Shown one piece after another: positions 1 to 64,000 of a DNA stretch of 64,000 nt. Source of the stretch: Kiritimatiellia bacterium. GTDB taxonomy: Bacteria; Verrucomicrobiota; Kiritimatiellia; RFP12; JBMNHG01. The position numbers and the translations under genes were made by a program. The DNA is taken from positions 492,337 through 556,336 of the forward strand of contig JBMNHG010000003.1 in NCBI GenBank assembly GCA_050950285.1, written 5' to 3'. The stretch's first letter is position 1, and each line of letters starts with the position of its first letter. Below the pieces are notes generated by a model, which was not told the DNA's origin, made no database searches, and saw only the letters and a program-made list of their open reading frames with translations.

Positions 1-3000
1 GGAACGTATCGGCGGAACTTTTCCGTTCCCGATCCCGCCGACGGGAAGCGCCGCTTCCTGCGCTTCGAGGAAATCGGCGCGGAAGCCGAGATCTATGTGA
101 ACGGGGCGCTCGCCGGGTGGCACGTGGGCGACTTCGTGCCGTGCGAAGTCGAGATCACTCGGTTTCTCAAGCCGGGCGACAACCTGCTGGGGGTGCGTGT
201 GCTGGCGGATCTGGGCCCCGCGCCGAAAGAGGGCGTCAAGATTTTCACGCGCCCCTACGGCGCGCGCTGGGGATACGTCGCCATCAAGGGCGGCATCTGG
301 CACGAGGTCCGTCTGGAAGAAACGCCCCCCGTGCGGATCGTGGACGTGCGAATTGATCCGGCGGAAGATTTTTCGTCCATCCGCGTGCGCGGCACGATCG
401 ACAATGCAGGCCCCGGGGGGACGTTCGAGCTCTCGACGGCGCTGGTGGAAGACGTGCCTGGCGCGCCCGCCGGCAAGCCGGCGTCGCGCGTGAAGCTGCA
501 ACTGGCAAACGGACAAGCCGAGTTCGACGTGGTCGTGCCGACAACGGGCGTGAAGACGTGGTCGCCCGACGACCCCAATCTCTATTGGGCGGCGCTTGCG
601 TTGACGGATGCGGCGGGGCGTCCTGCCGCGGCGGCGCTGGAGCGCTTCGGATTCCGGACCCTGCGCATCGAGGGAAGCCGGTTCGTGCTCAACGGCAAGC
701 CGGTGTACCTCGTCGGCGACTCGCTCCATTCGATGAACTACGGCGGAAAGGGCACGGAGGCGGCCGTCGAGCGTCTCCGGAAGGACATCGCGAAGCACAA
801 GGCCAATGGCGCGAACACGCTCCGCACGGCACACATGCCGGCGATTCCGGAAGTGTACGAATTCGCCGACGAGATCGGCATGATGATCTACGACGAGTGG
901 TGCAACAGCTTTTGCAATCGAATCGACGAAAAGGAATTCGAACGCAACAACCTGCCGGCGCTGGAGGCGTTCATCCGGCGCGACTACAACCACGCGAGCG
1001 TCGTGCTGTGGAGCCTCGGCAACGAGGTCAGGCACCACGATCCCGAGATCGCCCGCCAGCTCGACAAGCAGTACGATCTCGTGAAGCGCCTCGATGGACA
1101 GAAACGCCCCGCGTGCGCGTTCTCCGGCGTGGCGGATACGTGGGCCTACGGCGCCGACCGCGTGAAGACCGATTTTCTCGACACGCACGACTATCTGGGG
1201 ATCGATGGCGATTGCTGGACGCTGTGGTTCCAGAGCATGGACAAGCACCACGCCGACATGGTGGCGACCTTCGGCGAGGACGGCGCGTTGACGATGCCGC
1301 TGGTGATGTGGGAATGCGTCGGCGGCGGATGGGACCTGCGCCACGACGACGACATGAAGCCCGGCGACCGGGCGCGGTATCTGGAATGGATGCGGAAGTG
1401 GAGCCATTGGGGCAGTCCCCCGGGGATCCCGTTCTCGGCCTCGGCCGGCCTCTTGCCGATTCTCGACCGCGCGCGCGGTCGGCATTATGTGCAAAGCTAT
1501 CTGGCGACGCGGCTGTGCGAGCTGTTCCGGCAGGATCGACGTTTGGCGGGCTTCGCGCCTTGGTTCGCCGATCCCGGCGTGCCGGGCTGCACGCGCTGGA
1601 TGCAGCAGCGGTATCCGCTGCTGCGGCTTCGCGCAACGGACGACGGCCGCTTCATGGCCCGGCATTTGTTCAGCCCCGGCGAGAAGGCGCTGGAATGCGT
1701 GGTCGTGAACCACACGGACGCCCCGATCGACGGCGCCCGCATGGAAATCGGCCTGTGGGTCGATGGACGCGAGACGCCGTTGGGCGAATGCGTGTTTGAC
1801 CGCATTGGCGTCTTCGAGGAAGGGGTGCGCCCCTTCCGCCTGGCGATTCCCGAGGGATTCTCCGGCGATGGTGAAATACGCCTCCGCCTGACGAGCCAGG
1901 GCGCCGCCGCGTCGCTCAACGGCTATCGCGTGCGCATCCATCCGCTCGACGACGCGCAAGCGCCGGTCGCGAACACGCGCCCGCTCGCGCTGGCTGGAGC
2001 GGATGCGCAAACGGAGTGGATTTTCAAGCGGCTCGGGCTCTCGTACACCGTCGCTGCAACCGCGGAGGCGTGGCCGGCGGGGGGGGCCGTCGTCGTGCCG
2101 CCGGGTGCGGCGTACGATGGCGAGCCGGCCCGCGCATTCGTGCGCGATGGCGGCACGTTGCTCCTTCTCGAACCGTCGGGAACGCTCCTCGCAGGCTTCC
2201 CGCCGCTCTATCTGGCGCCCGGCCCGAATCATCTCGTGGAAATCGTCGTCCCGTCGCATCCGGCGTTCGCGGGACTGACGCAGGCCGATTTCGACACGTG
2301 GGCGGAGAATCCCTATGGCCTCCCGGTGTCGCAGATGGTCTGCACGCTCGACGAAGGCGTGCTTGCCTGCCGGCCGCGCTACATTCGCGGGCAGAACCAG
2401 CACGGCATGGGGCTGTGCGAATATGGCGTCGGGAAGGGGCGGCTGATCGTCTCGTCGCTCAATGCGACACGGCTGTGGGGCGAGAACGCCGCCGCCACGC
2501 GCTACGTGCGCAACGTGCTCACGTACGTGGCGGGCGGCGCCGCCTTCCCGGATGCGCCGCCGCTCAACGACGTCGTTTCGCGCCCCGCGCCGACGGATCT
2601 GAACCCCGAGCCGGTGGTGCTCGTGTCCTCGGAGGACGCGCCGCTCCAGCTCGCGTTCCCCGAGAGCGTGCCGGCCCAGAAGGATGCGCCCTTCAAAATC
2701 CTGTCCTTCAAGAAGGACTTGGAAAGAATTGCGAAAGGAAAGTACCGCTACTTCACGATCACGTTCCGGAGCGACACACCCGGCGGCATGTTCGATGTGA
2801 CGATTCCCAAGCGCGACCACGGCAACAGGCTCACGTACACGATCCAGACGGATCTCTCGCGCGGGGAGGCGGTCACGATGCGGCTCGACCTGGCCAGGGA
2901 CTTCCGTTTTGTGCAGAAGGATGGATTCGGGCCCGGCGAGTGGCGGGGCGAAATCATTTTCTACAACGGCTATGAGAAGGAGTGGGTTCCGCCGTTTCCA

Positions 3001-3045
3001 CATCCGCCCGTGGCGGCGGAAATCCTCGAGATGAAGTTTGAATGA
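1..3045 (+). CDS. Glycoside hydrolase family 2 (beta-galactosidase/glucuronidase-like) with C-terminal accessory domains; 5' end lies outside the window
   Basis: Frame is open from base 1 (GTYRRNFSVP...LRFEEIGAEAEIYVNG). GH2 motifs: WSPDDPNLY, FGFRTL, FVLNGKPVYL, NTLRTAHMP, DYNHASVVLWSLGNE (acid/base). Confidence 0.9.
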   Translation, partial: GTYRRNFSVPDPADGKRRFLRFEEIGAEAEIYVNGALAGWHVGDFVPCEVEITRFLKPGDNLLGVRVLADLGPAPKEGVKIFTRPYGARWGYVAIKGGIWHEVRLEETPPVRIVDVRIDPAEDFSSIRVRGTIDNAGPGGTFELSTALVEDVPGAPAGKPASRVKLQLANGQAEFDVVVPTTGVKTWSPDDPNLYWAALALTDAAGRPAAAALERFGFRTLRIEGSRFVLNGKPVYLVGDSLHSMNYGGKGTEAAVERLRKDIAKHKANGANTLRTAHMPAIPEVYEFADEIGMMIYDEWCNSFCNRIDEKEFERNNLPALEAFIRRDYNHASVVLWSLGNEVRHHDPEIARQLDKQYDLVKRLDGQKRPACAFSGVADTWAYGADRVKTDFLDTHDYLGIDGDCWTLWFQSMDKHHADMVATFGEDGALTMPLVMWECVGGGWDLRHDDDMKPGDRARYLEWMRKWSHWGSPPGIPFSASAGLLPILDRARGRHYVQSYLATRLCELFRQDRRLAGFAPWFADPGVPGCTRWMQQRYPLLRLRATDDGRFMARHLFSPGEKALECVVVNHTDAPIDGARMEIGLWVDGRETPLGECVFDRIGVFEEGVRPFRLAIPEGFSGDGEIRLRLTSQGAAASLNGYRVRIHPLDDAQAPVANTRPLALAGADAQTEWIFKRLGLSYTVAATAEAWPAGGAVVVPPGAAYDGEPARAFVRDGGTLLLLEPSGTLLAGFPPLYLAPGPNHLVEIVVPSHPAFAGLTQADFDTWAENPYGLPVSQMVCTLDEGVLACRPRYIRGQNQHGMGLCEYGVGKGRLIVSSLNATRLWGENAAATRYVRNVLTYVAGGAAFPDAPPLNDVVSRPAPTDLNPEPVVLVSSEDAPLQLAFPESVPAQKDAPFKILSFKKDLERIAKGKYRYFTITFRSDTPGGMFDVTIPKRDHGNRLTYTIQTDLSRGEAVTMRLDLARDFRFVQKDGFGPGEWRGEIIFYNGYEKEWVPPFPHPPVAAEILEMKFE

Positions 3046-4736
3046 AGATGCAAAACGACATCGCCGATCCACGCATGCGCACGTTCGTCCACCCCCGGCG
3101 GATCGTCTGGCAGACGCCCGTCAAACGGTTCGACGACGGATGGCCGACGCGAAGCGAAGTCATCGGAGCCGAGCGGCTGCTCGACCGCAAGTTCGGCCAA
3201 GTCTGCGAAGGGCCGTTCGGGACGTCGAACGGGACGAAGCTCGTCAACCGCGGCGAACCCGCCGGAATCCTCCTTGATTTCGGTCGCGAGCTTCATGGCG
3301 GCATCGGCATCGGGACGAGTCCATGCACCACGGCCGGCGCGCGACTCCGCCTGCGCTTCGGCGAATCCGTCTCCGAGGCGATGAGTTCGATTGGCGACGG
3401 ACGCCATGCGTCGAACGACCACGCCATGCGCGACTTCGAGCTCGACGTTCCGCGATTCGGCTCCATCGAGGTCGGGAACACGGGCTTCCGCTTCGTGCGC
3501 ATCGACCTTGTCGCCGGCGGCGAAGTCGGCTTGGAGTTCGTCCGCGCGGTGTCGCTCATGCGCCCCATGGAGGCGGTCGGCTCGTTCCGCTCCTCCGACG
3601 ATCGTCTGGATCGGATTTTTGAAACGGCGGTGCGCACGGTGCATCTCTGCTGCCAGGATTTCTTGTGGGACGGCATCAAGCGCGACCGGCTCGTCTGGCT
3701 GGGCGACATGCACCCCGAGACCATGGGCGTCCTCGCCGTGTTCGGCGCGGCGTCGATCCTGCCGGAAACGCTTGACTACGCCGTCGCCGTCACGCCGCCG
3801 GACGTTTGGATGAACACCATGCCCACCTACACGCTCTGGTGGATTCGCATTCTGGCGGAATGGTGCCGCTTCACGGGGGATTCCGCCTATCTGGGCCGGC
3901 ATGCCGACTACCTGGAGAAGACTTTCGACCACGTCCTCGCCGGCATGGAGGGCGGCCGGTGGCTCGCCAACAACTTCCTCGACTGGCCGACGAAGCACAA
4001 CGACGCGGCGGCGACGGCCGGGACGCAGGGTCTCGCGCTCATGGCCGCTCGCGAGACGGTCTTCCTGGCGGAAGCCGCCGGGCGCTCCGCCCTTGCGGAC
4101 AAGGCCCGCGCCATGGCGGCGGAACTCGAAAAACTCCGGCCCGACCCCCACGGCGCGAAGTCCGCCGCCGCCATGCTGGCGCTTTCGGGCCTGCGCGACC
4201 CGAAGGAGATGTTCGCCGAGGTGCTTGGCACGAACGGACATGCCGGCGTTTCGACGTTCTACGGCTACTACATGATCGAAGCCATGAGCGCGGCGGGCGA
4301 AGACCAGCGCGCGCTCGATACGGTGCGCGACTACTGGGGCGCGATGCTCGACGTCGGCGCGACGAGCTTCTGGGAGGACTTCAAGCTCGACTGGACGCAG
4401 AACTGCTTCCGCATCGACGAGCTGCCCGTGCCGGGCAAGAAGGACGTCCACGGGGACTTCGGCGAATTTTGCTATCCCGGGTTCCGGCACTCGCTCTGCC
4501 ACGGATGGGCCTGCGGTCCGGCGCCGTGGTGCATCCATCACGTGCTCGGCATCCGGCCGCTCGACGCAGGGTGCAGGACGGTGGAAGTGAAACCGTCCTT
4601 GTGCGATCTCGACTGGGCGGAAGGCGCTCTGGCGCTGCCGGACGGGCAGGCGGTCAAGGTGCGCGCGGAGCGAAAGCCAGATGGCTCGACGGCGCTCGCC
4701 ATCGACGCGCCGTCCGATGTGACCATCGTCCGATGA
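3042..4736 (+). CDS. Alpha-L-rhamnosidase (GH78-like)
   Basis: LLDFGRELHGG, GFRFVRID, WDGIKRDRLVWLGD, GATSFWE, HSLCHGWACGP motifs. ATGA overlap with the GH2 stop. Confidence 0.9.
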   Translation: MKMQNDIADPRMRTFVHPRRIVWQTPVKRFDDGWPTRSEVIGAERLLDRKFGQVCEGPFGTSNGTKLVNRGEPAGILLDFGRELHGGIGIGTSPCTTAGARLRLRFGESVSEAMSSIGDGRHASNDHAMRDFELDVPRFGSIEVGNTGFRFVRIDLVAGGEVGLEFVRAVSLMRPMEAVGSFRSSDDRLDRIFETAVRTVHLCCQDFLWDGIKRDRLVWLGDMHPETMGVLAVFGAASILPETLDYAVAVTPPDVWMNTMPTYTLWWIRILAEWCRFTGDSAYLGRHADYLEKTFDHVLAGMEGGRWLANNFLDWPTKHNDAAATAGTQGLALMAARETVFLAEAAGRSALADKARAMAAELEKLRPDPHGAKSAAAMLALSGLRDPKEMFAEVLGTNGHAGVSTFYGYYMIEAMSAAGEDQRALDTVRDYWGAMLDVGATSFWEDFKLDWTQNCFRIDELPVPGKKDVHGDFGEFCYPGFRHSLCHGWACGPAPWCIHHVLGIRPLDAGCRTVEVKPSLCDLDWAEGALALPDGQAVKVRAERKPDGSTALAIDAPSDVTIVR

Positions 4737-4770
4737 AGCGCAAGCCGCCTCCTCGGCGACACGCGGTCGA

Positions 4771-5979
4771 TCATCCATCGCGGCTGCGTCGGGCGCTCTC
4801 GCGTTTTGCGGTGCGGCGGTAGGCGCTCATCGTCATGCCGAAGGTGCGTTTGAAGAGCTTCTTGAGGTGGAATTCGTCGCGGAAGCCACAGCCTTCGCCC
4901 ACCTGCCCGAGCGGGATGTCCGTTTCCTCCAGCCGTTGCTTGACGAGTTCCAGGCGCATGCGGCGCAGTTCTTGTCCGATCGTGGTGTCCATGACGGAGC
5001 GGAAGTGTTTCTCCAGAAGCCGCCGCGACGTGCCGGACGCCGCCACGATGTCGTCGATGCCGATGGGCGAGGCGGCGTTTCGCCGCATGTATTCACAGGC
5101 CAGCGCCACGCTTCTGGCCGTGCCGCCGACATCGACTGTGGACGCCCGTTCCACAATCTGCTTGATCCCGTAAAGGAGCGGAGGCTTGTCGCCGTTCTCC
5201 CCATCGATGATCCGCTGCAGCGCTTCGGCCACCATGAAGCCGCCGCCATTGAAGTCGGGGAGGATGCTCGACAGGGACGGGACGGTGTTCTCGCAGATGT
5301 ACTCCTCGTTGTCCACGCCGAGAATCATGACTTGCGCGGGCGCATCGACCTGCGCAAGGCGGCAGGCGTCCAGCACGTTCTTGGCCCGTTGGTCGAATGC
5401 CGCCATGATGCCGCACGGCTTGGGCAGGTCGGCAAGCCATTGGGCAAGCCGCTCTTCGTCGGAAGGGAAGCGCCCTCGCCGCGGACGGGTCACGGGGAAG
5501 ACGGACGCATCGAATCCCCGCGCTTCGATCCGTTCGACGAATCCGTGCCGGCGCCGGTCCAGCGGCTCGTCGGCGGCGATGGCCGGGACATAGGCGAAAT
5601 GGCGGAGCCGCTTGGCAAGCAGGAACTGCGCCCCGGCCTCGCCGATCAAGTGGTTGTCGCAGGCGACGTGCCGGAACGCGACGCCGTGTACGCGGACGTC
5701 GCGCGTGGCGTCTCCATAGAGGGCGATGACGCCTTTGAGCCCGCTCCCGGCCATGTGCGAGACGACGTCCCGTTTCAACAGACGGTCGGTGATGATGCCT
5801 TCCGGCTTCCAGTCCCGCAGGATGCCGGGGATCCGGGTCATGGGATGTCCGCTGAGGATGCGGACGTCCCACGCCGGATGGAGCGCCGCGTAGCGCAGCA
5901 CGCCGCCCAGGAGATCCCTGTCGGCCTTCTGCCCCAAGTCAACTTGGACGAGAATGCGCGTTCTGGATGCGTTTTTCAT
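4771..5979 (-). CDS. XylR-type transcriptional regulator (LacI-like sugar-binding domain plus AraC HTH)
   Basis: WLADLPKPCGIMAAFD, ILGVDNEE...PSLSSI, C-terminal AraC HTH (CGFRDEFHLKKLFKRTFGMTMSAYR). Start placed at MKNASR. Confidence 0.9.
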   Translation of the reverse strand: MKNASRTRILVQVDLGQKADRDLLGGVLRYAALHPAWDVRILSGHPMTRIPGILRDWKPEGIITDRLLKRDVVSHMAGSGLKGVIALYGDATRDVRVHGVAFRHVACDNHLIGEAGAQFLLAKRLRHFAYVPAIAADEPLDRRRHGFVERIEARGFDASVFPVTRPRRGRFPSDEERLAQWLADLPKPCGIMAAFDQRAKNVLDACRLAQVDAPAQVMILGVDNEEYICENTVPSLSSILPDFNGGGFMVAEALQRIIDGENGDKPPLLYGIKQIVERASTVDVGGTARSVALACEYMRRNAASPIGIDDIVAASGTSRRLLEKHFRSVMDTTIGQELRRMRLELVKQRLEETDIPLGQVGEGCGFRDEFHLKKLFKRTFGMTMSAYRRTAKRESARRSRDG

Positions 5980-6145
5980 GATGGAATTCCCCATTCGAAC
6001 CCGAATGCTACCACGTTCCCCATGGAAACGCTTTCCAGACAATCGGTTCCAGGCAATCGGTCCGTCGAAGAGGTCGGGCGACCTTCGGCCATGGATTGGC
6101 TTGGCCGAATGCCAGTCGCCCGTCGCCAGTGGCTAGTGCCCTGGA

Positions 6146-6302
6146 CCGATCATTGTTTTCATCGCCTCTGGGAACGCGAGGCTCCGGACTCGCCCCGCAC
6201 CTGCGCCTCGGAGGTGGGGCAAGCGTCCCGCTTGCCGTCTCGCCAGCGTGGCGAACCATCGGCGCACCGCCCGCCCTTCGCCGTACACGTGCCCGTTCCC
6301 AG
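6146..6302. repeat. REP-like palindrome cluster; first 54 bp repeated at 16647-16700
   Basis: CTGGGAACGCGAGGCTCCGGACTCGC hairpin, GTGGGGCAAGCGTCCCGCTTGCC hairpin (6214-6236), closing TTCCCAG at about 6302. Confidence 0.7.
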
Positions 6303-6407
6303 CGAAGCGGCACCCGTTCACGAGGTGCGAGGTGTCAAATTAGGGACAGCCCCCTTCTGCCGCCTCGGCGCTCCGCAACACGGCTCGTTCATCGTTCGAG
6401 GGCATTG

Positions 6408-8336
6408 TTAAAACCAGAGCGAGAACCAGTTGGCGGGATCGTCCACGTTGGAGACGGAGGCGAAGTCGGCGACGGGCACCGTTTTCACGTCCGAGCCGCG
6501 CTCGAAGCGGAGCGTCCAGGGCTGAATCACGCCGGCGTTCTCGGCGGTGCGCGGGGCAGGGCGCATCGTGGCGCTCCACCCCTGCCACTGCAAGGAGGTG
6601 GCGAAGAGCGTCTCTTCGCGCGACGTCCCGGCCAGGCGGCCTTTCGCCAGCACCAGGGGGCCGCGTAGCACGCGCATGGCCGACGATGTGCGGCTAAGTC
6701 CCGCCATGTCCGGCGTGTACCACTCCATGAAATGGACGGTGTACTCGGGAATATCGAGGCTGTGCTGTTGCGGGGACGGCGGCGTATAGCCCTCGCGGCC
6801 AGACCAGTTGACCACGCGCGGCGCCATGTCGAAGCGGAGCAGCCACGCGTTTTCTCCAGCCGACGCCTCGACCTCGACCCAGCCCTTCCGGGGCGTCCGG
6901 GGCTCGCCATCGACCGACAGCGTTGCCGACCAGCGGGGAACGCGGAAGCGAACCTTCCCTGCGGTTTGGCAGACGGCTTTCACCGCCACCGGCCCGTCGG
7001 ACCAGGGATAGCCGCCGGAGATTTCGATTGTCGCGCCGTCGACTTTGGCCGCGCCGTCGGTGTAGAGAAGCACGGCGATCGCGCCGTCGGCGGTGCGGGC
7101 GGCCAAGGAATCGGCGTAGTCGAAATACGTGCGCATCATGTTGTCCGGGCAGCACTGGTGCAGCAGCATGCCCGTCTGGGCAGGCGCCGCGAGGTGGCGC
7201 GTGCCATGCGAGCGGACGATGTGCGCGCCCCAGCGCCCGTCGCGCGAGACGCCCGCCAGGAAGCCGTTGAGGAAGGCGTTTTCGATCAGGTCGGCGTAAA
7301 AGGGCTCGCCGGTCAGCAGCAGGAGCTCGCGGTTGAGCCGGATCCAGTGCGTGACGTCGCAAAGCTCCGTCATGCCGTTCACCTGGGTCGCCGCATGGAG
7401 GAAGTGGTCGAAATGCCCCGCGCTCTCCATCGGGTTCATCTCCTCGTCGAGCAGGTGGCGGTGGTAGGCGAGCACGGCATCGAGGACGTGCTTTTCGCCC
7501 GTCAGGCGGTAGTAGTCCACGAGCCCTTCGAGGCAGCTCAGGATTTCGTAGGCCTTGGCCCAGAAGGCGGGCTGGGGATGCCAGTCCACGATCTTCTCCG
7601 AGCGGAAGGCGTCGCGGAGGATCGACGCCGGCGTCGTGGGCTCCGCGGAGAGCGCGCGGACGATGTCGCGGGCGAGCGCCAGGCAGTTCTCGCGCCCCGT
7701 CAGGCGGTGGAGTTCGAGGATCGGACGCAAGATGCTCATCGACGACACGCCGTGCCAGTAGCCGGTCTTGTCGAGCGTGAGCCCGAGGCGTTCAAGCTGT
7801 GCGATGAGATGGTCTGCCATCTTCACGGCGGCGTCGAGGCACGTTGCGTCGCCGGTGGCCTTGTGCAGCTCGACGAGCGCCCACATCGTGTACTTCCGTC
7901 CCCAGACATTGAAGCAGGCTTGCTTCCGGGCGTCGGGGCTGTCGGGATTCTGTCGCAGCAAATCCTCCTGGGCGTAGGTGCTGAGGTACCCGTTCGGCTT
8001 TTGGAATTCGCGGATGAAATCGTGCGCCTTGTCGAGCGCCCATGCCTTGAGGCCGGAGTCGCGCGTGTAGGCGATGGCGCCGGCGAAGCAGAGCATCGTC
8101 TTGCCCCAGTATTCGTTTTGCCAGCCATCGCACCGACCGTTCGCATCGTCCCAATGCGTTCGGAACGCATGGACGCATTCTTCGTACATCGGCCCCCGCG
8201 CCCAGTCGGAATAGGCTCGCGCCCGGATGCACGCGTCGGCCGCGTCGCCGACCGGCCCGAGCAGCTTCGCCTCTCCCCCGCCGCAAGGCGTCAGGACATT
8301 GTGGATTTTCTCGTTTTGCACGTTGTTCCCGCTCAT
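6408..8336 (-). CDS. GH127/GH146-like beta-L-arabinofuranosidase
   Basis: WQNEYWGKTML, QKPNGYLSTY, VWGRKYTM, KAYEILSC, TELCDVTHW, HQCCPDN (Zn-binding Cys), GGYPWSDG, VLRGPLVLA. Confidence 0.85.
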   Translation of the reverse strand: MSGNNVQNEKIHNVLTPCGGGEAKLLGPVGDAADACIRARAYSDWARGPMYEECVHAFRTHWDDANGRCDGWQNEYWGKTMLCFAGAIAYTRDSGLKAWALDKAHDFIREFQKPNGYLSTYAQEDLLRQNPDSPDARKQACFNVWGRKYTMWALVELHKATGDATCLDAAVKMADHLIAQLERLGLTLDKTGYWHGVSSMSILRPILELHRLTGRENCLALARDIVRALSAEPTTPASILRDAFRSEKIVDWHPQPAFWAKAYEILSCLEGLVDYYRLTGEKHVLDAVLAYHRHLLDEEMNPMESAGHFDHFLHAATQVNGMTELCDVTHWIRLNRELLLLTGEPFYADLIENAFLNGFLAGVSRDGRWGAHIVRSHGTRHLAAPAQTGMLLHQCCPDNMMRTYFDYADSLAARTADGAIAVLLYTDGAAKVDGATIEISGGYPWSDGPVAVKAVCQTAGKVRFRVPRWSATLSVDGEPRTPRKGWVEVEASAGENAWLLRFDMAPRVVNWSGREGYTPPSPQQHSLDIPEYTVHFMEWYTPDMAGLSRTSSAMRVLRGPLVLAKGRLAGTSREETLFATSLQWQGWSATMRPAPRTAENAGVIQPWTLRFERGSDVKTVPVADFASVSNVDDPANWFSLWF

Positions 8337-8385
8337 GGTCGCATTTCCTTCAAACTTCCGGGAAAATTCTTTTCTGACGCCTTCC

Positions 8386-8433
8386 ATTCTATCATGGGCC
8401 CAATATGGCAACCGTATTTCCGATATGGCAACC
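8386..8433 (-). promoter_or_regulatory. Probable activator-dependent promoter of the GH127 gene with a tandem operator
   Basis: Minus strand: GGTTGCCATAT x2 (8423-8433 and 8403-8413, 20-bp period), followed by extended -10 TGaTAGAAT (hexamer 8386-8391). Confidence 0.6.
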
Positions 8434-8487
8434 CGTGAACTCTATCGAACATGCAAGGCGGAAAAGAAAAACGATGCGTTCGTCCCG

Positions 8488-8849
8488 CTATGTCCCCCGA
8501 AAGCCTCGCAGCAGCGCGCGCTTGCGCGGATTGTCGGCGGAGGGTTTGAAGCCGGCGGGTTTTCCGTCGGTTTCGACCGGTTCGTGTTCGACGCTCCACC
8601 CTGTCCCATTCGCGAAAGGCGTGGTACGTCCAGTCCCAGCCATATTCCTCGAAGAGCGCGATGCAATCCGCGATGTACACGTCCGCCCCCGTTGAGAACG
8701 AGGACGCGGAGAATTCCCCGACGTAGATTTTCGCGTCGTACTTCTTTTCAAAATCGCGAACTGCCGCAAGCTTTTGGCGGAGATAGCCGCGCCCCCAGCC
8801 CTTCGCGGCATCCGGCCAGACGGCATCCGCCTTCATGTCGCCGACCCGC
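8488..8849 (-). pseudogene. Frameshifted C-terminal part of the GH5 domain of the 8748-12383 gene
   Basis: After ...FTHQG the GH5 sequence continues in a second frame (VGDMKADAVWP...IYVGEFSA...WDWTYHAFREW), then in a third frame (GWSVEHEP...RKRALLRGFRGT*). Net +1 shifts near 8846-8849 and 8602. Confidence 0.8.
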
Positions 8850-11800
8850 GCCCTGGTGGGTGAATTCCTGCGGCCGGTACAGGTGAACCTGATAGACGAC
8901 GTTGTCGCCGTCGATCGGGCGCAACTGTGCGAAGGCCTCGGGTGCCGCCCAGTCGAGCGACTGTACGATGACCGGCGTTTCCGGGTCGATTGCACGAACG
9001 ATTTTTGCGGCCTTCTCATACGTGGCGAGATAATCGAGCGTCGTTGGCGGAAGTTCATGGACCGGTTCGTTCAAGAGGTCGTAGCCATAGATGACATCGG
9101 CGTTCCCCTTCGCGCGTGTGGCGATTTTTCGCCAGCAGTCGAAAAATCGCGTCAAGGCCACAGGGTCGGAGTAGATCGCCCAGTTCATCGAATCCCCCGC
9201 CCGGCCCCCGGGTGGGACATGGAGATCGACGACGACCTTCATCCCGCGCTTGCGCGCCTGTGGAAGAATGAAGTCCATGAGATGGTCCAGCTTGTCGTCC
9301 AGCCAGCGTTCGTATGCGGCATAGCCGCCTTTCATTTCGCCGTGTCGAAAGAAGTCTTCCGTCATTTGGTATCGCACCAGCGTCACGCCCCATTCCTGGA
9401 GCGTGTGAAAGTCGTCTTCGGTGCAAGGCCGCGCCGGGAGCATGACCCCCCGCCGCACTCCCGTGCGTCTGGCGGCGCTGGGTGTTGTTTGCGTGGTTTG
9501 GCGTGGTTCCCCGACGGCGTCGGCCAGCAAATCAAGCGCTTTCACACTGGCGCCGAGGCAGTTGATCCAGAAGCCATCGGCATCGGGACGCGTCAGCCAA
9601 TGTGTGCGGATTGAGCCGTCGGCATTCTGTATGTTTGTCATCGCATCGCCAAGCGCGCACGCCTTCGCAAGATCGAGACCGTCCCCGGTGGCTTTGTAAA
9701 GCGCGAGATAGGTGCGGATGAGTTTCGCGGCGGAGGCGTCGATGGGCATTTCCCAGCCGTGCTGCTCGCCGACGCCTGGGACGAACCAGTTCGTGTAGTC
9801 CCAGAGCCAGCTTGAAATGTCGTTTGGCACCGGCGTCCCCGTGCGGTAGCCGGTGCCGTCGGGACGGCAGGGCTTCTCCCAATAAACGAACTGGTCCTCG
9901 GCGAACCGAAGCAGTTCGCGGGCTTGAGCCAGGCGTTTCCGATCGCCCGGGAAGCGGTTGACGAGGTAGATCGCCGTCGAGCAGGCATTGTGCTTGGTGA
10001 GCGATCCATAGGGAGCCTGGGGTTCCACGTCCTCAAACTGCGCGTCCCAATTCCACGTCGTGAGCGGCCCTTTCTCGATGTAGCCGAAGGCGCGATCGGC
10101 GGCTCTGCGCCATACGGGATCCTCCGTCTTCTTGTAAAGCGCCTCGAAAAGCTCGATCATGTTCATCGGGAACGCCCGGTTGGGCACAACGGGGCTGCCG
10201 TCTTTTTCGTAAAGCTTCAGCGGCCACGTGCCGTCGTCGCCCTGCAGCTTCAAATAGGTTTTTCCGATGGCAAGCGCGGCACTTTCATATTTCGAATCGC
10301 CCGTCGCCTCATGAAGCCGCAGGTAGACGAGAGCCACCGGTGCTGGATAGAGGAGCATGTTCTGCCCGGCGTAGTCCTTGGCCTTGATCTTGTCGCCGAT
10401 GTACGTTGGGGGGAAATGCGCAAGGGGCGCCGAGGCCGGCTGGGAGATGCGAAGGAGATAGTCTGCCGCGGCACACGCCACGGCCAAGGCGTCCTCCGCA
10501 TGGTCGGGACGGCGTTTGGCGTAGTCGAGCATGGCGTTGATGACGCCCGTGTTCATTTTCGCAGGATAGCAGTTGAGGTCGTAGGCCGGATCGGGTTCGC
10601 CGTGCTTCGCGAGGTGCTGCGTGTTCGGCATCTGGTAGATATGCTCGCACGCCATGGCGGCGGCTTCGGCGTAGGGGCGCGCCGCGGGCGGGTAGGCTCC
10701 GGGGCGAAACGGCGCGGACTTCCAGAAGCGCCGCACCCCCGCTTCGCCGCAGGCCCGGCCTTCCGCATCGACTCCTTCGCAGTGGACTTGCACGAGACCG
10801 GTCGGGAGTTGCATCCACACGGGTTCCAGCGTGCTGTTCGGCGAGGCGGTCTCCATCGTCAGCGCCGGGGAATCGTCATCGACGAGGGCGAGCGTGTAGC
10901 GGTAGCGCGTCGCGCCCGGGATCCGGCGGAAGTCGAACGACGGCGGGTACATGAACATCCAACTGTTCCGGTTCCAGAACGGCTGCCCGTTGACGCCCGC
11001 CGGGCGCACGGGCTTGGCGACATCCGCCGCGACGGCGGCAGCCAAATCTTCCTTGACGCGAAGGACGTCGTCGCCGCCGCCTTGTCCCGCCGTCAGATGT
11101 TCCGCACCGACTTTTGCTTGCAAGCTTCCGCCTCCTTGATCTGAAAACTTCACGACGGCCATGCCGCCAGGCCACCAGCCGTGCGTCGTCCCTTGCCGCC
11201 AGACAATGCTTTTCGGCCCTTTGAGGTTGTTGTACACGATCGCCGCGCCGAAGGGCGGACAGGTGTAGTCGCCAAGTCCCTGCGAAAGGGAGACAGGAAC
11301 GGTAATGCGCTTGGCAAAATTGCAGATGTCGTAGTAGTTCATTTCCTCGACACGCTGCGCCAGGTCGCCCGTCGCCCGTCCGTATTGGAATCCGAAGACG
11401 TCCCCCAGCGCCGGGGCGCCCACATCGACGCTCGTGATGCCGGGCACGAGTGCCGCCATCCAGAGGGACTGCATGGCGCCCCCGGACGACCCTTTCGATT
11501 CGAGGGTCTTCCCATCCCATTCGGGCAGGGACTTGAGGAAGCGGAACATCATCATGCCCCGCAGCGCCATGCCGCGGAAATGGTCGGGGCCATACGGCGG
11601 ATTTTTGAGAAAGGGCTTGTAGTATTCCTCTTCGCGATCGCCTTCGCATCCGTGGCGGTTGATGTACATCTGAATGCCATCGACGGTGTTGGTAATCCAT
11701 GCCGGGCATGTTTCGCGCCACATGTAGTAGCCGGAAAGGTGGCCTGTCGCTTTGACCCGATGTGTCGCGCTGGCGTCCTTGGGAATGGCGAGGTACCCCG

Positions 11801-12383
11801 TCATGGGCATGTAGCCGTCGAGGATCGGAATCTTGACCTGCCAAAGGTTGAGCTTCGGGTTGGGGCAAGGCAGGGGTTTCCGCTCGATCACGCGGAGGGG
11901 CAGGCCGTCGACCAGCGCCTTCTCCGCCGCCCAATGCGCATCGAAGTCCTTTGGCTCGGGCCAGGCCTGGAGCTTTTCGATCGCCACGCCGGCACCCCCC
12001 TGAAAGAAGACGCGCTTCTCCCAGAGATGGTCTTTGGGAACGCGCTTGCCCGTCTTGTCCACGAGATTTGCCTCGATCTTGACAAACCCCGGACGATCCA
12101 GCTTTGTGCGGATGACGAGCGGGGTCTGCAGCGACGCGGGCACGCTTCCGTGTTCCGTCAGGCCGTCGTTCGCCGTTCGCTCCCACGCGATGAAATAGTC
12201 CCCTGCGGGGATTTCCCCTTTCACGCCTTCGAGCGTGAGCGTGAAAACCATTTCCTCGCCGGGCTCGAAGAAACACCGGTCGCCTGGCGTGTGCCCCACG
12301 ATCAGAGCGTCGTTCCAATCAACCGCACGGCAATGTCCAGTCATTATCGTTATCGCCGCAAGCGTCGTGAATACTGTTTTCAT
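8748..12383 (-). CDS. Secreted multidomain protein: acetyl xylan esterase-like (CE7/AXE1) + alpha/alpha-toroid-like domain + GH5 (C-terminus frameshifted)
   Basis: Signal peptide MKTVFTTLAAITIMTGHCRA. EPKDFDAHW, KGSSGG, GLGDYTCPP, THGW (esterase). QGDDGTWP/QNADGSI helical repeats. VVVDLH, YGYDLLNEP, VYQVHLY (GH5). Confidence 0.8.
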   Translation of the reverse strand: MKTVFTTLAAITIMTGHCRAVDWNDALIVGHTPGDRCFFEPGEEMVFTLTLEGVKGEIPAGDYFIAWERTANDGLTEHGSVPASLQTPLVIRTKLDRPGFVKIEANLVDKTGKRVPKDHLWEKRVFFQGGAGVAIEKLQAWPEPKDFDAHWAAEKALVDGLPLRVIERKPLPCPNPKLNLWQVKIPILDGYMPMTGYLAIPKDASATHRVKATGHLSGYYMWRETCPAWITNTVDGIQMYINRHGCEGDREEEYYKPFLKNPPYGPDHFRGMALRGMMMFRFLKSLPEWDGKTLESKGSSGGAMQSLWMAALVPGITSVDVGAPALGDVFGFQYGRATGDLAQRVEEMNYYDICNFAKRITVPVSLSQGLGDYTCPPFGAAIVYNNLKGPKSIVWRQGTTHGWWPGGMAVVKFSDQGGGSLQAKVGAEHLTAGQGGGDDVLRVKEDLAAAVAADVAKPVRPAGVNGQPFWNRNSWMFMYPPSFDFRRIPGATRYRYTLALVDDDSPALTMETASPNSTLEPVWMQLPTGLVQVHCEGVDAEGRACGEAGVRRFWKSAPFRPGAYPPAARPYAEAAAMACEHIYQMPNTQHLAKHGEPDPAYDLNCYPAKMNTGVINAMLDYAKRRPDHAEDALAVACAAADYLLRISQPASAPLAHFPPTYIGDKIKAKDYAGQNMLLYPAPVALVYLRLHEATGDSKYESAALAIGKTYLKLQGDDGTWPLKLYEKDGSPVVPNRAFPMNMIELFEALYKKTEDPVWRRAADRAFGYIEKGPLTTWNWDAQFEDVEPQAPYGSLTKHNACSTAIYLVNRFPGDRKRLAQARELLRFAEDQFVYWEKPCRPDGTGYRTGTPVPNDISSWLWDYTNWFVPGVGEQHGWEMPIDASAAKLIRTYLALYKATGDGLDLAKACALGDAMTNIQNADGSIRTHWLTRPDADGFWINCLGASVKALDLLADAVGEPRQTTQTTPSAARRTGVRRGVMLPARPCTEDDFHTLQEWGVTLVRYQMTEDFFRHGEMKGGYAAYERWLDDKLDHLMDFILPQARKRGMKVVVDLHVPPGGRAGDSMNWAIYSDPVALTRFFDCWRKIATRAKGNADVIYGYDLLNEPVHELPPTTLDYLATYEKAAKIVRAIDPETPVIVQSLDWAAPEAFAQLRPIDGDNVVYQVHLYRPQEFTHQGAGRRHEGGCRLAGCREGLGARLSPPKACGSSRF

Positions 12384-12446
12384 TCGGCAATCCACTTTCG
12401 ACTGCTTCCATGCGCCACCCTGATCGGGCGGCGACGACGGGGAAGC

Positions 12447-14684
12447 TTATCGAAGGATCAGCAACGTTTCTCGAATGGTGATCGCTGCTCCGCCATTCCG
12501 CCACGTCACGGTCTCCAACGATGGCTCGCCATTGATGTACACCGCCCAGTTCTTCACGTTCGCAACGTCCGACGCATCGGTGAATGTGATCGGGATTGCA
12601 GCGCCACGCAGCGCCTTCGGATCGGCGACGTTCACGAGGTGAAACGCGCCGGTCGGTGCGAACCGGACGTTCTTCAACGTTCCGCCTTCGAGAACCCAGT
12701 CCACGGAAAGGTTGGAAACCGTTTGCCCGTCGCGAACGAGCGAGCAGTCGAGCGTCGCGCCCTTTTCGACTCGGACATGCGCTGTTGCAGGCAGGCCGCC
12801 GTCGGTCGTTTCGCTCGGCGCTTGCTGGGCAAAATGCAGCATGTTGGTCGGCCAACCGTCGTTGTTGGGCGTGCCGTATCCGCCGTTGTTGTACCACTTC
12901 TGCCCATTCACGACGTTGGGATAGTCCTTTTGCTCGTCCATCAGCTCCCACGTCCCGTCTGCGCCCGTCGGGCTGGATTCCAGCGACCACGTGCGCGGGA
13001 AGCACGTGACGTCAGCCCACTGCGTCTTTAAATTATAGCCGCAGGCCATGTTTCCATCGGGAATCCGATACGTCCAGGCAACCCAGGTGTTCGGGTAGTC
13101 GGGATTGGGCTTCGGGTAGTCGAACTGACAATGGTATACTGCCGAGCTAAACCAGATCCTGCTTGGAGAACCAACGGAACAGGAATAGCCGTTGGGCGAC
13201 GACACATTGTACTGGCGGGGCGCAAAGGACGTCGCATCTCCAGTGTTCAGGGTGTAGTAATCCCCCGTTCCTCCATCCCATGGGCCTGCGCCGCCATCGA
13301 CGAATCGCATGTTGGCGTCCAAAAGTCGCACGGGCCCGATTTGCAGCGTGTTGTTCGGCGCTTGCGTGCCTTTCACGGTGAAGCGCCACCAGCGGTTGTC
13401 GGTTCCGGCCGCCTGGTTCCCGAAGACGAGACTGCCGGCGGCCACGCAAAGATTGGTGATGCCGGAAACCGTGTCGCCGATGTAGTACAGCGTGCCCGCG
13501 CCCGATTTCGTCACGGATCCCACCAGCGGTTCAGCGTCGCCATCGTAAAGGGTTCTCTTTGCAATGACGAGCGTTCCGACGATGGTGCCGCCGTTGCGCA
13601 GTTCAATGTCGCCGCCGTTGTAGGCGCCGGCTCGGACGATTCCGCCGTCAATGATCAATTTGGCTCCAGGCCTGAGGGAAAGATTGCCAATCTGAACGTC
13701 CGTGCCCGGGATTGCAGGCTGGATCGTCGTCGTCCCATTTTCGAGGACGAGCCTCGGAATCGCGTTGCAGCCGATGGCGAAGCTTCCCGTCCCGCGCTTG
13801 ACGACCGACACGCCGCCATACACCGGGGCGTCCAGGATCGAGCCATCCGCCTCGAATATCAGACTGGCGGTTCCCCATGCGGTGTTCACGTCGTTGGTGA
13901 TGTAGGCCACCGCCTCCGCTTTCTGGATCGGGTCCTGGAGGGTAATCGGAACGACACGGATGCGTTCGGCTCTCTGGTTCTGCCAATTCATCTCGATCAC
14001 GCCGCCCGCCGAGCCATCCGGGGAGCCGAGCCAGATGTCGCCCTTGGGAAGGATGTAGGGGGCGTAGCAGAAAATCCAACCGTTGCGTCCTGCATGGCAT
14101 CGGCCGAAATACGTGCCGCCCGTGTGTCCCCAATCCGCCGTTTCGACGTTGGAGAGAAACAAACGCAGGCGTGTGTCGGCCACGATCCAGTCTGTCAGGA
14201 TGTGGAGCGCGCCAGCGCCCTCGGTTGTCACACGCCCTTGGCCGACATTGTAGAACTTCCACTGCGAATTCACGTGGCTGAAGACGATGGGATTCGCATT
14301 GTCGCTCACGAGCTTCACCCTGCTCCCCTCGGCGGTGATGAACCAATAGGATCCCCAGCCGCCGGCGTCGATCAGGCGCCCCCCGTTGAAGTGGATGGAG
14401 GTCAAGGCGTTGTTGATGCTTCTCAGATGGCTCAGCCATAGGCTGCTCCCGCTTTCCAGACGGATGGATACGGTGTGGCTGTCGTTGGTCAGGCTGCCAA
14501 AGCCCACGTGCACGTTGTTCGATATCGTGATCGTGGCGTCGCCCGTGATGATGACGGGCAGGCTGATCTGACTGGCCGAGGTGACGACGAAATCTCCGCT
14601 GACGACCGTCGCCGCCATTGCGGAAAGGCAGGCAAAGAAGCAGAGTGCCATCCAGAATGCCATTTGAATCCCTGGTCTTCTCAT
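12447..14684 (-). CDS. Secreted beta-strand-rich protein resembling an autotransporter passenger, with a discoidin-like insert; no barrel; C-terminal RETLLILR tag
   Basis: GGAGG RBS before ATG 14684; signal peptide ...FACLSAMA. Passenger-type repeats VVKRGTGSFAI and VTKSGAGTLYY. RWWRFTVK...PRTWSLESS...WELMDE segment. Confidence 0.75.
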   Translation of the reverse strand: MRRPGIQMAFWMALCFFACLSAMAATVVSGDFVVTSASQISLPVIITGDATITISNNVHVGFGSLTNDSHTVSIRLESGSSLWLSHLRSINNALTSIHFNGGRLIDAGGWGSYWFITAEGSRVKLVSDNANPIVFSHVNSQWKFYNVGQGRVTTEGAGALHILTDWIVADTRLRLFLSNVETADWGHTGGTYFGRCHAGRNGWIFCYAPYILPKGDIWLGSPDGSAGGVIEMNWQNQRAERIRVVPITLQDPIQKAEAVAYITNDVNTAWGTASLIFEADGSILDAPVYGGVSVVKRGTGSFAIGCNAIPRLVLENGTTTIQPAIPGTDVQIGNLSLRPGAKLIIDGGIVRAGAYNGGDIELRNGGTIVGTLVIAKRTLYDGDAEPLVGSVTKSGAGTLYYIGDTVSGITNLCVAAGSLVFGNQAAGTDNRWWRFTVKGTQAPNNTLQIGPVRLLDANMRFVDGGAGPWDGGTGDYYTLNTGDATSFAPRQYNVSSPNGYSCSVGSPSRIWFSSAVYHCQFDYPKPNPDYPNTWVAWTYRIPDGNMACGYNLKTQWADVTCFPRTWSLESSPTGADGTWELMDEQKDYPNVVNGQKWYNNGGYGTPNNDGWPTNMLHFAQQAPSETTDGGLPATAHVRVEKGATLDCSLVRDGQTVSNLSVDWVLEGGTLKNVRFAPTGAFHLVNVADPKALRGAAIPITFTDASDVANVKNWAVYINGEPSLETVTWRNGGAAITIRETLLILR

Positions 14685-14924
14685 TTTCAGTTCCTCCATT
14701 GGTTGTCGTTTTGCTCCACGTCGAACGGCCTGGTCCTCGCTGGACACAAGTCGCCGAAGTTGGTGCCATTATAACCCGGGTCAAGTCTTTTCGATAGACT
14801 CTATTTTTAGCAATAGGTCACGATTCTGGAAAACAAGTTTCTGCAATGTCGATTCAGCATGACGCATCCGGGGGCCCTTCAAAGGCCGCTGTTCAAGCAA
14901 CTGGGTTCGTGATAGACTGCCTTC

Positions 14925-16103
14925 ATGAAACGGAGGTCCGCCGATCGGAACAAGCGCGTCGTCGCCGCCCTGTCACTGGATGTCTATTCCGGACAGCGGA
15001 AGCTGTACGGCATGATCGACTATTTCAACGAACGGTTCACGGCCGATTCCAGAAAGTGGGACATGGACATCGTGTATGGATACGTCGCCCTGACCGAAAG
15101 CGTCGTTCGACATGCGACGCGCGACGGTGTCGACGGATTCATCTTGTTGTGCCATCCGCCCGCGCATACGATTTCAGCCCTGGCGAAGACGCGCATCCCC
15201 GCCATCATCGAAACCTCCTTCGAAGCGCCTTTCGAGCATGCCCCCGGCCTCGTCCAGATATTCTGCGATACGCGAGCGCTCGCCCAGGCCGCCGCGCACC
15301 ATTTCGCCGCGCGCCAGGTTTTCAAGGCCTATGGCTACGTCAACACGAGAAAGGAGGAGCCTTGGTCGAAAGGGCGTGGACGCCATTTCGCCGAAGCGCT
15401 TGCCGAGCGCGGACACGATTGCTCGATCTGCCGCCCCCGTCGCGAATCGCTGGCGGACTGGCTCGCAGCCCTCGCCCGCCCCGCGGCAGTCTGCGCGGCA
15501 AACGACGCAACCGCCCGAACCGTCGCCACGGCTTGCCTCAAAGCAGGCCTGAAGATTCCCGACGACATCGCCATCCTGGGCTTTGACGACGATCCGGTCT
15601 TCTGCCTCGGCCCCGAACCGCGGCTTTCATCTGTGGCCCAGGACTTCTTCCAGTGCGGACGACTTGCCGCAGAGGCGCTCGACCGCCTCATGCATGGCGA
15701 TCGAACCGTTCCGAAAACGCTTTCGTATGGCGCTCGAAATGTCGTGATCCGCGAATCGACCATGCGCAACTCGCCGCATGTCGGCATCGTGCAGAAGGCC
15801 TTGGACTTCATCGACGAGAATTGCTGCGAGAACATTGGCGCGGATGACGTGGCGGGGCATCTGGGCGTCTCGCGCCGGCTCATCGACCTTCGCTTCCAAG
15901 AGATCCTCGGCCATTCGATCTACAGCATCCTGCGCGACCGGAAGCTGGAGGAAGTCAAGCGACGCCTTCGCACAACCGACGAGTCGATCGCCGACATTAC
16001 CGCCGCTTGCGGATACACGAACAAAACCCATCTCAAGAACCTTTTCCGAAAGCGCTTCGACATGTCCATGCGCGAGTACCGGGAAAACCAGAGGCAGTCC
16101 TGA
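14925..16103 (+). CDS. XylR-type transcriptional regulator (LacI-like plus AraC HTH)
   Basis: WLAALARPAAVCAAND, KIPDDIAILGFDDD...PRLSSV, CGYTNKTHLKNLFRKRFDMSMREYR. Divergent from the 14684 gene. Confidence 0.9.
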   Translation: MKRRSADRNKRVVAALSLDVYSGQRKLYGMIDYFNERFTADSRKWDMDIVYGYVALTESVVRHATRDGVDGFILLCHPPAHTISALAKTRIPAIIETSFEAPFEHAPGLVQIFCDTRALAQAAAHHFAARQVFKAYGYVNTRKEEPWSKGRGRHFAEALAERGHDCSICRPRRESLADWLAALARPAAVCAANDATARTVATACLKAGLKIPDDIAILGFDDDPVFCLGPEPRLSSVAQDFFQCGRLAAEALDRLMHGDRTVPKTLSYGARNVVIRESTMRNSPHVGIVQKALDFIDENCCENIGADDVAGHLGVSRRLIDLRFQEILGHSIYSILRDRKLEEVKRRLRTTDESIADITAACGYTNKTHLKNLFRKRFDMSMREYRENQRQS

Positions 16104-16274
16104 CAAACCGACTGCCAGCCGCCAGTGGCCAGAGTCGCAGGGCAGCGTTGTCGCGATCTTTGTCGCGAACTTTGTCGAAACTGGGTATGCAGTTGGCTCA
16201 ACCAGACACAACATCTTGTGGCGGCACGATTTTTGATCGCGGGTTGGGGGCTGTGACGACCGCCAATAATGCTA

Positions 16275-16424
16275 CTAACCCGGCCACAAATAGCGCTGCT
16301 CACGGAGATTCAGGCATGAGGAGCTGGAATTTGGAATTGGGAAAGGGGCACGGACATTCCTGTCCGTGTCACGGGTTGGAAAACCCGTTCCCCTGTTTTG
16401 CAGTATGAATTGTGGCCGAGTTAG
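16275..16424. mobile_element. 150-bp IS630-like MITE nested inside the IS1595 remnant
   Basis: 15-bp TIRs CTAACCCGGCCACAA / TTGTGGCCGAGTTAG (1 mismatch). TA duplication at 16273-16274 and 16425-16426 in a CTAG target. Removal restores the transposase tail LLFDKLALLAVVTAPNPRSKIVPPQDVVSG*. Confidence 0.75.
16344..16394. repeat. Inverted REP-like doublet inside the nested MITE
   Basis: AGGGGCACGGACATTCCTGTCCGTG and CACGGGTTGGAAAACCCGTTCCCCT: two hairpins with shared AGGGG outer ends, in inverted orientation. Confidence 0.65.
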
Positions 16425-16611
16425 TAGCTTGTCAAACAGCAGAACGCGGCTCTTCGTGGTTCCCAGCGTCGCCAAATAAGCCAGACAGGCGTCCTGCGTC
16501 GCAAACCTGCGGTCCAATTCGGCCATGCTGGTCGGATAGTCGTTTATGGATGGTCATACTACAGGTTGTGGCAGGTTGAGTCAACTGCATACCCAGTTTG
16601 TCGAATTTTCA

Positions 16612-16737
16612 AGATCGGCCGGATCAGACGGATCAGGCCGATTGGGCCGATCATTGTTCCCACCGCCCCTGGGAACGCGAGGCTCCGGACTCGCCCCGCA
16701 TCCCACGTCCATTGCCCGCGGAGACCGCGGTCCCCAG
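16612..16737. repeat. Short GATC-containing tandem repeats followed by a REP-like doublet (second copy of the 6146-6199 repeat)
   Basis: GGATCAGAC-GGATCAGGC-CGATTGGGC-CGATC. 16647-16700 matches 6146-6199 at 50/54. CTGGGAACGCGAG...CCGCGGAGACCGCGGTCCCCAG. Confidence 0.7.
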
Positions 16738-16861
16738 CGACACGGCTCCCATGGGCGAACCAAACGCCAATGCGCTGGAGCCCGCCGCGTGTCACCACCT
16801 GCGCCCATTCGCCCGCGCTCGGCGCGGTGCCTCGGTGAGTGGGCGCAGAAAGATCTTTTGC

Positions 16862-18256
16862 CTACTCGCCTGACGAATAGGGCCAGTCGCGGCCTTCGTA
16901 CTGGGGCGGGACGTAGCCGTGCTGGGAGCCTTGGACCCAGAGGATCTTCTTGTTGCCCGGGATGGCGTTGTAGAGCTTGGCGATGCCCGTCGGCGGGCAG
17001 CAGTAGTCGCCGATGCCGGCGCGGGCGATGACCGTCATGCAGGTTTGGGGAATTCGCTTCCCCCAGTTCACGGCGTCGTAGTAGCCCATGGCGTCGGTCC
17101 ACTCGATGTACCAGCCGTCGGAGGCGAGCTTGTTGGCGGGATCCTTGCGGAGGAGGCCGTTCATGCGCATGTCGCAGCACCAGGTGATGCCCGAGTCGGC
17201 GCGCGTCACGCCTTCGCCGCAGCCGGCGGCCCAGATGGTCTGGAGCCCGCCCTGGCTTCCGCCGGAGGCGATGAGGTCGGTTCCGTTCCAGCCTTCGACG
17301 GTCTTCAGGTACTGGAGCGCGCGCTTGACGCGGAGCACCATGCCGTTGAAGTAGGCGACTTCGGGGTCGGCGTTCTGCTTCGGGTCGAAGGCGTAGGCGT
17401 GGCCGTGGGAGCGGATCTCCCAGCGCAGGGCCTTGGTGTCGGCTTCGGTGGCGCCAAACGCCGGAAGCTTGAGGCCGTGGGCATTGATGTTCAAGATGAT
17501 TTCATTGTCGCGCATCCAGCCGGGCGCGCCGTGCGAGCAGCCGTCTCCGCTGTAGCCGTGCGTCTCGAGCCTCGCGGGGAATTTTTCCCCTTCGTCCACG
17601 GCCTTCGGCACGGCCAGATAGCCCGTCACCGGGCGCAGCCCGGCGCAATCGACGCGAACGGCGAAAATCCGCGAATTGGGGTTCGAGTTGGGGAGTTCGA
17701 TGCGGTCGGCCTTGACGGGCACGCGATCGAGCCGCTTCCACTGGCCTTCCCAGAACGCATCGAAGTCCTCCGGCTCCGGGTCGGGGGCGAGGCTTGCGAC
17801 ATCGGCTCCGGCGCCGCCATCGAAGAAGACGTCCTTGCGGGCGCGCTCGAATTCGTTCATGGCCTTTTGGCCTTCGGGCGTCGTGGTGTCGCCGGTGAAG
17901 CTCTTCTGGAAGGTCTTCCCGTCCTTGTCCACGACCTTGGCGTACAGGCGGAAGAAGCCGGGGGCGTCGAGGCGGTTGGTGAACACGAAGGGCGTCCTGC
18001 CATCGAACGGCAGCCGCCCGCCGTCCTTGACGCCGTCGTCGCCCGATCGGCTCCAGTCGAGGAAGTATTCGCCTTCCGCGACCTCGCCCTCGACGTTCAT
18101 GGGCGTGAGCGTGAGCACGATGTCCTCGCCCGTCTTGTACGAGACCGGATCCTTGTCGGTGGTTCCCTTGAGCCAGGCGTGGTCCAGCGGGCCGGCGGCC
18201 GCGACGGAAAGCAGGGAGGCGAGCAGTCCAAGGGAGAGAAGCAGACGTGTGTGCAT
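16862..18256 (-). CDS. Secreted acetyl xylan esterase-like carbohydrate esterase (CE7/AXE1-like)
   Basis: Signal peptide; EPEDFDAFW, SGGSQGG nucleophile elbow, GIGDYCCPP, SQHGY. Confidence 0.85.
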   Translation of the reverse strand: MHTRLLLSLGLLASLLSVAAAGPLDHAWLKGTTDKDPVSYKTGEDIVLTLTPMNVEGEVAEGEYFLDWSRSGDDGVKDGGRLPFDGRTPFVFTNRLDAPGFFRLYAKVVDKDGKTFQKSFTGDTTTPEGQKAMNEFERARKDVFFDGGAGADVASLAPDPEPEDFDAFWEGQWKRLDRVPVKADRIELPNSNPNSRIFAVRVDCAGLRPVTGYLAVPKAVDEGEKFPARLETHGYSGDGCSHGAPGWMRDNEIILNINAHGLKLPAFGATEADTKALRWEIRSHGHAYAFDPKQNADPEVAYFNGMVLRVKRALQYLKTVEGWNGTDLIASGGSQGGLQTIWAAGCGEGVTRADSGITWCCDMRMNGLLRKDPANKLASDGWYIEWTDAMGYYDAVNWGKRIPQTCMTVIARAGIGDYCCPPTGIAKLYNAIPGNKKILWVQGSQHGYVPPQYEGRDWPYSSGE

Positions 18257-18367
18257 GGCGTTGATTGATTCGAGGTGGTTTGATTCGAGGCGGTTTCGCG
18301 CGTCGGCCCGACCCGTGCGCGGAAATTGGCGCAGTGCGGGATAGTCTAACCGAAGCGGGGGTTTTTC

Positions 18368-18955
18368 TCATCCAAAAAGAACACGCCGCAGGAACTCGAC
18401 CTGAAGCCCCTTGATCTTGTCGTATGCGGCCTCGTTCGGGTGGAGGTGGTCGTCCTCGGTGTAGTGGATTGCGTTTGCCGCGGTCATGCCGCTTCGGCGG
18501 TAGAGGTCGAGGCACGGCACGTCCAGGCGCGCGCAGGTTTCGAGCTGGCCTTGCGCGAACCGTCCGAGAACGGCGTTCTTCTCGGGGTCGAGCGGCCACG
18601 GCATGGACGTGAACAGCACGACCGTGGAGTCCGGCGATTCCGCTCGAACCATCTTGACGCACCGTTCGATCGCGGCGTTCTGCTGGTCCACGGCGAACTC
18701 GTGGATGTCGTTCGTGCTCGCCCAGAGGACAAAGACGCGGTACGGTTCGCCCGCCGCCAGCGCCCTGCGGATTTGGTTGGGCACGTCGCCCTCCACGGGG
18801 GCGCCGGCCAGGAACCCCATGCCGCCGATGCCGTAATCGACGACATCGACGCCCAGCGCCTCGGACCAGGCGCGCTTCGCGACCTTGGAGGATTCCGCGC
18901 AACTGAAGGAACCGCCGAAGACGGCGACTTTGGGACGTGCGTGCGTTGCATTCAT
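18368..18955 (-). CDS. SGNH/GDSL-family hydrolase
   Basis: Block I VAVFGGSFS, GIGG, WASTND, terminal DDHLHP. Confidence 0.85.
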   Translation of the reverse strand: MNATHARPKVAVFGGSFSCAESSKVAKRAWSEALGVDVVDYGIGGMGFLAGAPVEGDVPNQIRRALAAGEPYRVFVLWASTNDIHEFAVDQQNAAIERCVKMVRAESPDSTVVLFTSMPWPLDPEKNAVLGRFAQGQLETCARLDVPCLDLYRRSGMTAANAIHYTEDDHLHPNEAAYDKIKGLQVEFLRRVLFG

Positions 18956-18963
18956 GTTGGTAA

Positions 18964-19227
18964 TTGGTTGAATCGGCGACCAGTCACGGGCCTCTGGACG
19001 CCGAACGTCATTGCGAGTTGTCGCGTCTGTTTGCGCAATCGACCGCAGGGTTGGTTTGCGTGACCGCCTTTCCCGATCGTGCCGTCATGTCGCGTTATCT
19101 TTCCGAGATCGCGTGGGAGTCGGAGGTGTGGGTGGCGGACGCGCCGTTTCACCTGATCCATTTCAGCGGTGCTTTTGGAAGCCTCGGCCCAAGCGATCGA
19201 TCAGTTCCGTTTCCAGTCTTGCGTTGA
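18964..19227 (+). pseudogene. C-terminal relic of a BsuBI/PstI-family type II restriction endonuclease
   Basis: VESATSHGP..RH.EL..LF...AGLVCVTAFPDR..M.RYLSEIAWESEVWVADAP.HLIHF matches the recalled family C-terminus. N-terminus and cognate methyltransferase are absent. Confidence 0.8.
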
Positions 19228-19257
19228 AAAAAAGCGCCGCGGTTGCGGCGCTGTCGT

Positions 19258-20241
19258 TTATCGGAGCATCGAGATGGTGTTGCCCCTGGGATCCAGCACG
19301 CCGGCGAATTCCGCGGCGGTGGGGGTGTAGGTGACGGCTCCGCCTCGGCTTCCGACTTTGCCCTTGATGCGGACGAGGACGAGGTAGCGGCGGTATTCCT
19401 CCGCGTCCATCACCGGCGAGACCGGCGCGGAGTCGAAGCCGCCCACGCGGTTTCCGATGAGGGAGCAGGAATCGCCGAGGCCGAAGGCGAGGAGGATGCC
19501 TCCGCTGCCGTAGAGGGTTTTGAAGGCGGCTTCGTTGTCGGCCTGCTCCACATCGTCCACGAGGATTTTGCCGGCATAGGTATAGGCGACGTTTTCACCG
19601 CAGGCCTTGTAGATGTTCGGGCCGACGGGCGTGCGGCCCTTGGTCGCGCCGGGATTGACCACGGCCACGGCGAGGCCGGCGGCGAGTTCCGTTGCGACGG
19701 AGGCGCACTTGTCGGGATTGCCGATCTCGCCCTGGGCCCATGCTCCGTCGTCGCCGACACGGCTCATCGTGCCGTCCGTCCCGCGCATGATGTATTGGAT
19801 GCCGAGGGTGTCGCGGAGCATCGTCGCCTCCGCTTCGGAGAGGTAGTAGGTGCCGAGGAGCTTGGCGGACGAGCCGGCCCAGGGGTTGGCGGTGCCGAGG
19901 AGCTTGGCGCTTGAAAGGCCCACGTTGCCGGGCTGGTTCGTGTAGATCATCAGCGGCGCGACGCTTCCGAGGTCGGCGGTGGAGTTGGCGGCACCCGGGG
20001 CCGCACCGTACATCGTGAGGGCGTCCAGGCGATTGAAGTCGAGGTCGTCGTAGTTCGCGGCCACGTAGGTTTCGATGCCGCTGGAGATGCGGGTGAGGTT
20101 GGCGAGGTTGACGCGTTCCTTCGATCTTTCCTGCACGCCGCCGAGCTTTTGGATGGCCAGGACGGAGAGGATCGCGACGATGGCGATGACGACGAGGAGC
20201 TCGATCAGGGTAAAGCCGCGCTTGCGGGGGGAAATGTCCAT
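19258..20241 (-). CDS. Prepilin-type (type IV pilin/pseudopilin) N-terminal cleavage/methylation domain protein
   Basis: RKRG|FTLIELLVVIAIVAILSVLAI class III signal peptide with Glu at +5. Confidence 0.9.
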   Translation of the reverse strand: MDISPRKRGFTLIELLVVIAIVAILSVLAIQKLGGVQERSKERVNLANLTRISSGIETYVAANYDDLDFNRLDALTMYGAAPGAANSTADLGSVAPLMIYTNQPGNVGLSSAKLLGTANPWAGSSAKLLGTYYLSEAEATMLRDTLGIQYIMRGTDGTMSRVGDDGAWAQGEIGNPDKCASVATELAAGLAVAVVNPGATKGRTPVGPNIYKACGENVAYTYAGKILVDDVEQADNEAAFKTLYGSGGILLAFGLGDSCSLIGNRVGGFDSAPVSPVMDAEEYRRYLVLVRIKGKVGSRGGAVTYTPTAAEFAGVLDPRGNTISMLR

Positions 20242-20336
20242 GGAAACACCTTCGACGGGCGATCGCGTCCGGCCCCATGCCGGAAGGCGCCGTCCACCCC
20301 ATTGAAACGCCCGGCACGCGGAAATGGTTCAGCGGT

Positions 20337-22262
20337 TTATTCGAAGACGATCCAGGACATCCAGGCGGGATCCTTCACGATGAAGCAATCGGCCCAATTG
20401 TGCGACCAGTCTTCGGGATGCTCCTCCACGGGCACGTCGAGCATGTTGTCGGCGCGGTTGGCGTTGAGCATAAAGAAGAAGGGGTTGTGTTTCCCCGGGC
20501 GGCACGGGCCGATTTCGGACCATGGGATGCGCGCGGTGTATTCGATGCCGCCGGTGACGGGCTTCACGCGCACTTCGGCGTTCGGGACGATTCCGCCCGG
20601 ATACTGGCCGATGCGCATCGAGTCGTTGCGCAGGAGGCGTCCGCCGGTGGTCGAGGCCCACAGGGTGAAGAGGGCGTAGCCGTTGAAGAAGTAGGGCCAT
20701 TCGAGCACGCCGGGGTCGCTGTCGCGGAGGGTGAACTGGATGGCGCCGGTGGGGTGGGTGATGTTCCGGAGGGGATCGTCCGCCAAAAAGCGGAGGAAAA
20801 GGGCGTCGCCGTCGTGGGCGAACTGGAGGTCGCCCACGACGCTGGTGGCGACGGTGCAGAAGTGGGGGGCGGGTTCGACCAGGGGCATGGCCTCGCGGGT
20901 GGCGGCGACGGGGATTGCGGCCCAATCGACGTCGCGCAGGGCGATGCCTTCGGGGAGGCGGGGGGAGCTCCTTGTGGGCGTGTCGGCCTTGGGTTGCTTG
21001 TGGCAGGCGACGGTGGTGTTGCGGCGGCCGGCCACCTGGATTTCGGCGCCATCCGCGAGGAGGTCGCCTTCGATCATGACGGGGCGGGCGTCGAGCGTGT
21101 CGCCGTCGTCGAGCGCGAGCGGCATGCCGTCGTGGCGCGCGCCTTCGTAGCGGCGCGGGAGGCGCAAGCGGCAGGGGGCGGTCCCCCAGGCCACGGTGAC
21201 GGGTCCGTTGGCCGCATCGAAGACGAAGGCATGGCCTTCGCGGCCGAAGGTGCGGGAATCGCGGAGAGGGGCGTCGCCGAGGCGGGAGGTCATCGCCTTC
21301 AGGGCCTGGTAGGAGGGGCCGAGCGAGCCGTCGTCGAGGCGCGGGCGGTTCTGGACGGGTGCGTCGGCGCCGGCGTCGGTGGGGTTGAACCAGAAGTAGC
21401 GTTCGATGTTGCCGCGCGACATGAGGCAGTGGCGGTAGTAGTGGGCGCAGGCCTCGTAGTCCGCGGCGGTGGCGATGCCGAAGCCGATCACGGCGCCTCC
21501 CGGGCCGTTTTCGGTGTCCCAGACGGGCTTTGCCCCGTCGCCGTACTTCACCATCACGCGGCGGAGGTTTTGGATGCCGGCCTCGAAGGATTCGGGGTGG
21601 TTGTTCGAGAGGTAGTGGACGCCCGCGATGTCGAAGTCGTCCTTGCAGCCATGGCGATAGAGGGCGTCGAGGAAGCGGCCGTCGGGGAAGCCGGCTCCGG
21701 AGACGATGCGTGCCTGGGGGTCGGCGGCGCGGATGCAGGCGGCGGTGCGATGGAGGAGTTCGGCGTAGCGGGCGACCGGGGCGCGCCGCAGCTGCTTCTT
21801 CTCGATCGCGGGCGCGTTGCGGTCGCCGGAGGTCGGATACCACCAGAAGAAGGGCGGCTCGTTGATGACCTCCCAGTAGCGGATGCGGTCGCGGTAGTAG
21901 GCGACGGCCTGGGCGACGAAATCCTCCCAGAAATCCCAGTGCTCCCAGATGGGCGTGCCCCAGGGGATGGGGTTGACGTCGCAATCGATGCCTTCCGGCC
22001 AGTTGCGCAGGTCGAGCAGGCCCATGATGGACATGCCGTTCCCCACGATGCGATCCACGGCGTCCTCGCCACGCGTGGCGAAGTCGAAGCCCTTCCCGGG
22101 GCCTTTGGCGCAGATGTCGATCTGCACCGGGCGCGTGAGGCGGACCCAGCGGGCGCCGGCTTCGGCGAAGGTTGGGATCGCCTCGAGGCTTTCCGGATAG
22201 ATGCCCCAGCTGTGGCAGCCGAAACGGCAGGACGCATTGCGGGAGACGTTGCTTTTGTCCAT
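20337..22262 (-). CDS. Clan GH-A glycoside hydrolase (GH39-like) with C-terminal CBM9/DOMON-like domain
   Basis: GARWVR, RYWEVINEP, FDIAGVHY, KPVWDTENG, ERYFWF; C-terminal YTARIPWSEI. Alternative start at 22325. Confidence 0.75.
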   Translation of the reverse strand: MDKSNVSRNASCRFGCHSWGIYPESLEAIPTFAEAGARWVRLTRPVQIDICAKGPGKGFDFATRGEDAVDRIVGNGMSIMGLLDLRNWPEGIDCDVNPIPWGTPIWEHWDFWEDFVAQAVAYYRDRIRYWEVINEPPFFWWYPTSGDRNAPAIEKKQLRRAPVARYAELLHRTAACIRAADPQARIVSGAGFPDGRFLDALYRHGCKDDFDIAGVHYLSNNHPESFEAGIQNLRRVMVKYGDGAKPVWDTENGPGGAVIGFGIATAADYEACAHYYRHCLMSRGNIERYFWFNPTDAGADAPVQNRPRLDDGSLGPSYQALKAMTSRLGDAPLRDSRTFGREGHAFVFDAANGPVTVAWGTAPCRLRLPRRYEGARHDGMPLALDDGDTLDARPVMIEGDLLADGAEIQVAGRRNTTVACHKQPKADTPTRSSPRLPEGIALRDVDWAAIPVAATREAMPLVEPAPHFCTVATSVVGDLQFAHDGDALFLRFLADDPLRNITHPTGAIQFTLRDSDPGVLEWPYFFNGYALFTLWASTTGGRLLRNDSMRIGQYPGGIVPNAEVRVKPVTGGIEYTARIPWSEIGPCRPGKHNPFFFMLNANRADNMLDVPVEEHPEDWSHNWADCFIVKDPAWMSWIVFE

Positions 22263-22311
22263 GGAGGGCGCCTGTGATGGAGGGACGCGGCGGAGGATGG
22301 GCGGGCGAGGG

Positions 22312-22845
22312 CTACGGCTGTTCAAGCTGCTTGAGGAAGAGGCGCCGGACCCAGCTGTCTTCGGCGACGACGCCTTGCTCGGCCAGGACGCAGATGGCGG
22401 TAACGATGACGCAGGCGATCAGTACGCCGAGAACGTTCGCCCAGAAGAATTTCTTTTTGTCGAACCCCAGCAGGTAGGCGCCGAACGCGCCCGTATAGGC
22501 GCCCGTGCCCGGAAGCGGTATGCCGATGAAGACCGCCAGGCCGATCTCGCCGTATTTCTCCACGTAGGGGCGCAGCTTGTCCTGCGTGCGGGCGAAGAAG
22601 GGCCAGATGTGCAGGTCGAACCATCTCCATCGGCGCAAGAGGCTCACGACGGGCCCCATCAGCCAGAAGACCGCCACGCCTACCAGCACGTTCGCGACAA
22701 AGCAAATCGCGGCCACGTTCCCCCAGCCGCCGACCGTTTCGCGGCATGTCGTCGTGAAGAAGCCCACTGGAATCGACGCACGAAGTTCGAGGCCGGGGAT
22801 GGCGGTCCAAAACGCCAGGAAGGCAATTGCTTTCAAGATGTCCAT
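22312..22845 (-). CDS. Small multidrug export-like membrane protein (COG2426-like)
   Basis: PGLELRASIP and FIGIPLPGTGAYTG motifs; four hydrophobic segments. Confidence 0.85.
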   Translation of the reverse strand: MDILKAIAFLAFWTAIPGLELRASIPVGFFTTTCRETVGGWGNVAAICFVANVLVGVAVFWLMGPVVSLLRRWRWFDLHIWPFFARTQDKLRPYVEKYGEIGLAVFIGIPLPGTGAYTGAFGAYLLGFDKKKFFWANVLGVLIACVIVTAICVLAEQGVVAEDSWVRRLFLKQLEQP

Positions 22846-23208
22846 AAAGCCGGAAGGATAGCGGAAATGCCGGACAGGGTTCAAGGACAGGATTTGGCGA
22901 TGGATGGGCCGATGCACGATCCTTTGCCCGGCTTTGCCGCCGGGCGCGAGAGGAAGTTGGGGGCCAACGCGGCCTGCCTGGGGACCGCCGTCCCCGGCGG
23001 GCCGGATGGCCGGATGGATGGACGACCTCCGTGTCGTCCGGCCGGGTTTTGCAAGCGCGATCTTTTCAGCCACGATCTTTTAATCTTGCTTCCACAACCC
23101 GTTTTTGTCATCATCTTATTCAAAGAAGCGCAGGGCTTCCCGGAAAAGAGTTTCGGCGTCCCCCTGCGGTTGCCAACGCAACAACCAGCTCGACAGCGAG
23201 GAAACGCC

Positions 23209-25296
23209 ATGAAAAAGTTGCTTTCCACCGTTTTTCTTGCCTTTGTCGCGACGGCGGCAACGGCCGTCGACGTCGATGGCGTCTGGACGTCCGCCACGAG
23301 CGGCTTCTGGGACGATCCGTCCGCCTGGACGGGCGGCGTCCCCTCCGGCAACGGCTCCGCGACGATCACGCAAGCCGGCGCCGACTACACGGTCGCCGTG
23401 ACATCGGATGTCGGCACCGTCGGCTCGCTCCTGGTCGGCGGCGGCCCGTCGAGCACCACGACGCTCGCGGTCGCCGCGCCGCTCGGCGTCACCACCGGCC
23501 GGCTCAACGTCGCCCAAGGCGGCGTCCTCGCCGTCCAGGACGGCGGCGTCCTCACGCGCACCGGCCCGTCCGATTCGGCCGAAGGCTCGCTCGTCGTCGC
23601 GGGCGGCGGCACGTTCCGCGTCGAAGACGGCGGCCAGGCCGCCCTCACGAACCTGGCCGGCGAAACAGCCAACCGGCACGTCTACATCGGAAAGAACAAC
23701 CAGTCCGGGCATCTCGTCATGACCGGCGGCAAGATGAAAATCTCCTCGCCCGCGCGGAACAACGGCGATACGCTCCTCTTCATCGGCGACGACTATTCCG
23801 GCACGGCGGACAACCGCCCGTCCCTCCAGATGTCCGGGGACGCGCATCTCGACGTCGCGCTGGTGGGGGCTGATTGGTACAACTACGCCATCAAACTCGG
23901 CAAGCGCTCGCTCGTGACGATGACGGACAACGCGCTGCTCGACCTGCACAACTGCATCAGCGCCCACACGATCTGGGCGGGAAGCGATGGCACCAACAGC
24001 ATCCACCTCTCCGGCCACGCGGCGTTCTACGCGACAAACAGCGGCGCCCGCATTTCCTTCGGCTACCCGGCAAGCGCCATGTGGCAGCCGAACCATTCCT
24101 TCGCGGACATTTCCCTCGCGGACCACGCCGCCATGACGCTTCAGTCGACCACGTTCACGGCCGGCAGGAACGGCGCCGCGACGCTCGCGATCACCGACAA
24201 CGCGACGTTGGCAGTCGTAAACGGCTACTGCGCCTTCCTCCACGCGGGCGCCGGGCTCGGCGGCCGCTGTGAAATCAACATCTCGGGCGACGGATTGCTC
24301 GACATCGGAACAAGCGCGCGATTCGGAACGGCCGGCGAAGCGAGCCTCGTCGGCCCGATCTCGTGCGAAATCAACCAGTCGGGCGGCGTCATCCATGCAC
24401 GGCCGGACAAGACGGGTCCCACCGTCAACGGCATCCGAATGGGCGATACGGCCACCTGGACCGACAAGGTCGACACGAACGCCTACGGCCTCGTCCGCTA
24501 CAATCTTTCCGGCGGCGTCATCTCGAACGCGGCCGTGTTCGTCCTCGGCTGGAAGGCCCCCCTCACGAACGAGCTGGTCCAGACGGGCGGCACGTTCCTG
24601 AGCCTCAACACCATCGACGACAATCCCGCCCATCCGGTCTTCATCGGCCTGAACGGCGGGCATGGCGACTACCGCCTCCTGGGCGGTGTCTCGGACATCC
24701 AGGACGACCTTTTCATCGGCGGCATCTCGCTCCAGCAGGAGCTGTTCAGCAGAGGCTTCCTGGCGGGCGGCAACGAGACGAGCGACGGATACAAAACCCT
24801 CGTCTTCCAGCCCCCGGCAAGCGCACCGGAAACCTTCGGCCGCCTGTACATCGACGGCGGATCGATGACGGTGACGAACCACTACCAGAAGTGGAACCGA
24901 TGTCCCGGCTGGTCCCCACCCGTCGTCCCGGGCAAGGTCTGGGTCGGCCTCAACGGCCGCGGCGTCATCGACATGGGCGAAAAGGGCTCGCTCAAGTGCC
25001 GGGAGCTCATCCTGACCAACGCCACGTCCTCCGCCGTGTCGTTCACGTTCGGCGAGACCGGCGTCGCGCCGATCACCGTCAACGAAAAGCTGACCATCGC
25101 CGAAGGCGCGAAGCTCGCGGTCGACGTCCGCGGCTACAAGGGCGGGACGCTCGCCTGGCACGTCCTGTCGTCGCCGCTTTGCGAAGGCGCATTCTCGCCA
25201 TCGAACATCAGCGTCCTCGGCAACGCCGCCGTCCTGCAAGACACCGACGGCGTGTGGGTGACGATCAACCGCGGGACGTTGATGTTTGTCAGATAG
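23209..25296 (+). CDS. Secreted Gly/Thr/Asn-rich beta-helix (autotransporter-passenger-like) protein; no barrel; C-terminal RGTLMFVR tag
   Basis: GAGGA RBS; signal peptide MKKLLSTVFLAFVATAATA. N-terminal W...SGFWDDPSAWTGG.P motif; repeated xG...G.L.xxGG coils. Confidence 0.8.
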   Translation: MKKLLSTVFLAFVATAATAVDVDGVWTSATSGFWDDPSAWTGGVPSGNGSATITQAGADYTVAVTSDVGTVGSLLVGGGPSSTTTLAVAAPLGVTTGRLNVAQGGVLAVQDGGVLTRTGPSDSAEGSLVVAGGGTFRVEDGGQAALTNLAGETANRHVYIGKNNQSGHLVMTGGKMKISSPARNNGDTLLFIGDDYSGTADNRPSLQMSGDAHLDVALVGADWYNYAIKLGKRSLVTMTDNALLDLHNCISAHTIWAGSDGTNSIHLSGHAAFYATNSGARISFGYPASAMWQPNHSFADISLADHAAMTLQSTTFTAGRNGAATLAITDNATLAVVNGYCAFLHAGAGLGGRCEINISGDGLLDIGTSARFGTAGEASLVGPISCEINQSGGVIHARPDKTGPTVNGIRMGDTATWTDKVDTNAYGLVRYNLSGGVISNAAVFVLGWKAPLTNELVQTGGTFLSLNTIDDNPAHPVFIGLNGGHGDYRLLGGVSDIQDDLFIGGISLQQELFSRGFLAGGNETSDGYKTLVFQPPASAPETFGRLYIDGGSMTVTNHYQKWNRCPGWSPPVVPGKVWVGLNGRGVIDMGEKGSLKCRELILTNATSSAVSFTFGETGVAPITVNEKLTIAEGAKLAVDVRGYKGGTLAWHVLSSPLCEGAFSPSNISVLGNAAVLQDTDGVWVTINRGTLMFVR

Positions 25297-25305
25297 CGTC
25301 CATCG

Positions 25306-27678
25306 ATGACCTCCTTCCCTCTCTGGCATTTCCCTCTCGATCGGCCGCACGCCGGGCCCATGCTGGGAAATTCCCGCAACGGATTGCTCCTCTGGGGCGA
25401 AGGACGCACGCTCGTCCTGACACTCGCCGACAACACGTTCTGGGATCATGACGGCGGCGCCGAGTGGCAGGAAGGCCAATCCTACGCCCGCATCCGCGCA
25501 GCGCTGGAGGCGGAGGACGCCAAAGCGCTGCGCGACATCTTTCCACCCACCGAGCGGACGCCGCAATTGCTGCCGCTCGGGCGGGTCGTCGTGCACTTCC
25601 CGCGCGGCGTGTCGCTCGACACGGCGCGGCTCGACATCCGCCGCGGCGTCATCGACGTCGCGCTGCGGCGGCGGGGACGCAACGCGGCGGGACGCCGCGT
25701 CCGCTCCGAACGCAACGCGGCTCGCGTCCGCGTGACGCTCGACCGCGAAACGGGCGCCGTCCCGCTGGCCTTCAGCCCGGGCCTTTCGCCCGAATCGGTC
25801 GAGGCCATCCCGGCCTGGGATGTGCCGGACAAGCAAGTCTTCTTCCCCGCCGCCCGCAACTCGTTCGAGCAACGCGGCTATGCACCGCCGCTGCGCGAAG
25901 CGGACGGCTTTGCGCAACCGCTTCCACAAGACCCGGCCGCCGCCGTGGCGTTCGCCGGCACGGCCCGGGGCCTCTATGCGGCCACCGCGCGCGGCCCGGA
26001 CGCCGCATCGGCTCTCGCCGCGGCGCGCCAAGCGGCCGCAGCCGCCGCAAAGACCGGCGCGACGGAGCTTCTCCGCCGCGCGGCGGCGTTCTGGAAAGAC
26101 TATTGGCGCGATGTGCCGCGCCTCTCGATCCCGAACCCGCTCCTGCAAGCGGTTTACGAGTTCGGCATGTACAAATTCGGCGCCTCGACCGCCGTGCGCG
26201 GCGAACCGCTGGCGACCCCCGCCCCGCTGCAAGGGCCATGGTACGAAGACAACAAACTCCCGCCGTGGGGCGGCGACTACCATTTCAACATCAACGCGCA
26301 AGAGTGCCACTGGCCCGCCTATGCCGGCAACCGCCTTGAAAACCTGCTGCCGCTCTTCGACATGATCGCGTCGTGGGAAGAGCGACTCCGCCACAATGCC
26401 AGGGTTTTCACAGGCAGCGAGAATGGCATCATGCTCCCGCATGCGGTTGACGACCGCGGCGTCGCGATGACCGCCGCCTTCTGGAGCGGCATGATGGACC
26501 ACGCCTCGACGATGTGGATGGCGGACATGATGTGGCAATACGTTCGCTACGGCGGCAAGGCCGGACGCGCGTTCCTGCGCAAGACGGCGCTGCCATTCAT
26601 GAAGGGCGCATTCGAAGTCTTCTTCGCCATGCTCGACCGCGAGCCGGACGGCTCGCTGGCGCTCCCGGTCGGGCCGTCGCCCGAATTTCGCGGCGCGGAT
26701 CTCAACGCCTGGGGACGCAACGCCTCGTTTGAGCTCGCCGCCGGCCACCGACTCGCGGAGGATCTCGAAGCCGCGGCCGCCCTGCTCGGCGAAGCGCCCG
26801 ACCCACGCTGGCGCGATGTGCTCGACCATCTCCCCAAGGCCGCCATCGTCCAGACGAACGGGCTTCTCACCAACGACGTGCCGCCCCTCGCCGATCGGGC
26901 GCTCCCCGCACCGCCGCCCTCGCCCGGACACGAGCGGATTGGGCTCTGGGAAGGGCTCGACCTCCCGGAATCGCACCGCCACCACGCCCACCTCGCGGCG
27001 ATCCATCCGTTCGACACCATCGACGTCGACGATCCAGCCTGGACCCGCATCGTCGATGCGTCCTACCAGCGCTGGATTTTCAACGGCCCTGGCTGCTGGA
27101 GCGGCTGGTGCCTGCCCTGGGCGTCGATCCTCCATACGCGCGCCGGCAACGCCGCGATGGCCGAACTGCAACTCGAAATCTGGGAGCGTCTGTTTACGAA
27201 CGAAGGCCACGGCACGCTCCACCATGCATGCCACTGCGGGTACACCCGCTTCGTGACAAACGGCGGCGGCGCGCTGGAGTTGCACCATCCCAACGTGAAG
27301 GAAGACGAGTGCATGCAACTGGATGCCTCGGGCGGCGCCACGGCGGCGATTCTGGAAATGCTGCTCCTCGACAAACGCGGCACGGTGTTCCTCTTCCGCG
27401 GCGCGCCCCAGCGCTGGCTCGACGTCTCGTTCGACGGCATTCGCGCGCCCGGCGGCGTGCTCGTCTCCGCCGCCCGCCGCGGCGGCACGGTTCGATCGGT
27501 GCGACTTCACGCCGTCTCCGGCCCGACCGCCTTCCGCCTCGCCAACCCCTGGCCCGACCGCACCGCGCAACTTTTCCGCCCGGGGCGAACGCCCCAACCC
27601 CTTGCCCCCGACGCCACCGGCGCACTCGTCGTCCGCCTCCGCGCAAATGAACGCGCAACGCTTCGGGCGGGTCGCTAG
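25306..27678 (+). CDS. GH95-like glycoside hydrolase (alpha-L-fucosidase-like)
   Basis: LGNSRNG, PLQGPW...PPWGGDYHFNINAQECHW, SPE, SHRHHAHL, SGW, MQLDASGG motifs. Confidence 0.8.
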   Translation: MTSFPLWHFPLDRPHAGPMLGNSRNGLLLWGEGRTLVLTLADNTFWDHDGGAEWQEGQSYARIRAALEAEDAKALRDIFPPTERTPQLLPLGRVVVHFPRGVSLDTARLDIRRGVIDVALRRRGRNAAGRRVRSERNAARVRVTLDRETGAVPLAFSPGLSPESVEAIPAWDVPDKQVFFPAARNSFEQRGYAPPLREADGFAQPLPQDPAAAVAFAGTARGLYAATARGPDAASALAAARQAAAAAAKTGATELLRRAAAFWKDYWRDVPRLSIPNPLLQAVYEFGMYKFGASTAVRGEPLATPAPLQGPWYEDNKLPPWGGDYHFNINAQECHWPAYAGNRLENLLPLFDMIASWEERLRHNARVFTGSENGIMLPHAVDDRGVAMTAAFWSGMMDHASTMWMADMMWQYVRYGGKAGRAFLRKTALPFMKGAFEVFFAMLDREPDGSLALPVGPSPEFRGADLNAWGRNASFELAAGHRLAEDLEAAAALLGEAPDPRWRDVLDHLPKAAIVQTNGLLTNDVPPLADRALPAPPPSPGHERIGLWEGLDLPESHRHHAHLAAIHPFDTIDVDDPAWTRIVDASYQRWIFNGPGCWSGWCLPWASILHTRAGNAAMAELQLEIWERLFTNEGHGTLHHACHCGYTRFVTNGGGALELHHPNVKEDECMQLDASGGATAAILEMLLLDKRGTVFLFRGAPQRWLDVSFDGIRAPGGVLVSAARRGGTVRSVRLHAVSGPTAFRLANPWPDRTAQLFRPGRTPQPLAPDATGALVVRLRANERATLRAGR

Positions 27679-27746
27679 CCGCCGGCGCCGAAAGACCACA
27701 CGCTTGCACTTGGCCTTGCTCGTAATCCCGTGATTCGCAATTTCCA

Positions 27747-30700
27747 ATGAACCGCCTCCCCCCGCTCCTCCTCCTTTTCGCCGCCGCATCCGCCTGCGCA
27801 GCCCCCCCCCTCGCCCCGCCGCCCGTCTCGCCCGCGCCTTTCGCCGGCGGCGAGGCGCAGCGCCTCGACCCGGTGTTCACGGTCGAGAACTACGTCTGGG
27901 GCGGCGGACACGACATCCCCGCCGGAACTCGCCAACGCCCCGTCTATCGCATCGGCGACAAATGCGTCGCCCCGCCGACACGCGCAACGGACGAAGGCAT
28001 GCCCGCGATCTTCCACGAAGGAAAGCGCCTCGTGTTGATCCAGTTCTGGGGCTCGATGGACGATCCGGTCCGCGGCGCGGAGAACCCCGCAACGGGATTC
28101 GGCTACCCCTTCCGCAATCTGCCCGACGACCCGCCGCGCCATGCGTTCGACGCCGAGACCGGTCGCACGACGTGGTCGAAACCCTACCGCCTCCTCGACG
28201 GCACGAAAGCCGTGTTCTCGTGGACGCTCGAACCCGACGGCCCGTCGCGCGTGAAACTCTCGTGGGACACCGGCGCGCCCGACGCGCCGGAAGCCACCGT
28301 GGCCCCCTGGTTCTGCTTCGACTCGTCCGTCGCGCACGAAGACGCCTTCGCCTTTGGCGGCAGCGTCTACACACTGCCACCCGACGAGGCCTTCGACGGG
28401 GCTGCAAACAACACGATCGTCGACGCCGCCACACACACCGGGCGCGAACTCTCGTTCCGAGCCGCCGATCCCGAGCGCGGCTTCCTCGCATTGTTTCCCT
28501 TCGACACGCGATGCCAATGGTCGGCGACGCGCGAGCTCCACGGCCCGAAGCAAAACCTGTCGCGCTTCTCCATCGTCGCGCGTCCGATGCCGACAAACGC
28601 GGTCGAACGCACCGCCTGGGCCCACCAAGGCAGCCTCGTGCTCGACCTCCGCCTGGCGCGGCCCCGGCGCGACGCCGGGCTGCCGCCGCCCGTCGGCGGC
28701 ATCGACTTCTGGGCCGCCGACGCCACGGAAGTGTACGCGCGGCCGGGGCGCAACCTTCTGGTCAACGGCGGCTTCGAACAAGACCTCCATGGCTGGAACT
28801 GGTACGGTGGCGGCGCGACATTCAAGCCCGGCCAGCGCCGCATCCAGGTTCTGGAGACCGACGACGCGCGGTTTGGCTCGCGCTGCCTCTACATCGCCCC
28901 AAGCGGCGGCATCTGGCCTGCGGGACTGAAGACATTCCCGATCCCAACGCAGGCGGGACGCGATTACACGCTGAGTTTCTGGGCAAAAGGCGAACGCCCC
29001 GGCCGTGTGGTAAAAGTCTGGTTCTCCTCCGTCGCGCGAGGCGGCCCCTACAACTGGTACGAACAGGGCCGCCTGGAATCCGCGCGCTATCCGGTCGCCG
29101 AAGAATGGACGCGCTACACGCGGACGATCCCCGGCACGCCCCACGGCATCATGATCCTGATTGATGGCGGAGAAGTCTTCGTGGACGGCATGCAGTTCGA
29201 AGAAGGATCCGAAGCGACGCCCTACGAGCCCGCGCCCATCGAGGGACGCTTCACCACCGAGCGCCCCTACGCCGACTTTGCGCCGGGCGAAACGATCGGC
29301 GCCGCGCTCGAGCTCGCAGGACGCCCCGGCACGGAGGCCAACGTCGCGCTGAGCCTCCAGAACCCCTGGCGGGAAACGCTCTTCGAGACGAACGTCGTCG
29401 CGCGCTTCGACGACGCAGGCGTCGCCCGCATCGACCTCGCCGCGATCGAACGCGCGCCGCTCCTCCGCGGCGTGCTCGCGCTCCGGGCGTTCTACGAGGT
29501 CGAAGGCTTCGCGCCCTGGGCCGACCACTTCCGCTTCAGCGTCCTCGACCGCCTCGACAACCGCCACGCCACGCGCAACCTCGCCGGCTGCCATCTCGGC
29601 GACGCCCAACGCGTTCAGGATGGCGACGAGCTCGCCCGCCTCTTCCGCGAATGGGGCTTCGCCGCGACGAGCCACGGCAGCACCCGCTCCGTCACGAACG
29701 GCGAGGGGCTCGAACTCGCGCGCACAAACCGCTTCACGAACCTCATGCGCCCCGTCACATCCGACCACGCGCCCATCTTCCGCAACATCCGCGACTGGAC
29801 GGACGTGACGCCCGAAATGGAGGCGGAGATCGAGCAAATCGCCTACGACACGGTCCGCACCAACGACGTCATGTTCCGCGGCTGGACGCTCGACAACGAA
29901 GAGGAGAGCTGCCTCCTCCCCCTGAAGAAGCCCGAGATCTACGCCAAGGCGCAGCTCGCCGTCCATCGCGGCGCGCACCGGGCCCGGCCCGACGTGCTCG
30001 TCGCGCCCACGCACGGCACGAGCGGCTACTCCGCCATCCGCGGCTCCGAACCGATGGATGCCTACCTGCGCGAAGCCGCCAGGCTCGGCGTCCTTTACGA
30101 CGTCGTCTGCATCCACCCCTACGGCAACATCGACGGCGGCACGCTGGGCCGGCTCGACCTCGACGCCGAGACCGGGCGCCTGCTCGACTCCATGCGCCGC
30201 AACGGCTACCCGGAGACGACGCCCATCATGTTCACCGAAATGTGGAACGTCCCCGAAAACCACATCCCCGCCTGGGGCGCAGGCCCGAACCTCGACCACT
30301 ACAAAGGCGGCAAGCCGACCTACGACTTCTCCAACCGCGAAGCCGTGGCGGCCGGCTCCGTCGCCCGCGCCTTCATCATCGCCCTGAAGTTCCATCCGCG
30401 CCTCCTCGGCTGCCACTACTGGTGCCATGTGGACATGGACGCACGCCACACGCCGCTCGTCCTCGCCGCCTGCATCAACACCCTGGGCAACCACTTCCCC
30501 GACGCCCGCTTCGTCGCCTCCGCGCGCCCCTCCGCCACCATCCGCGCCTACACCTTCAAACGGGTCGCGGAACCCACGTACACATCCGCGGCCCCCGCGC
30601 CCGCCAAGGCCCCGGCCGGCGTCGCCGCCGTCTGGACGCTCGACCACGATGTCGAAAACGGCCTGCGCCAGGGCCCCGCGCTGCGCGTGAAGTTCGGGCA

Positions 30701-31832
30701 GAAGGTACGGCTCTTCGACCTCATGGGCAACGAGCGCCGGGCCGACGCCGACGATGCCGGGGTCACGACGCTGCCGCTCACGCCGATCCCGATTCTCGTC
30801 GAGGCGGCCGATCCCGACGCGCTCGCGCAAGCCCTTGCCGACGCGGAGACCGACGACACCGCCTCCTCTCTGGCGCTCGACTTCATCCCGTCGGCCGATG
30901 GCGCGATGACGGCGAAGCTCGTCAACAAGACCTCGCGCGAGCAGCGGGGCACGGTCGCCCTCGACGGCAACGCCCGACCCTACGTCCTCGCCGGGGGCGG
31001 CACGCTCGAATGGCCCGTCGCGCGCTTCGACCCGAAGCCGCTCGCCCCCGCGCCCTTCCGCACCGCCTGGCGCATCGCGGGCGCCTCGGGCGGCGTCCCG
31101 TTCGTCGGCACCTGGAACGCCGAGACCATCCTGTTCCCGCGTGCGGACACGGCCACGCCCGACGCGCTCGCCCCCTTGCCGTGGATCGACATCGCCAACC
31201 GCTGCACCGTCGCGCCGGCGACGTTCGGCGAGGGACGCGACGGCATCCCGGACTTCGCCGCCCGCTACCGCGCGGCGTGGAGCCCCGAGGGGCTGCGGCT
31301 CCAAGTCGAGATCGAAGACGACGCCCTGCGCGCCTACCCGGGAGCCGAAGCGCTCCCCGATTCCCACAAGCACCTCTGGACGCGCGATGCGTGCCTCGAA
31401 GTCTATTTCGACTGCCGGGCCAACGCCCGCCTCAATGCGTCGGGCGACTTCGACCTCGACGACTACCGCTACGACTTCGCGCCGCCCGCCGACCTCGCCA
31501 CCGGCCGCGGCCGCGTGTGGCGCTGGCGCGCGGTCGACCACCAGCTCGCGGACGGGGTCAACATGCCCACTCCGGAGGAAGCCGCCGAAAAGATCGAGTG
31601 CCACTGGACGCGCACCGCCCGCGGCGGCCGCTACGACATCCTCTTCCGGCCGCGCTACCTGGAGCCGATCACCCTCGGCGAAGGGCGGCGCTTCGGCTTC
31701 GCCCTCGCCATCCACGACCACGACAGCGAAACGGACCAGCCGCTCGACGACAAGTTCCTCACCACCACCGTCGAACCCGGCCGCGTCCCCGACCACCGCC
31801 CCGAAATCTGGGGAACCGTGATTTTGAAGTGA
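27747..31832 (+). CDS. Large secreted multidomain CAZyme-like protein (CBM4/9-like + clan GH-A-like + CBM9-like)
   Basis: Signal peptide; NLLVNGGFE, YTLSFWAKG, VDGMQFEEG (CBM). WTLDNEE, YDVVCIHPY, PIMFTE (GH-A). DACLEVYFD, FGFALAIHDHD, PEIWG (CBM9-like). Confidence 0.75.
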   Translation: MNRLPPLLLLFAAASACAAPPLAPPPVSPAPFAGGEAQRLDPVFTVENYVWGGGHDIPAGTRQRPVYRIGDKCVAPPTRATDEGMPAIFHEGKRLVLIQFWGSMDDPVRGAENPATGFGYPFRNLPDDPPRHAFDAETGRTTWSKPYRLLDGTKAVFSWTLEPDGPSRVKLSWDTGAPDAPEATVAPWFCFDSSVAHEDAFAFGGSVYTLPPDEAFDGAANNTIVDAATHTGRELSFRAADPERGFLALFPFDTRCQWSATRELHGPKQNLSRFSIVARPMPTNAVERTAWAHQGSLVLDLRLARPRRDAGLPPPVGGIDFWAADATEVYARPGRNLLVNGGFEQDLHGWNWYGGGATFKPGQRRIQVLETDDARFGSRCLYIAPSGGIWPAGLKTFPIPTQAGRDYTLSFWAKGERPGRVVKVWFSSVARGGPYNWYEQGRLESARYPVAEEWTRYTRTIPGTPHGIMILIDGGEVFVDGMQFEEGSEATPYEPAPIEGRFTTERPYADFAPGETIGAALELAGRPGTEANVALSLQNPWRETLFETNVVARFDDAGVARIDLAAIERAPLLRGVLALRAFYEVEGFAPWADHFRFSVLDRLDNRHATRNLAGCHLGDAQRVQDGDELARLFREWGFAATSHGSTRSVTNGEGLELARTNRFTNLMRPVTSDHAPIFRNIRDWTDVTPEMEAEIEQIAYDTVRTNDVMFRGWTLDNEEESCLLPLKKPEIYAKAQLAVHRGAHRARPDVLVAPTHGTSGYSAIRGSEPMDAYLREAARLGVLYDVVCIHPYGNIDGGTLGRLDLDAETGRLLDSMRRNGYPETTPIMFTEMWNVPENHIPAWGAGPNLDHYKGGKPTYDFSNREAVAAGSVARAFIIALKFHPRLLGCHYWCHVDMDARHTPLVLAACINTLGNHFPDARFVASARPSATIRAYTFKRVAEPTYTSAAPAPAKAPAGVAAVWTLDHDVENGLRQGPALRVKFGQKVRLFDLMGNERRADADDAGVTTLPLTPIPILVEAADPDALAQALADAETDDTASSLALDFIPSADGAMTAKLVNKTSREQRGTVALDGNARPYVLAGGGTLEWPVARFDPKPLAPAPFRTAWRIAGASGGVPFVGTWNAETILFPRADTATPDALAPLPWIDIANRCTVAPATFGEGRDGIPDFAARYRAAWSPEGLRLQVEIEDDALRAYPGAEALPDSHKHLWTRDACLEVYFDCRANARLNASGDFDLDDYRYDFAPPADLATGRGRVWRWRAVDHQLADGVNMPTPEEAAEKIECHWTRTARGGRYDILFRPRYLEPITLGEGRRFGFALAIHDHDSETDQPLDDKFLTTTVEPGRVPDHRPEIWGTVILK

Positions 31833-31869
31833 CACTGGAAATTTGCGATGGCTTCAACCTTCAAGCCGC

Positions 31870-31898
31870 TTGAGCCAATAAAGCCTATGTGTTACAAT
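31870..31898 (+). promoter_or_regulatory. Sigma70-type promoter of the 32000-36765 operon
   Basis: TTGAGC-17 bp-TACAAT with TG extension, in an AT-rich intergenic segment. Confidence 0.6.
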
Positions 31899-31999
31899 TT
31901 TCCGCTACATCCAAAGATTCCCCGGCGGTCTCGCGTCTGATGCGCAACAGATCCCTGGATGGGGTCCAATGGAAAGCACGCAAACAAGGAAAGTCTGTC

Positions 32000-33256
32000 A
32001 TGGGCATCAGCATTGGGTTGGTCGGTCTTGGGTCGTTCGGGAGTTGTTTCGCCCCCCTCTTCAAACAACATCCGCTGGTGGATCGCATCGGCTTGTGCGA
32101 CCGGGAGCCGACACGGCTGAAGAAGTTTGCCGACAACCCCTTCTATGCCGACAAGCTCGACCGGGAACGCGATCTCTACGCATCGCTCGACGACATCTGC
32201 AAAGCCGATTTCGATGCGCTCGTCATCATCACACAGCCCTGGCTCCACGCCCCGCAGTGCATCCAGGCGCTCGAACACGACAAGCACGTCTACAGCGCCG
32301 TGCCGATCATCTCGATTCCCGACGACGACGAAATCCTCGATTGGTGCGACAAGCTCGTCGTCGCCGTCAATCGCACCGGGCGGCACTACATGCTGGGCGA
32401 AACAACCTATTTTCGCCCGCAGACGATGTTCTGCCGCAAGAAGGCGCGCGAAGGCGCCTTCGGCGATTTCGTCTACGCCGAAGGCGAATACATGCACGAT
32501 GTCGATTCCGGATGCAACCTTCGCCAGGTCGAGCACGCCCGGACATCCAGCCAATCCGGAAAGGAATGGCTGGCGCTAAGCGAACGCTACCAACGTCAAG
32601 GCATCCGCGGCGGCCCCATGCACTACCCGACCCACTCGGTCAGCGGCCCCGTCTGCGTGATGAACGCCCATGCCGTGCGGGTCAACGCCTACGGCCACGC
32701 GAACCGGACGAACGACCCGTATTTTCACAACGACGCCTTCAGCAATGAAATGGCGCTGTTCAAGATGAGCAACGGTGCCGCGGTCCGCATCCTCGAGACA
32801 CGGGAAACACCGGGCAGGGTTGGAGCCGAAGACGAAACGTTCCGCGTTTTTGGAACACGGGGCAGCTTTTCCGAAAACCGCTGGTTCACGGCGGGGCGGC
32901 CGGACTTCGAGAACCTCGATCTGTCGAACCTCCCAAAGACGGAAACGCTTCACCTGACTCCCGCCGAGATGTTCGATCCGCTGCCGCCCGACGTCGAACT
33001 CGCCTTCAAAAAGGCCATGCACCAGGACAAGGACGACAGCGAACTGCTGAGCATCGACTTCGTCCCCGAAGGCCACGGCGGCTCGCACCCCTATCTCGTC
33101 AATGAATTCGTCGATGCCGTGGCACACGACCGCATCCCCGCAATCAACATCTGGGAAGCCGTCCGCTACATGGCCATGGGCGTCGCGGCGCACCAATCAG
33201 CCCTCAAGGACGGCGAAACCGTCGCCGTCGCCGACTGGGGCGACGCCCCTGTCTAG
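32000..33256 (+). CDS. Gfo/Idh/MocA-family NAD-binding protein, GH109-like
   Basis: IGLVGLGSFG Rossmann motif, HVYSAVP, YAEGEYMH, HYPTHS, GHGGSHP. Confidence 0.85.
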   Translation: MGISIGLVGLGSFGSCFAPLFKQHPLVDRIGLCDREPTRLKKFADNPFYADKLDRERDLYASLDDICKADFDALVIITQPWLHAPQCIQALEHDKHVYSAVPIISIPDDDEILDWCDKLVVAVNRTGRHYMLGETTYFRPQTMFCRKKAREGAFGDFVYAEGEYMHDVDSGCNLRQVEHARTSSQSGKEWLALSERYQRQGIRGGPMHYPTHSVSGPVCVMNAHAVRVNAYGHANRTNDPYFHNDAFSNEMALFKMSNGAAVRILETRETPGRVGAEDETFRVFGTRGSFSENRWFTAGRPDFENLDLSNLPKTETLHLTPAEMFDPLPPDVELAFKKAMHQDKDDSELLSIDFVPEGHGGSHPYLVNEFVDAVAHDRIPAINIWEAVRYMAMGVAAHQSALKDGETVAVADWGDAPV

Positions 33257-33266
33257 GAAACCTCCC

Positions 33267-34772
33267 ATGAACGGAAACATCATCCTCAACCGCGACTTCG
33301 CCATCGGCGAAGCCGAAGGCACCCTCTACGGGGGCTTCATCGAACACCTCGGCCGCGCCGTCCACACGGGCATCTACGAGCCCGGCCACCCGACGGCCGA
33401 CGCCGACGGCCTGCGCGACGACGTCGCGGCGCTCGTCCGCGACCTCGACATGCCGCTCACGCGCTACCCCGGCGGCAACTTCGTCTCGGGGTTCGACTGG
33501 AAAGACGCCATCGGCCCCAAGGACAAGCGCCCCGTCCGCCCCGACTACGCGTGGCAGAGTCTGGAGACGAACGAATTCGGCCTCGACGAGTTCGTCAAAT
33601 GGTGCCGCAAGGCCAACACCAAGCCGTTCTACGCCGTCAACCTGGGCACCGGCACGCCGAAGTCCGCCCAGGAGATCGTCGAGTACTGCAACTTCCCGAA
33701 AGGCAGCGCCTGGAGCGACCTCCGCCGCGCCAACGGCGCCGACGCCCCGCACGGCATCACGCATTGGTGCCTCGGCAACGAGATGGATGGCGATTGGCAG
33801 ATCGGGCACAAGACCGCCGTCGAATACGGACGCATCGCCTATGAAACGGCCAAGATGATGAAGATGGTCGATCCCTCGATCAAGCTCGCCGCCTGCGGTT
33901 CGAGCACCCGCGGCATGTCGACCTTCGGCGCGTGGGACTACGACATCCTCCGCGAATGCCTCCCGGCCGTGGACTACCTGTCGATCCACGCCTACTTCGC
34001 CAACCGCGAGAAGGATCTCCCCGCCTTCCTCGCCTCGCCCGAACAGCTCGGGCTCCAGATCGCCGAATCGATCGCCTGCTGCGACGCCGCCGCCGCCGCC
34101 CTTAAGAGCCCCCGCAAGCTGATGCTCGCGCTCGACGAGTGGAACGTCTGGTACCACGCGCCGGGCGGCACGCCCGACACCGAGTGGCAGCGCGTCCGCC
34201 CCCTCTTCGAGGAAGCCTACGACATGGCCGACGTGCTCGTCGTGGGCGGTCTCCTGATGACGATGCTCGCCCACGCCGACCGCCTGAAGATCGGCTGCAT
34301 CGCCCAGACGGTCAACGTCATCGCCCCGATCACGACCGTCCCCGGCGGCCCCGTGTGGAAGCAGACCATCTACTACCCGTTCTGGTACGCGTCGCGCTAC
34401 GGCCGCGGCACGTCGCTGCGCCTGGTCGTCGAATCCCCGACGTACCAGACCCCGCGCGTCCCCGAACCGGTGAAGTTCCTTCACGCCGCCGCCGTTCACA
34501 ACGCCGAGCGCAACGAAATCGCCCTCTTCGCGCTCAACCGCTCGCCCGAGGAATCGCTGGATCTGACCGTCGCCTTGCAAGGGTTCGCCCCGACCGCCAT
34601 CGTCGAGGCCGTTGAGATCCGCCACGACGACCTCGACGCGACCAACGACGCAAACGAACAGCGCGTCAAGCCCGCCGCCATCCCCGACGGGCTCGTCCGC
34701 CTCGACGGCGACAAGCTCCAAGCAACGCTTTCGCCGCTTTCCTGGAACTGCATCCGCATAGCCGCAAAATGA
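33267..34772 (+). CDS. abfA: Alpha-L-arabinofuranosidase (GH51)
   Basis: GGFIEHLGRAV, RYPGGNFVS, WCLGNEMDG, LALDEWNVW, AQTVNVIAPI. Confidence 0.92.
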   Translation: MNGNIILNRDFAIGEAEGTLYGGFIEHLGRAVHTGIYEPGHPTADADGLRDDVAALVRDLDMPLTRYPGGNFVSGFDWKDAIGPKDKRPVRPDYAWQSLETNEFGLDEFVKWCRKANTKPFYAVNLGTGTPKSAQEIVEYCNFPKGSAWSDLRRANGADAPHGITHWCLGNEMDGDWQIGHKTAVEYGRIAYETAKMMKMVDPSIKLAACGSSTRGMSTFGAWDYDILRECLPAVDYLSIHAYFANREKDLPAFLASPEQLGLQIAESIACCDAAAAALKSPRKLMLALDEWNVWYHAPGGTPDTEWQRVRPLFEEAYDMADVLVVGGLLMTMLAHADRLKIGCIAQTVNVIAPITTVPGGPVWKQTIYYPFWYASRYGRGTSLRLVVESPTYQTPRVPEPVKFLHAAAVHNAERNEIALFALNRSPEESLDLTVALQGFAPTAIVEAVEIRHDDLDATNDANEQRVKPAAIPDGLVRLDGDKLQATLSPLSWNCIRIAAK

Positions 34773-35536
34773 CACCGCTCGAAAAACAGATCGCCCAAAA
34801 ACACCCGATCCTCGTCTCCGACACGTGGGGCGGCGGCCATCGGGTCATTTTCGATTTCGAAGGCCGAAAAGGCTGGGTCATCGAACCCGGCACGCCGCGC
34901 GCGGACCGCCCTTGGTGCTGGACCCTGCAATGGATGGGCGCGTTTCTCGACCGCACCGGCGCACCCGACCTCGTCCGCAAAGGCTACCACCACGTCCACC
35001 TCGACGCGTTCGACACGCGGGCGGACGATGCGGGCATCGCCGCGCTCGCGTCGTTCCAGCGCTATCTCGTGGACGAACTCGGCTTCGCCGCGAAAGCGAA
35101 CCTGATCGGCATGAGCTGGGGCGGCTTCTACTCCATCCGCTACGCGGCCGCGCACCCCGACAACGTCGCCGCCATCTATCTGGACGCACCGCTGCTCTGC
35201 CTCATGCCCACGGTCAAAGAAATCGGCCCGTGGCAAAACGAAGCCCCCGCGGACGGCGACTGGTCCGCCGATCCGCGCATGCCCATCAACCTGGCCGACA
35301 AGGTCGCCGCCGCGAAGATCCCCATTCTGTTGCTCTACGGCGGCATGGACTCGCTCGTGCCGCCCGCCGCCAACGCGGAAGTTTTCGTGCCTCGTTTCGA
35401 AGCGGCAGGCGGCGACATCCAGGTCGTCAACCGCGCCGCCTACGGCCACCACCCCCACGGCGTCGAGCTCGACGAAACCTCAATCATCACCGATTTCTTC
35501 GACAAGCCTTCGAAACCGAAAATCCGCGATTCGTAA
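34769..35536 (+). CDS. Alpha/beta-hydrolase (esterase-like)
   Basis: GMSWGG nucleophile, YGGMDSLV, GHHPHG. ATGA overlap with GH51. Confidence 0.85.
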   Translation: MTPLEKQIAQKHPILVSDTWGGGHRVIFDFEGRKGWVIEPGTPRADRPWCWTLQWMGAFLDRTGAPDLVRKGYHHVHLDAFDTRADDAGIAALASFQRYLVDELGFAAKANLIGMSWGGFYSIRYAAAHPDNVAAIYLDAPLLCLMPTVKEIGPWQNEAPADGDWSADPRMPINLADKVAAAKIPILLLYGGMDSLVPPAANAEVFVPRFEAAGGDIQVVNRAAYGHHPHGVELDETSIITDFFDKPSKPKIRDS

Positions 35537-35571
35537 TCCGCGATTTTTCCGGACCCCTTCAAGACGTGACG

Positions 35572-36765
35572 ATGCGCCCGCTCAACCTCACCCTCACCTC
35601 CCCGCTCCCCGACCTCCTGCTTTGCGCGGATGGTACCCGCGCGGCCACCGCCGCCGCGTGGGAGGGCAAACGCCGCCCAGAAGTCCTGGATCTCTGCAAG
35701 CAGTGCCTCTTCGGCGCCTTCCCCGAGCCGCGCCCGGTGCAATGCGAACGCGAAGACGGGATCGAAACCGTCCTCGCCGGCATCCCGGCCGTCCGCGAGC
35801 AGTTCACCCTCCGCTTCGCCGGCATCGAGGTGGCGCTGCTCGTCTTCCGTCCTGTCGAGACCGGAGGCCCCGCGCCCTGCCTCTTCTCCTACAACTACAA
35901 AGGCAATCCATCGATCCACCCGGATCCGGGCATCCGCGGCCGGCTCCATTCCGACTTCAAGCGCGGGAGCCGCACCCATTGCCACAGCCTCCCGGCCATT
36001 CTCGGCTCCGGCTTCGCCTTTGCCACCGCATGCTACGAAGATGTCGAGCGCGACATCGAAGCGATCGGCACCCCCGACATCAGTTGGGAGACGGGCGTGC
36101 GCCGCACGCTCGAGGACGAACTGCCCCACACCGCCTGGGGCAGCATCGGCGCCTGGGCCTGGGGGGAAGTCCGCATTGTCGAGGCGCTTCAAACGCTCCC
36201 CGGCATCGACCCGGGGAAAATCTTCGTCGGCGGACTCTCGCGCCACGGCAAGGCATCCCTGTGGGCGGCGGCGAACGACGAACGCATCGCCGGCGTCATC
36301 TCCAACGGCTCCTGCGCGGCAGGCGCGTCGCTCGTCAGGCACGTGGACAAAGGCACCGAAACGCTGACCGACATGGCGCGCTTCGACAACTGGTTCGCAC
36401 CCGCGTACTACGAGTACAAGAACCGCGAAGACGAATTCCCCATCGACCAGCACTTCCTCCTGGCGCTCGCCGCGCCGCGACCGCTCTACATCGCCGATTC
36501 CGAGGACGATCTTTGGGCCGATCCGCAAGGCGAATTCATGGGTCTCCAGGCGGCATCCCCCGCTTACGCGCTCTACGGGCTTGGCGGATTCGAAAACGCC
36601 GCCTATCCCAAGCCCTACGGCTACGCCTGGTGCGGCAATCAAGGCTTCCAGCTCCGAACGGGCGAGCACGCCTCCACTCCATTCGAATGGTGGGGCTACA
36701 CCCGCTTCCTCAAACGCTGCCTCGCCGGCGACACCACCTTCCAGGCCCGCAATCTGTGGGATTGA
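35572..36765 (+). CDS. CE15-like (glucuronoyl esterase-like) carbohydrate esterase
   Basis: WGSIGAWAWG, GLSRHGK, DQHFLLALAAPRPLY, DLWADPQGE, GEH. Confidence 0.85.
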   Translation: MRPLNLTLTSPLPDLLLCADGTRAATAAAWEGKRRPEVLDLCKQCLFGAFPEPRPVQCEREDGIETVLAGIPAVREQFTLRFAGIEVALLVFRPVETGGPAPCLFSYNYKGNPSIHPDPGIRGRLHSDFKRGSRTHCHSLPAILGSGFAFATACYEDVERDIEAIGTPDISWETGVRRTLEDELPHTAWGSIGAWAWGEVRIVEALQTLPGIDPGKIFVGGLSRHGKASLWAAANDERIAGVISNGSCAAGASLVRHVDKGTETLTDMARFDNWFAPAYYEYKNREDEFPIDQHFLLALAAPRPLYIADSEDDLWADPQGEFMGLQAASPAYALYGLGGFENAAYPKPYGYAWCGNQGFQLRTGEHASTPFEWWGYTRFLKRCLAGDTTFQARNLWD

Positions 36766-36985
36766 TTTTGGCGCCGCCGCCGACGAACGGCCGCGCCGAG
36801 GACGGCGGGCTCCCGGCTGCTTCGACGGTTGCCGGGCGACGAAATGAAGGCGGCGTCCTCGCCCTCGGCCTCGCGCCGACCTGCCTCGCCCGCCGCCGCT
36901 TCGGATCCCGGTTCTGCGGGAGATTTTTTGCGAGGATCTCCGAAGTGCCGGAATCGAGCGGGGAAAAGCCGTTCGGGCCCCCCCG

Positions 36986-37244
36986 AAAAAAACCGGTTGA
37001 CGTGTTTGGGCGGGTTTGCTACATTGCGGACCCTTTTGCGAAACAAGGCGAGCCTCGGCGGACCTGGCGAGCAAGGGGGTCGAAAAAAAAAAGTTTCGAT
37101 TTCCGGTTGACATGCCAATCTGAATAGAGTAACATGCACAACTGCCCTCCGAACCGGGTGGCCTTCGGGCCGCAAGGTGCCGGAGAGCGGGTCGAAAAAA
37201 AGTTTCGATTTCCGGTTGACACGCCAATCTGAAAAGAGTAACGT
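36986..37244 (+). promoter_or_regulatory. Three tandem rRNA promoters with A-tract UP elements
   Basis: TTGACG(36997)-17-TACATT; TTGACA(37107)-17-TAACAT; TTGACA(37216)-17-TAACGT. boxA-like TGTTCTTTGAAA at about 37296 and TGTTCTTTGACA before 23S. Confidence 0.8.
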
Positions 37245-37418
37245 TCAACCCCTGCGCCACGAAACGGGCGGCTGGGCCGCAGCGACAGTGGCGGTTGTTC
37301 TTTGAAAGTTGAATGGCTCACGCGACCTTTCGATTCGGAAGGGACGCGATCCAAGTAGCTTGTGTCGGATTCAAAACCCGAAAACAACGTCGACGGGCTT
37401 CGGCCTGGAGATGTTACT

Positions 37419-38977
<1,559 letters not shown>

Positions 38978-39171
38978 CTAAGGAGAACGGATCATCGGAA
39001 GGTGATCCCAGGTGAAACCCTCTTCCATCGCGAGATGGCCGGGGGAGGCGGTATCGGCAACGACCGCAAACATTCGAAATCAGGCCAAGCTGCCTGGTCG
39101 CGTCCCTTCTGGACCGAAAGCGTGAGCTGTTCGCAATCTCAAGAGCGTCTACCGGTACATCCGCCCTGAAC

Positions 39172-39247
39172 GGGGGCATAGCTCAGTTGGTAGAGCGCGT
39201 GCTTTGCAAGCACGATGTCACCGGTTCGAGCCCGGTTGCCTCCACCA
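39172..39247 (+). tRNA. tRNA-Ala(TGC)
   Basis: Cloverleaf GGGGGCA/TGCCTCC, anticodon arm CGTGC-TTTGCAA-GCACG, encoded CCA. Confidence 0.97.
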
Positions 39248-39284
39248 TGCGATCCATTCGCGGCGGGGCGGGCGGTCTAGATTC

Positions 39285-39361
39285 GGGCGTGTAGCTCAGT
39301 TGGTTAGAGCGCATCCCTGATAAGGATGAGGTCCCAGGTCCGATTCCTGGCACGCCCACCA
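39285..39361 (+). tRNA. tRNA-Ile(GAT)
   Basis: GGGCGTG/CACGCCC acceptor stem, CATCC-CTGATAA-GGATG, encoded CCA. T-loop reads TCCGATT. Confidence 0.95.
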
Positions 39362-39514
39362 ACCCTATGGCGCAGATGCTCTTGGTCCTAACGCTTTGAA
39401 AGCGGAATCGGCTTGGCCGTTCCGGACTCCGCCTGCGGGCGGAAGATGTTCTTTGACAATTGCAAGTCTGGGTAGAAAACAACGTATACCGAGAAAGTAA
39501 CGAGAGTTTCTTTT

Positions 39515-42423
<2,909 letters not shown>

Positions 42424-42515
42424 TTCTTCTTCATGACGAAACACTCTAACTTTCGACGTGTCCGTCGTTTCTCCCAGACTTGCATCCTTTTCCGACTTCG
42501 GTCGGTACACCGTTT

Positions 42516-42632
42516 TCCCGGTGATCATAGCGAGGAGGTAACACCCGTTTCCATTCCGAACACGGCAGTGAAGGGCCTCAGCGTCGAGGGTACTGTGGGG
42601 CTTGCCCATGGGAGAGTAGAACATTGCCGGGA
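42516..42632 (+). rRNA. rrf: 5S rRNA
   Basis: TCCCGGTG...TGCCGGGA terminal helix; CCATTCCGAACAC; GGGAGAGTAG. Confidence 0.95.
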
Positions 42633-42641
42633 TCTATTTTC

Positions 42642-42677
42642 AAGCCCGTCAGGCGAAAACCTGACGGGCTTTTTTTT
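42642..42677 (+). terminator. Rho-independent terminator of the rRNA operon
   Basis: AAGCCCGTCAGG-CGAAAA-CCTGACGGGCTT followed by a T-run. Confidence 0.92.
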
Positions 42678-42746
42678 GTCCCTTGATCCCCTCCAGACAC
42701 CGTTCCCGGGCACGAAAACCCGGAGTCTTCCCCGTGCCGGGGCCGG

Positions 42747-44132
42747 TTAGCGCAGTGCGTCGAGGATGATTTCCAGGCCGATGCCGCGCGATGCCTTGAG
42801 GAGAAGGGCGTCTCCCGGGGCGAGGCGGGATCGGAGAATGGGGCCGGCCTCGGCTGCGGTGGGGACGGAGAGAATGGCGCCCCGGAAGCCACGGATGCGG
42901 GCTTCGTCCGCGGTCCATGCGGAGAGCGGCCCGACGGCGACGAGTCCGGCCCAGGGGGCTTCCGCGATTTTGGCTCCGAGGGCCCGGTGCGCGGATTCGG
43001 CGGTGTCGCCGAGTTCCAGCATGTCGCCCAGGGCCAGCCAGCGGCGCCCGGAGGGCGCTGTTTCGGTTGCGAAGGCGTCGATCGCACACGCCATGCTGAT
43101 TGGATTGGCATTGTAGGCGTCGTTCACCACGTGGATGCCTTGGACGCACGATCGTTCCCATCGCATTCCGGGGAGGGCGAGGGACTTCAGGCCGAGCTGG
43201 ATGGCCTCCCAGGAGGCCCCGGCGCGGCGTGCCGCGGCGCAGGCCATGAGGCAGTTGAGGGCTTGATGGCGCCCGGGAAGGCCGTGGTGGAGCCGATGGC
43301 CGGCGGGCTCGCCGCCTCGTTCGATCACGCGCACGCTCCCTTCGATCCCGTCCATCTCCACGCCGTTGAAATCGGTTCCGGGGCATTCCAGGCCGACGAG
43401 GACGATGCGGCACGCGCATTGCGACGCGATACGGGCGGTGTAGGGGGCGCCTGCTTCCAGCACCGCGAAGCCTTCGGGCGGCACGCCGCGGGGGAGGGTG
43501 GCCTTTTCGTCCGCGATGGCGTCGAGGTTCGGATAGTTTTCGATGTGGACGGGGCCGACGGAGGAGACGATGGCGGCGTCGGGTGCGAGGATGCGGGCGA
43601 GGGGGGCGAGTTCGCCGGGGTGGCTGGTCCCGATTTCGAAGACGCCGAAGCGGGAGTCTTCCGGCATGGCGAGCAAGGAAAGGGGGAGGCCCACGGCGTT
43701 GTTGAAGTTGCCGAAGGTGCGGGCGGTAGGGGCGGCTCCGCCGAGCATGGAGGCGGCGAGTTCCTTCACCGTGGTTTTGCCGGCGCTTCCGGTCACGCCC
43801 ACCACGAAGGGATCGACGGCGCGCCGCCATCCTGCGGCGGCGTCGGAGAGCGCCAGGACGGGATCGTCCACCTCGAGGAGCGGGATGCGGGCGGAGGCCG
43901 CGCCCTCCCAGTCGCGCGCCACGAGGGCGGCGGCGGCTCCGTGCGCGGCGGCGTCCGCCACGAAGGCGTGGCCGTCCAGCCGTGCTCCGCGAATGGCGAC
44001 GTAGAGGCCGCCGACGGGGACGGCGGACGAGTTGTTCGAGACGCCGGAGAGGCTTTCGGGGAGGACGGTGCCGACGGGGACTCGCCAGGAGCCGCGAGTC
44101 CATCGCGCGAGGTCGGAGGGGTAGAGGGTCAT
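42747..44132 (-). CDS. murF: UDP-N-acetylmuramoyl-tripeptide--D-alanyl-D-alanine ligase
   Basis: DGHAF, GVTGSAGKTTVKE, NFNNAVGLP, VNDAYNANP, LGDMLELG, LLKASRG. Confidence 0.95.
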   Translation of the reverse strand: MTLYPSDLARWTRGSWRVPVGTVLPESLSGVSNNSSAVPVGGLYVAIRGARLDGHAFVADAAAHGAAAALVARDWEGAASARIPLLEVDDPVLALSDAAAGWRRAVDPFVVGVTGSAGKTTVKELAASMLGGAAPTARTFGNFNNAVGLPLSLLAMPEDSRFGVFEIGTSHPGELAPLARILAPDAAIVSSVGPVHIENYPNLDAIADEKATLPRGVPPEGFAVLEAGAPYTARIASQCACRIVLVGLECPGTDFNGVEMDGIEGSVRVIERGGEPAGHRLHHGLPGRHQALNCLMACAAARRAGASWEAIQLGLKSLALPGMRWERSCVQGIHVVNDAYNANPISMACAIDAFATETAPSGRRWLALGDMLELGDTAESAHRALGAKIAEAPWAGLVAVGPLSAWTADEARIRGFRGAILSVPTAAEAGPILRSRLAPGDALLLKASRGIGLEIILDALR

Positions 44133-44139
44133 TCCGGGG

Positions 44140-46086
44140 CTATTCGGGACGGGAGGTGGGATGCTTCGAGAATTCCGCGAGCGTCTCCAGGTAGGCGGCA
44201 GGGTTGCCGATGTCGTGTCGGCGGCCATCCACGAGCCGGCCGAGGAAGCCGTCTTCGCGGCGCAGGCGTTCGAGGCAGGAGGTGAGTTGGAATTCGCCTT
44301 TTTCGCGGATGTTGTTTGCGATGTTTTCCCCGAGCAGGTCGAAGATTTCGGGTTTGATCACGTAGATGCCGAAGATGGCGAGGAAGTGGTTTTCGGGCAC
44401 GCCGTCGACCCAGAGGCGTTCGGCGGCATATTCGGGGGTGGGTTTTTCGGCGAATTCCGTGATGTCGAGGGTGCGGCGGGTTTTGCCATCGGTCCAGCGT
44501 CCGGTGACGCATCCGAAGTAGCGGACTTCCGAAGCGGGGGTGGGCATGAGGCCGACAACGCTCCGGTTGGTGCGTTCGAAGACCTCCACGATCTGGCGGG
44601 CGCAGCATTTCGGCGCGTCCGAGGTGTAGAGGTGGTCGCCCAGGAGCAGGAGGAAGGGCTCGCGGCCGACCCACTCGCGGGCGCAGTACACGGCGTGGCC
44701 GAAGCCTTCCTGGGAGTCTTGCGCGATGAAGGTCAGGCGGCGTCCGACGGCCATCAGGTGTTCGCAGTATTGGCGGTCGGCAAGCGAGAGCTTGTTGTAG
44801 TTCTCGATGGGCGGCGGCATGCAGAAGATCTCCTCGAAGAGGGGGAGATCCTTCGATTGCACGAGCACGGCGATTTCGTCCATGCCGGCGGCGAGGGCTT
44901 CCTCGATGATGGCGAGAAGGGCGGGTTTCACGCGGCCGGCCGCATCGACCACGGGGAAGAGCTCCTTCTTCACGGCCTTGGTGGCGGGGAACATGCGGGT
45001 TCCGAAGCCGGCGGCGGGGATGACGGCCTTGCGGACGCGGCTCGAGGATCGGAGCACGAGGTCGAGGCAGGAGACGCCGAGATCCTTCTCGAGGATGCGC
45101 ATCACCTCGGCCTGTTCGCGGGGGCCTTTCACGATGATCTGGGCGGCGCCGTCTCCCTGCGAGCCCACGCCCTTGCCGCCGTAGACGAGCGGCTGGATGG
45201 GCGGGTAGGCGAGCACCTTGTGGAGGACGGGAGCGGCGAGTTGCGACGGGCAGGCGGGGCCGAGAGCGGCATCGAAGCGCTTTTGCGTCTCGGTCATCAG
45301 CGCGCCGAGCGCGGCGGCGTCGCCTTTTGCGATCAGTTGCGTGGCGCGGGTGACGATGTCGCGGTTGGTGGGGCCGAGGTACTCCTGGACGCGCTTCTGT
45401 TCGTCGGTTTTCGCGAAGGGATAGCCGCGGTTCAGGGCATTGAGGATTTCGCGGGTGTCCTTTTGGGCCATGAGGTCCACGATGACCATGTAGATGTCGC
45501 CGCCGATGGCGAGTTCTTCGATGGAGATGCGGTCGCCGTCGAAGAGCATGTGGATGGGGCGTTGTCCGTAGGCGCATCCTTGGTCGAGGCGGCCGCATCG
45601 CGACGGGGTGGTGATTTCGCCGAGGTAGGCGAATTCCATTTCGCCCCGGACGGTCATTTTCAGGTCGTAGAGGCGGTTGAAGGCGCGGGCGACGAGCACG
45701 CATACGGCGGCGCTGGAGCTGAGGCCTTTGCGGACGGGGAGGTCGGTGAAGTCGTTGTCGATCACAAGGCCGCGCACGCGGTAGTGGGTGAGGATCTGGT
45801 AGGCTACGCCGGCGGCGTAGCTGTAGAAACCGCCCTGCCGTGCGGCGTCGAGGAGGACGTCGGGCTCCATGGGCGCTTCGAAGGGGGGCATGCGGGTGCC
45901 GTCCTCGAGGGTCGCGTTCACGACGAGCCTGTTCGGGTGGGGGCGGACGTCGGCATGGATGCCTTGGTTCGTTCCGGTGATGATGGCCATGCCGGGGACG
46001 ATGTCGGCATTGACGCGGCGGTAGCCGCCGGCCCAGTCGCTGTGTTCGCCGAAGAGGCAGATTCTGCCGGGGACGCTGATTCTCAT
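44140..46086 (-). CDS. Bifunctional GHMP sugar kinase / GalU-like nucleotidyltransferase
   Basis: N-terminal PGRICLFGEHSD, PVRKGLSSSAA, CGRLDQ, GGKGVGSQGDG (GHMP). C-terminal KAVIPAAGFGTRMFPATKAVKKELFP, QEGFGHAV, LLLGD, FAEKP, EFQLT. Confidence 0.9.
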   Translation of the reverse strand: MRISVPGRICLFGEHSDWAGGYRRVNADIVPGMAIITGTNQGIHADVRPHPNRLVVNATLEDGTRMPPFEAPMEPDVLLDAARQGGFYSYAAGVAYQILTHYRVRGLVIDNDFTDLPVRKGLSSSAAVCVLVARAFNRLYDLKMTVRGEMEFAYLGEITTPSRCGRLDQGCAYGQRPIHMLFDGDRISIEELAIGGDIYMVIVDLMAQKDTREILNALNRGYPFAKTDEQKRVQEYLGPTNRDIVTRATQLIAKGDAAALGALMTETQKRFDAALGPACPSQLAAPVLHKVLAYPPIQPLVYGGKGVGSQGDGAAQIIVKGPREQAEVMRILEKDLGVSCLDLVLRSSSRVRKAVIPAAGFGTRMFPATKAVKKELFPVVDAAGRVKPALLAIIEEALAAGMDEIAVLVQSKDLPLFEEIFCMPPPIENYNKLSLADRQYCEHLMAVGRRLTFIAQDSQEGFGHAVYCAREWVGREPFLLLLGDHLYTSDAPKCCARQIVEVFERTNRSVVGLMPTPASEVRYFGCVTGRWTDGKTRRTLDITEFAEKPTPEYAAERLWVDGVPENHFLAIFGIYVIKPEIFDLLGENIANNIREKGEFQLTSCLERLRREDGFLGRLVDGRRHDIGNPAAYLETLAEFSKHPTSRPE

Positions 46087-46094
46087 GATGGGGG

Positions 46095-47072
46095 TCAGTT
46101 CTCGAGGATGCGGCCTTCGCGCCATGCGAGATACCAGCGCGCGAAGCGGGGGAAGCCGATGGAGATGGGGGTGGTGGGCTCGAAGCCGAGTTTGTCGTGG
46201 ATGCGGGTGATGTCCGCGTAGGTGGCGGGAACGTCGCCGGGCTGCATGGGGTGCATCTCCAGCTTGGGCTGCACGCCAAGGGCGCCGGCGAGGGTGGCAA
46301 TCATGTCCAGGAGGTTTTCGGGGCGATGGTTCCCGATGTTCAGGATTTCGTAGCGGTCGAGGTTCGTCGCTTCGAGGCAGGAGACCACGCCGGCGCGGAT
46401 GTCGTCGATGTACGTGAAGTCGCGCTGCATGTCGCCATGGTTGAAGACCCGGATGGGGCGGCCTTCGAGCATGGCCTTCGAGAAGCTCCACACGGCCATG
46501 TCGGGACGCCCCCATGGGCCGTACACGGTGAAGAAGCGCAGGCCGATGGTTTGGAAGCCGAAGAGGTGCGTGTAGGTGTGGGCCATGAGTTCGTTCGCCT
46601 TCTTGGTGGCGGCATAGAGGCTCACGGGATGATCCACGGGGTCGTCTTCGTGGAAGGGCAGTTTGGTGTTTCCGCCGTAGACGCTCGAACTGGAGGCGTA
46701 GACCAGTTTGGGCACCTGGTGATGGCGGCACGCTTCGAGCACGTTCAGGAATCCCAGCAGGTTCGCGGTTTCGTAGGCGTGGGGGTTTTCGAGCGAGTAG
46801 CGCACGCCGGGCTGGGCGGCGAGGTGGCAGACGGCGTCGAAGCGGCCTTCCGCGAAGACGCGGTTCAGCCGTTCGAGGTCGCAGAGGTCGCCCTCCACGC
46901 CGGTGAAGCCCGGACGCCCCCGGAGTTGGTCCGCCCGTGCGCGCTTGAGCTCGGCGGGGTAGAGGTTCGCATTGAAGTTGTCGAGGCCGACCACCGAATG
47001 GCCGCGTTCGAGCAAGGCACGCGCGACGTGCATGCCGATGAAGCCTGCGGCGCCTGTGACGAGGATGTTCAT
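46095..47072 (-). CDS. UDP-glucuronate 4-epimerase-like NAD-dependent epimerase
   Basis: ILVTGAAGFIG, HLAAQPGVRYSLENP, ASSSSVYG, SLYAATKK, LRFFTVYGPWGRPDMA, RDFTYIDDI. Confidence 0.93.
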   Translation of the reverse strand: MNILVTGAAGFIGMHVARALLERGHSVVGLDNFNANLYPAELKRARADQLRGRPGFTGVEGDLCDLERLNRVFAEGRFDAVCHLAAQPGVRYSLENPHAYETANLLGFLNVLEACRHHQVPKLVYASSSSVYGGNTKLPFHEDDPVDHPVSLYAATKKANELMAHTYTHLFGFQTIGLRFFTVYGPWGRPDMAVWSFSKAMLEGRPIRVFNHGDMQRDFTYIDDIRAGVVSCLEATNLDRYEILNIGNHRPENLLDMIATLAGALGVQPKLEMHPMQPGDVPATYADITRIHDKLGFEPTTPISIGFPRFARWYLAWREGRILEN

Positions 47073-49258
47073 GGCGTTGTTTCTGGAGGGGTCGCTTGAA
47101 TCGAGATGGCGACAGCCCGGACGGGTGAAAGTTCGACCTCGATCTCGAACGACGTTTCGCCGGCGGGGATGGGGTGTGTTTCGGGAAGGATTTCGAATCC
47201 TTCGCCGTTCGCGCGGGAAAGCGAGAGGGTCCGCGGATGGCCGGCGGCGGGGAAGGAGAGCTTGACCTTCGTTTCGACTGCCGGGTAGCGCACGCCCTCC
47301 GCGAAGTCCGCGTAGCCTTCGCCTTCGTAGGCCCAGTCGTAGTAGAGCACGGCGCAGAGGGCGTCGCCGTTCGCCGCGGCGTCCGCATGAAGGTGGCGTT
47401 CGAGGCCAGGGGAAATTCCATCCCCGATCCCCACGTCTACGTCCACTCGCCGGCCGCGGAAGTCGCGGAAGATCCAGAACGCATCGTAGGCGTCGTGCAT
47501 CGGCGCGCCGTGCTCGCCGGCGCCGCGCTCCTGCCCCCATCCGGCCCAGAGGACGCCGAAGAGGTAGACGGGTTCGGCGTACTGCCCCAGCCGGTAGTGG
47601 AGCACGCCCAGGAGGTTTTCGCGTTGCACGGCTTCGAAGTTGCGCTTCATGAGGTAGTCGAACTTCTGCGGCCCCTGGATCCAGAAGTCGCATTCGGTGA
47701 CGATGAACCGGAGGTGGTCGTGGCCGAGCGAGGCGGCGTAGGCTGCGGCATCGTCCTGTGCCGCGAAGAGCATTTCGCCGGTCCATCCGTAGGGGTGGCG
47801 CGAGATCCAGTCGAGGAATCCGCCGCATTCGCGGATGAAGGGCTTGAGGTAGGGGATTTCGTAGCCGCCAAAGGTTCCGATCCCCACGCCGGGGAAGTTC
47901 GCGTGGACGTGGTCGGCGATGGGCCGGAGCAGGCGGGCGAAGCCAGGGATGGAGGCCATGCGGATGTCCGGTTCGTTGCAGATTTCCACGTAGGGGACGC
48001 GCAGCGCGTATTCCGGCGTGCCGCCGCGTCCGTTGGCGTGCGCAAGGAAGGCGTCCACCTCGGCGAGGACCATCGCGATGGAGGCGGGGCTCGGGTTGCT
48101 CCAGCACGAACCGTCCTCCCACATCCATTTGGGGCCGCCGTAGCCATAGCCGTCGAAGAGCGCGAGCGGGACGAGCCCGAGACGCTCCATCTCGGCGAGC
48201 TGCGAATCGACGCGCGTGAAGTCGAAGGCGTCCGCGCCGGTGGCGCAGTGGGCGGAGAAGCGGGCGAGTTGCCCCTTGGGGTTCAGGGCCTGGAAGTTTT
48301 CGAGCGCACGGCCTTCCAGCGGCACGAAGCCGGGACAGTCGTGCGCGCCGTGCAGGGCGAAGTGGGAGGCGGGCACGGCGGGCCCGGTACGGGAGAAGTC
48401 GATGGTTGCGTCTGCGGTGGCGGGGACGTCCTTCAGCGTGGCCTTCGTGGCGGAGGATCGCCCGCCGAGCCATGCGAAGAGCTGCGCATAGAAGGCACCG
48501 AAGTCCTGCCACGTCCCGAAGGCTTCGCCTGGGCCGTCGTTCGCGAAGAGGGAGCCCGTGAGGACGGCGCGCCCCTTGCCGAGTTCCCATGCGGCGAGGA
48601 CCGGTGCGCCGGAGGGGGCCACGAGCAGCGCTTCCGCGCCGTCTTTTACCGTGAACGCGAAATTGCGCGTGCAGGTCGGATCGGGCAGTGCGTCCCATGC
48701 GAGCCCCCGCAGGAGCGGATGGTCCGCCTTCCCCTCGGCGATGCGCGGCGTGAAGGGCTCCTTGTCGCTTGCGGTTTCGACGGACTTCCAGTCCTCCGAT
48801 CGGTTGTCCGCAGGGAACTCGCCGGGAAGGACGGAGTCGAAGGGCGTGCCCTTGGACATGGCGCAATGCCACTTCCAGCTCGCGCAATACGCCAGGCCGC
48901 CACCGTTTTCGACGAAGGGGCGGACCGCCTCCTGGAACCGCGGGTTCAGCGACCAGCCGGTGATATCGCCCAACAGCAACACGTCGAACTGCGAAAGCCA
49001 GTTCGCATCGAGATACTCCTGGCCGGCATAGTTCGTGATGTCGGTGAACGCGAATCGCCCGGGGGCCGCCTTCTCCACCTCGGCGGCGATGAAGCGGCCG
49101 CGCTTGAGTTCGGCCACGCCGTCTTTGGCCATCCAGCGGTCTTGATACCACGCCTGCGCCATCCAGTCGCCGGTGACCATCAGGACCTTCACGGGGGAGG
49201 GGGCCGCCTGTGCCGCGAGCGGGACGAGCGAGAGCAGTGCGAGGAAGGTGCGTTTCAT
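47069..49258 (-). CDS. Secreted protein with class-I GATase-like N-domain and GH39-like (clan GH-A) C-domain
   Basis: Signal peptide MKRTFLALLSLVPLAAQA; FVENGGGL, WELGKGRAV; YVEICNEPD, DWISRHPY, FIVTECD. Confidence 0.7.
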   Translation of the reverse strand: MKRTFLALLSLVPLAAQAAPSPVKVLMVTGDWMAQAWYQDRWMAKDGVAELKRGRFIAAEVEKAAPGRFAFTDITNYAGQEYLDANWLSQFDVLLLGDITGWSLNPRFQEAVRPFVENGGGLAYCASWKWHCAMSKGTPFDSVLPGEFPADNRSEDWKSVETASDKEPFTPRIAEGKADHPLLRGLAWDALPDPTCTRNFAFTVKDGAEALLVAPSGAPVLAAWELGKGRAVLTGSLFANDGPGEAFGTWQDFGAFYAQLFAWLGGRSSATKATLKDVPATADATIDFSRTGPAVPASHFALHGAHDCPGFVPLEGRALENFQALNPKGQLARFSAHCATGADAFDFTRVDSQLAEMERLGLVPLALFDGYGYGGPKWMWEDGSCWSNPSPASIAMVLAEVDAFLAHANGRGGTPEYALRVPYVEICNEPDIRMASIPGFARLLRPIADHVHANFPGVGIGTFGGYEIPYLKPFIRECGGFLDWISRHPYGWTGEMLFAAQDDAAAYAASLGHDHLRFIVTECDFWIQGPQKFDYLMKRNFEAVQRENLLGVLHYRLGQYAEPVYLFGVLWAGWGQERGAGEHGAPMHDAYDAFWIFRDFRGRRVDVDVGIGDGISPGLERHLHADAAANGDALCAVLYYDWAYEGEGYADFAEGVRYPAVETKVKLSFPAAGHPRTLSLSRANGEGFEILPETHPIPAGETSFEIEVELSPVRAVAISIQATPPETTP

Positions 49259-49339
49259 GGCGGAGATCGATCGAAAAGCAGATGGAACAAGGGTAGAAGA
49301 GACCTCGTGGAAAGGCAAGTGTTTCGCCGGATTCGCACC

Positions 49340-50977
49340 CTACTGCCGACGCCGCAGATGCGAGGCGGGAATCTTGAGCACGTCGCGGTACTTCGCCACC
49401 GTCCTGCGCGCGATGGGGATGCCCTGGTCGCCGAGGATGTCCATGATGTCCTGGTCCGACAGCGGACGGGCCGGATCTTCGTTGCGGATGATGGTCGCGA
49501 TGCGATCCTGTACGGTCTTGTTCGAGATGTCGGCGCCTCCGATGGTGTGCAGTCCGGTCGAGAAGAAATCCTTGAGCAGGACAACGGCGCCGGAGGGCGT
49601 CCGCAAGTACTTGTTCGAAACGGTGCGGCTCACGGTTGTCTCGTGCACCTCCACGATCGAGGCGATGTCCGCCATTGTCATGGGCTTTAGATAGGCCACG
49701 CCTTTCTCGAAGAATTCCTGCTGCGAGTCGACGATGGCTTGCGCAATCCGGGCGATGGTGTTCTGGCGCTGCTCCAGGCTGCGGGGCAGGCTTCGGGCGG
49801 TGTCCAGGCGCTTCCGAAGTTCGTTCCGGACGTCGTCGGAGGTTTTTGCGGAGAGGAATGCGCGTTCGTTCCGCGTGTTCAGGCGGACGCGGGGGAGGAA
49901 GGTGTCGTCAACCTCCACGACGTATCGCTCGGTTTCCTCGTCGTAGCGCACCAGGATTTCGGGCACGACCACGGGATTGAAGGCGGGCTGGAAGGTGCGC
50001 CCCGGGGACGGATCGAGCGACCGCATCAAGGCGACCGCCTCCTCGATCTCCTCCGGCGTGCGGCGAAGGGCACGGGCGAGGGCCGTGAACTTCCGCTTTT
50101 CGAGAAGCGCGGCATGCCGTCCGAGAATCTCGCGGGCGAGGAGCGCGGCGGGAGTGGCGGGAAGGCGGTCGAGTTGAAGGAGGAGGCACTCTTGAAGGTC
50201 GCGCGCCCCCACGCCGGCCGGCTCCAGCTCCTGCAATGCGGCGATGGCGTTGGCGATGGTGTCCGGCGGCGCACCGGTCATCTCCTCGAGGGACTCCATG
50301 GTTTCGACGAGGTAGCCGTCGCCGTTGAGGGCGCCCACGAGCGTTGTGGCGACGATTTTCTCCGCTGGCGGCAGTTCCACGAAATAGAGTTGCGCGAGGA
50401 GGTGCTCCTGGAGGGTTTCCTTGCGGGTGAGGGAATCGAAGAGGAAGCGGCGGCGTTCTTCGGCCTCTTCGCTGGGCACTTCGCCGGCAAGCTGCTCGCC
50501 GTAGGTTTCGTCCCATTCGAGCGACAGCCTTTCCAGGCCCGGAAGATCCGCCTGGGACTCAGCGCCGGCCTGTTCCGGTTCCCCGGCGGCGGGAGGGAGG
50601 TCGTTCGGAGCGTCCCCCTCGGAGGGGCTGCTCCCAGGTGAAGCGGCGGGGGAGCCGTCCCATGCCGCCGGGGCATTGTCGCCCCCCATTTCACGGAGGA
50701 CTGCGTCGGCGATGGCGTCGGGATCCTCCGCAGTTTCGGCGTCGTCGGGGTGCGGGACGTCCCCGTCCTCCGCGGGAGCCGCGTCCGCCGGCGCGTCCGC
50801 CGAGGTCTCCAGAGGCGCGGAGTCGTCCTCGAGGAAGGGGTTCGTCTCGAGTTCCCGGCGGAGGATCGCCCGCAATTCGAGGACCGGCGCCTGCAACACC
50901 TCCAACGATTGCAGCTGTTGGGGGGCGAGCTGCAATCGCTGCTGGGGTTGCTGGGTCAAGGAAAGGGACTGGGCCAT
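49340..50977 (-). CDS. rpoN: RNA polymerase sigma-54 factor
   Basis: Gln/Leu-rich region I, ETNPFLE, PAGVGARDLQECLLLQL, HETTVSR, RpoN box ARRTVAKYRD. Confidence 0.97.
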   Translation of the reverse strand: MAQSLSLTQQPQQRLQLAPQQLQSLEVLQAPVLELRAILRRELETNPFLEDDSAPLETSADAPADAAPAEDGDVPHPDDAETAEDPDAIADAVLREMGGDNAPAAWDGSPAASPGSSPSEGDAPNDLPPAAGEPEQAGAESQADLPGLERLSLEWDETYGEQLAGEVPSEEAEERRRFLFDSLTRKETLQEHLLAQLYFVELPPAEKIVATTLVGALNGDGYLVETMESLEEMTGAPPDTIANAIAALQELEPAGVGARDLQECLLLQLDRLPATPAALLAREILGRHAALLEKRKFTALARALRRTPEEIEEAVALMRSLDPSPGRTFQPAFNPVVVPEILVRYDEETERYVVEVDDTFLPRVRLNTRNERAFLSAKTSDDVRNELRKRLDTARSLPRSLEQRQNTIARIAQAIVDSQQEFFEKGVAYLKPMTMADIASIVEVHETTVSRTVSNKYLRTPSGAVVLLKDFFSTGLHTIGGADISNKTVQDRIATIIRNEDPARPLSDQDIMDILGDQGIPIARRTVAKYRDVLKIPASHLRRRQ

Positions 50978-51124
50978 ACGGAAGAGGGGGCGGGTACGAC
51001 TGCATGCAGGCATTCCTGTTTGGGCACGGAAAATGCTTGCAGTTTGATAAGAATAGCCTCGGGGCCGGGGAATGGCAAGCACCGAAACGAGCCGTTGCCG
51101 TCCCCCATTTTTTTTCAGGGGTGG

Positions 51125-51154
51125 TTGACATTGGCCCCGAAGGTCTGCTACGAT
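51125..51154 (+). promoter_or_regulatory. Sigma70-type promoter for the trp leader and trpB2
   Basis: TTGACA (51125-51130), 18 bp, TGc-TACGAT (51149-51154). Confidence 0.75.
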
Positions 51155-51163
51155 TCCGTTCCA

Positions 51164-51220
51164 ATGATGTGCAACAACAACGGCTATTGGTGGTGGCGCC
51201 GCGCTGAAGAAGCGAGGTGA
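51164..51220 (+). CDS. trpL: Trp attenuator leader peptide MMCNNNGYWWWRRAEEAR
   Basis: Three tandem TGG codons at 51188-51196, between the promoter and a terminator upstream of trpB2. Confidence 0.85.
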   Translation: MMCNNNGYWWWRRAEEAR

Positions 51221-51263
51221 CGCTCCCTTACTGTGGTTGTTCCATGTCCATCCACCAACCCGG

Positions 51264-51299
51264 AAACGCCCCGCTTCGATGCCGAAGCGAGGCGTTTTT
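51264..51299 (+). terminator. Attenuator terminator hairpin
   Basis: AAACGCCcCGCTTCG-ATGC-CGAAGCGaGGCGTTTTT. Leader segment GAAGCGAGGTG (51209-51219) can pair alternatively with the 5' arm. Confidence 0.85.
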
Positions 51300-51337
51300 G
51301 GTGTCGAAGCGGGCATTGAAGAGAAAGAGACCCATCC

Positions 51338-52723
51338 ATGAACTCCGACATCCCCTACAAAACCTACCTTCTCGAGAACGAACTCCCCACGGCGTGGTAC
51401 AACGTCCGTGCGGACATGGCGAAGAAGCCCATGCCGCTTCTTCATCCCAAGACCCTCCAGCCTTGTACGCGGGAGGATCTCGAGGCTGTCTTCTGCGGCG
51501 AATGCGTCGGCCAGGAGCTCGACGACACCACGCCGTATGTCGACATCCCGGGTCCCGTGATGGACTTCTACCGGATGTACCGGCCGGCGCCCTTGGTCCG
51601 TGCGTACTTCCTCGAACGCGCCCTTGGCACGCCTGCGAGGATCTACTACAAGTTCGAAGGCAACAACACCTCCGGATCGCACAAGCTGAACAGCGCGGTG
51701 CCGCAGGCGTACTACGCCTCCCGGCAGGGATTGCGCGGCGTCACAACGGAAACCGGGGCCGGCCAATGGGGCACCGCGCTTGCCATGGCCTGCGCCTTTT
51801 TCAATCTGGAGTGCAAGGTCTTCATGGTGAAATGCTCCTATGAGATCAAGCCCTTCCGCCGCGAAGTGATGCGCACGTACGGGGCGTCGGTGACCCCTTC
51901 GCCTTCGATGGAGACCGCGACGGGGCGCGCGATCAACGCTCTCCATCCCGACACGTCGGGCTCGCTCGGCTGCGCGATTTCCGAAGCCGTCGAGTGCGCG
52001 CAGTCGAACGATGGCTACCGCTATCTCCTCGGCAGCGTGATGAACCTCGTGTGCCTGCACCAGTCGATCATCGGGCTGGAGACCCAGGCGGCCTTGCGCA
52101 AGCTGGGCGTGAAGCCGGACCTCATCATCGGTTGCGCCGGCGGCGGCTCGAACCTGTCGGGGCTGGCCGCCCCCTTCCTGGGCGAGATGCTCCGCGGCGA
52201 AGCGGACTACCGCGTCATCGCGGTGGAGCCCGCCAGCTGCCCCACGCTCACCCGGGGACGGTACGTCTATGACTTCTGCGACACCGGGAAGATCTGCCCG
52301 CTCCAGAAGATGTATACCCTCGGGCACGACTACATCCCGTCCGCAAGCCATGCGGGCGGCCTGCGCTACCACGGCATGAATTCGACGCTCTCCGAGTTGT
52401 ACGACCAGAAGCGGATCGAGGCGCGGGCGGTCGAGCAGACCAAGATCTTCGAAGCCGCCACCTTCTTCGCGCGCACCGAAGGAATCCTTCCCGCCCCCGA
52501 ATCCGCGCATGCGATCCATGTGGCGATGGAGGAGGCGAAGCGCTGCACGGAAGAAAACAAGGCCGAGAACATCGTCTTCGGACTCTCCGGTACCGGCTAC
52601 TTCGACATGCCCAGCTACGCCCGTTACAACGACGGGGAGATGACGGACACCATCCCGACCGACGACGACCTCGCCACTGGCTTCGCCTGCCTGCCGGACG
52701 TCTCGGCCATGGGACAGGCCTGA
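51338..52723 (+). CDS. trpB2: TrpB-like PLP-dependent enzyme (tryptophan synthase beta chain type 2)
   Basis: LPTAWYN, IYYKFEG...GSHKLNSA, TETGAGQWG, GSLGCAISEA, GCAGGGSN, HAGGLRYHG, EGILPAPES. Confidence 0.95.
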   Translation: MNSDIPYKTYLLENELPTAWYNVRADMAKKPMPLLHPKTLQPCTREDLEAVFCGECVGQELDDTTPYVDIPGPVMDFYRMYRPAPLVRAYFLERALGTPARIYYKFEGNNTSGSHKLNSAVPQAYYASRQGLRGVTTETGAGQWGTALAMACAFFNLECKVFMVKCSYEIKPFRREVMRTYGASVTPSPSMETATGRAINALHPDTSGSLGCAISEAVECAQSNDGYRYLLGSVMNLVCLHQSIIGLETQAALRKLGVKPDLIIGCAGGGSNLSGLAAPFLGEMLRGEADYRVIAVEPASCPTLTRGRYVYDFCDTGKICPLQKMYTLGHDYIPSASHAGGLRYHGMNSTLSELYDQKRIEARAVEQTKIFEAATFFARTEGILPAPESAHAIHVAMEEAKRCTEENKAENIVFGLSGTGYFDMPSYARYNDGEMTDTIPTDDDLATGFACLPDVSAMGQA

Positions 52724-52832
52724 GGAAGGCGTCTCCCGCGGAACCGTCCAACGAGTTCGCGGCGTGCCGCCTCCGTCCATGGAGTCCGGACACGCCGGCC
52801 CCCTCCGCCGTCTTGGGGACGAGGGAGGGGGC

Positions 52833-52872
52833 AAAAGAAGGCGCGCTCCCTTTGGGGGGCGCGCCTTCTTTT
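52833..52872. terminator. Bidirectional intrinsic terminator between convergent genes
   Basis: AAAAGAAGGCGCGCTCCC-TTTG-GGGGGCGCGCCTTCTTTT. Confidence 0.88.
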
Positions 52873-52892
52873 CCGGATGTGCCGGAAGCGGG

Positions 52893-55800
52893 CTACTTCG
52901 CGATGGTGATGTCGCCCCAGCGGGCGGGGGAGAGACGGGACTCGCTCGGGACGTCCGAGACCAGGCCGGTCGCCTTGTCGTGCCAATAGAGGCGGGAGAG
53001 GCGGTTGTCGCCGGCGGGGTTCGAGTAGATCACGCCCACGATGCCCTTGAGGGTGGAGCCGAGCGCGTCGCCCGAGAGTCCGATTTCGGCCAGGGGCACG
53101 GTGACGAGCACGGTGTAGGTTCCGATGCCCGTGGCGGCCTGCACCTTCGCGTTCGGAACGAGCTTCACGACGTCGAAGCTCGACGCGTTGGCCATGTTGT
53201 TGCCCACGGAGTAGGTGATGGGGTTCGAGGGTTCCTCGGCCTTCTGCTGCCAGAAGACGACCGTTCCGCGCCCGCCCATCGGCGCCGCGAGGATGCGGCA
53301 GGGGCCGCGGCCGGGAATGTCGAGCTGCAGGTCGACGCAGTCGCCGCCGATGAAGAGGTGGGTGAAGCGGCCTTCGGCGTTCATCCAGGGCGAGGGGTCG
53401 GCCACCTGGAACATCATCGCCAGGTCGCGGCCGTTGTGGGCAAGCGCGGCGCGCCACCACGTGGCCTTGTTGCCTTCCTCGGAAACGGCGACGTCCACGG
53501 CGCCGTCGATGAGCGGCCGGCTCATCGGTTGCATGACCGGGGCGGGCTCGGCGGGCAGGCGGTTCGTGCGGGCGATGGTGACGGTCGCGGGCTCGCGGAC
53601 GGAGTCCTGCTGGCGGGTTTGGACGATCGCGAGCCCCTTCGCGATGTCGTCGGCGGTGATTTCGATGTCCTGGTCGAGCCGCACGCAGGTTTCGAGGCCG
53701 GTGACCTCCATCAGGCGGTAGGAGGGGCCGCCGAGCTGGACGAACACCTTGCCGGTGGCGGAGTCGCGCCAGAAGAAGCCGCCGAAGGATTCCTGGCCGA
53801 TGAAGGTCTCGTCGAGCACGACGTTCCCCTTGCTGTCCTGGCAGATCGAGGAGATGTAGAGGCCGTCCATCGACAAGAGGAACCACTCGCCGCGGTCGCC
53901 GCCGAGGGCCATCACGCTGCCGACGCCGGGGACGTCCTCGACCACGCCGTTCGCGCGGAAGGGGGCGATGAGCACGCCGCGCTGGGCGGCGGGGGCGTCA
54001 TGGCGGCCGTAGCGGTTCGGATAGGCGCCGATTCGGCCGTCGGCGGTCTGGTACCGGATGCCGTTCGAGACGTTCCCGGCGTTGTCCACGACGGGCGTGC
54101 CCACGGAGCCTTGGCCGTCGGGGAAGGACTTGCCGTCGCCCAGCGAGGTGGGGTGGGCGAAGTCGTAGATGGGGGCGCCGGCCTCGGTGAAGCCCGTCGG
54201 GCGGAAGAACTTGTTGTTCGTGAGGAGGATCGACAGGTCGGGGCGGATCCAGCCGTTCGACCAGTAGAGGTTGCGGGCGTCGAGGCCTTCGAAGACCTCG
54301 CCTTCGTCTTCCTCGTGGTTGTTGTTCGTGTCGGTCCAGGCGGTGCCGGGGATGTCGACCCACTTGTTGTCGATCCTCTCGCGGCGGTTCCACGTGATCT
54401 TGGTGCAGATGCGGAAGACGCCGTCCTCGCCGCGCAGGAAGATCTTGAGGGAGTCGGGCTTGTTGTAGCCGGGGCATCCGGCGGCGTATTCGCGGCCGTT
54501 GAAGCGGTAGACGAGGCCTCGTTCATGGGCGAGCCCGGGGTGGTAGACGAGCGGTTCCTCGTTGGTCTTGCGGTGCCAGGGGTCGGGATTCGGATCGAGC
54601 TGGAACTCGATGCCGTGGGCGATGAAGCGCGTGGCGTCGAAGGTGAGCGGGAAGCCGGCCATCGCGCCGTAGTCGGCCATGCCCCAGTACTGGTCGACCA
54701 GGTGGTAGTCGGCGGCGTCCCAGCAGGTGACGCGCTTGCAGGTCGTCACGCACTCGGCGACCCAGAGCCGGCCGAGGTGGTCGAAGTCGGCGCCGAGCGG
54801 GCGGATGAGGTCCGTCTTCACGAAGGGGCCGGCGGGGCGGTCGCGACCGGGGCGGTCGGAGCCAATGGCGGCGATGCGTCCACCGTCGGCGCCAAAGAGG
54901 ACGACCTGGTTCGAGGCGAGGTCGGAGACGGCGAAGCGCTTCTCGTCCATGTCGATGCCGAGGCGGACGGGGTCGCGCAGGCCGCCGAGCTTCGCGACGT
55001 CGCCGATGGGCTGGCCGTCGGGGCCGAGGAGGCGCACCGATCCGTCCGCGTAGAGGGCGAAGAGCTTTTCGTTGCGGTCGGTGAGGGCGCGCAGGCCTTC
55101 GGGGCGTTCGAGGGTTTCGAGGATGGTGCCGGTCCGGGGGTCGATTTTGAGGAAGGCGCGGCCGGGGCAGAAGACCCAGAGGGCGCCATGGGCGATGGCG
55201 ATGGTGGAGGTGTCCGTGATGTTGGCATCGTCGAGAATCTTGGCGTTCGGGGTCCGGTTGGCGTCCTCGAAGGGTTCGAGGTGGCCGTCGGTCACGCGAT
55301 AGCGGGCGATGAGGGTGCAGCTCTGCCAGGAAGAGCGGGAGAGACCGTAGGAGTAGGTGTCGTCGAGGGTGCCGTCGACGAACTCGTTGTGGTCGGCCCA
55401 GAGGATGATGCCGTCGTCGTCGATGCGCTGCATCCCGGAGCCGCCCTCGGTGCCGGTGAAGAGCAGGACGGTCTTGTCGCCCCGGGTGGCGACGGAGGTG
55501 GGATGGCCATGGTTGGCGCCCCAGAGTTTCGACCCGCTCTCCGTGTTCCACGGCGGGGTGGCGGAGGAGTAGACCGAGTTGTAGAATTTGAGGGCGATGG
55601 GGACGTGGTGGACGACCGTGGCGCGGTAGGTCCCGGGGGCGACGGGATTCCCGTTGTCGTCGAGGCAGTCCCAGAGGTCGGTCACGTCGCCGGCGGAGCG
55701 CGGGTACTGGCCGAAGAGGTTGCGGACGCGGCGGCCCTGGGCGTCGTCGATGGCGATGGTCACGTCGCGGTCGGCGGGGAGGGTGTAGGCGATCGGGACG

Positions 55801-56690
55801 CTGCCGTAGGTGTCGTAGTCCACGAAGTTCTTCTGGCGGGCCTTCTGGAGGGCCTTCTGTTCTTCGGTGACGGCGAGCCCGCCCTTGTCCAGGATGAGGG
55901 CGCGGCCCCAGCCGGGGCGGGCGCGGAACATGAAGATGCGGTTGACGGTTTCGTCTTTGATGCCGTCCGCGAGGCGGTGGGCGAGCATTTCGCCGGCGGC
56001 GTTGCCCCACATGGCCTCGATGCCGTAGGTGAAGGACTCGCCGGGCCGGAGGGCCTCGCCGGAGGTGCGGCAGTAGCTCCACGGCCAGAACACCTCCATG
56101 TTGTATCCCTTGCCGTCCTCCCACGGGGCGAAGGCGATCTGCCCGCCGGCGGCCTCCATGGTGGGGCCCCATTTCTCGAGCTGGTCGGGGCGGTCGGGCC
56201 CGGTGGCGTCGTAGGGGGGATTGGCCCTGAAGCCGCCGTGCTTGACGATCATGTACGGGCGGTCGTCCGGCGTGGAGTAGTACATGTTCACATGCATTTG
56301 GTGCTCTTCGGGAAGACCGTCGTCGAAGACCACGCGGGCCTGGTAGCAGTCGGCGCGCCAGCTCATGGAGAAGTCCTTGCCGGCGGCGGCGTTCTTCATC
56401 GGCGAGCTGTCGACGTAGCGCGCGAGCATGTACACGCCCTTCGCGTCCCACATCATGTGGGTCCAGACGCTGTAGCGCTCGACGATGAGCGGGTCGTTGT
56501 AGCTCCAGACGCCCGCCGAAAGATCCCAGTCGCCGTCGAGCCCGTCGATCGTCACCGCGCCCGGAGCGGGAAGGACGGCGATCTCCGAGTTGAAGGACAT
56601 GGTGCGGTCGTCGGCGGGCGCCGGAAGCGCGAGGATGGCCGAAAGGGCCAGCGCGGAAGCAACGGGGAAGCGGGGTTTCACGGGTTTCAC
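52893..56690 (-). CDS. Large secreted protein: CBM9-like ends, FlgD-Ig-like domain, beta-propeller core
   Basis: AGGAG RBS plus GTG at 56690; signal peptide ...ILALPAPA. TIDGLDGDW; VTIAIDDAQGRRVRNL...WDCLDDNGNPVAPGTY (FlgD-like); RPLGADFDHLGRLWVAE (NHL-like); terminal PARWG. Confidence 0.75.
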   Translation of the reverse strand: MKPVKPRFPVASALALSAILALPAPADDRTMSFNSEIAVLPAPGAVTIDGLDGDWDLSAGVWSYNDPLIVERYSVWTHMMWDAKGVYMLARYVDSSPMKNAAAGKDFSMSWRADCYQARVVFDDGLPEEHQMHVNMYYSTPDDRPYMIVKHGGFRANPPYDATGPDRPDQLEKWGPTMEAAGGQIAFAPWEDGKGYNMEVFWPWSYCRTSGEALRPGESFTYGIEAMWGNAAGEMLAHRLADGIKDETVNRIFMFRARPGWGRALILDKGGLAVTEEQKALQKARQKNFVDYDTYGSVPIAYTLPADRDVTIAIDDAQGRRVRNLFGQYPRSAGDVTDLWDCLDDNGNPVAPGTYRATVVHHVPIALKFYNSVYSSATPPWNTESGSKLWGANHGHPTSVATRGDKTVLLFTGTEGGSGMQRIDDDGIILWADHNEFVDGTLDDTYSYGLSRSSWQSCTLIARYRVTDGHLEPFEDANRTPNAKILDDANITDTSTIAIAHGALWVFCPGRAFLKIDPRTGTILETLERPEGLRALTDRNEKLFALYADGSVRLLGPDGQPIGDVAKLGGLRDPVRLGIDMDEKRFAVSDLASNQVVLFGADGGRIAAIGSDRPGRDRPAGPFVKTDLIRPLGADFDHLGRLWVAECVTTCKRVTCWDAADYHLVDQYWGMADYGAMAGFPLTFDATRFIAHGIEFQLDPNPDPWHRKTNEEPLVYHPGLAHERGLVYRFNGREYAAGCPGYNKPDSLKIFLRGEDGVFRICTKITWNRRERIDNKWVDIPGTAWTDTNNNHEEDEGEVFEGLDARNLYWSNGWIRPDLSILLTNNKFFRPTGFTEAGAPIYDFAHPTSLGDGKSFPDGQGSVGTPVVDNAGNVSNGIRYQTADGRIGAYPNRYGRHDAPAAQRGVLIAPFRANGVVEDVPGVGSVMALGGDRGEWFLLSMDGLYISSICQDSKGNVVLDETFIGQESFGGFFWRDSATGKVFVQLGGPSYRLMEVTGLETCVRLDQDIEITADDIAKGLAIVQTRQQDSVREPATVTIARTNRLPAEPAPVMQPMSRPLIDGAVDVAVSEEGNKATWWRAALAHNGRDLAMMFQVADPSPWMNAEGRFTHLFIGGDCVDLQLDIPGRGPCRILAAPMGGRGTVVFWQQKAEEPSNPITYSVGNNMANASSFDVVKLVPNAKVQAATGIGTYTVLVTVPLAEIGLSGDALGSTLKGIVGVIYSNPAGDNRLSRLYWHDKATGLVSDVPSESRLSPARWGDITIAK

Positions 56691-56787
56691 GGAGACTCCT
56701 GGGGTTGCGCGTGAGCGGCAGGGGAAACAAACGAAGCGGAAAGTTCGAGACGAAAAGTTACCAGAAAGCATCGGGGCGGACAAGCCG

Positions 56788-59700
56788 CTACATTTCGCCG
56801 AGGGCCTTGAAATAGTCGGAGACCAGGCTCCGGTAGGCGGGCGGGGCTTCGTCGGGGGTGGAGGCGACGTCGGCGTCCGGAGCCTTTGCCGCGGATCCCG
56901 CGCCCAGGGAACGCGCGCCCACGCCGGCGTCGAGATCGGCCCGGGTTTCGCGCAGGGCCACGGAGGCGCGCCGCTGGAACTCGCGCACCTGCTGGATGGG
57001 GAGCCCCTTCTCCAGCGCCTCCTCGGCGCTTCGCATGTGGCGGATCGCCTCGTCGAGCCGGCCCGTGCGGAGGTTGTTCATCGTGGCACGCGCATAGAGC
57101 GTCTCCGCCGACCGGCGAAGCATCGCCTGCCGACCCAGCTCGGAAGGCCGGTTGACCGAGCTGTCGCGACGAGGCCCCAGGCCGGACATCCCCTCCTCTT
57201 CGCCGTAGCCGGAAAGCTTGCCGCCGCCCGTGGCCTTCGCCTCGCGGTGGTCCTCTTCCTCGACCTCGCCGGCCTGCGACGAATCGCGCGTCATGCGCTT
57301 CTCGATGTTCTCGTCGCCATCGTTGATCTTGCCCGAAGCCCCCACCACTTCGCCATCGGACTGGCCCTGGCGGCCGACGTTGGAACGGCCGTCCTGGTCT
57401 TTGTGCTCGGGGCGCTCGTTGCCAGACTTGCCTTTCGCGCCGTAGGAGGTGAACTCGCCTTCCATGATGTCCCAGCCGGCGGCGATGTCGGCGGTGCCTT
57501 GGTTGCCCGTCGAGTCGTCGGCCTGCTCGCGAAGTTCGTCCTCCTGCTCGAGAAGGTCGCCGATGATGTCTTCGAGTTCCTCGGGCATGGTGACCATGCC
57601 GATCTGGGGGAGTTCCTCGCGATCGAAGTTCTCGATGTTGCGCTTGATGGCGTCGGGGCGCGGGGTGAGCCACATCTCCATGTCGTCCAGGCGCCCTTCG
57701 GCGGTGGCGAGGGCTTCGAGGATCCAGTCTTCCTTCTGCAGCCCGAGTTCGGTGGCGGCGGTGGATTCGGAGCCTTCGGGCTGGGCCATGGCTTCGTAGA
57801 CCTGGAAGAGGTCTTCGACCAGTTCGTTGCCCACGGGGAGGTCGGGGAAGACCTGCAAATCGGTGGCGATCTTCAGCGCGGCGTCGGCCATGGACGCCTG
57901 GAGTTCGGCGATTTCGAGATCGAGCGCCTCGTCGCGGCTCCCGCGCGACTTGTCCTCCTGCCCTTCGGTGGCGCGCAGGGCCTCGACCACGGCGCTCTGG
58001 AGGTCCTTGAGCTTTCCGGCAGCCTCCTTTGCGCCCGCGACGACCTCCGCGGCCTCCTGCATGCGTTCCGCGGTTTCCGCGGCGCGCTGTTCGTTGAGCA
58101 CCGCGCACAGCGCCTTGAGGCTCTCGATGGCGCGTTCTTGCAGGGGGATCGCCGCGGAAGGGTCCGTTCCGGACATCGCTTCGGCGGCGTGCAGCATGTC
58201 GTTCTTGATGGCGCGCTGCTCGGCGAGGTCCGCCACGGCGGAAAGCGACGCGGCGAACGCCTCGTCGCCCGCGCCCTGGGCCTTGGCGTCGCGGCGGCAT
58301 TGGTCGACGAGTTCCCCCACGTCCATCGCAAGGTCGTCCTGGCGGTCGCAGTCGTCGTCGCTCGCGGCGCGCTTGGCGGCGGCGGCCGCGCGGGTCGCGG
58401 CGCACAGCCCCTCCTGCGCCTTGATGAGGGCTTCGATCTGCGCGAGAAGTCCGGAGGAGGCCCGCGAGACGCGGGCGCTTTCGACGGCGGCGCTGGCCTG
58501 CGCGAGGATGCGGAGCGCGGTTTCCTGGGCGGCGATCGCCCTCGCGGCGAGGGCGGCGCGCCCCTCCGCGGGTTCGCCGGCCATGCGGCCCAGCGCAATC
58601 TCCGCTTCGGCCATCGGCCCGCGCGCGGCCCGTTCGAGGGCGACCTTCGCGACGCCCAGCCCCACGCCCTCGCGGAGGAGTTGCGCGGCGAGGCCGAGGA
58701 TTTCGCCCTCGCGGCCGCGCGCGGCTTCCCAGCTCGCGGGATCCATCGCGGGAAGCATCGCGGCCAGCGAAAGGGTCGCGTCAAGGTTCGCGCGCTGGCG
58801 TTCGACGATCTGCCCCAGGGTAACGGCGGAGGCACGGGCCGCCGCACGTTCTTTCCCGGCGATTTCGGATGCTTTCTGCCGCTCGAAGACGATCAGCGGC
58901 GAAACCGCGCGGTTCGGAACGCCTTCCGCGCGGTCGAAGGCCACCACGCGCAGGGCGCCGTCCGCCGGAAGATCCGACGGCGTGCCGCGCCATGCGGCGG
59001 AGACGATGCCGTTCGTGGCGTTCCACTCGGCCAGGGGCGCGCCCTCGGCCGCAGGCGCCGCGCCACGCGCGACCCGCTCGAGCCGCGCCAGGGCCACGCC
59101 GTAATCGTCCGTCACTTCGAAGGCAACCGCCGGCGCCGCGCCCGGCGGCAGCACGGCGGGCCCGCCGGGTTCGAGAATCCGGATCGAAGGCGGACGGTCG
59201 GGCACCAGATCGAGCCGGATCGGCAGGTCCAGCTTCCCGCCGTCCCGGCCGGCGGCGGTCACGCGCAGCACGCCGTTCGTGGCGACGAAGGGGCCTGCGG
59301 TCCCCTCGACGGCATCGGGGGACGCAAGGACGAAGGGGACGATGGCCGGAGCCGGGGCATCGCCCCCGAGGATGGCTTCCGCGGCGTCGACGGCGCGGCT
59401 GAAGCGGGCCGAGAGCGAAACGGACGAAAAGCGCGGGAAGGTCGGCAGGTCGCCCAGGGCGTCCACCTCTCCGACGGGCAGCCCCGTGTGGGCGGGTGGC
59501 TCGACGCGGAGGACGAGTCCGGAGAGCGTGAGCGGCGGAATCGCGACGACGCGGTAATACGGCGTCGGCGGCGCGTCTCCCGCGATGAAGCGGTAGCGGA
59601 AGCCCCCCACGACCTTCGGGACCCGGTGGGCGAAGCGCTCCTCCGCCCCGGTTTCGCCGATGCGGCCGAGCCGGAGGAGGGTGGGCCGGTCGTCGTCCGG

Positions 59701-60366
59701 GAGCAGTTCGAGGTCGATCGTCTGGCCGGCGTGGCCGAGGACGCGGCAGGAGAGATCCGCCGCATCGCCCTGCGGCACCCCGAGGTCGCCCGGCAGCACC
59801 TCCAGCACGTGGGCGAGCGAAGCGGGCTCGATCGACGAGAAGGGGTTCAGCACGCGGCGGACCGCCACCCCCCAGGCCTCCCCCGAGAAGGGGGCGGGGG
59901 CGGCGAGCGCGACCAACCCCGCGCAGAGCGCGGCGAGCCCATGGGCGAGCTTCCGGTTCGGGCGGAGTTCGGACAGCGGAAGGGTGTCCAGTCCGGGGGA
60001 CGTCCCGCGAAGGTAGGCCTCGCGCAACGGATCGCGGCCGGCCTCTTCGGCGAAGAGCACGTGGTTGATGAGGTGGTTGTCGAGCTGCGGGAAGTGGCGC
60101 TCCAGCAGCGCCGCGACGGCGGCAGGGGAGCGGCGCGCCGCGACGGCCCGGATCGCCAGAACGAGCCCGGCGAGCGCGACGAGCATCCACACGGCCGCCA
60201 GCGCGATGCGCCCGCCGGGCGCGACACGCCACGCAAAATCCACCCCGGCGCCGGCAGCGAGCGCAAGGGCGCTTCCGCCGGCGGCGAAAAGAAGGTGCTC
60301 CAGCGCCTTCCAGCGGTTCACCAGATTGTTGACCGCCCGCAGCCGCGATGTCAGTTCCGATTTCAT
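56788..60366 (-). CDS. Membrane-anchored protein with Ig-like domains and long coiled coil (DUF4175-like)
   Basis: Three N-terminal hydrophobic helices around LERHFPQLDNHLIN; VEPPAHTG, PDRPPSIRI, VTDDYGV; Ala/Glu/Gln-rich helices; terminal PPAYRSLVSDYFKAL. Confidence 0.75.
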   Translation of the reverse strand: MKSELTSRLRAVNNLVNRWKALEHLLFAAGGSALALAAGAGVDFAWRVAPGGRIALAAVWMLVALAGLVLAIRAVAARRSPAAVAALLERHFPQLDNHLINHVLFAEEAGRDPLREAYLRGTSPGLDTLPLSELRPNRKLAHGLAALCAGLVALAAPAPFSGEAWGVAVRRVLNPFSSIEPASLAHVLEVLPGDLGVPQGDAADLSCRVLGHAGQTIDLELLPDDDRPTLLRLGRIGETGAEERFAHRVPKVVGGFRYRFIAGDAPPTPYYRVVAIPPLTLSGLVLRVEPPAHTGLPVGEVDALGDLPTFPRFSSVSLSARFSRAVDAAEAILGGDAPAPAIVPFVLASPDAVEGTAGPFVATNGVLRVTAAGRDGGKLDLPIRLDLVPDRPPSIRILEPGGPAVLPPGAAPAVAFEVTDDYGVALARLERVARGAAPAAEGAPLAEWNATNGIVSAAWRGTPSDLPADGALRVVAFDRAEGVPNRAVSPLIVFERQKASEIAGKERAAARASAVTLGQIVERQRANLDATLSLAAMLPAMDPASWEAARGREGEILGLAAQLLREGVGLGVAKVALERAARGPMAEAEIALGRMAGEPAEGRAALAARAIAAQETALRILAQASAAVESARVSRASSGLLAQIEALIKAQEGLCAATRAAAAAKRAASDDDCDRQDDLAMDVGELVDQCRRDAKAQGAGDEAFAASLSAVADLAEQRAIKNDMLHAAEAMSGTDPSAAIPLQERAIESLKALCAVLNEQRAAETAERMQEAAEVVAGAKEAAGKLKDLQSAVVEALRATEGQEDKSRGSRDEALDLEIAELQASMADAALKIATDLQVFPDLPVGNELVEDLFQVYEAMAQPEGSESTAATELGLQKEDWILEALATAEGRLDDMEMWLTPRPDAIKRNIENFDREELPQIGMVTMPEELEDIIGDLLEQEDELREQADDSTGNQGTADIAAGWDIMEGEFTSYGAKGKSGNERPEHKDQDGRSNVGRQGQSDGEVVGASGKINDGDENIEKRMTRDSSQAGEVEEEDHREAKATGGGKLSGYGEEEGMSGLGPRRDSSVNRPSELGRQAMLRRSAETLYARATMNNLRTGRLDEAIRHMRSAEEALEKGLPIQQVREFQRRASVALRETRADLDAGVGARSLGAGSAAKAPDADVASTPDEAPPAYRSLVSDYFKALGEM

Positions 60367-60444
60367 GGCGTGGTTGTGCCAGGCCCCGTCCCAGGATCGT
60401 GCAACGGTTTTGGCGGCGCGCCCTTTTTGTTCGTCCGGAAAAGG

Positions 60445-63400
60445 CTAGCGGAGCAAGAACAGCGTGCCTTGCGACGCTACGCCGCCGGAGAGGCAGATGT
60501 TGTCGAGGTGCCAGCACTCTCCGCCCCAGACGCCGCCGCTGCCGATGTCAAAGCCGGCGATGCCATTGCCCGTGGGCGAATGGAAGCCGAGGCCGGTCGC
60601 GACGCACTCGCCATCGACGTACGCGTCGAAGGTCTGCGACGCCATGTCGAGCACGAACTCGAGGTGGTAGATCGGCGTGCGGTTGCCGAGGTCGCCGCGA
60701 ATGACCATGTCTTCGACAAGCATCGCGCTTTGCTCGTTGCCATGGCCATCCCCGTAGAGGACGACGAGATCATCGCTATGCTGCGGCATCTGGATGCTGA
60801 GAATCACGCCGAAATCCGAGCTCTCCCCGCGATTGGAATGGAGGTTGAAGTAGCACCATCCGTCGTTGTCGTGGGAATTGAAGAGTTGGCCGCCAAACGC
60901 GAGATCCACCGAGAACACCCATGGATCGCCGGCGACATGGCGGTCGGTTCCTGCGATTGGCTCGGTCACGCCGGAGCCGGGAAGGAGCTGGAGGCGGCCG
61001 GTGTCATGGTGGATGCGGACGAACGCCCACTGTGTGGCGAACGGGCCCTGGGGCGCCATCGTGCACGAGTCGGCGCGGTTCATCAGGCTGTAGCGGAGCG
61101 CATGGGTCGGGAGCGTCATGCCGCCGTGGATGTCGTACGGCGCGCACTCGATAGGCACAAAGCCATTTTCAAGCTGCGGCGGGCGCATCATCGGGTCGTC
61201 GTCGAAGGTGATCGCGAACGCACCGATGCGGCGTGTGCGGGCGCGCCGCGAGACGCTCGAGGCGTCGGCGTGGATCGTGACCGTGTAGCGGGTGTGCTCG
61301 GCCAGGCCGCCGACATCCGCCGAGTGCGACGTGCCGTATGCGCCAAAAGCGGAGCGAACGGTTTCGCCGCCACCATCAGGCGCGCACTCGATCCAGCCGA
61401 TTGCGGCGATGTCGGTCGTCCACGTCGCGGAAAGATGCCCGATATGGTTCGTGGAGATCGCGACGTCCAAGATCACGGGATTGTCGACGAGGTAGTCGAA
61501 GGAGACGGCGGAGCCGGATCGGGCGCCGCCGGCCTCGGCGACAGCGTAGTATGTCTTGCCGGGGACGAGGCCTTCGATCACCGCCGAATGCGATGTGACG
61601 GGCGCGGGTTCGTACGCGGTCACGCCATCCGTGGCGGCGGCGGTCGTGCCGTGCCAGATGCGTCCGCCGGTCGGGGTGGCTGTGGTCCAGGTCGCGGTCG
61701 GGACGCCATCCGACACGGTCACCGCGAGACCGGCGACGGGCGCGGCGGACGCGGCGTAGGCGATGCCCTGCGTGAACTCGGCGATCGCTCCGTCCTCCCC
61801 GAGGAGCCAGAGGGCGACGGCATACTCCGTGCCGTTGGCCGGAGAAGGAATCGTGGCGGAGGACGGGAACGTTCCGGATACCCAGCGGGCGTCGTCGCCG
61901 TCGACGGGAGCTTGCGGGTTCGTGCCGACCTCGAGGATGTACTTCGTGTACCCCGGCCCGAAGGCCGTGCCCGCGATCGAAAGCGCGGAGCCCGTCGCCG
62001 TGGCGGGATCGCCCGTGACGGCGTCCGTCACCCGGAAGCCGGGAATCGTGTTCGCCACCTTGTCGGCGGCGAGGCGGATGTTGTCATAGCGGTACTGCGT
62101 CTCGCCGAACGCGTAGGCGGTCATCTGGGCATGGATGTAGATGCCGCCGATGCCCTTTGTGGCCATTGAGCCATTGAGCGGGTAGACGCCTGGAGCATAC
62201 GCCAGCTCGCCATCTGCGAGGCCGCCTTTCACGCGGAAGGTGCCGGACTCGGCATCGATTTCGACGACGGTGCGATAGCACTGGTTCCCGAGGGCGTTGG
62301 GGATGTAGTCGACATGGCCATCGGGATAGCCTACGAGATAGCCTCTCTCGGCGCAGACGAAGTAGAGAAGGTTGTCGACATTGCCGCTGGCGTCCGGCGC
62401 GGAACGGAGGATGACGGCCGGATAGACGACGCGGTTGGCGATCACATCGTAGAGGGTGTCGGTCGGAGGATAGCCGTAGCCCATGTCGAAGGAGAAGGTC
62501 CACAGGCGGCCGTTGCCGGGATTGGCCGTCGTGCCGGTGAAGGGCGTGAGGTTCGGGGCCTCGAGCTGGAGGGTGCCGCAATCGCTGTTGTGGCCGAAGA
62601 GCCGCGCGTGCTGGGACGTGAAGCCCAAGCCGGGCCGGGGCTGGTCGATGCCGGACCCACGCCATCCGTATCCATTGCGGTGGACGGCCGTCGGATGCTT
62701 CATGCCGCCGTTGGCGTTGAAGGCTTCCGTCGCGATCGGGGTGCCTTCGTTCGCCCATTCCTCGCTCTCGAAGTCGAGGTTGAAGGCTTCGTATTTCGCG
62801 ATCAGGGTCACGAGGACGTTCGTCGAAGCCGACACGCCGGCCTCGTTCATGCCGGCGAGGGTGACGATGTAGGGCTGTGCGCGCGGAGCGAGGGTGAGAT
62901 AGTCCGCGGCGGGCGTCTGGTCCTCGGGGCAGGAAACGACGAGGCTCGAGAAGACGCCGAGGTTCGGCAGGGAACCTTTGTCGATGTCGGCAACGGTGAT
63001 GGTCGCGGACTGGTCGCCGAGGCAGGGCGGCGCGCAATCTTCCGCGATCATGGTCGGCGGCGTGTTCGAGTAGACGATGCCGTACGACGTGGAGTAGAGC
63101 GTGCTGTTCGTGGACTGGAGCCAGACATGGATGTCCACGAGCCCGCTCGGGTCGGTCTCGGGGAAGGCGATGGAGCCGGGGACGTCCGCGGGGTCGTAGG
63201 CGAGCCATCCGTCGGGATCGAGGTCGGCGGGGTCGGAGGAGAGGGAAACCTGGTATCGGTCGCAATCGTCCTTCACGGGGAAGACGGCGGCGTTCAATAC
63301 GTTCGTGCAGGTGTAGGCGGCGCTGCCCGTGATCGGATTCTTCAGCACCAAGTCCGTTGCCGCCAGCCGGTATGAGATGTCCGTGAAGAACTGGTCGTTG

Positions 63401-63945
63401 CGGTCCGTCATGCTCACGCGCACGTAGTCGCCGCCGCCGCCTTCCTGGAGCTTGATGGTGATGGAGTTGACGCCCGGCGAGAGGTAGTCGTCGCAGACGT
63501 GTTCCTGGCCGTCGTAGTTCTGGCGGTAGATCTGGCGCCCGTTGCAGAAGACCTTGAGATGGTCGTCATGGTAGAAGCGGTAGCGGACTTCGCGGGTGTC
63601 GGCGCCCGGCACGACAAGATAGATGTGGAAGTAGGCGACGTACTGGTCGGTGTCGGGCTTCCACATGCCGCTGGCGTCGACCGTCATCTCCGTCCAGGTG
63701 TAGGTGCCGGCGGCGCCGAGGTCGACCGTCATGCCGTCGAAGGGGCGGATGTTCGCCTCGCTGCCATGGCCATGGGCCTGGAAGATGTCGGAGTCGATGT
63801 TGCAGTATGCGGTGGGGATGTTTTGCTGGAGCGTCGATCCGAGATGGAGCATGTGCCGCCAGTAGCCCTGCGGCAGGAGTTGGGCATTGGCGAAGGCCGC
63901 GAAGCCGAAGACGGCGGTGGCCACAAGAATCGGACGTACTTTCAT
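60445..63945 (-). CDS. Large secreted beta-sandwich protein (PA14-like and FN3-like modules); C-terminal QGTLFLLR tag
   Basis: GGAGG RBS; signal peptide ...GFAAFANA. HDDHLKVFCNG...GVNSITIKL (PA14-like); ATWTT...HSAVIEGLVPGKTYY and ATWTTD...HSADVGGLAEHTRY (FN3-like pair). Confidence 0.8.
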   Translation of the reverse strand: MKVRPILVATAVFGFAAFANAQLLPQGYWRHMLHLGSTLQQNIPTAYCNIDSDIFQAHGHGSEANIRPFDGMTVDLGAAGTYTWTEMTVDASGMWKPDTDQYVAYFHIYLVVPGADTREVRYRFYHDDHLKVFCNGRQIYRQNYDGQEHVCDDYLSPGVNSITIKLQEGGGGDYVRVSMTDRNDQFFTDISYRLAATDLVLKNPITGSAAYTCTNVLNAAVFPVKDDCDRYQVSLSSDPADLDPDGWLAYDPADVPGSIAFPETDPSGLVDIHVWLQSTNSTLYSTSYGIVYSNTPPTMIAEDCAPPCLGDQSATITVADIDKGSLPNLGVFSSLVVSCPEDQTPAADYLTLAPRAQPYIVTLAGMNEAGVSASTNVLVTLIAKYEAFNLDFESEEWANEGTPIATEAFNANGGMKHPTAVHRNGYGWRGSGIDQPRPGLGFTSQHARLFGHNSDCGTLQLEAPNLTPFTGTTANPGNGRLWTFSFDMGYGYPPTDTLYDVIANRVVYPAVILRSAPDASGNVDNLLYFVCAERGYLVGYPDGHVDYIPNALGNQCYRTVVEIDAESGTFRVKGGLADGELAYAPGVYPLNGSMATKGIGGIYIHAQMTAYAFGETQYRYDNIRLAADKVANTIPGFRVTDAVTGDPATATGSALSIAGTAFGPGYTKYILEVGTNPQAPVDGDDARWVSGTFPSSATIPSPANGTEYAVALWLLGEDGAIAEFTQGIAYAASAAPVAGLAVTVSDGVPTATWTTATPTGGRIWHGTTAAATDGVTAYEPAPVTSHSAVIEGLVPGKTYYAVAEAGGARSGSAVSFDYLVDNPVILDVAISTNHIGHLSATWTTDIAAIGWIECAPDGGGETVRSAFGAYGTSHSADVGGLAEHTRYTVTIHADASSVSRRARTRRIGAFAITFDDDPMMRPPQLENGFVPIECAPYDIHGGMTLPTHALRYSLMNRADSCTMAPQGPFATQWAFVRIHHDTGRLQLLPGSGVTEPIAGTDRHVAGDPWVFSVDLAFGGQLFNSHDNDGWCYFNLHSNRGESSDFGVILSIQMPQHSDDLVVLYGDGHGNEQSAMLVEDMVIRGDLGNRTPIYHLEFVLDMASQTFDAYVDGECVATGLGFHSPTGNGIAGFDIGSGGVWGGECWHLDNICLSGGVASQGTLFLLR

Positions 63946-64000
63946 GGATGCCTCCTGGGATGATCAGACCAAGGGAAGGATACCTTGGGAAAGGCTCCAA

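Follow-up and report, generated by a model that had tools for sequence, protein, structure and literature searches.

A Kiritimatiellia bacterium marks a large class of its exported proteins with a common seven-residue ending, G-T-h-h-h-h-R-COOH (h, apolar), a tag that is strictly terminal, free of any transmembrane (TM) helix and restricted to one lineage. Because related proteins elsewhere carry known labels at exactly this position, the tag is probably an undescribed address label for the cell surface.

A terminal heptapeptide and its bearers

Across the whole genome, the strict pattern forms the last seven residues of 66 of the 2,721 called genes, where 0.06 would be expected by chance (from 23 occurrences at 1,068,410 internal positions), an excess of about 1,100-fold; shifted by one to six residues from the C-terminus, the same pattern is found in no gene. 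A genome profile extends the set to 77 bearers. Three of these lie in the window (the whole stretch of 64,000 nucleotides that was analysed):

12447..14684, minus strand: tagged exported protein 1, 745 aa, beta-solenoid body; leader 14613-14684
12447..12470, minus strand: tag of protein 1, E-T-L-L-I-L-R-stop; profile score 15.2
23209..25296, plus strand: tagged exported protein 2, 695 aa, Gly/Asn/Thr-rich, no family match; leader 23209-23265
25273..25296, plus strand: tag of protein 2, G-T-L-M-F-V-R-stop; profile score 15.5
60445..63945, minus strand: tagged exported protein 3, 1,166 aa, single weak FN3-like match; leader 63883-63945
60445..60468, minus strand: tag of protein 3, G-T-L-F-L-L-R-stop; profile score 23.2

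The original prediction was built on these near-identical tails, which are indeed found at the positions and on the strands it gave, each followed by a stop codon. By inspection all three proteins start with Sec-type leaders, as it had proposed, and their bodies do not align (best BLASTP E 0.7, 1.6 and 1.6). The start of protein 1 at 14684 agrees with the database record and that of protein 2 at 23209 with the record from the homologue search, the open reading frame start listed at 22201 belonging to a shadow stretch. Of the body labels proposed earlier (two beta-helix-like, one PA14/FN3-like), the first stood for protein 1, whose predicted fold is a beta-solenoid-rich model, and the FN3 part stood weakly for protein 3 (one sub-threshold Pfam match, PF16656, E 3e-6); PA14 gave no match on protein 3 at E 0.01, however, and protein 2 has neither a family match in domain scans nor a real homologue in the sequence search. 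A Foldseek search with the protein 1 model returned no match at E 0.001, and its tail (residues 740-744) is modelled as a strand at a pLDDT of about 53, against 71-87 before it. The last domain of protein 3 is common to one other tagged protein of the genome.

Protein 1 has 19 homologues at 24-36% identity, all of which keep the tail and its final R. The E that opens its tag, encoded by GAA as had been noted, is the odd one out, the homologues having G (11), P (6) or A (2) at this position. That the rest of the window is free of the full pattern was borne out: the remaining 26 called genes score at most 4.7 bits on the tag profile, versus 15.2-23.2 for the three. The nearest is a prepilin gene (19258-20241, 4.7 bits), and a look-alike gene (27747-31832), with its Gly one residue closer to the end, scores -10.4.

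Among the 77 bearers the final residue is R in 72, K in four and Y in one. Positions -5 to -2 are all apolar, leaving the tag hydrophobic on both faces and devoid of polar alternation; the apolar run spans 4-9 residues in 76 of the 77, and a KD value of 1.6 over 19 residues is reached by a single tagged end. Pro occurs at -11 to -8 in 47 of 73 distinct tags, and PEP in none of the 73. Constraint acts at the protein level, with second codon positions fixed, third positions following genome usage, and no conservation among tagged genes downstream of the stop codon. Eleven tails matched none of the sorting-signal models in NCBIfam and Pfam at E 10, under conditions in which a PEP-CTERM control did respond, although a seven-residue motif may slip through HMMER filters. 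Literature searches, with subscription journals and supplements outside their scope, retrieved no publication on the tag.

As a class, tagged proteins are large (median 1,012 aa). The proteome scan confirmed the anticipated enrichment among leader-bearing proteins: a leader heuristic is positive for 61 of 77 tagged versus 537 of 2,643 other genes, and for 226 of 694 when the comparison is limited to proteins of 500 aa and more. At 400 aa and above, 66 of 67 tagged proteins have an extracellular-type composition, versus 44 of 225 untagged leader-bearing ones, by an index selected after the average compositions had been seen. Domains in the cargo include PATR, beta-helix, LamG, F5/8, PA14, PKD, LRR, Gly-rich, S8 and C25, and small tagged proteins consisting of barely more than leader and tail also occur (78 aa; an Atlas search with this peptide gave no usable match). 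By eye, some 20 of the genome's large exported proteins that look extracellular, several of them broken genes, end in neither the tag nor the F[FY][RK] domain described below.

Since the pre-tail regions of the 77 proteins fall into 44 unrelated groups, 39 of them singletons, the tag is not a shared domain, in keeping with the original prediction. A choice-of-anchor Q-like end does precede the tag in 27 of the 77, which favours a tag that is the final strand of a single common folded domain; set against the number of groups, the excess over expectation and the freedom of synonymous positions, this reading is refuted, together with chance and a repeat at the DNA level (the last ruled out by the free third codon positions).

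Exchange with known signals and spread over relatives

Full-length homologues of a 267-aa tagged protein carry PEP-CTERM at the same column as the tag. Of its 150 best profile matches, 80 have PEP-CTERM ends by rule, ten end in an unnamed F[FY][RK] domain of about 70 aa and five in the tag (plus two to three by eye); six of the 54 unclassified ends are T9SS-like, five of these matching TIGR04183. Because the swapped anchors include dockerin-like ends as well (with one sub-threshold NF041540 match), the swap cannot separate export from docking. Similarly, the 13 C25 homologue frames with a closed end comprise six with a tag-like tail and six with the F[FY][RK] domain, and none of the 35 F[FY][RK]-domain genes of this genome is tagged. 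Judged by such alignments, the tag behaves as an interchangeable sorting signal. Over its last five positions (h-h-h-h-R/K) the tag looks like the ends of T9SS CTDs in the swap set, and one FlgD/CHU_C-like CTD (L101) ends in the full tag pattern. A single-sequence fold of the 267-aa protein was uninformative (pLDDT 36).

How does the tag compare with described signals? Like PEP-CTERM (TIGR02595, PF07589; Haft et al. 2006, PMC1569441), it is C-terminal, present in many copies per genome, and borne by leader-bearing proteins with unrelated bodies; the two swap on homologous bodies, with a loose register of G-T-h-h-h-h to the residues after PEP. Unlike PEP-CTERM and the other tripartite signals (GlyGly-, PGF-, MYXO- and JDVT-CTERM, LPXTG; bioRxiv 10.1101/2023.06.07.544157), it has no PEP and no TM helix, and its single basic residue is the last one, whereas tripartite signals have a cluster of two to five. 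With the T9SS CTD (type A, TIGR04183; type B, TIGR04131 and PF13585 CHU_C), it shares Sec export followed by a C-terminal signal with a terminal-strand core, an h-h-h-h-R/K ending and similar cargo (C25, choice-of-anchor Q, LamG). According to PMC4804311 the last two strands of the CTD hold the T9SS signal, and according to PMC12618676 type B requires a cognate shuttle and five motifs spread over 100 residues. The tag, in contrast, comes with no folded domain of 70-100 aa and with no SprA, PorV or PorP/SprF that we could find, and the tagged proteins scanned matched neither TIGR04183 nor PF13585. From dockerin-cohesin pairs, likewise interchangeable C-terminal modules on extracellular glycan-active proteins, it differs in its seven residues without a Ca-binding repeat, and no repeat scaffoldin was seen among 332 exported proteins by self-BLAST, which would miss diverged repeats. 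The BAM beta-signal is a terminal strand with an upstream Gly that is read by strand addition. The tag shares the upstream Gly and would share the terminal strand, yet 76 of 77 copies end in Arg or Lys and one in an aromatic residue, polar alternation is missing and the cargo are not barrels. The earlier judgement that it fits no PEP-CTERM, T9SS CTD or BAM model, for want of a TM helix, folded domain and terminal aromatic, holds.

The tag is concentrated in one Kiritimatiellia-like order, consistent with the lineage specificity that had been proposed, and comes in dialects that differ at -7/-6: G-T prevails here (62 of 74), and another genome (G028) has P/A-F. The proposal that it stands in for the PEP-CTERM of other PVC bacteria is correct for the column it occupies on homologues but not for whole genomes. 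Both signals coexist here, with two exosortases and five to six PEP-CTERM proteins, and over 41 relatives their counts show no anti-correlation (Spearman 0.02). In these genomes most PEP-CTERM ends belong to small proteins (open frames below 400 aa in all but two listed rows), and tags belong to large ones. Family f11, the only family without the tag, has the most PEP-CTERM.

Candidate readers

The original prediction had envisaged a dedicated translocon, processing enzyme or scaffold. None emerged: the candidates tested either do not follow the distribution of the tag or occur throughout the order. Exosortase, whose presence had been singled out for checking, has intact Cys/Arg/His columns in 41 of 41 relatives, including seven without a PEP-CTERM match, and is found equally in tag-rich and tag-poor ones; a complex prediction for exosortase with the last 40 residues of protein 1 was uninformative (score 0.01, mark 0.32). 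Secretins number six in this genome, two of them with a GspD N0 domain, and two to six per genome in 41 of 41 relatives. Because tag-poor relatives have as many as tag-rich ones, secretin presence does not single out a type II route. A stand-alone GspD adjoining a tagged gene has strong orthologues in 18 of the 41, all in six related families, and is missing by single query from five of the 19 tag-rich genomes. The 1.5-kb flanks of the 18 loci contain no tagged gene. An unrelated barrel has the same spread as this GspD paralogue, so single-query profiles follow kinship.

Among peptidases, C25 (PorU-like) does not track the tag: it occurs in 10 of the 19 tag-rich genomes and in 7 of the 13 tag-poor ones, and searches of four tag-rich genomes (G015, G021, G028 and G035) did not find it. 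A remnant T9SS, in which the tail would be the last CTD strand and be removed by the genome's PorU-like C25 peptidases, could draw on two such peptidases here, both tagged and with partial PorU-model matches far below cut-off, and on the likeness of the tail to CTD ends. We regard it as largely refuted, since beyond the distribution of C25 this 99%-complete genome yielded no SprA candidate (though the control set was also silent), no PorP/SprF, no large unexplained barrel in a ranking of its barrels, and a PorV-model match only far below cut-off, on a 420-aa barrel that looks to us like FadL.

Further candidates were discarded. A second Omp85 is present in 4 of 41 relatives, two further small barrels each in one of five test genomes; two supposed giant barrels of about 1,050 aa are glycosidase-plus-CBM9-like by Atlas features, and the only PDZ proteins found were DegP-like and RseP. 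One rhomboid was found in G000. Genes of the FlgD-Ig-domain family, considered as strand acceptors, have a tagged gene at most two genes away in 11 of 25 cases versus 16 of 92 for other large exported proteins (P 0.008, picked post hoc), an adjacency explained by shared sugar loci, and the domain seems to have a last strand of its own. The CpaA tail of Acinetobacter was dropped as a precedent, given that according to PMC7542363 it is the tail of CpaB itself that enters CpaA.

Export, docking or neither

The reading to which we give about even weight is that the tag acts as a free terminal beta-strand which, read by strand addition, would route cargo out of the cell, probably via type II secretion. 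The N-terminal Sec-type leader visible in the sequences would take the protein to the periplasm, where a Pro-rich or turn-forming spacer may keep the seven residues clear of the last domain, at the fixed distance to the carboxylate seen in the pattern. Buried on both faces, the tail could then be added as a beta-strand to a periplasmic or outer-membrane receptor whose pockets would hold the last Arg and the carboxylate, akin to the last strands of a T9SS CTD. By elimination, the cargo might cross the outer membrane by the type II (secretin) route, because secretins are the sole way out for folded proteins that the genome was found to encode, and would end at the surface or in the medium as a glycan-binding, adhesin-like or hydrolytic protein. 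Sec leaders on the cargo and a type II apparatus in the genome are both present. Known type II cargo is thought to be recognized by folded surface features and not by a linear tail. A bolder version, which we hold more tentatively, is that a portable seven-residue tag with a free carboxylate, read by a novel receptor, suffices to send folded proteins of 70-250 kDa across the outer membrane, the dialects co-evolving with the receptor and the domain of about 70 aa serving as a second signal of the phylum. If so, the tag would be a bacterial envelope counterpart of a peroxisomal-type terminal signal.

The main rival of export is docking on a surface scaffold, which we rate as possible but clearly less probable. 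Here cargo would exit independently of the tag, and the tail would then donate a strand to a receptor at the surface, be it S-layer, lipoprotein or pilus-like scaffold, as the equivalent of a dockerin in seven residues. Hydrophobicity on both faces without polar alternation fits this, as do the dockerin-like domains among swapped ends, the low-confidence strand modelled after the last domain of protein 1 and the 78-aa type of protein. A matching scaffold did not appear: self-BLAST found no untagged exported repeat-array protein, although short or diverged repeats would escape it (internal repeats of at least 50 aa occur in 8 of 332 exported proteins of at least 400 aa, six of them with the F[FY][RK] domain, one tagged and one broken), and sugar-locus enzymes are the only neighbouring genes linked to the tag as a family.

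It is rather improbable that the tag is a shortened PEP-CTERM, i.e. the start of the hydrophobic segment plus one basic residue, still cleaved and lipid-linked by exosortase or another membrane protease. The column-wise alignment with the first PEP-CTERM residues in the direct swap, the frequent Pro at -11 to -8, the exosortases kept by relatives without a PEP-CTERM match, and one metagenome protein (L243/L249) that ends in PEP plus a short tail would all agree with it. However, PEP, the near-invariant signature of PEP-CTERM (PMC1569441), is absent from the tags, Gly is replaced in the P/A dialects, and the apolar run is far below a TM helix. Moreover, 41 of 86 PEP-CTERMs have Ala at +4 after PEP, a residue never seen at the corresponding position of the tags, and 45 metagenome matches with PEP plus a short tail are nearly all ends of short chance frames. 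Less probable still is that no protein reads the tag, the tail instead entering the membrane or pairing with other tails, its Arg on phosphates of lipid A or phospholipids, or capping the protein against tail-specific proteases. A short, very hydrophobic tail with one basic residue and the empty outcome of all reader tests would suit this, but five apolar residues provide little membrane anchoring for cargo of 100-250 kDa, and the dialects at -7/-6, together with the precise register relative to the carboxylate, suggest a pocket that co-evolves with the tail.

In design, a heptapeptide lacking a TM helix would be new: such a helix is common to all the small C-terminal sorting signals described in the literature consulted, and T9SS relies on a folded domain. 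Should the type II route of the export reading be true, the tag would be the first short linear signal for type II secretion, making the long-open question of cargo choice testable with peptides and offering a very small export tag for engineering. As a one-line rule, it can be used to predict which outer adhesins and glycan-binding proteins are produced by a group that is little studied and largely uncultured; in this genome, tagged proteins account for 79,394 of 1,197,479 called coding residues (6.6%).

The tag in the window and across the genome

What do three large exported proteins of this window have in common? The original prediction had credited them with one C-terminal tail on dissimilar bodies. 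All three tails (the tag, G-T-h-h-h-h-R-COOH, h being apolar) are in place, and BLASTP finds nothing common to the bodies.

12447..14684, minus strand: protein 1, start 14684, 745 aa, Sec-type leader
23209..25296, plus strand: protein 2, start 23209, 695 aa, Sec-type leader
60445..63945, minus strand: protein 3, start 63945, 1,166 aa, Sec-type leader
37419-42632, plus strand: complete rRNA operon, its spacer holding two tRNAs

The region is one of sugar use, with GH2, GH78-like, GH5, GH95, GH51, GH109-like, CBM, AraC and prepilin matches. A longer frame for protein 2, from 22201, was rejected as a shadow stretch of low third-position GC; beneath it lies a small membrane-protein frame (22312-23073, minus strand) absent from the hexamer gene calls. 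Homologues of protein 1 (24-36% identity) keep the tail in 19 of 19 cases; position -7 (the Gly position, counted from the end) is occupied by G, P or A, and the last Arg is invariant. Homologues that carry a name are assigned to Kiritimatiellae, probably the class of this genome as well. Its structure model places the tail as a low-confidence strand beyond the better-predicted last domain, compatible with, without proving, a tail free of that domain.

Two further window proteins have similar ends. That of a prepilin-type protein (19258-20241, minus strand) scores 4.7 bits against the tag profile, a borderline value possibly due to chance; that of an exported CBM4/CBM9-like protein (27747-31832, plus strand), one residue shorter than the tag, is its family's ordinary last strand and a decoy in motif scans. 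In an exported FlgD-Ig-domain, CBM9-like family (52893-56690, minus strand, plus 24 paralogues), 11 of the 25 members have a tagged gene at most two genes away.

The whole-proteome scan that the original prediction had proposed showed the tag to be multi-copy and terminal. In this genome (4.05 Mb, 99% complete; 2,721 genes from a custom hexamer caller with reliable stops and often wrong starts), the strict pattern ends 66 genes, against 0.06 expected from 23 occurrences at 1,068,410 internal positions, and no called gene carries it displaced by 1-6 residues; an artefact is accordingly scarcely credible. A tail-trained profile was bimodal: 78 genes scored at least 11 bits, the interval 5.3-11.3 was empty, and leave-one-out scores were at least 5.9. 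Removing one 7-TM protein as a false match left a tagged set of 77, six borderline genes (3.4-8 bits) being uncounted. The consensus of 74 distinct tails is G (64), T (62), four apolar positions and R (69), with Pro common at -11 to -8. Since codon position 2 is fixed, position 3 follows genome usage and DNA beyond the stop is unconserved, selection acts on the peptide. The stop codon is TAG in 41/74 tagged genes and in 845/2,719 genome-wide.

The predicted enrichment among exported proteins was borne out: leaders were called in 61/77 tagged versus 537/2,643 other genes (226/694 of those of at least 500 aa), by a simple rule rather than SignalP, several of the 16 misses, including protein 2, being start-call errors. 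Tagged proteins have a median length of 1,012 aa, and a Gly/Asn/Thr/Ser-rich, charge-poor composition marks 66/67 of those of at least 400 aa versus 44/225 untagged leader-bearing proteins, on an index devised after average compositions had been inspected. Pfam searches of 26 of the 77 returned beta-helix, PATR, LamG, F5/8, PA14, PKD, FG-GAP, LRR, Gly-rich, GDSL and S8 matches, and none for eight; both of the genome's C25 peptidases are tagged. Could the tail simply be the end of one shared folded domain? Sorting the 100 residues that precede it by similarity gives 44 groups, 39 with a single member, which contradicts this reading; the largest group (27 members) has an end resembling a choice-of-anchor Q domain.

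Exchange with known sorting signals

A 267-aa tagged protein of this genome has three full-length homologues, of which one carries a tag variant and two carry PEP-CTERM in the same column (TIGR02595 above cut-off for one of the two). A profile from these four sequences, PEP columns included and hence biased toward PEP-bearing matches, gave 1,408 matches; by rule, the best 150 comprised 80 PEP-CTERM, 10 F[FY][RK] domains (see below), 5 tags and 55 other ends. By eye, the latter were further PEP-CTERM variants, two or three tags, dockerin-like, MYXO-like and six T9SS-like ends, five of these six matching TIGR04183, four above cut-off. At 31 C25 loci, 13 frames close inside the locus: six tag-like, six with the F[FY][RK] domain and one unrelated. 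Such end-swapping on homologous bodies is how sorting signals are recognised (bioRxiv 10.1101/2023.06.07.544157). The analysis shows the tag to be interchangeable with known surface-sorting signals: terminal, position-exact and modular, on exported proteins of extracellular type. Its predicted use in place of PEP-CTERM holds for these homologues, but tag and PEP-CTERM counts do not correlate over all 41 genomes of the order.

The tag shares the swapping pattern of tripartite sorting signals but has neither their TM helix nor their basic cluster. As predicted, it fits none of the known signals compared, also failing the defining features of T9SS CTDs (for type B, PMC12618676) and of the beta-signal. 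Searched against NCBIfam (June 2026) and Pfam, eleven tails matched none of the sorting models, whereas a PEP-CTERM control did match, and a literature search at listing level, with subscription journals and supplements outside its scope, found no paper on the tag. It is best placed among C-terminal sorting signals; a categorically new mechanism is conceivable, though we would lean against it. New here are the controlled whole-genome count, the five-way anchor swap, the split between large and small cargo, a second unnamed domain and a set of readers ruled out.

That domain, a candidate second sorting signal, spans ~70 aa at the C-terminus of large exported proteins (Y-x8-L-x4-W ... F[FY][RK][VI]; examples L170:4411-4626 and L174:312-527, alignment A3). 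It occurs in 35 genes of this genome, none tagged, and in 36/41 relatives, and swaps with the tag on C25 and other bodies. Twenty members gave no real Pfam match, and no Pfam or NCBIfam family covers it.

Spread, readers and possible mechanism

Spread was counted with DNA patterns for G-start and P/A-start forms minus reversed-pattern controls. Within the order, 19/41 genomes have at least 15 tags and 13/41 at most three, with dialects such as G-T here and P/A-F in G028. Family f11 has zero tags and the highest PEP-CTERM count; in f3, tags are few and F[FY][RK] domains number 2-11. Outside the order, two of 137 genomes of the class (G092, G178) are clearly rich in the G form, and none of 168 from other classes exceeds five; the range may be wider, only the G form having been counted there. 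In a scan across species (at least 120 stretches, 80 of those listed having titles), the pattern ended a frame of at least 200 codons in 28/33 Verrucomicrobiota-titled records, 2/5 untitled bacteria and 5/42 others among the matches listed; in one of these five, it is the last strand of a FlgD/CHU_C-like CTD (match below cut-off).

What might read the tag? The original prediction had invoked a dedicated translocon, enzyme or scaffold, and the candidates searched yielded no reader. C25 peptidase (10/19 tag-rich versus 7/13 tag-poor genomes), a second Omp85 (4/41) and stand-alone GspD (distribution following kinship) were rejected. Self-BLAST of 332 exported proteins of at least 400 aa, which would miss short or diverged repeats, showed no repeat scaffoldin, and no neighbour family dedicated to tagged genes was found. 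Exosortase and secretins, each in 41/41 genomes, are compatible with the tag but universal, hence not discriminating. In most cases, exosortase in this order carries a fused periplasmic domain that has a Cys-rich insert (L001:634-2331, minus strand; L179-L206); the enzyme of family f10 is short and lacks the fusion.

That the tag serves sorting or docking of some kind is very probable; whether it is specifically an export signal is finely balanced. It would be recognised as an added beta-strand, its carboxylate and last Arg lodged in a binding pocket. Three features point to this: an exact distance to the C-terminus, apolar residues on both faces, and the T9SS precedent, whose signal similarly lies in the last strands of its CTD (PMC4804311). 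T9SS CTD ends among the swaps also resemble the last five positions of the tag. By elimination, cargo would pass through type II secretion: the genome encodes six secretins (two GspD-type, with GspM- and PilM/N-like genes nearby), and otherwise a single BamA, a rare Omp85 paralogue and a TpsB that has a partner of its own. Docking at the surface, which the dockerin-like ends among the swaps would suit, is a clearly weaker contender than export. Exosortase-type processing, although the enzyme is present throughout, is unlikely: PEP occurs in 0/73 tags of this genome, and PEP-bearing short tails are almost absent from metagenomes, one protein (two loci) among 45 matches looking real. Direct binding to lipid or to itself, which would need no reader, is less likely still. 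A remnant T9SS is very improbable; T9SS-like ends do appear among the swaps, and PorV and PorP/SprF were looked for and not found, nor was SprA, in a search whose control was also silent. The tag may descend from a shortened PEP-CTERM or from a CTD strand that became free, origins between which seven residues cannot decide. One Gly-rich beta-solenoid protein (L243, L249), whose end combines PEP with the short tail, may represent a transition between PEP-CTERM and the tag.

Other loci

One locus (L164, G000:C8:659000-678000) holds a secretin-containing pilus operon of Amuc_1099/1100-like type; the gene before it encodes an exported TPR protein of 2,745 aa. Another (L169, G000:C3:843000-848900) resembles a diversity-generating retroelement: it carries genes for reverse transcriptase, HRDC and the FGE-sulfatase fold, the last also as a partial second copy, and its target gene is apparently frameshifted. 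Next comes a leader-plus-tag peptide of 78 aa that contains three short internal repeats. The N-termini of giant genes, RHS-like by eye, recur in about 15 near-identical copies at L175 and elsewhere in the genome. In seven of them a tag-ending frame stands 5 bases upstream, in four a whole exported protein of ~215 aa; the copies are not independent, and one diverged pair is present. Here, a tagged partner possibly serves untagged cargo. At L295:2022-5407, two genes for exported FGE-sulfatase-fold proteins immediately follow that of an exported 218-aa protein whose tag is borderline.
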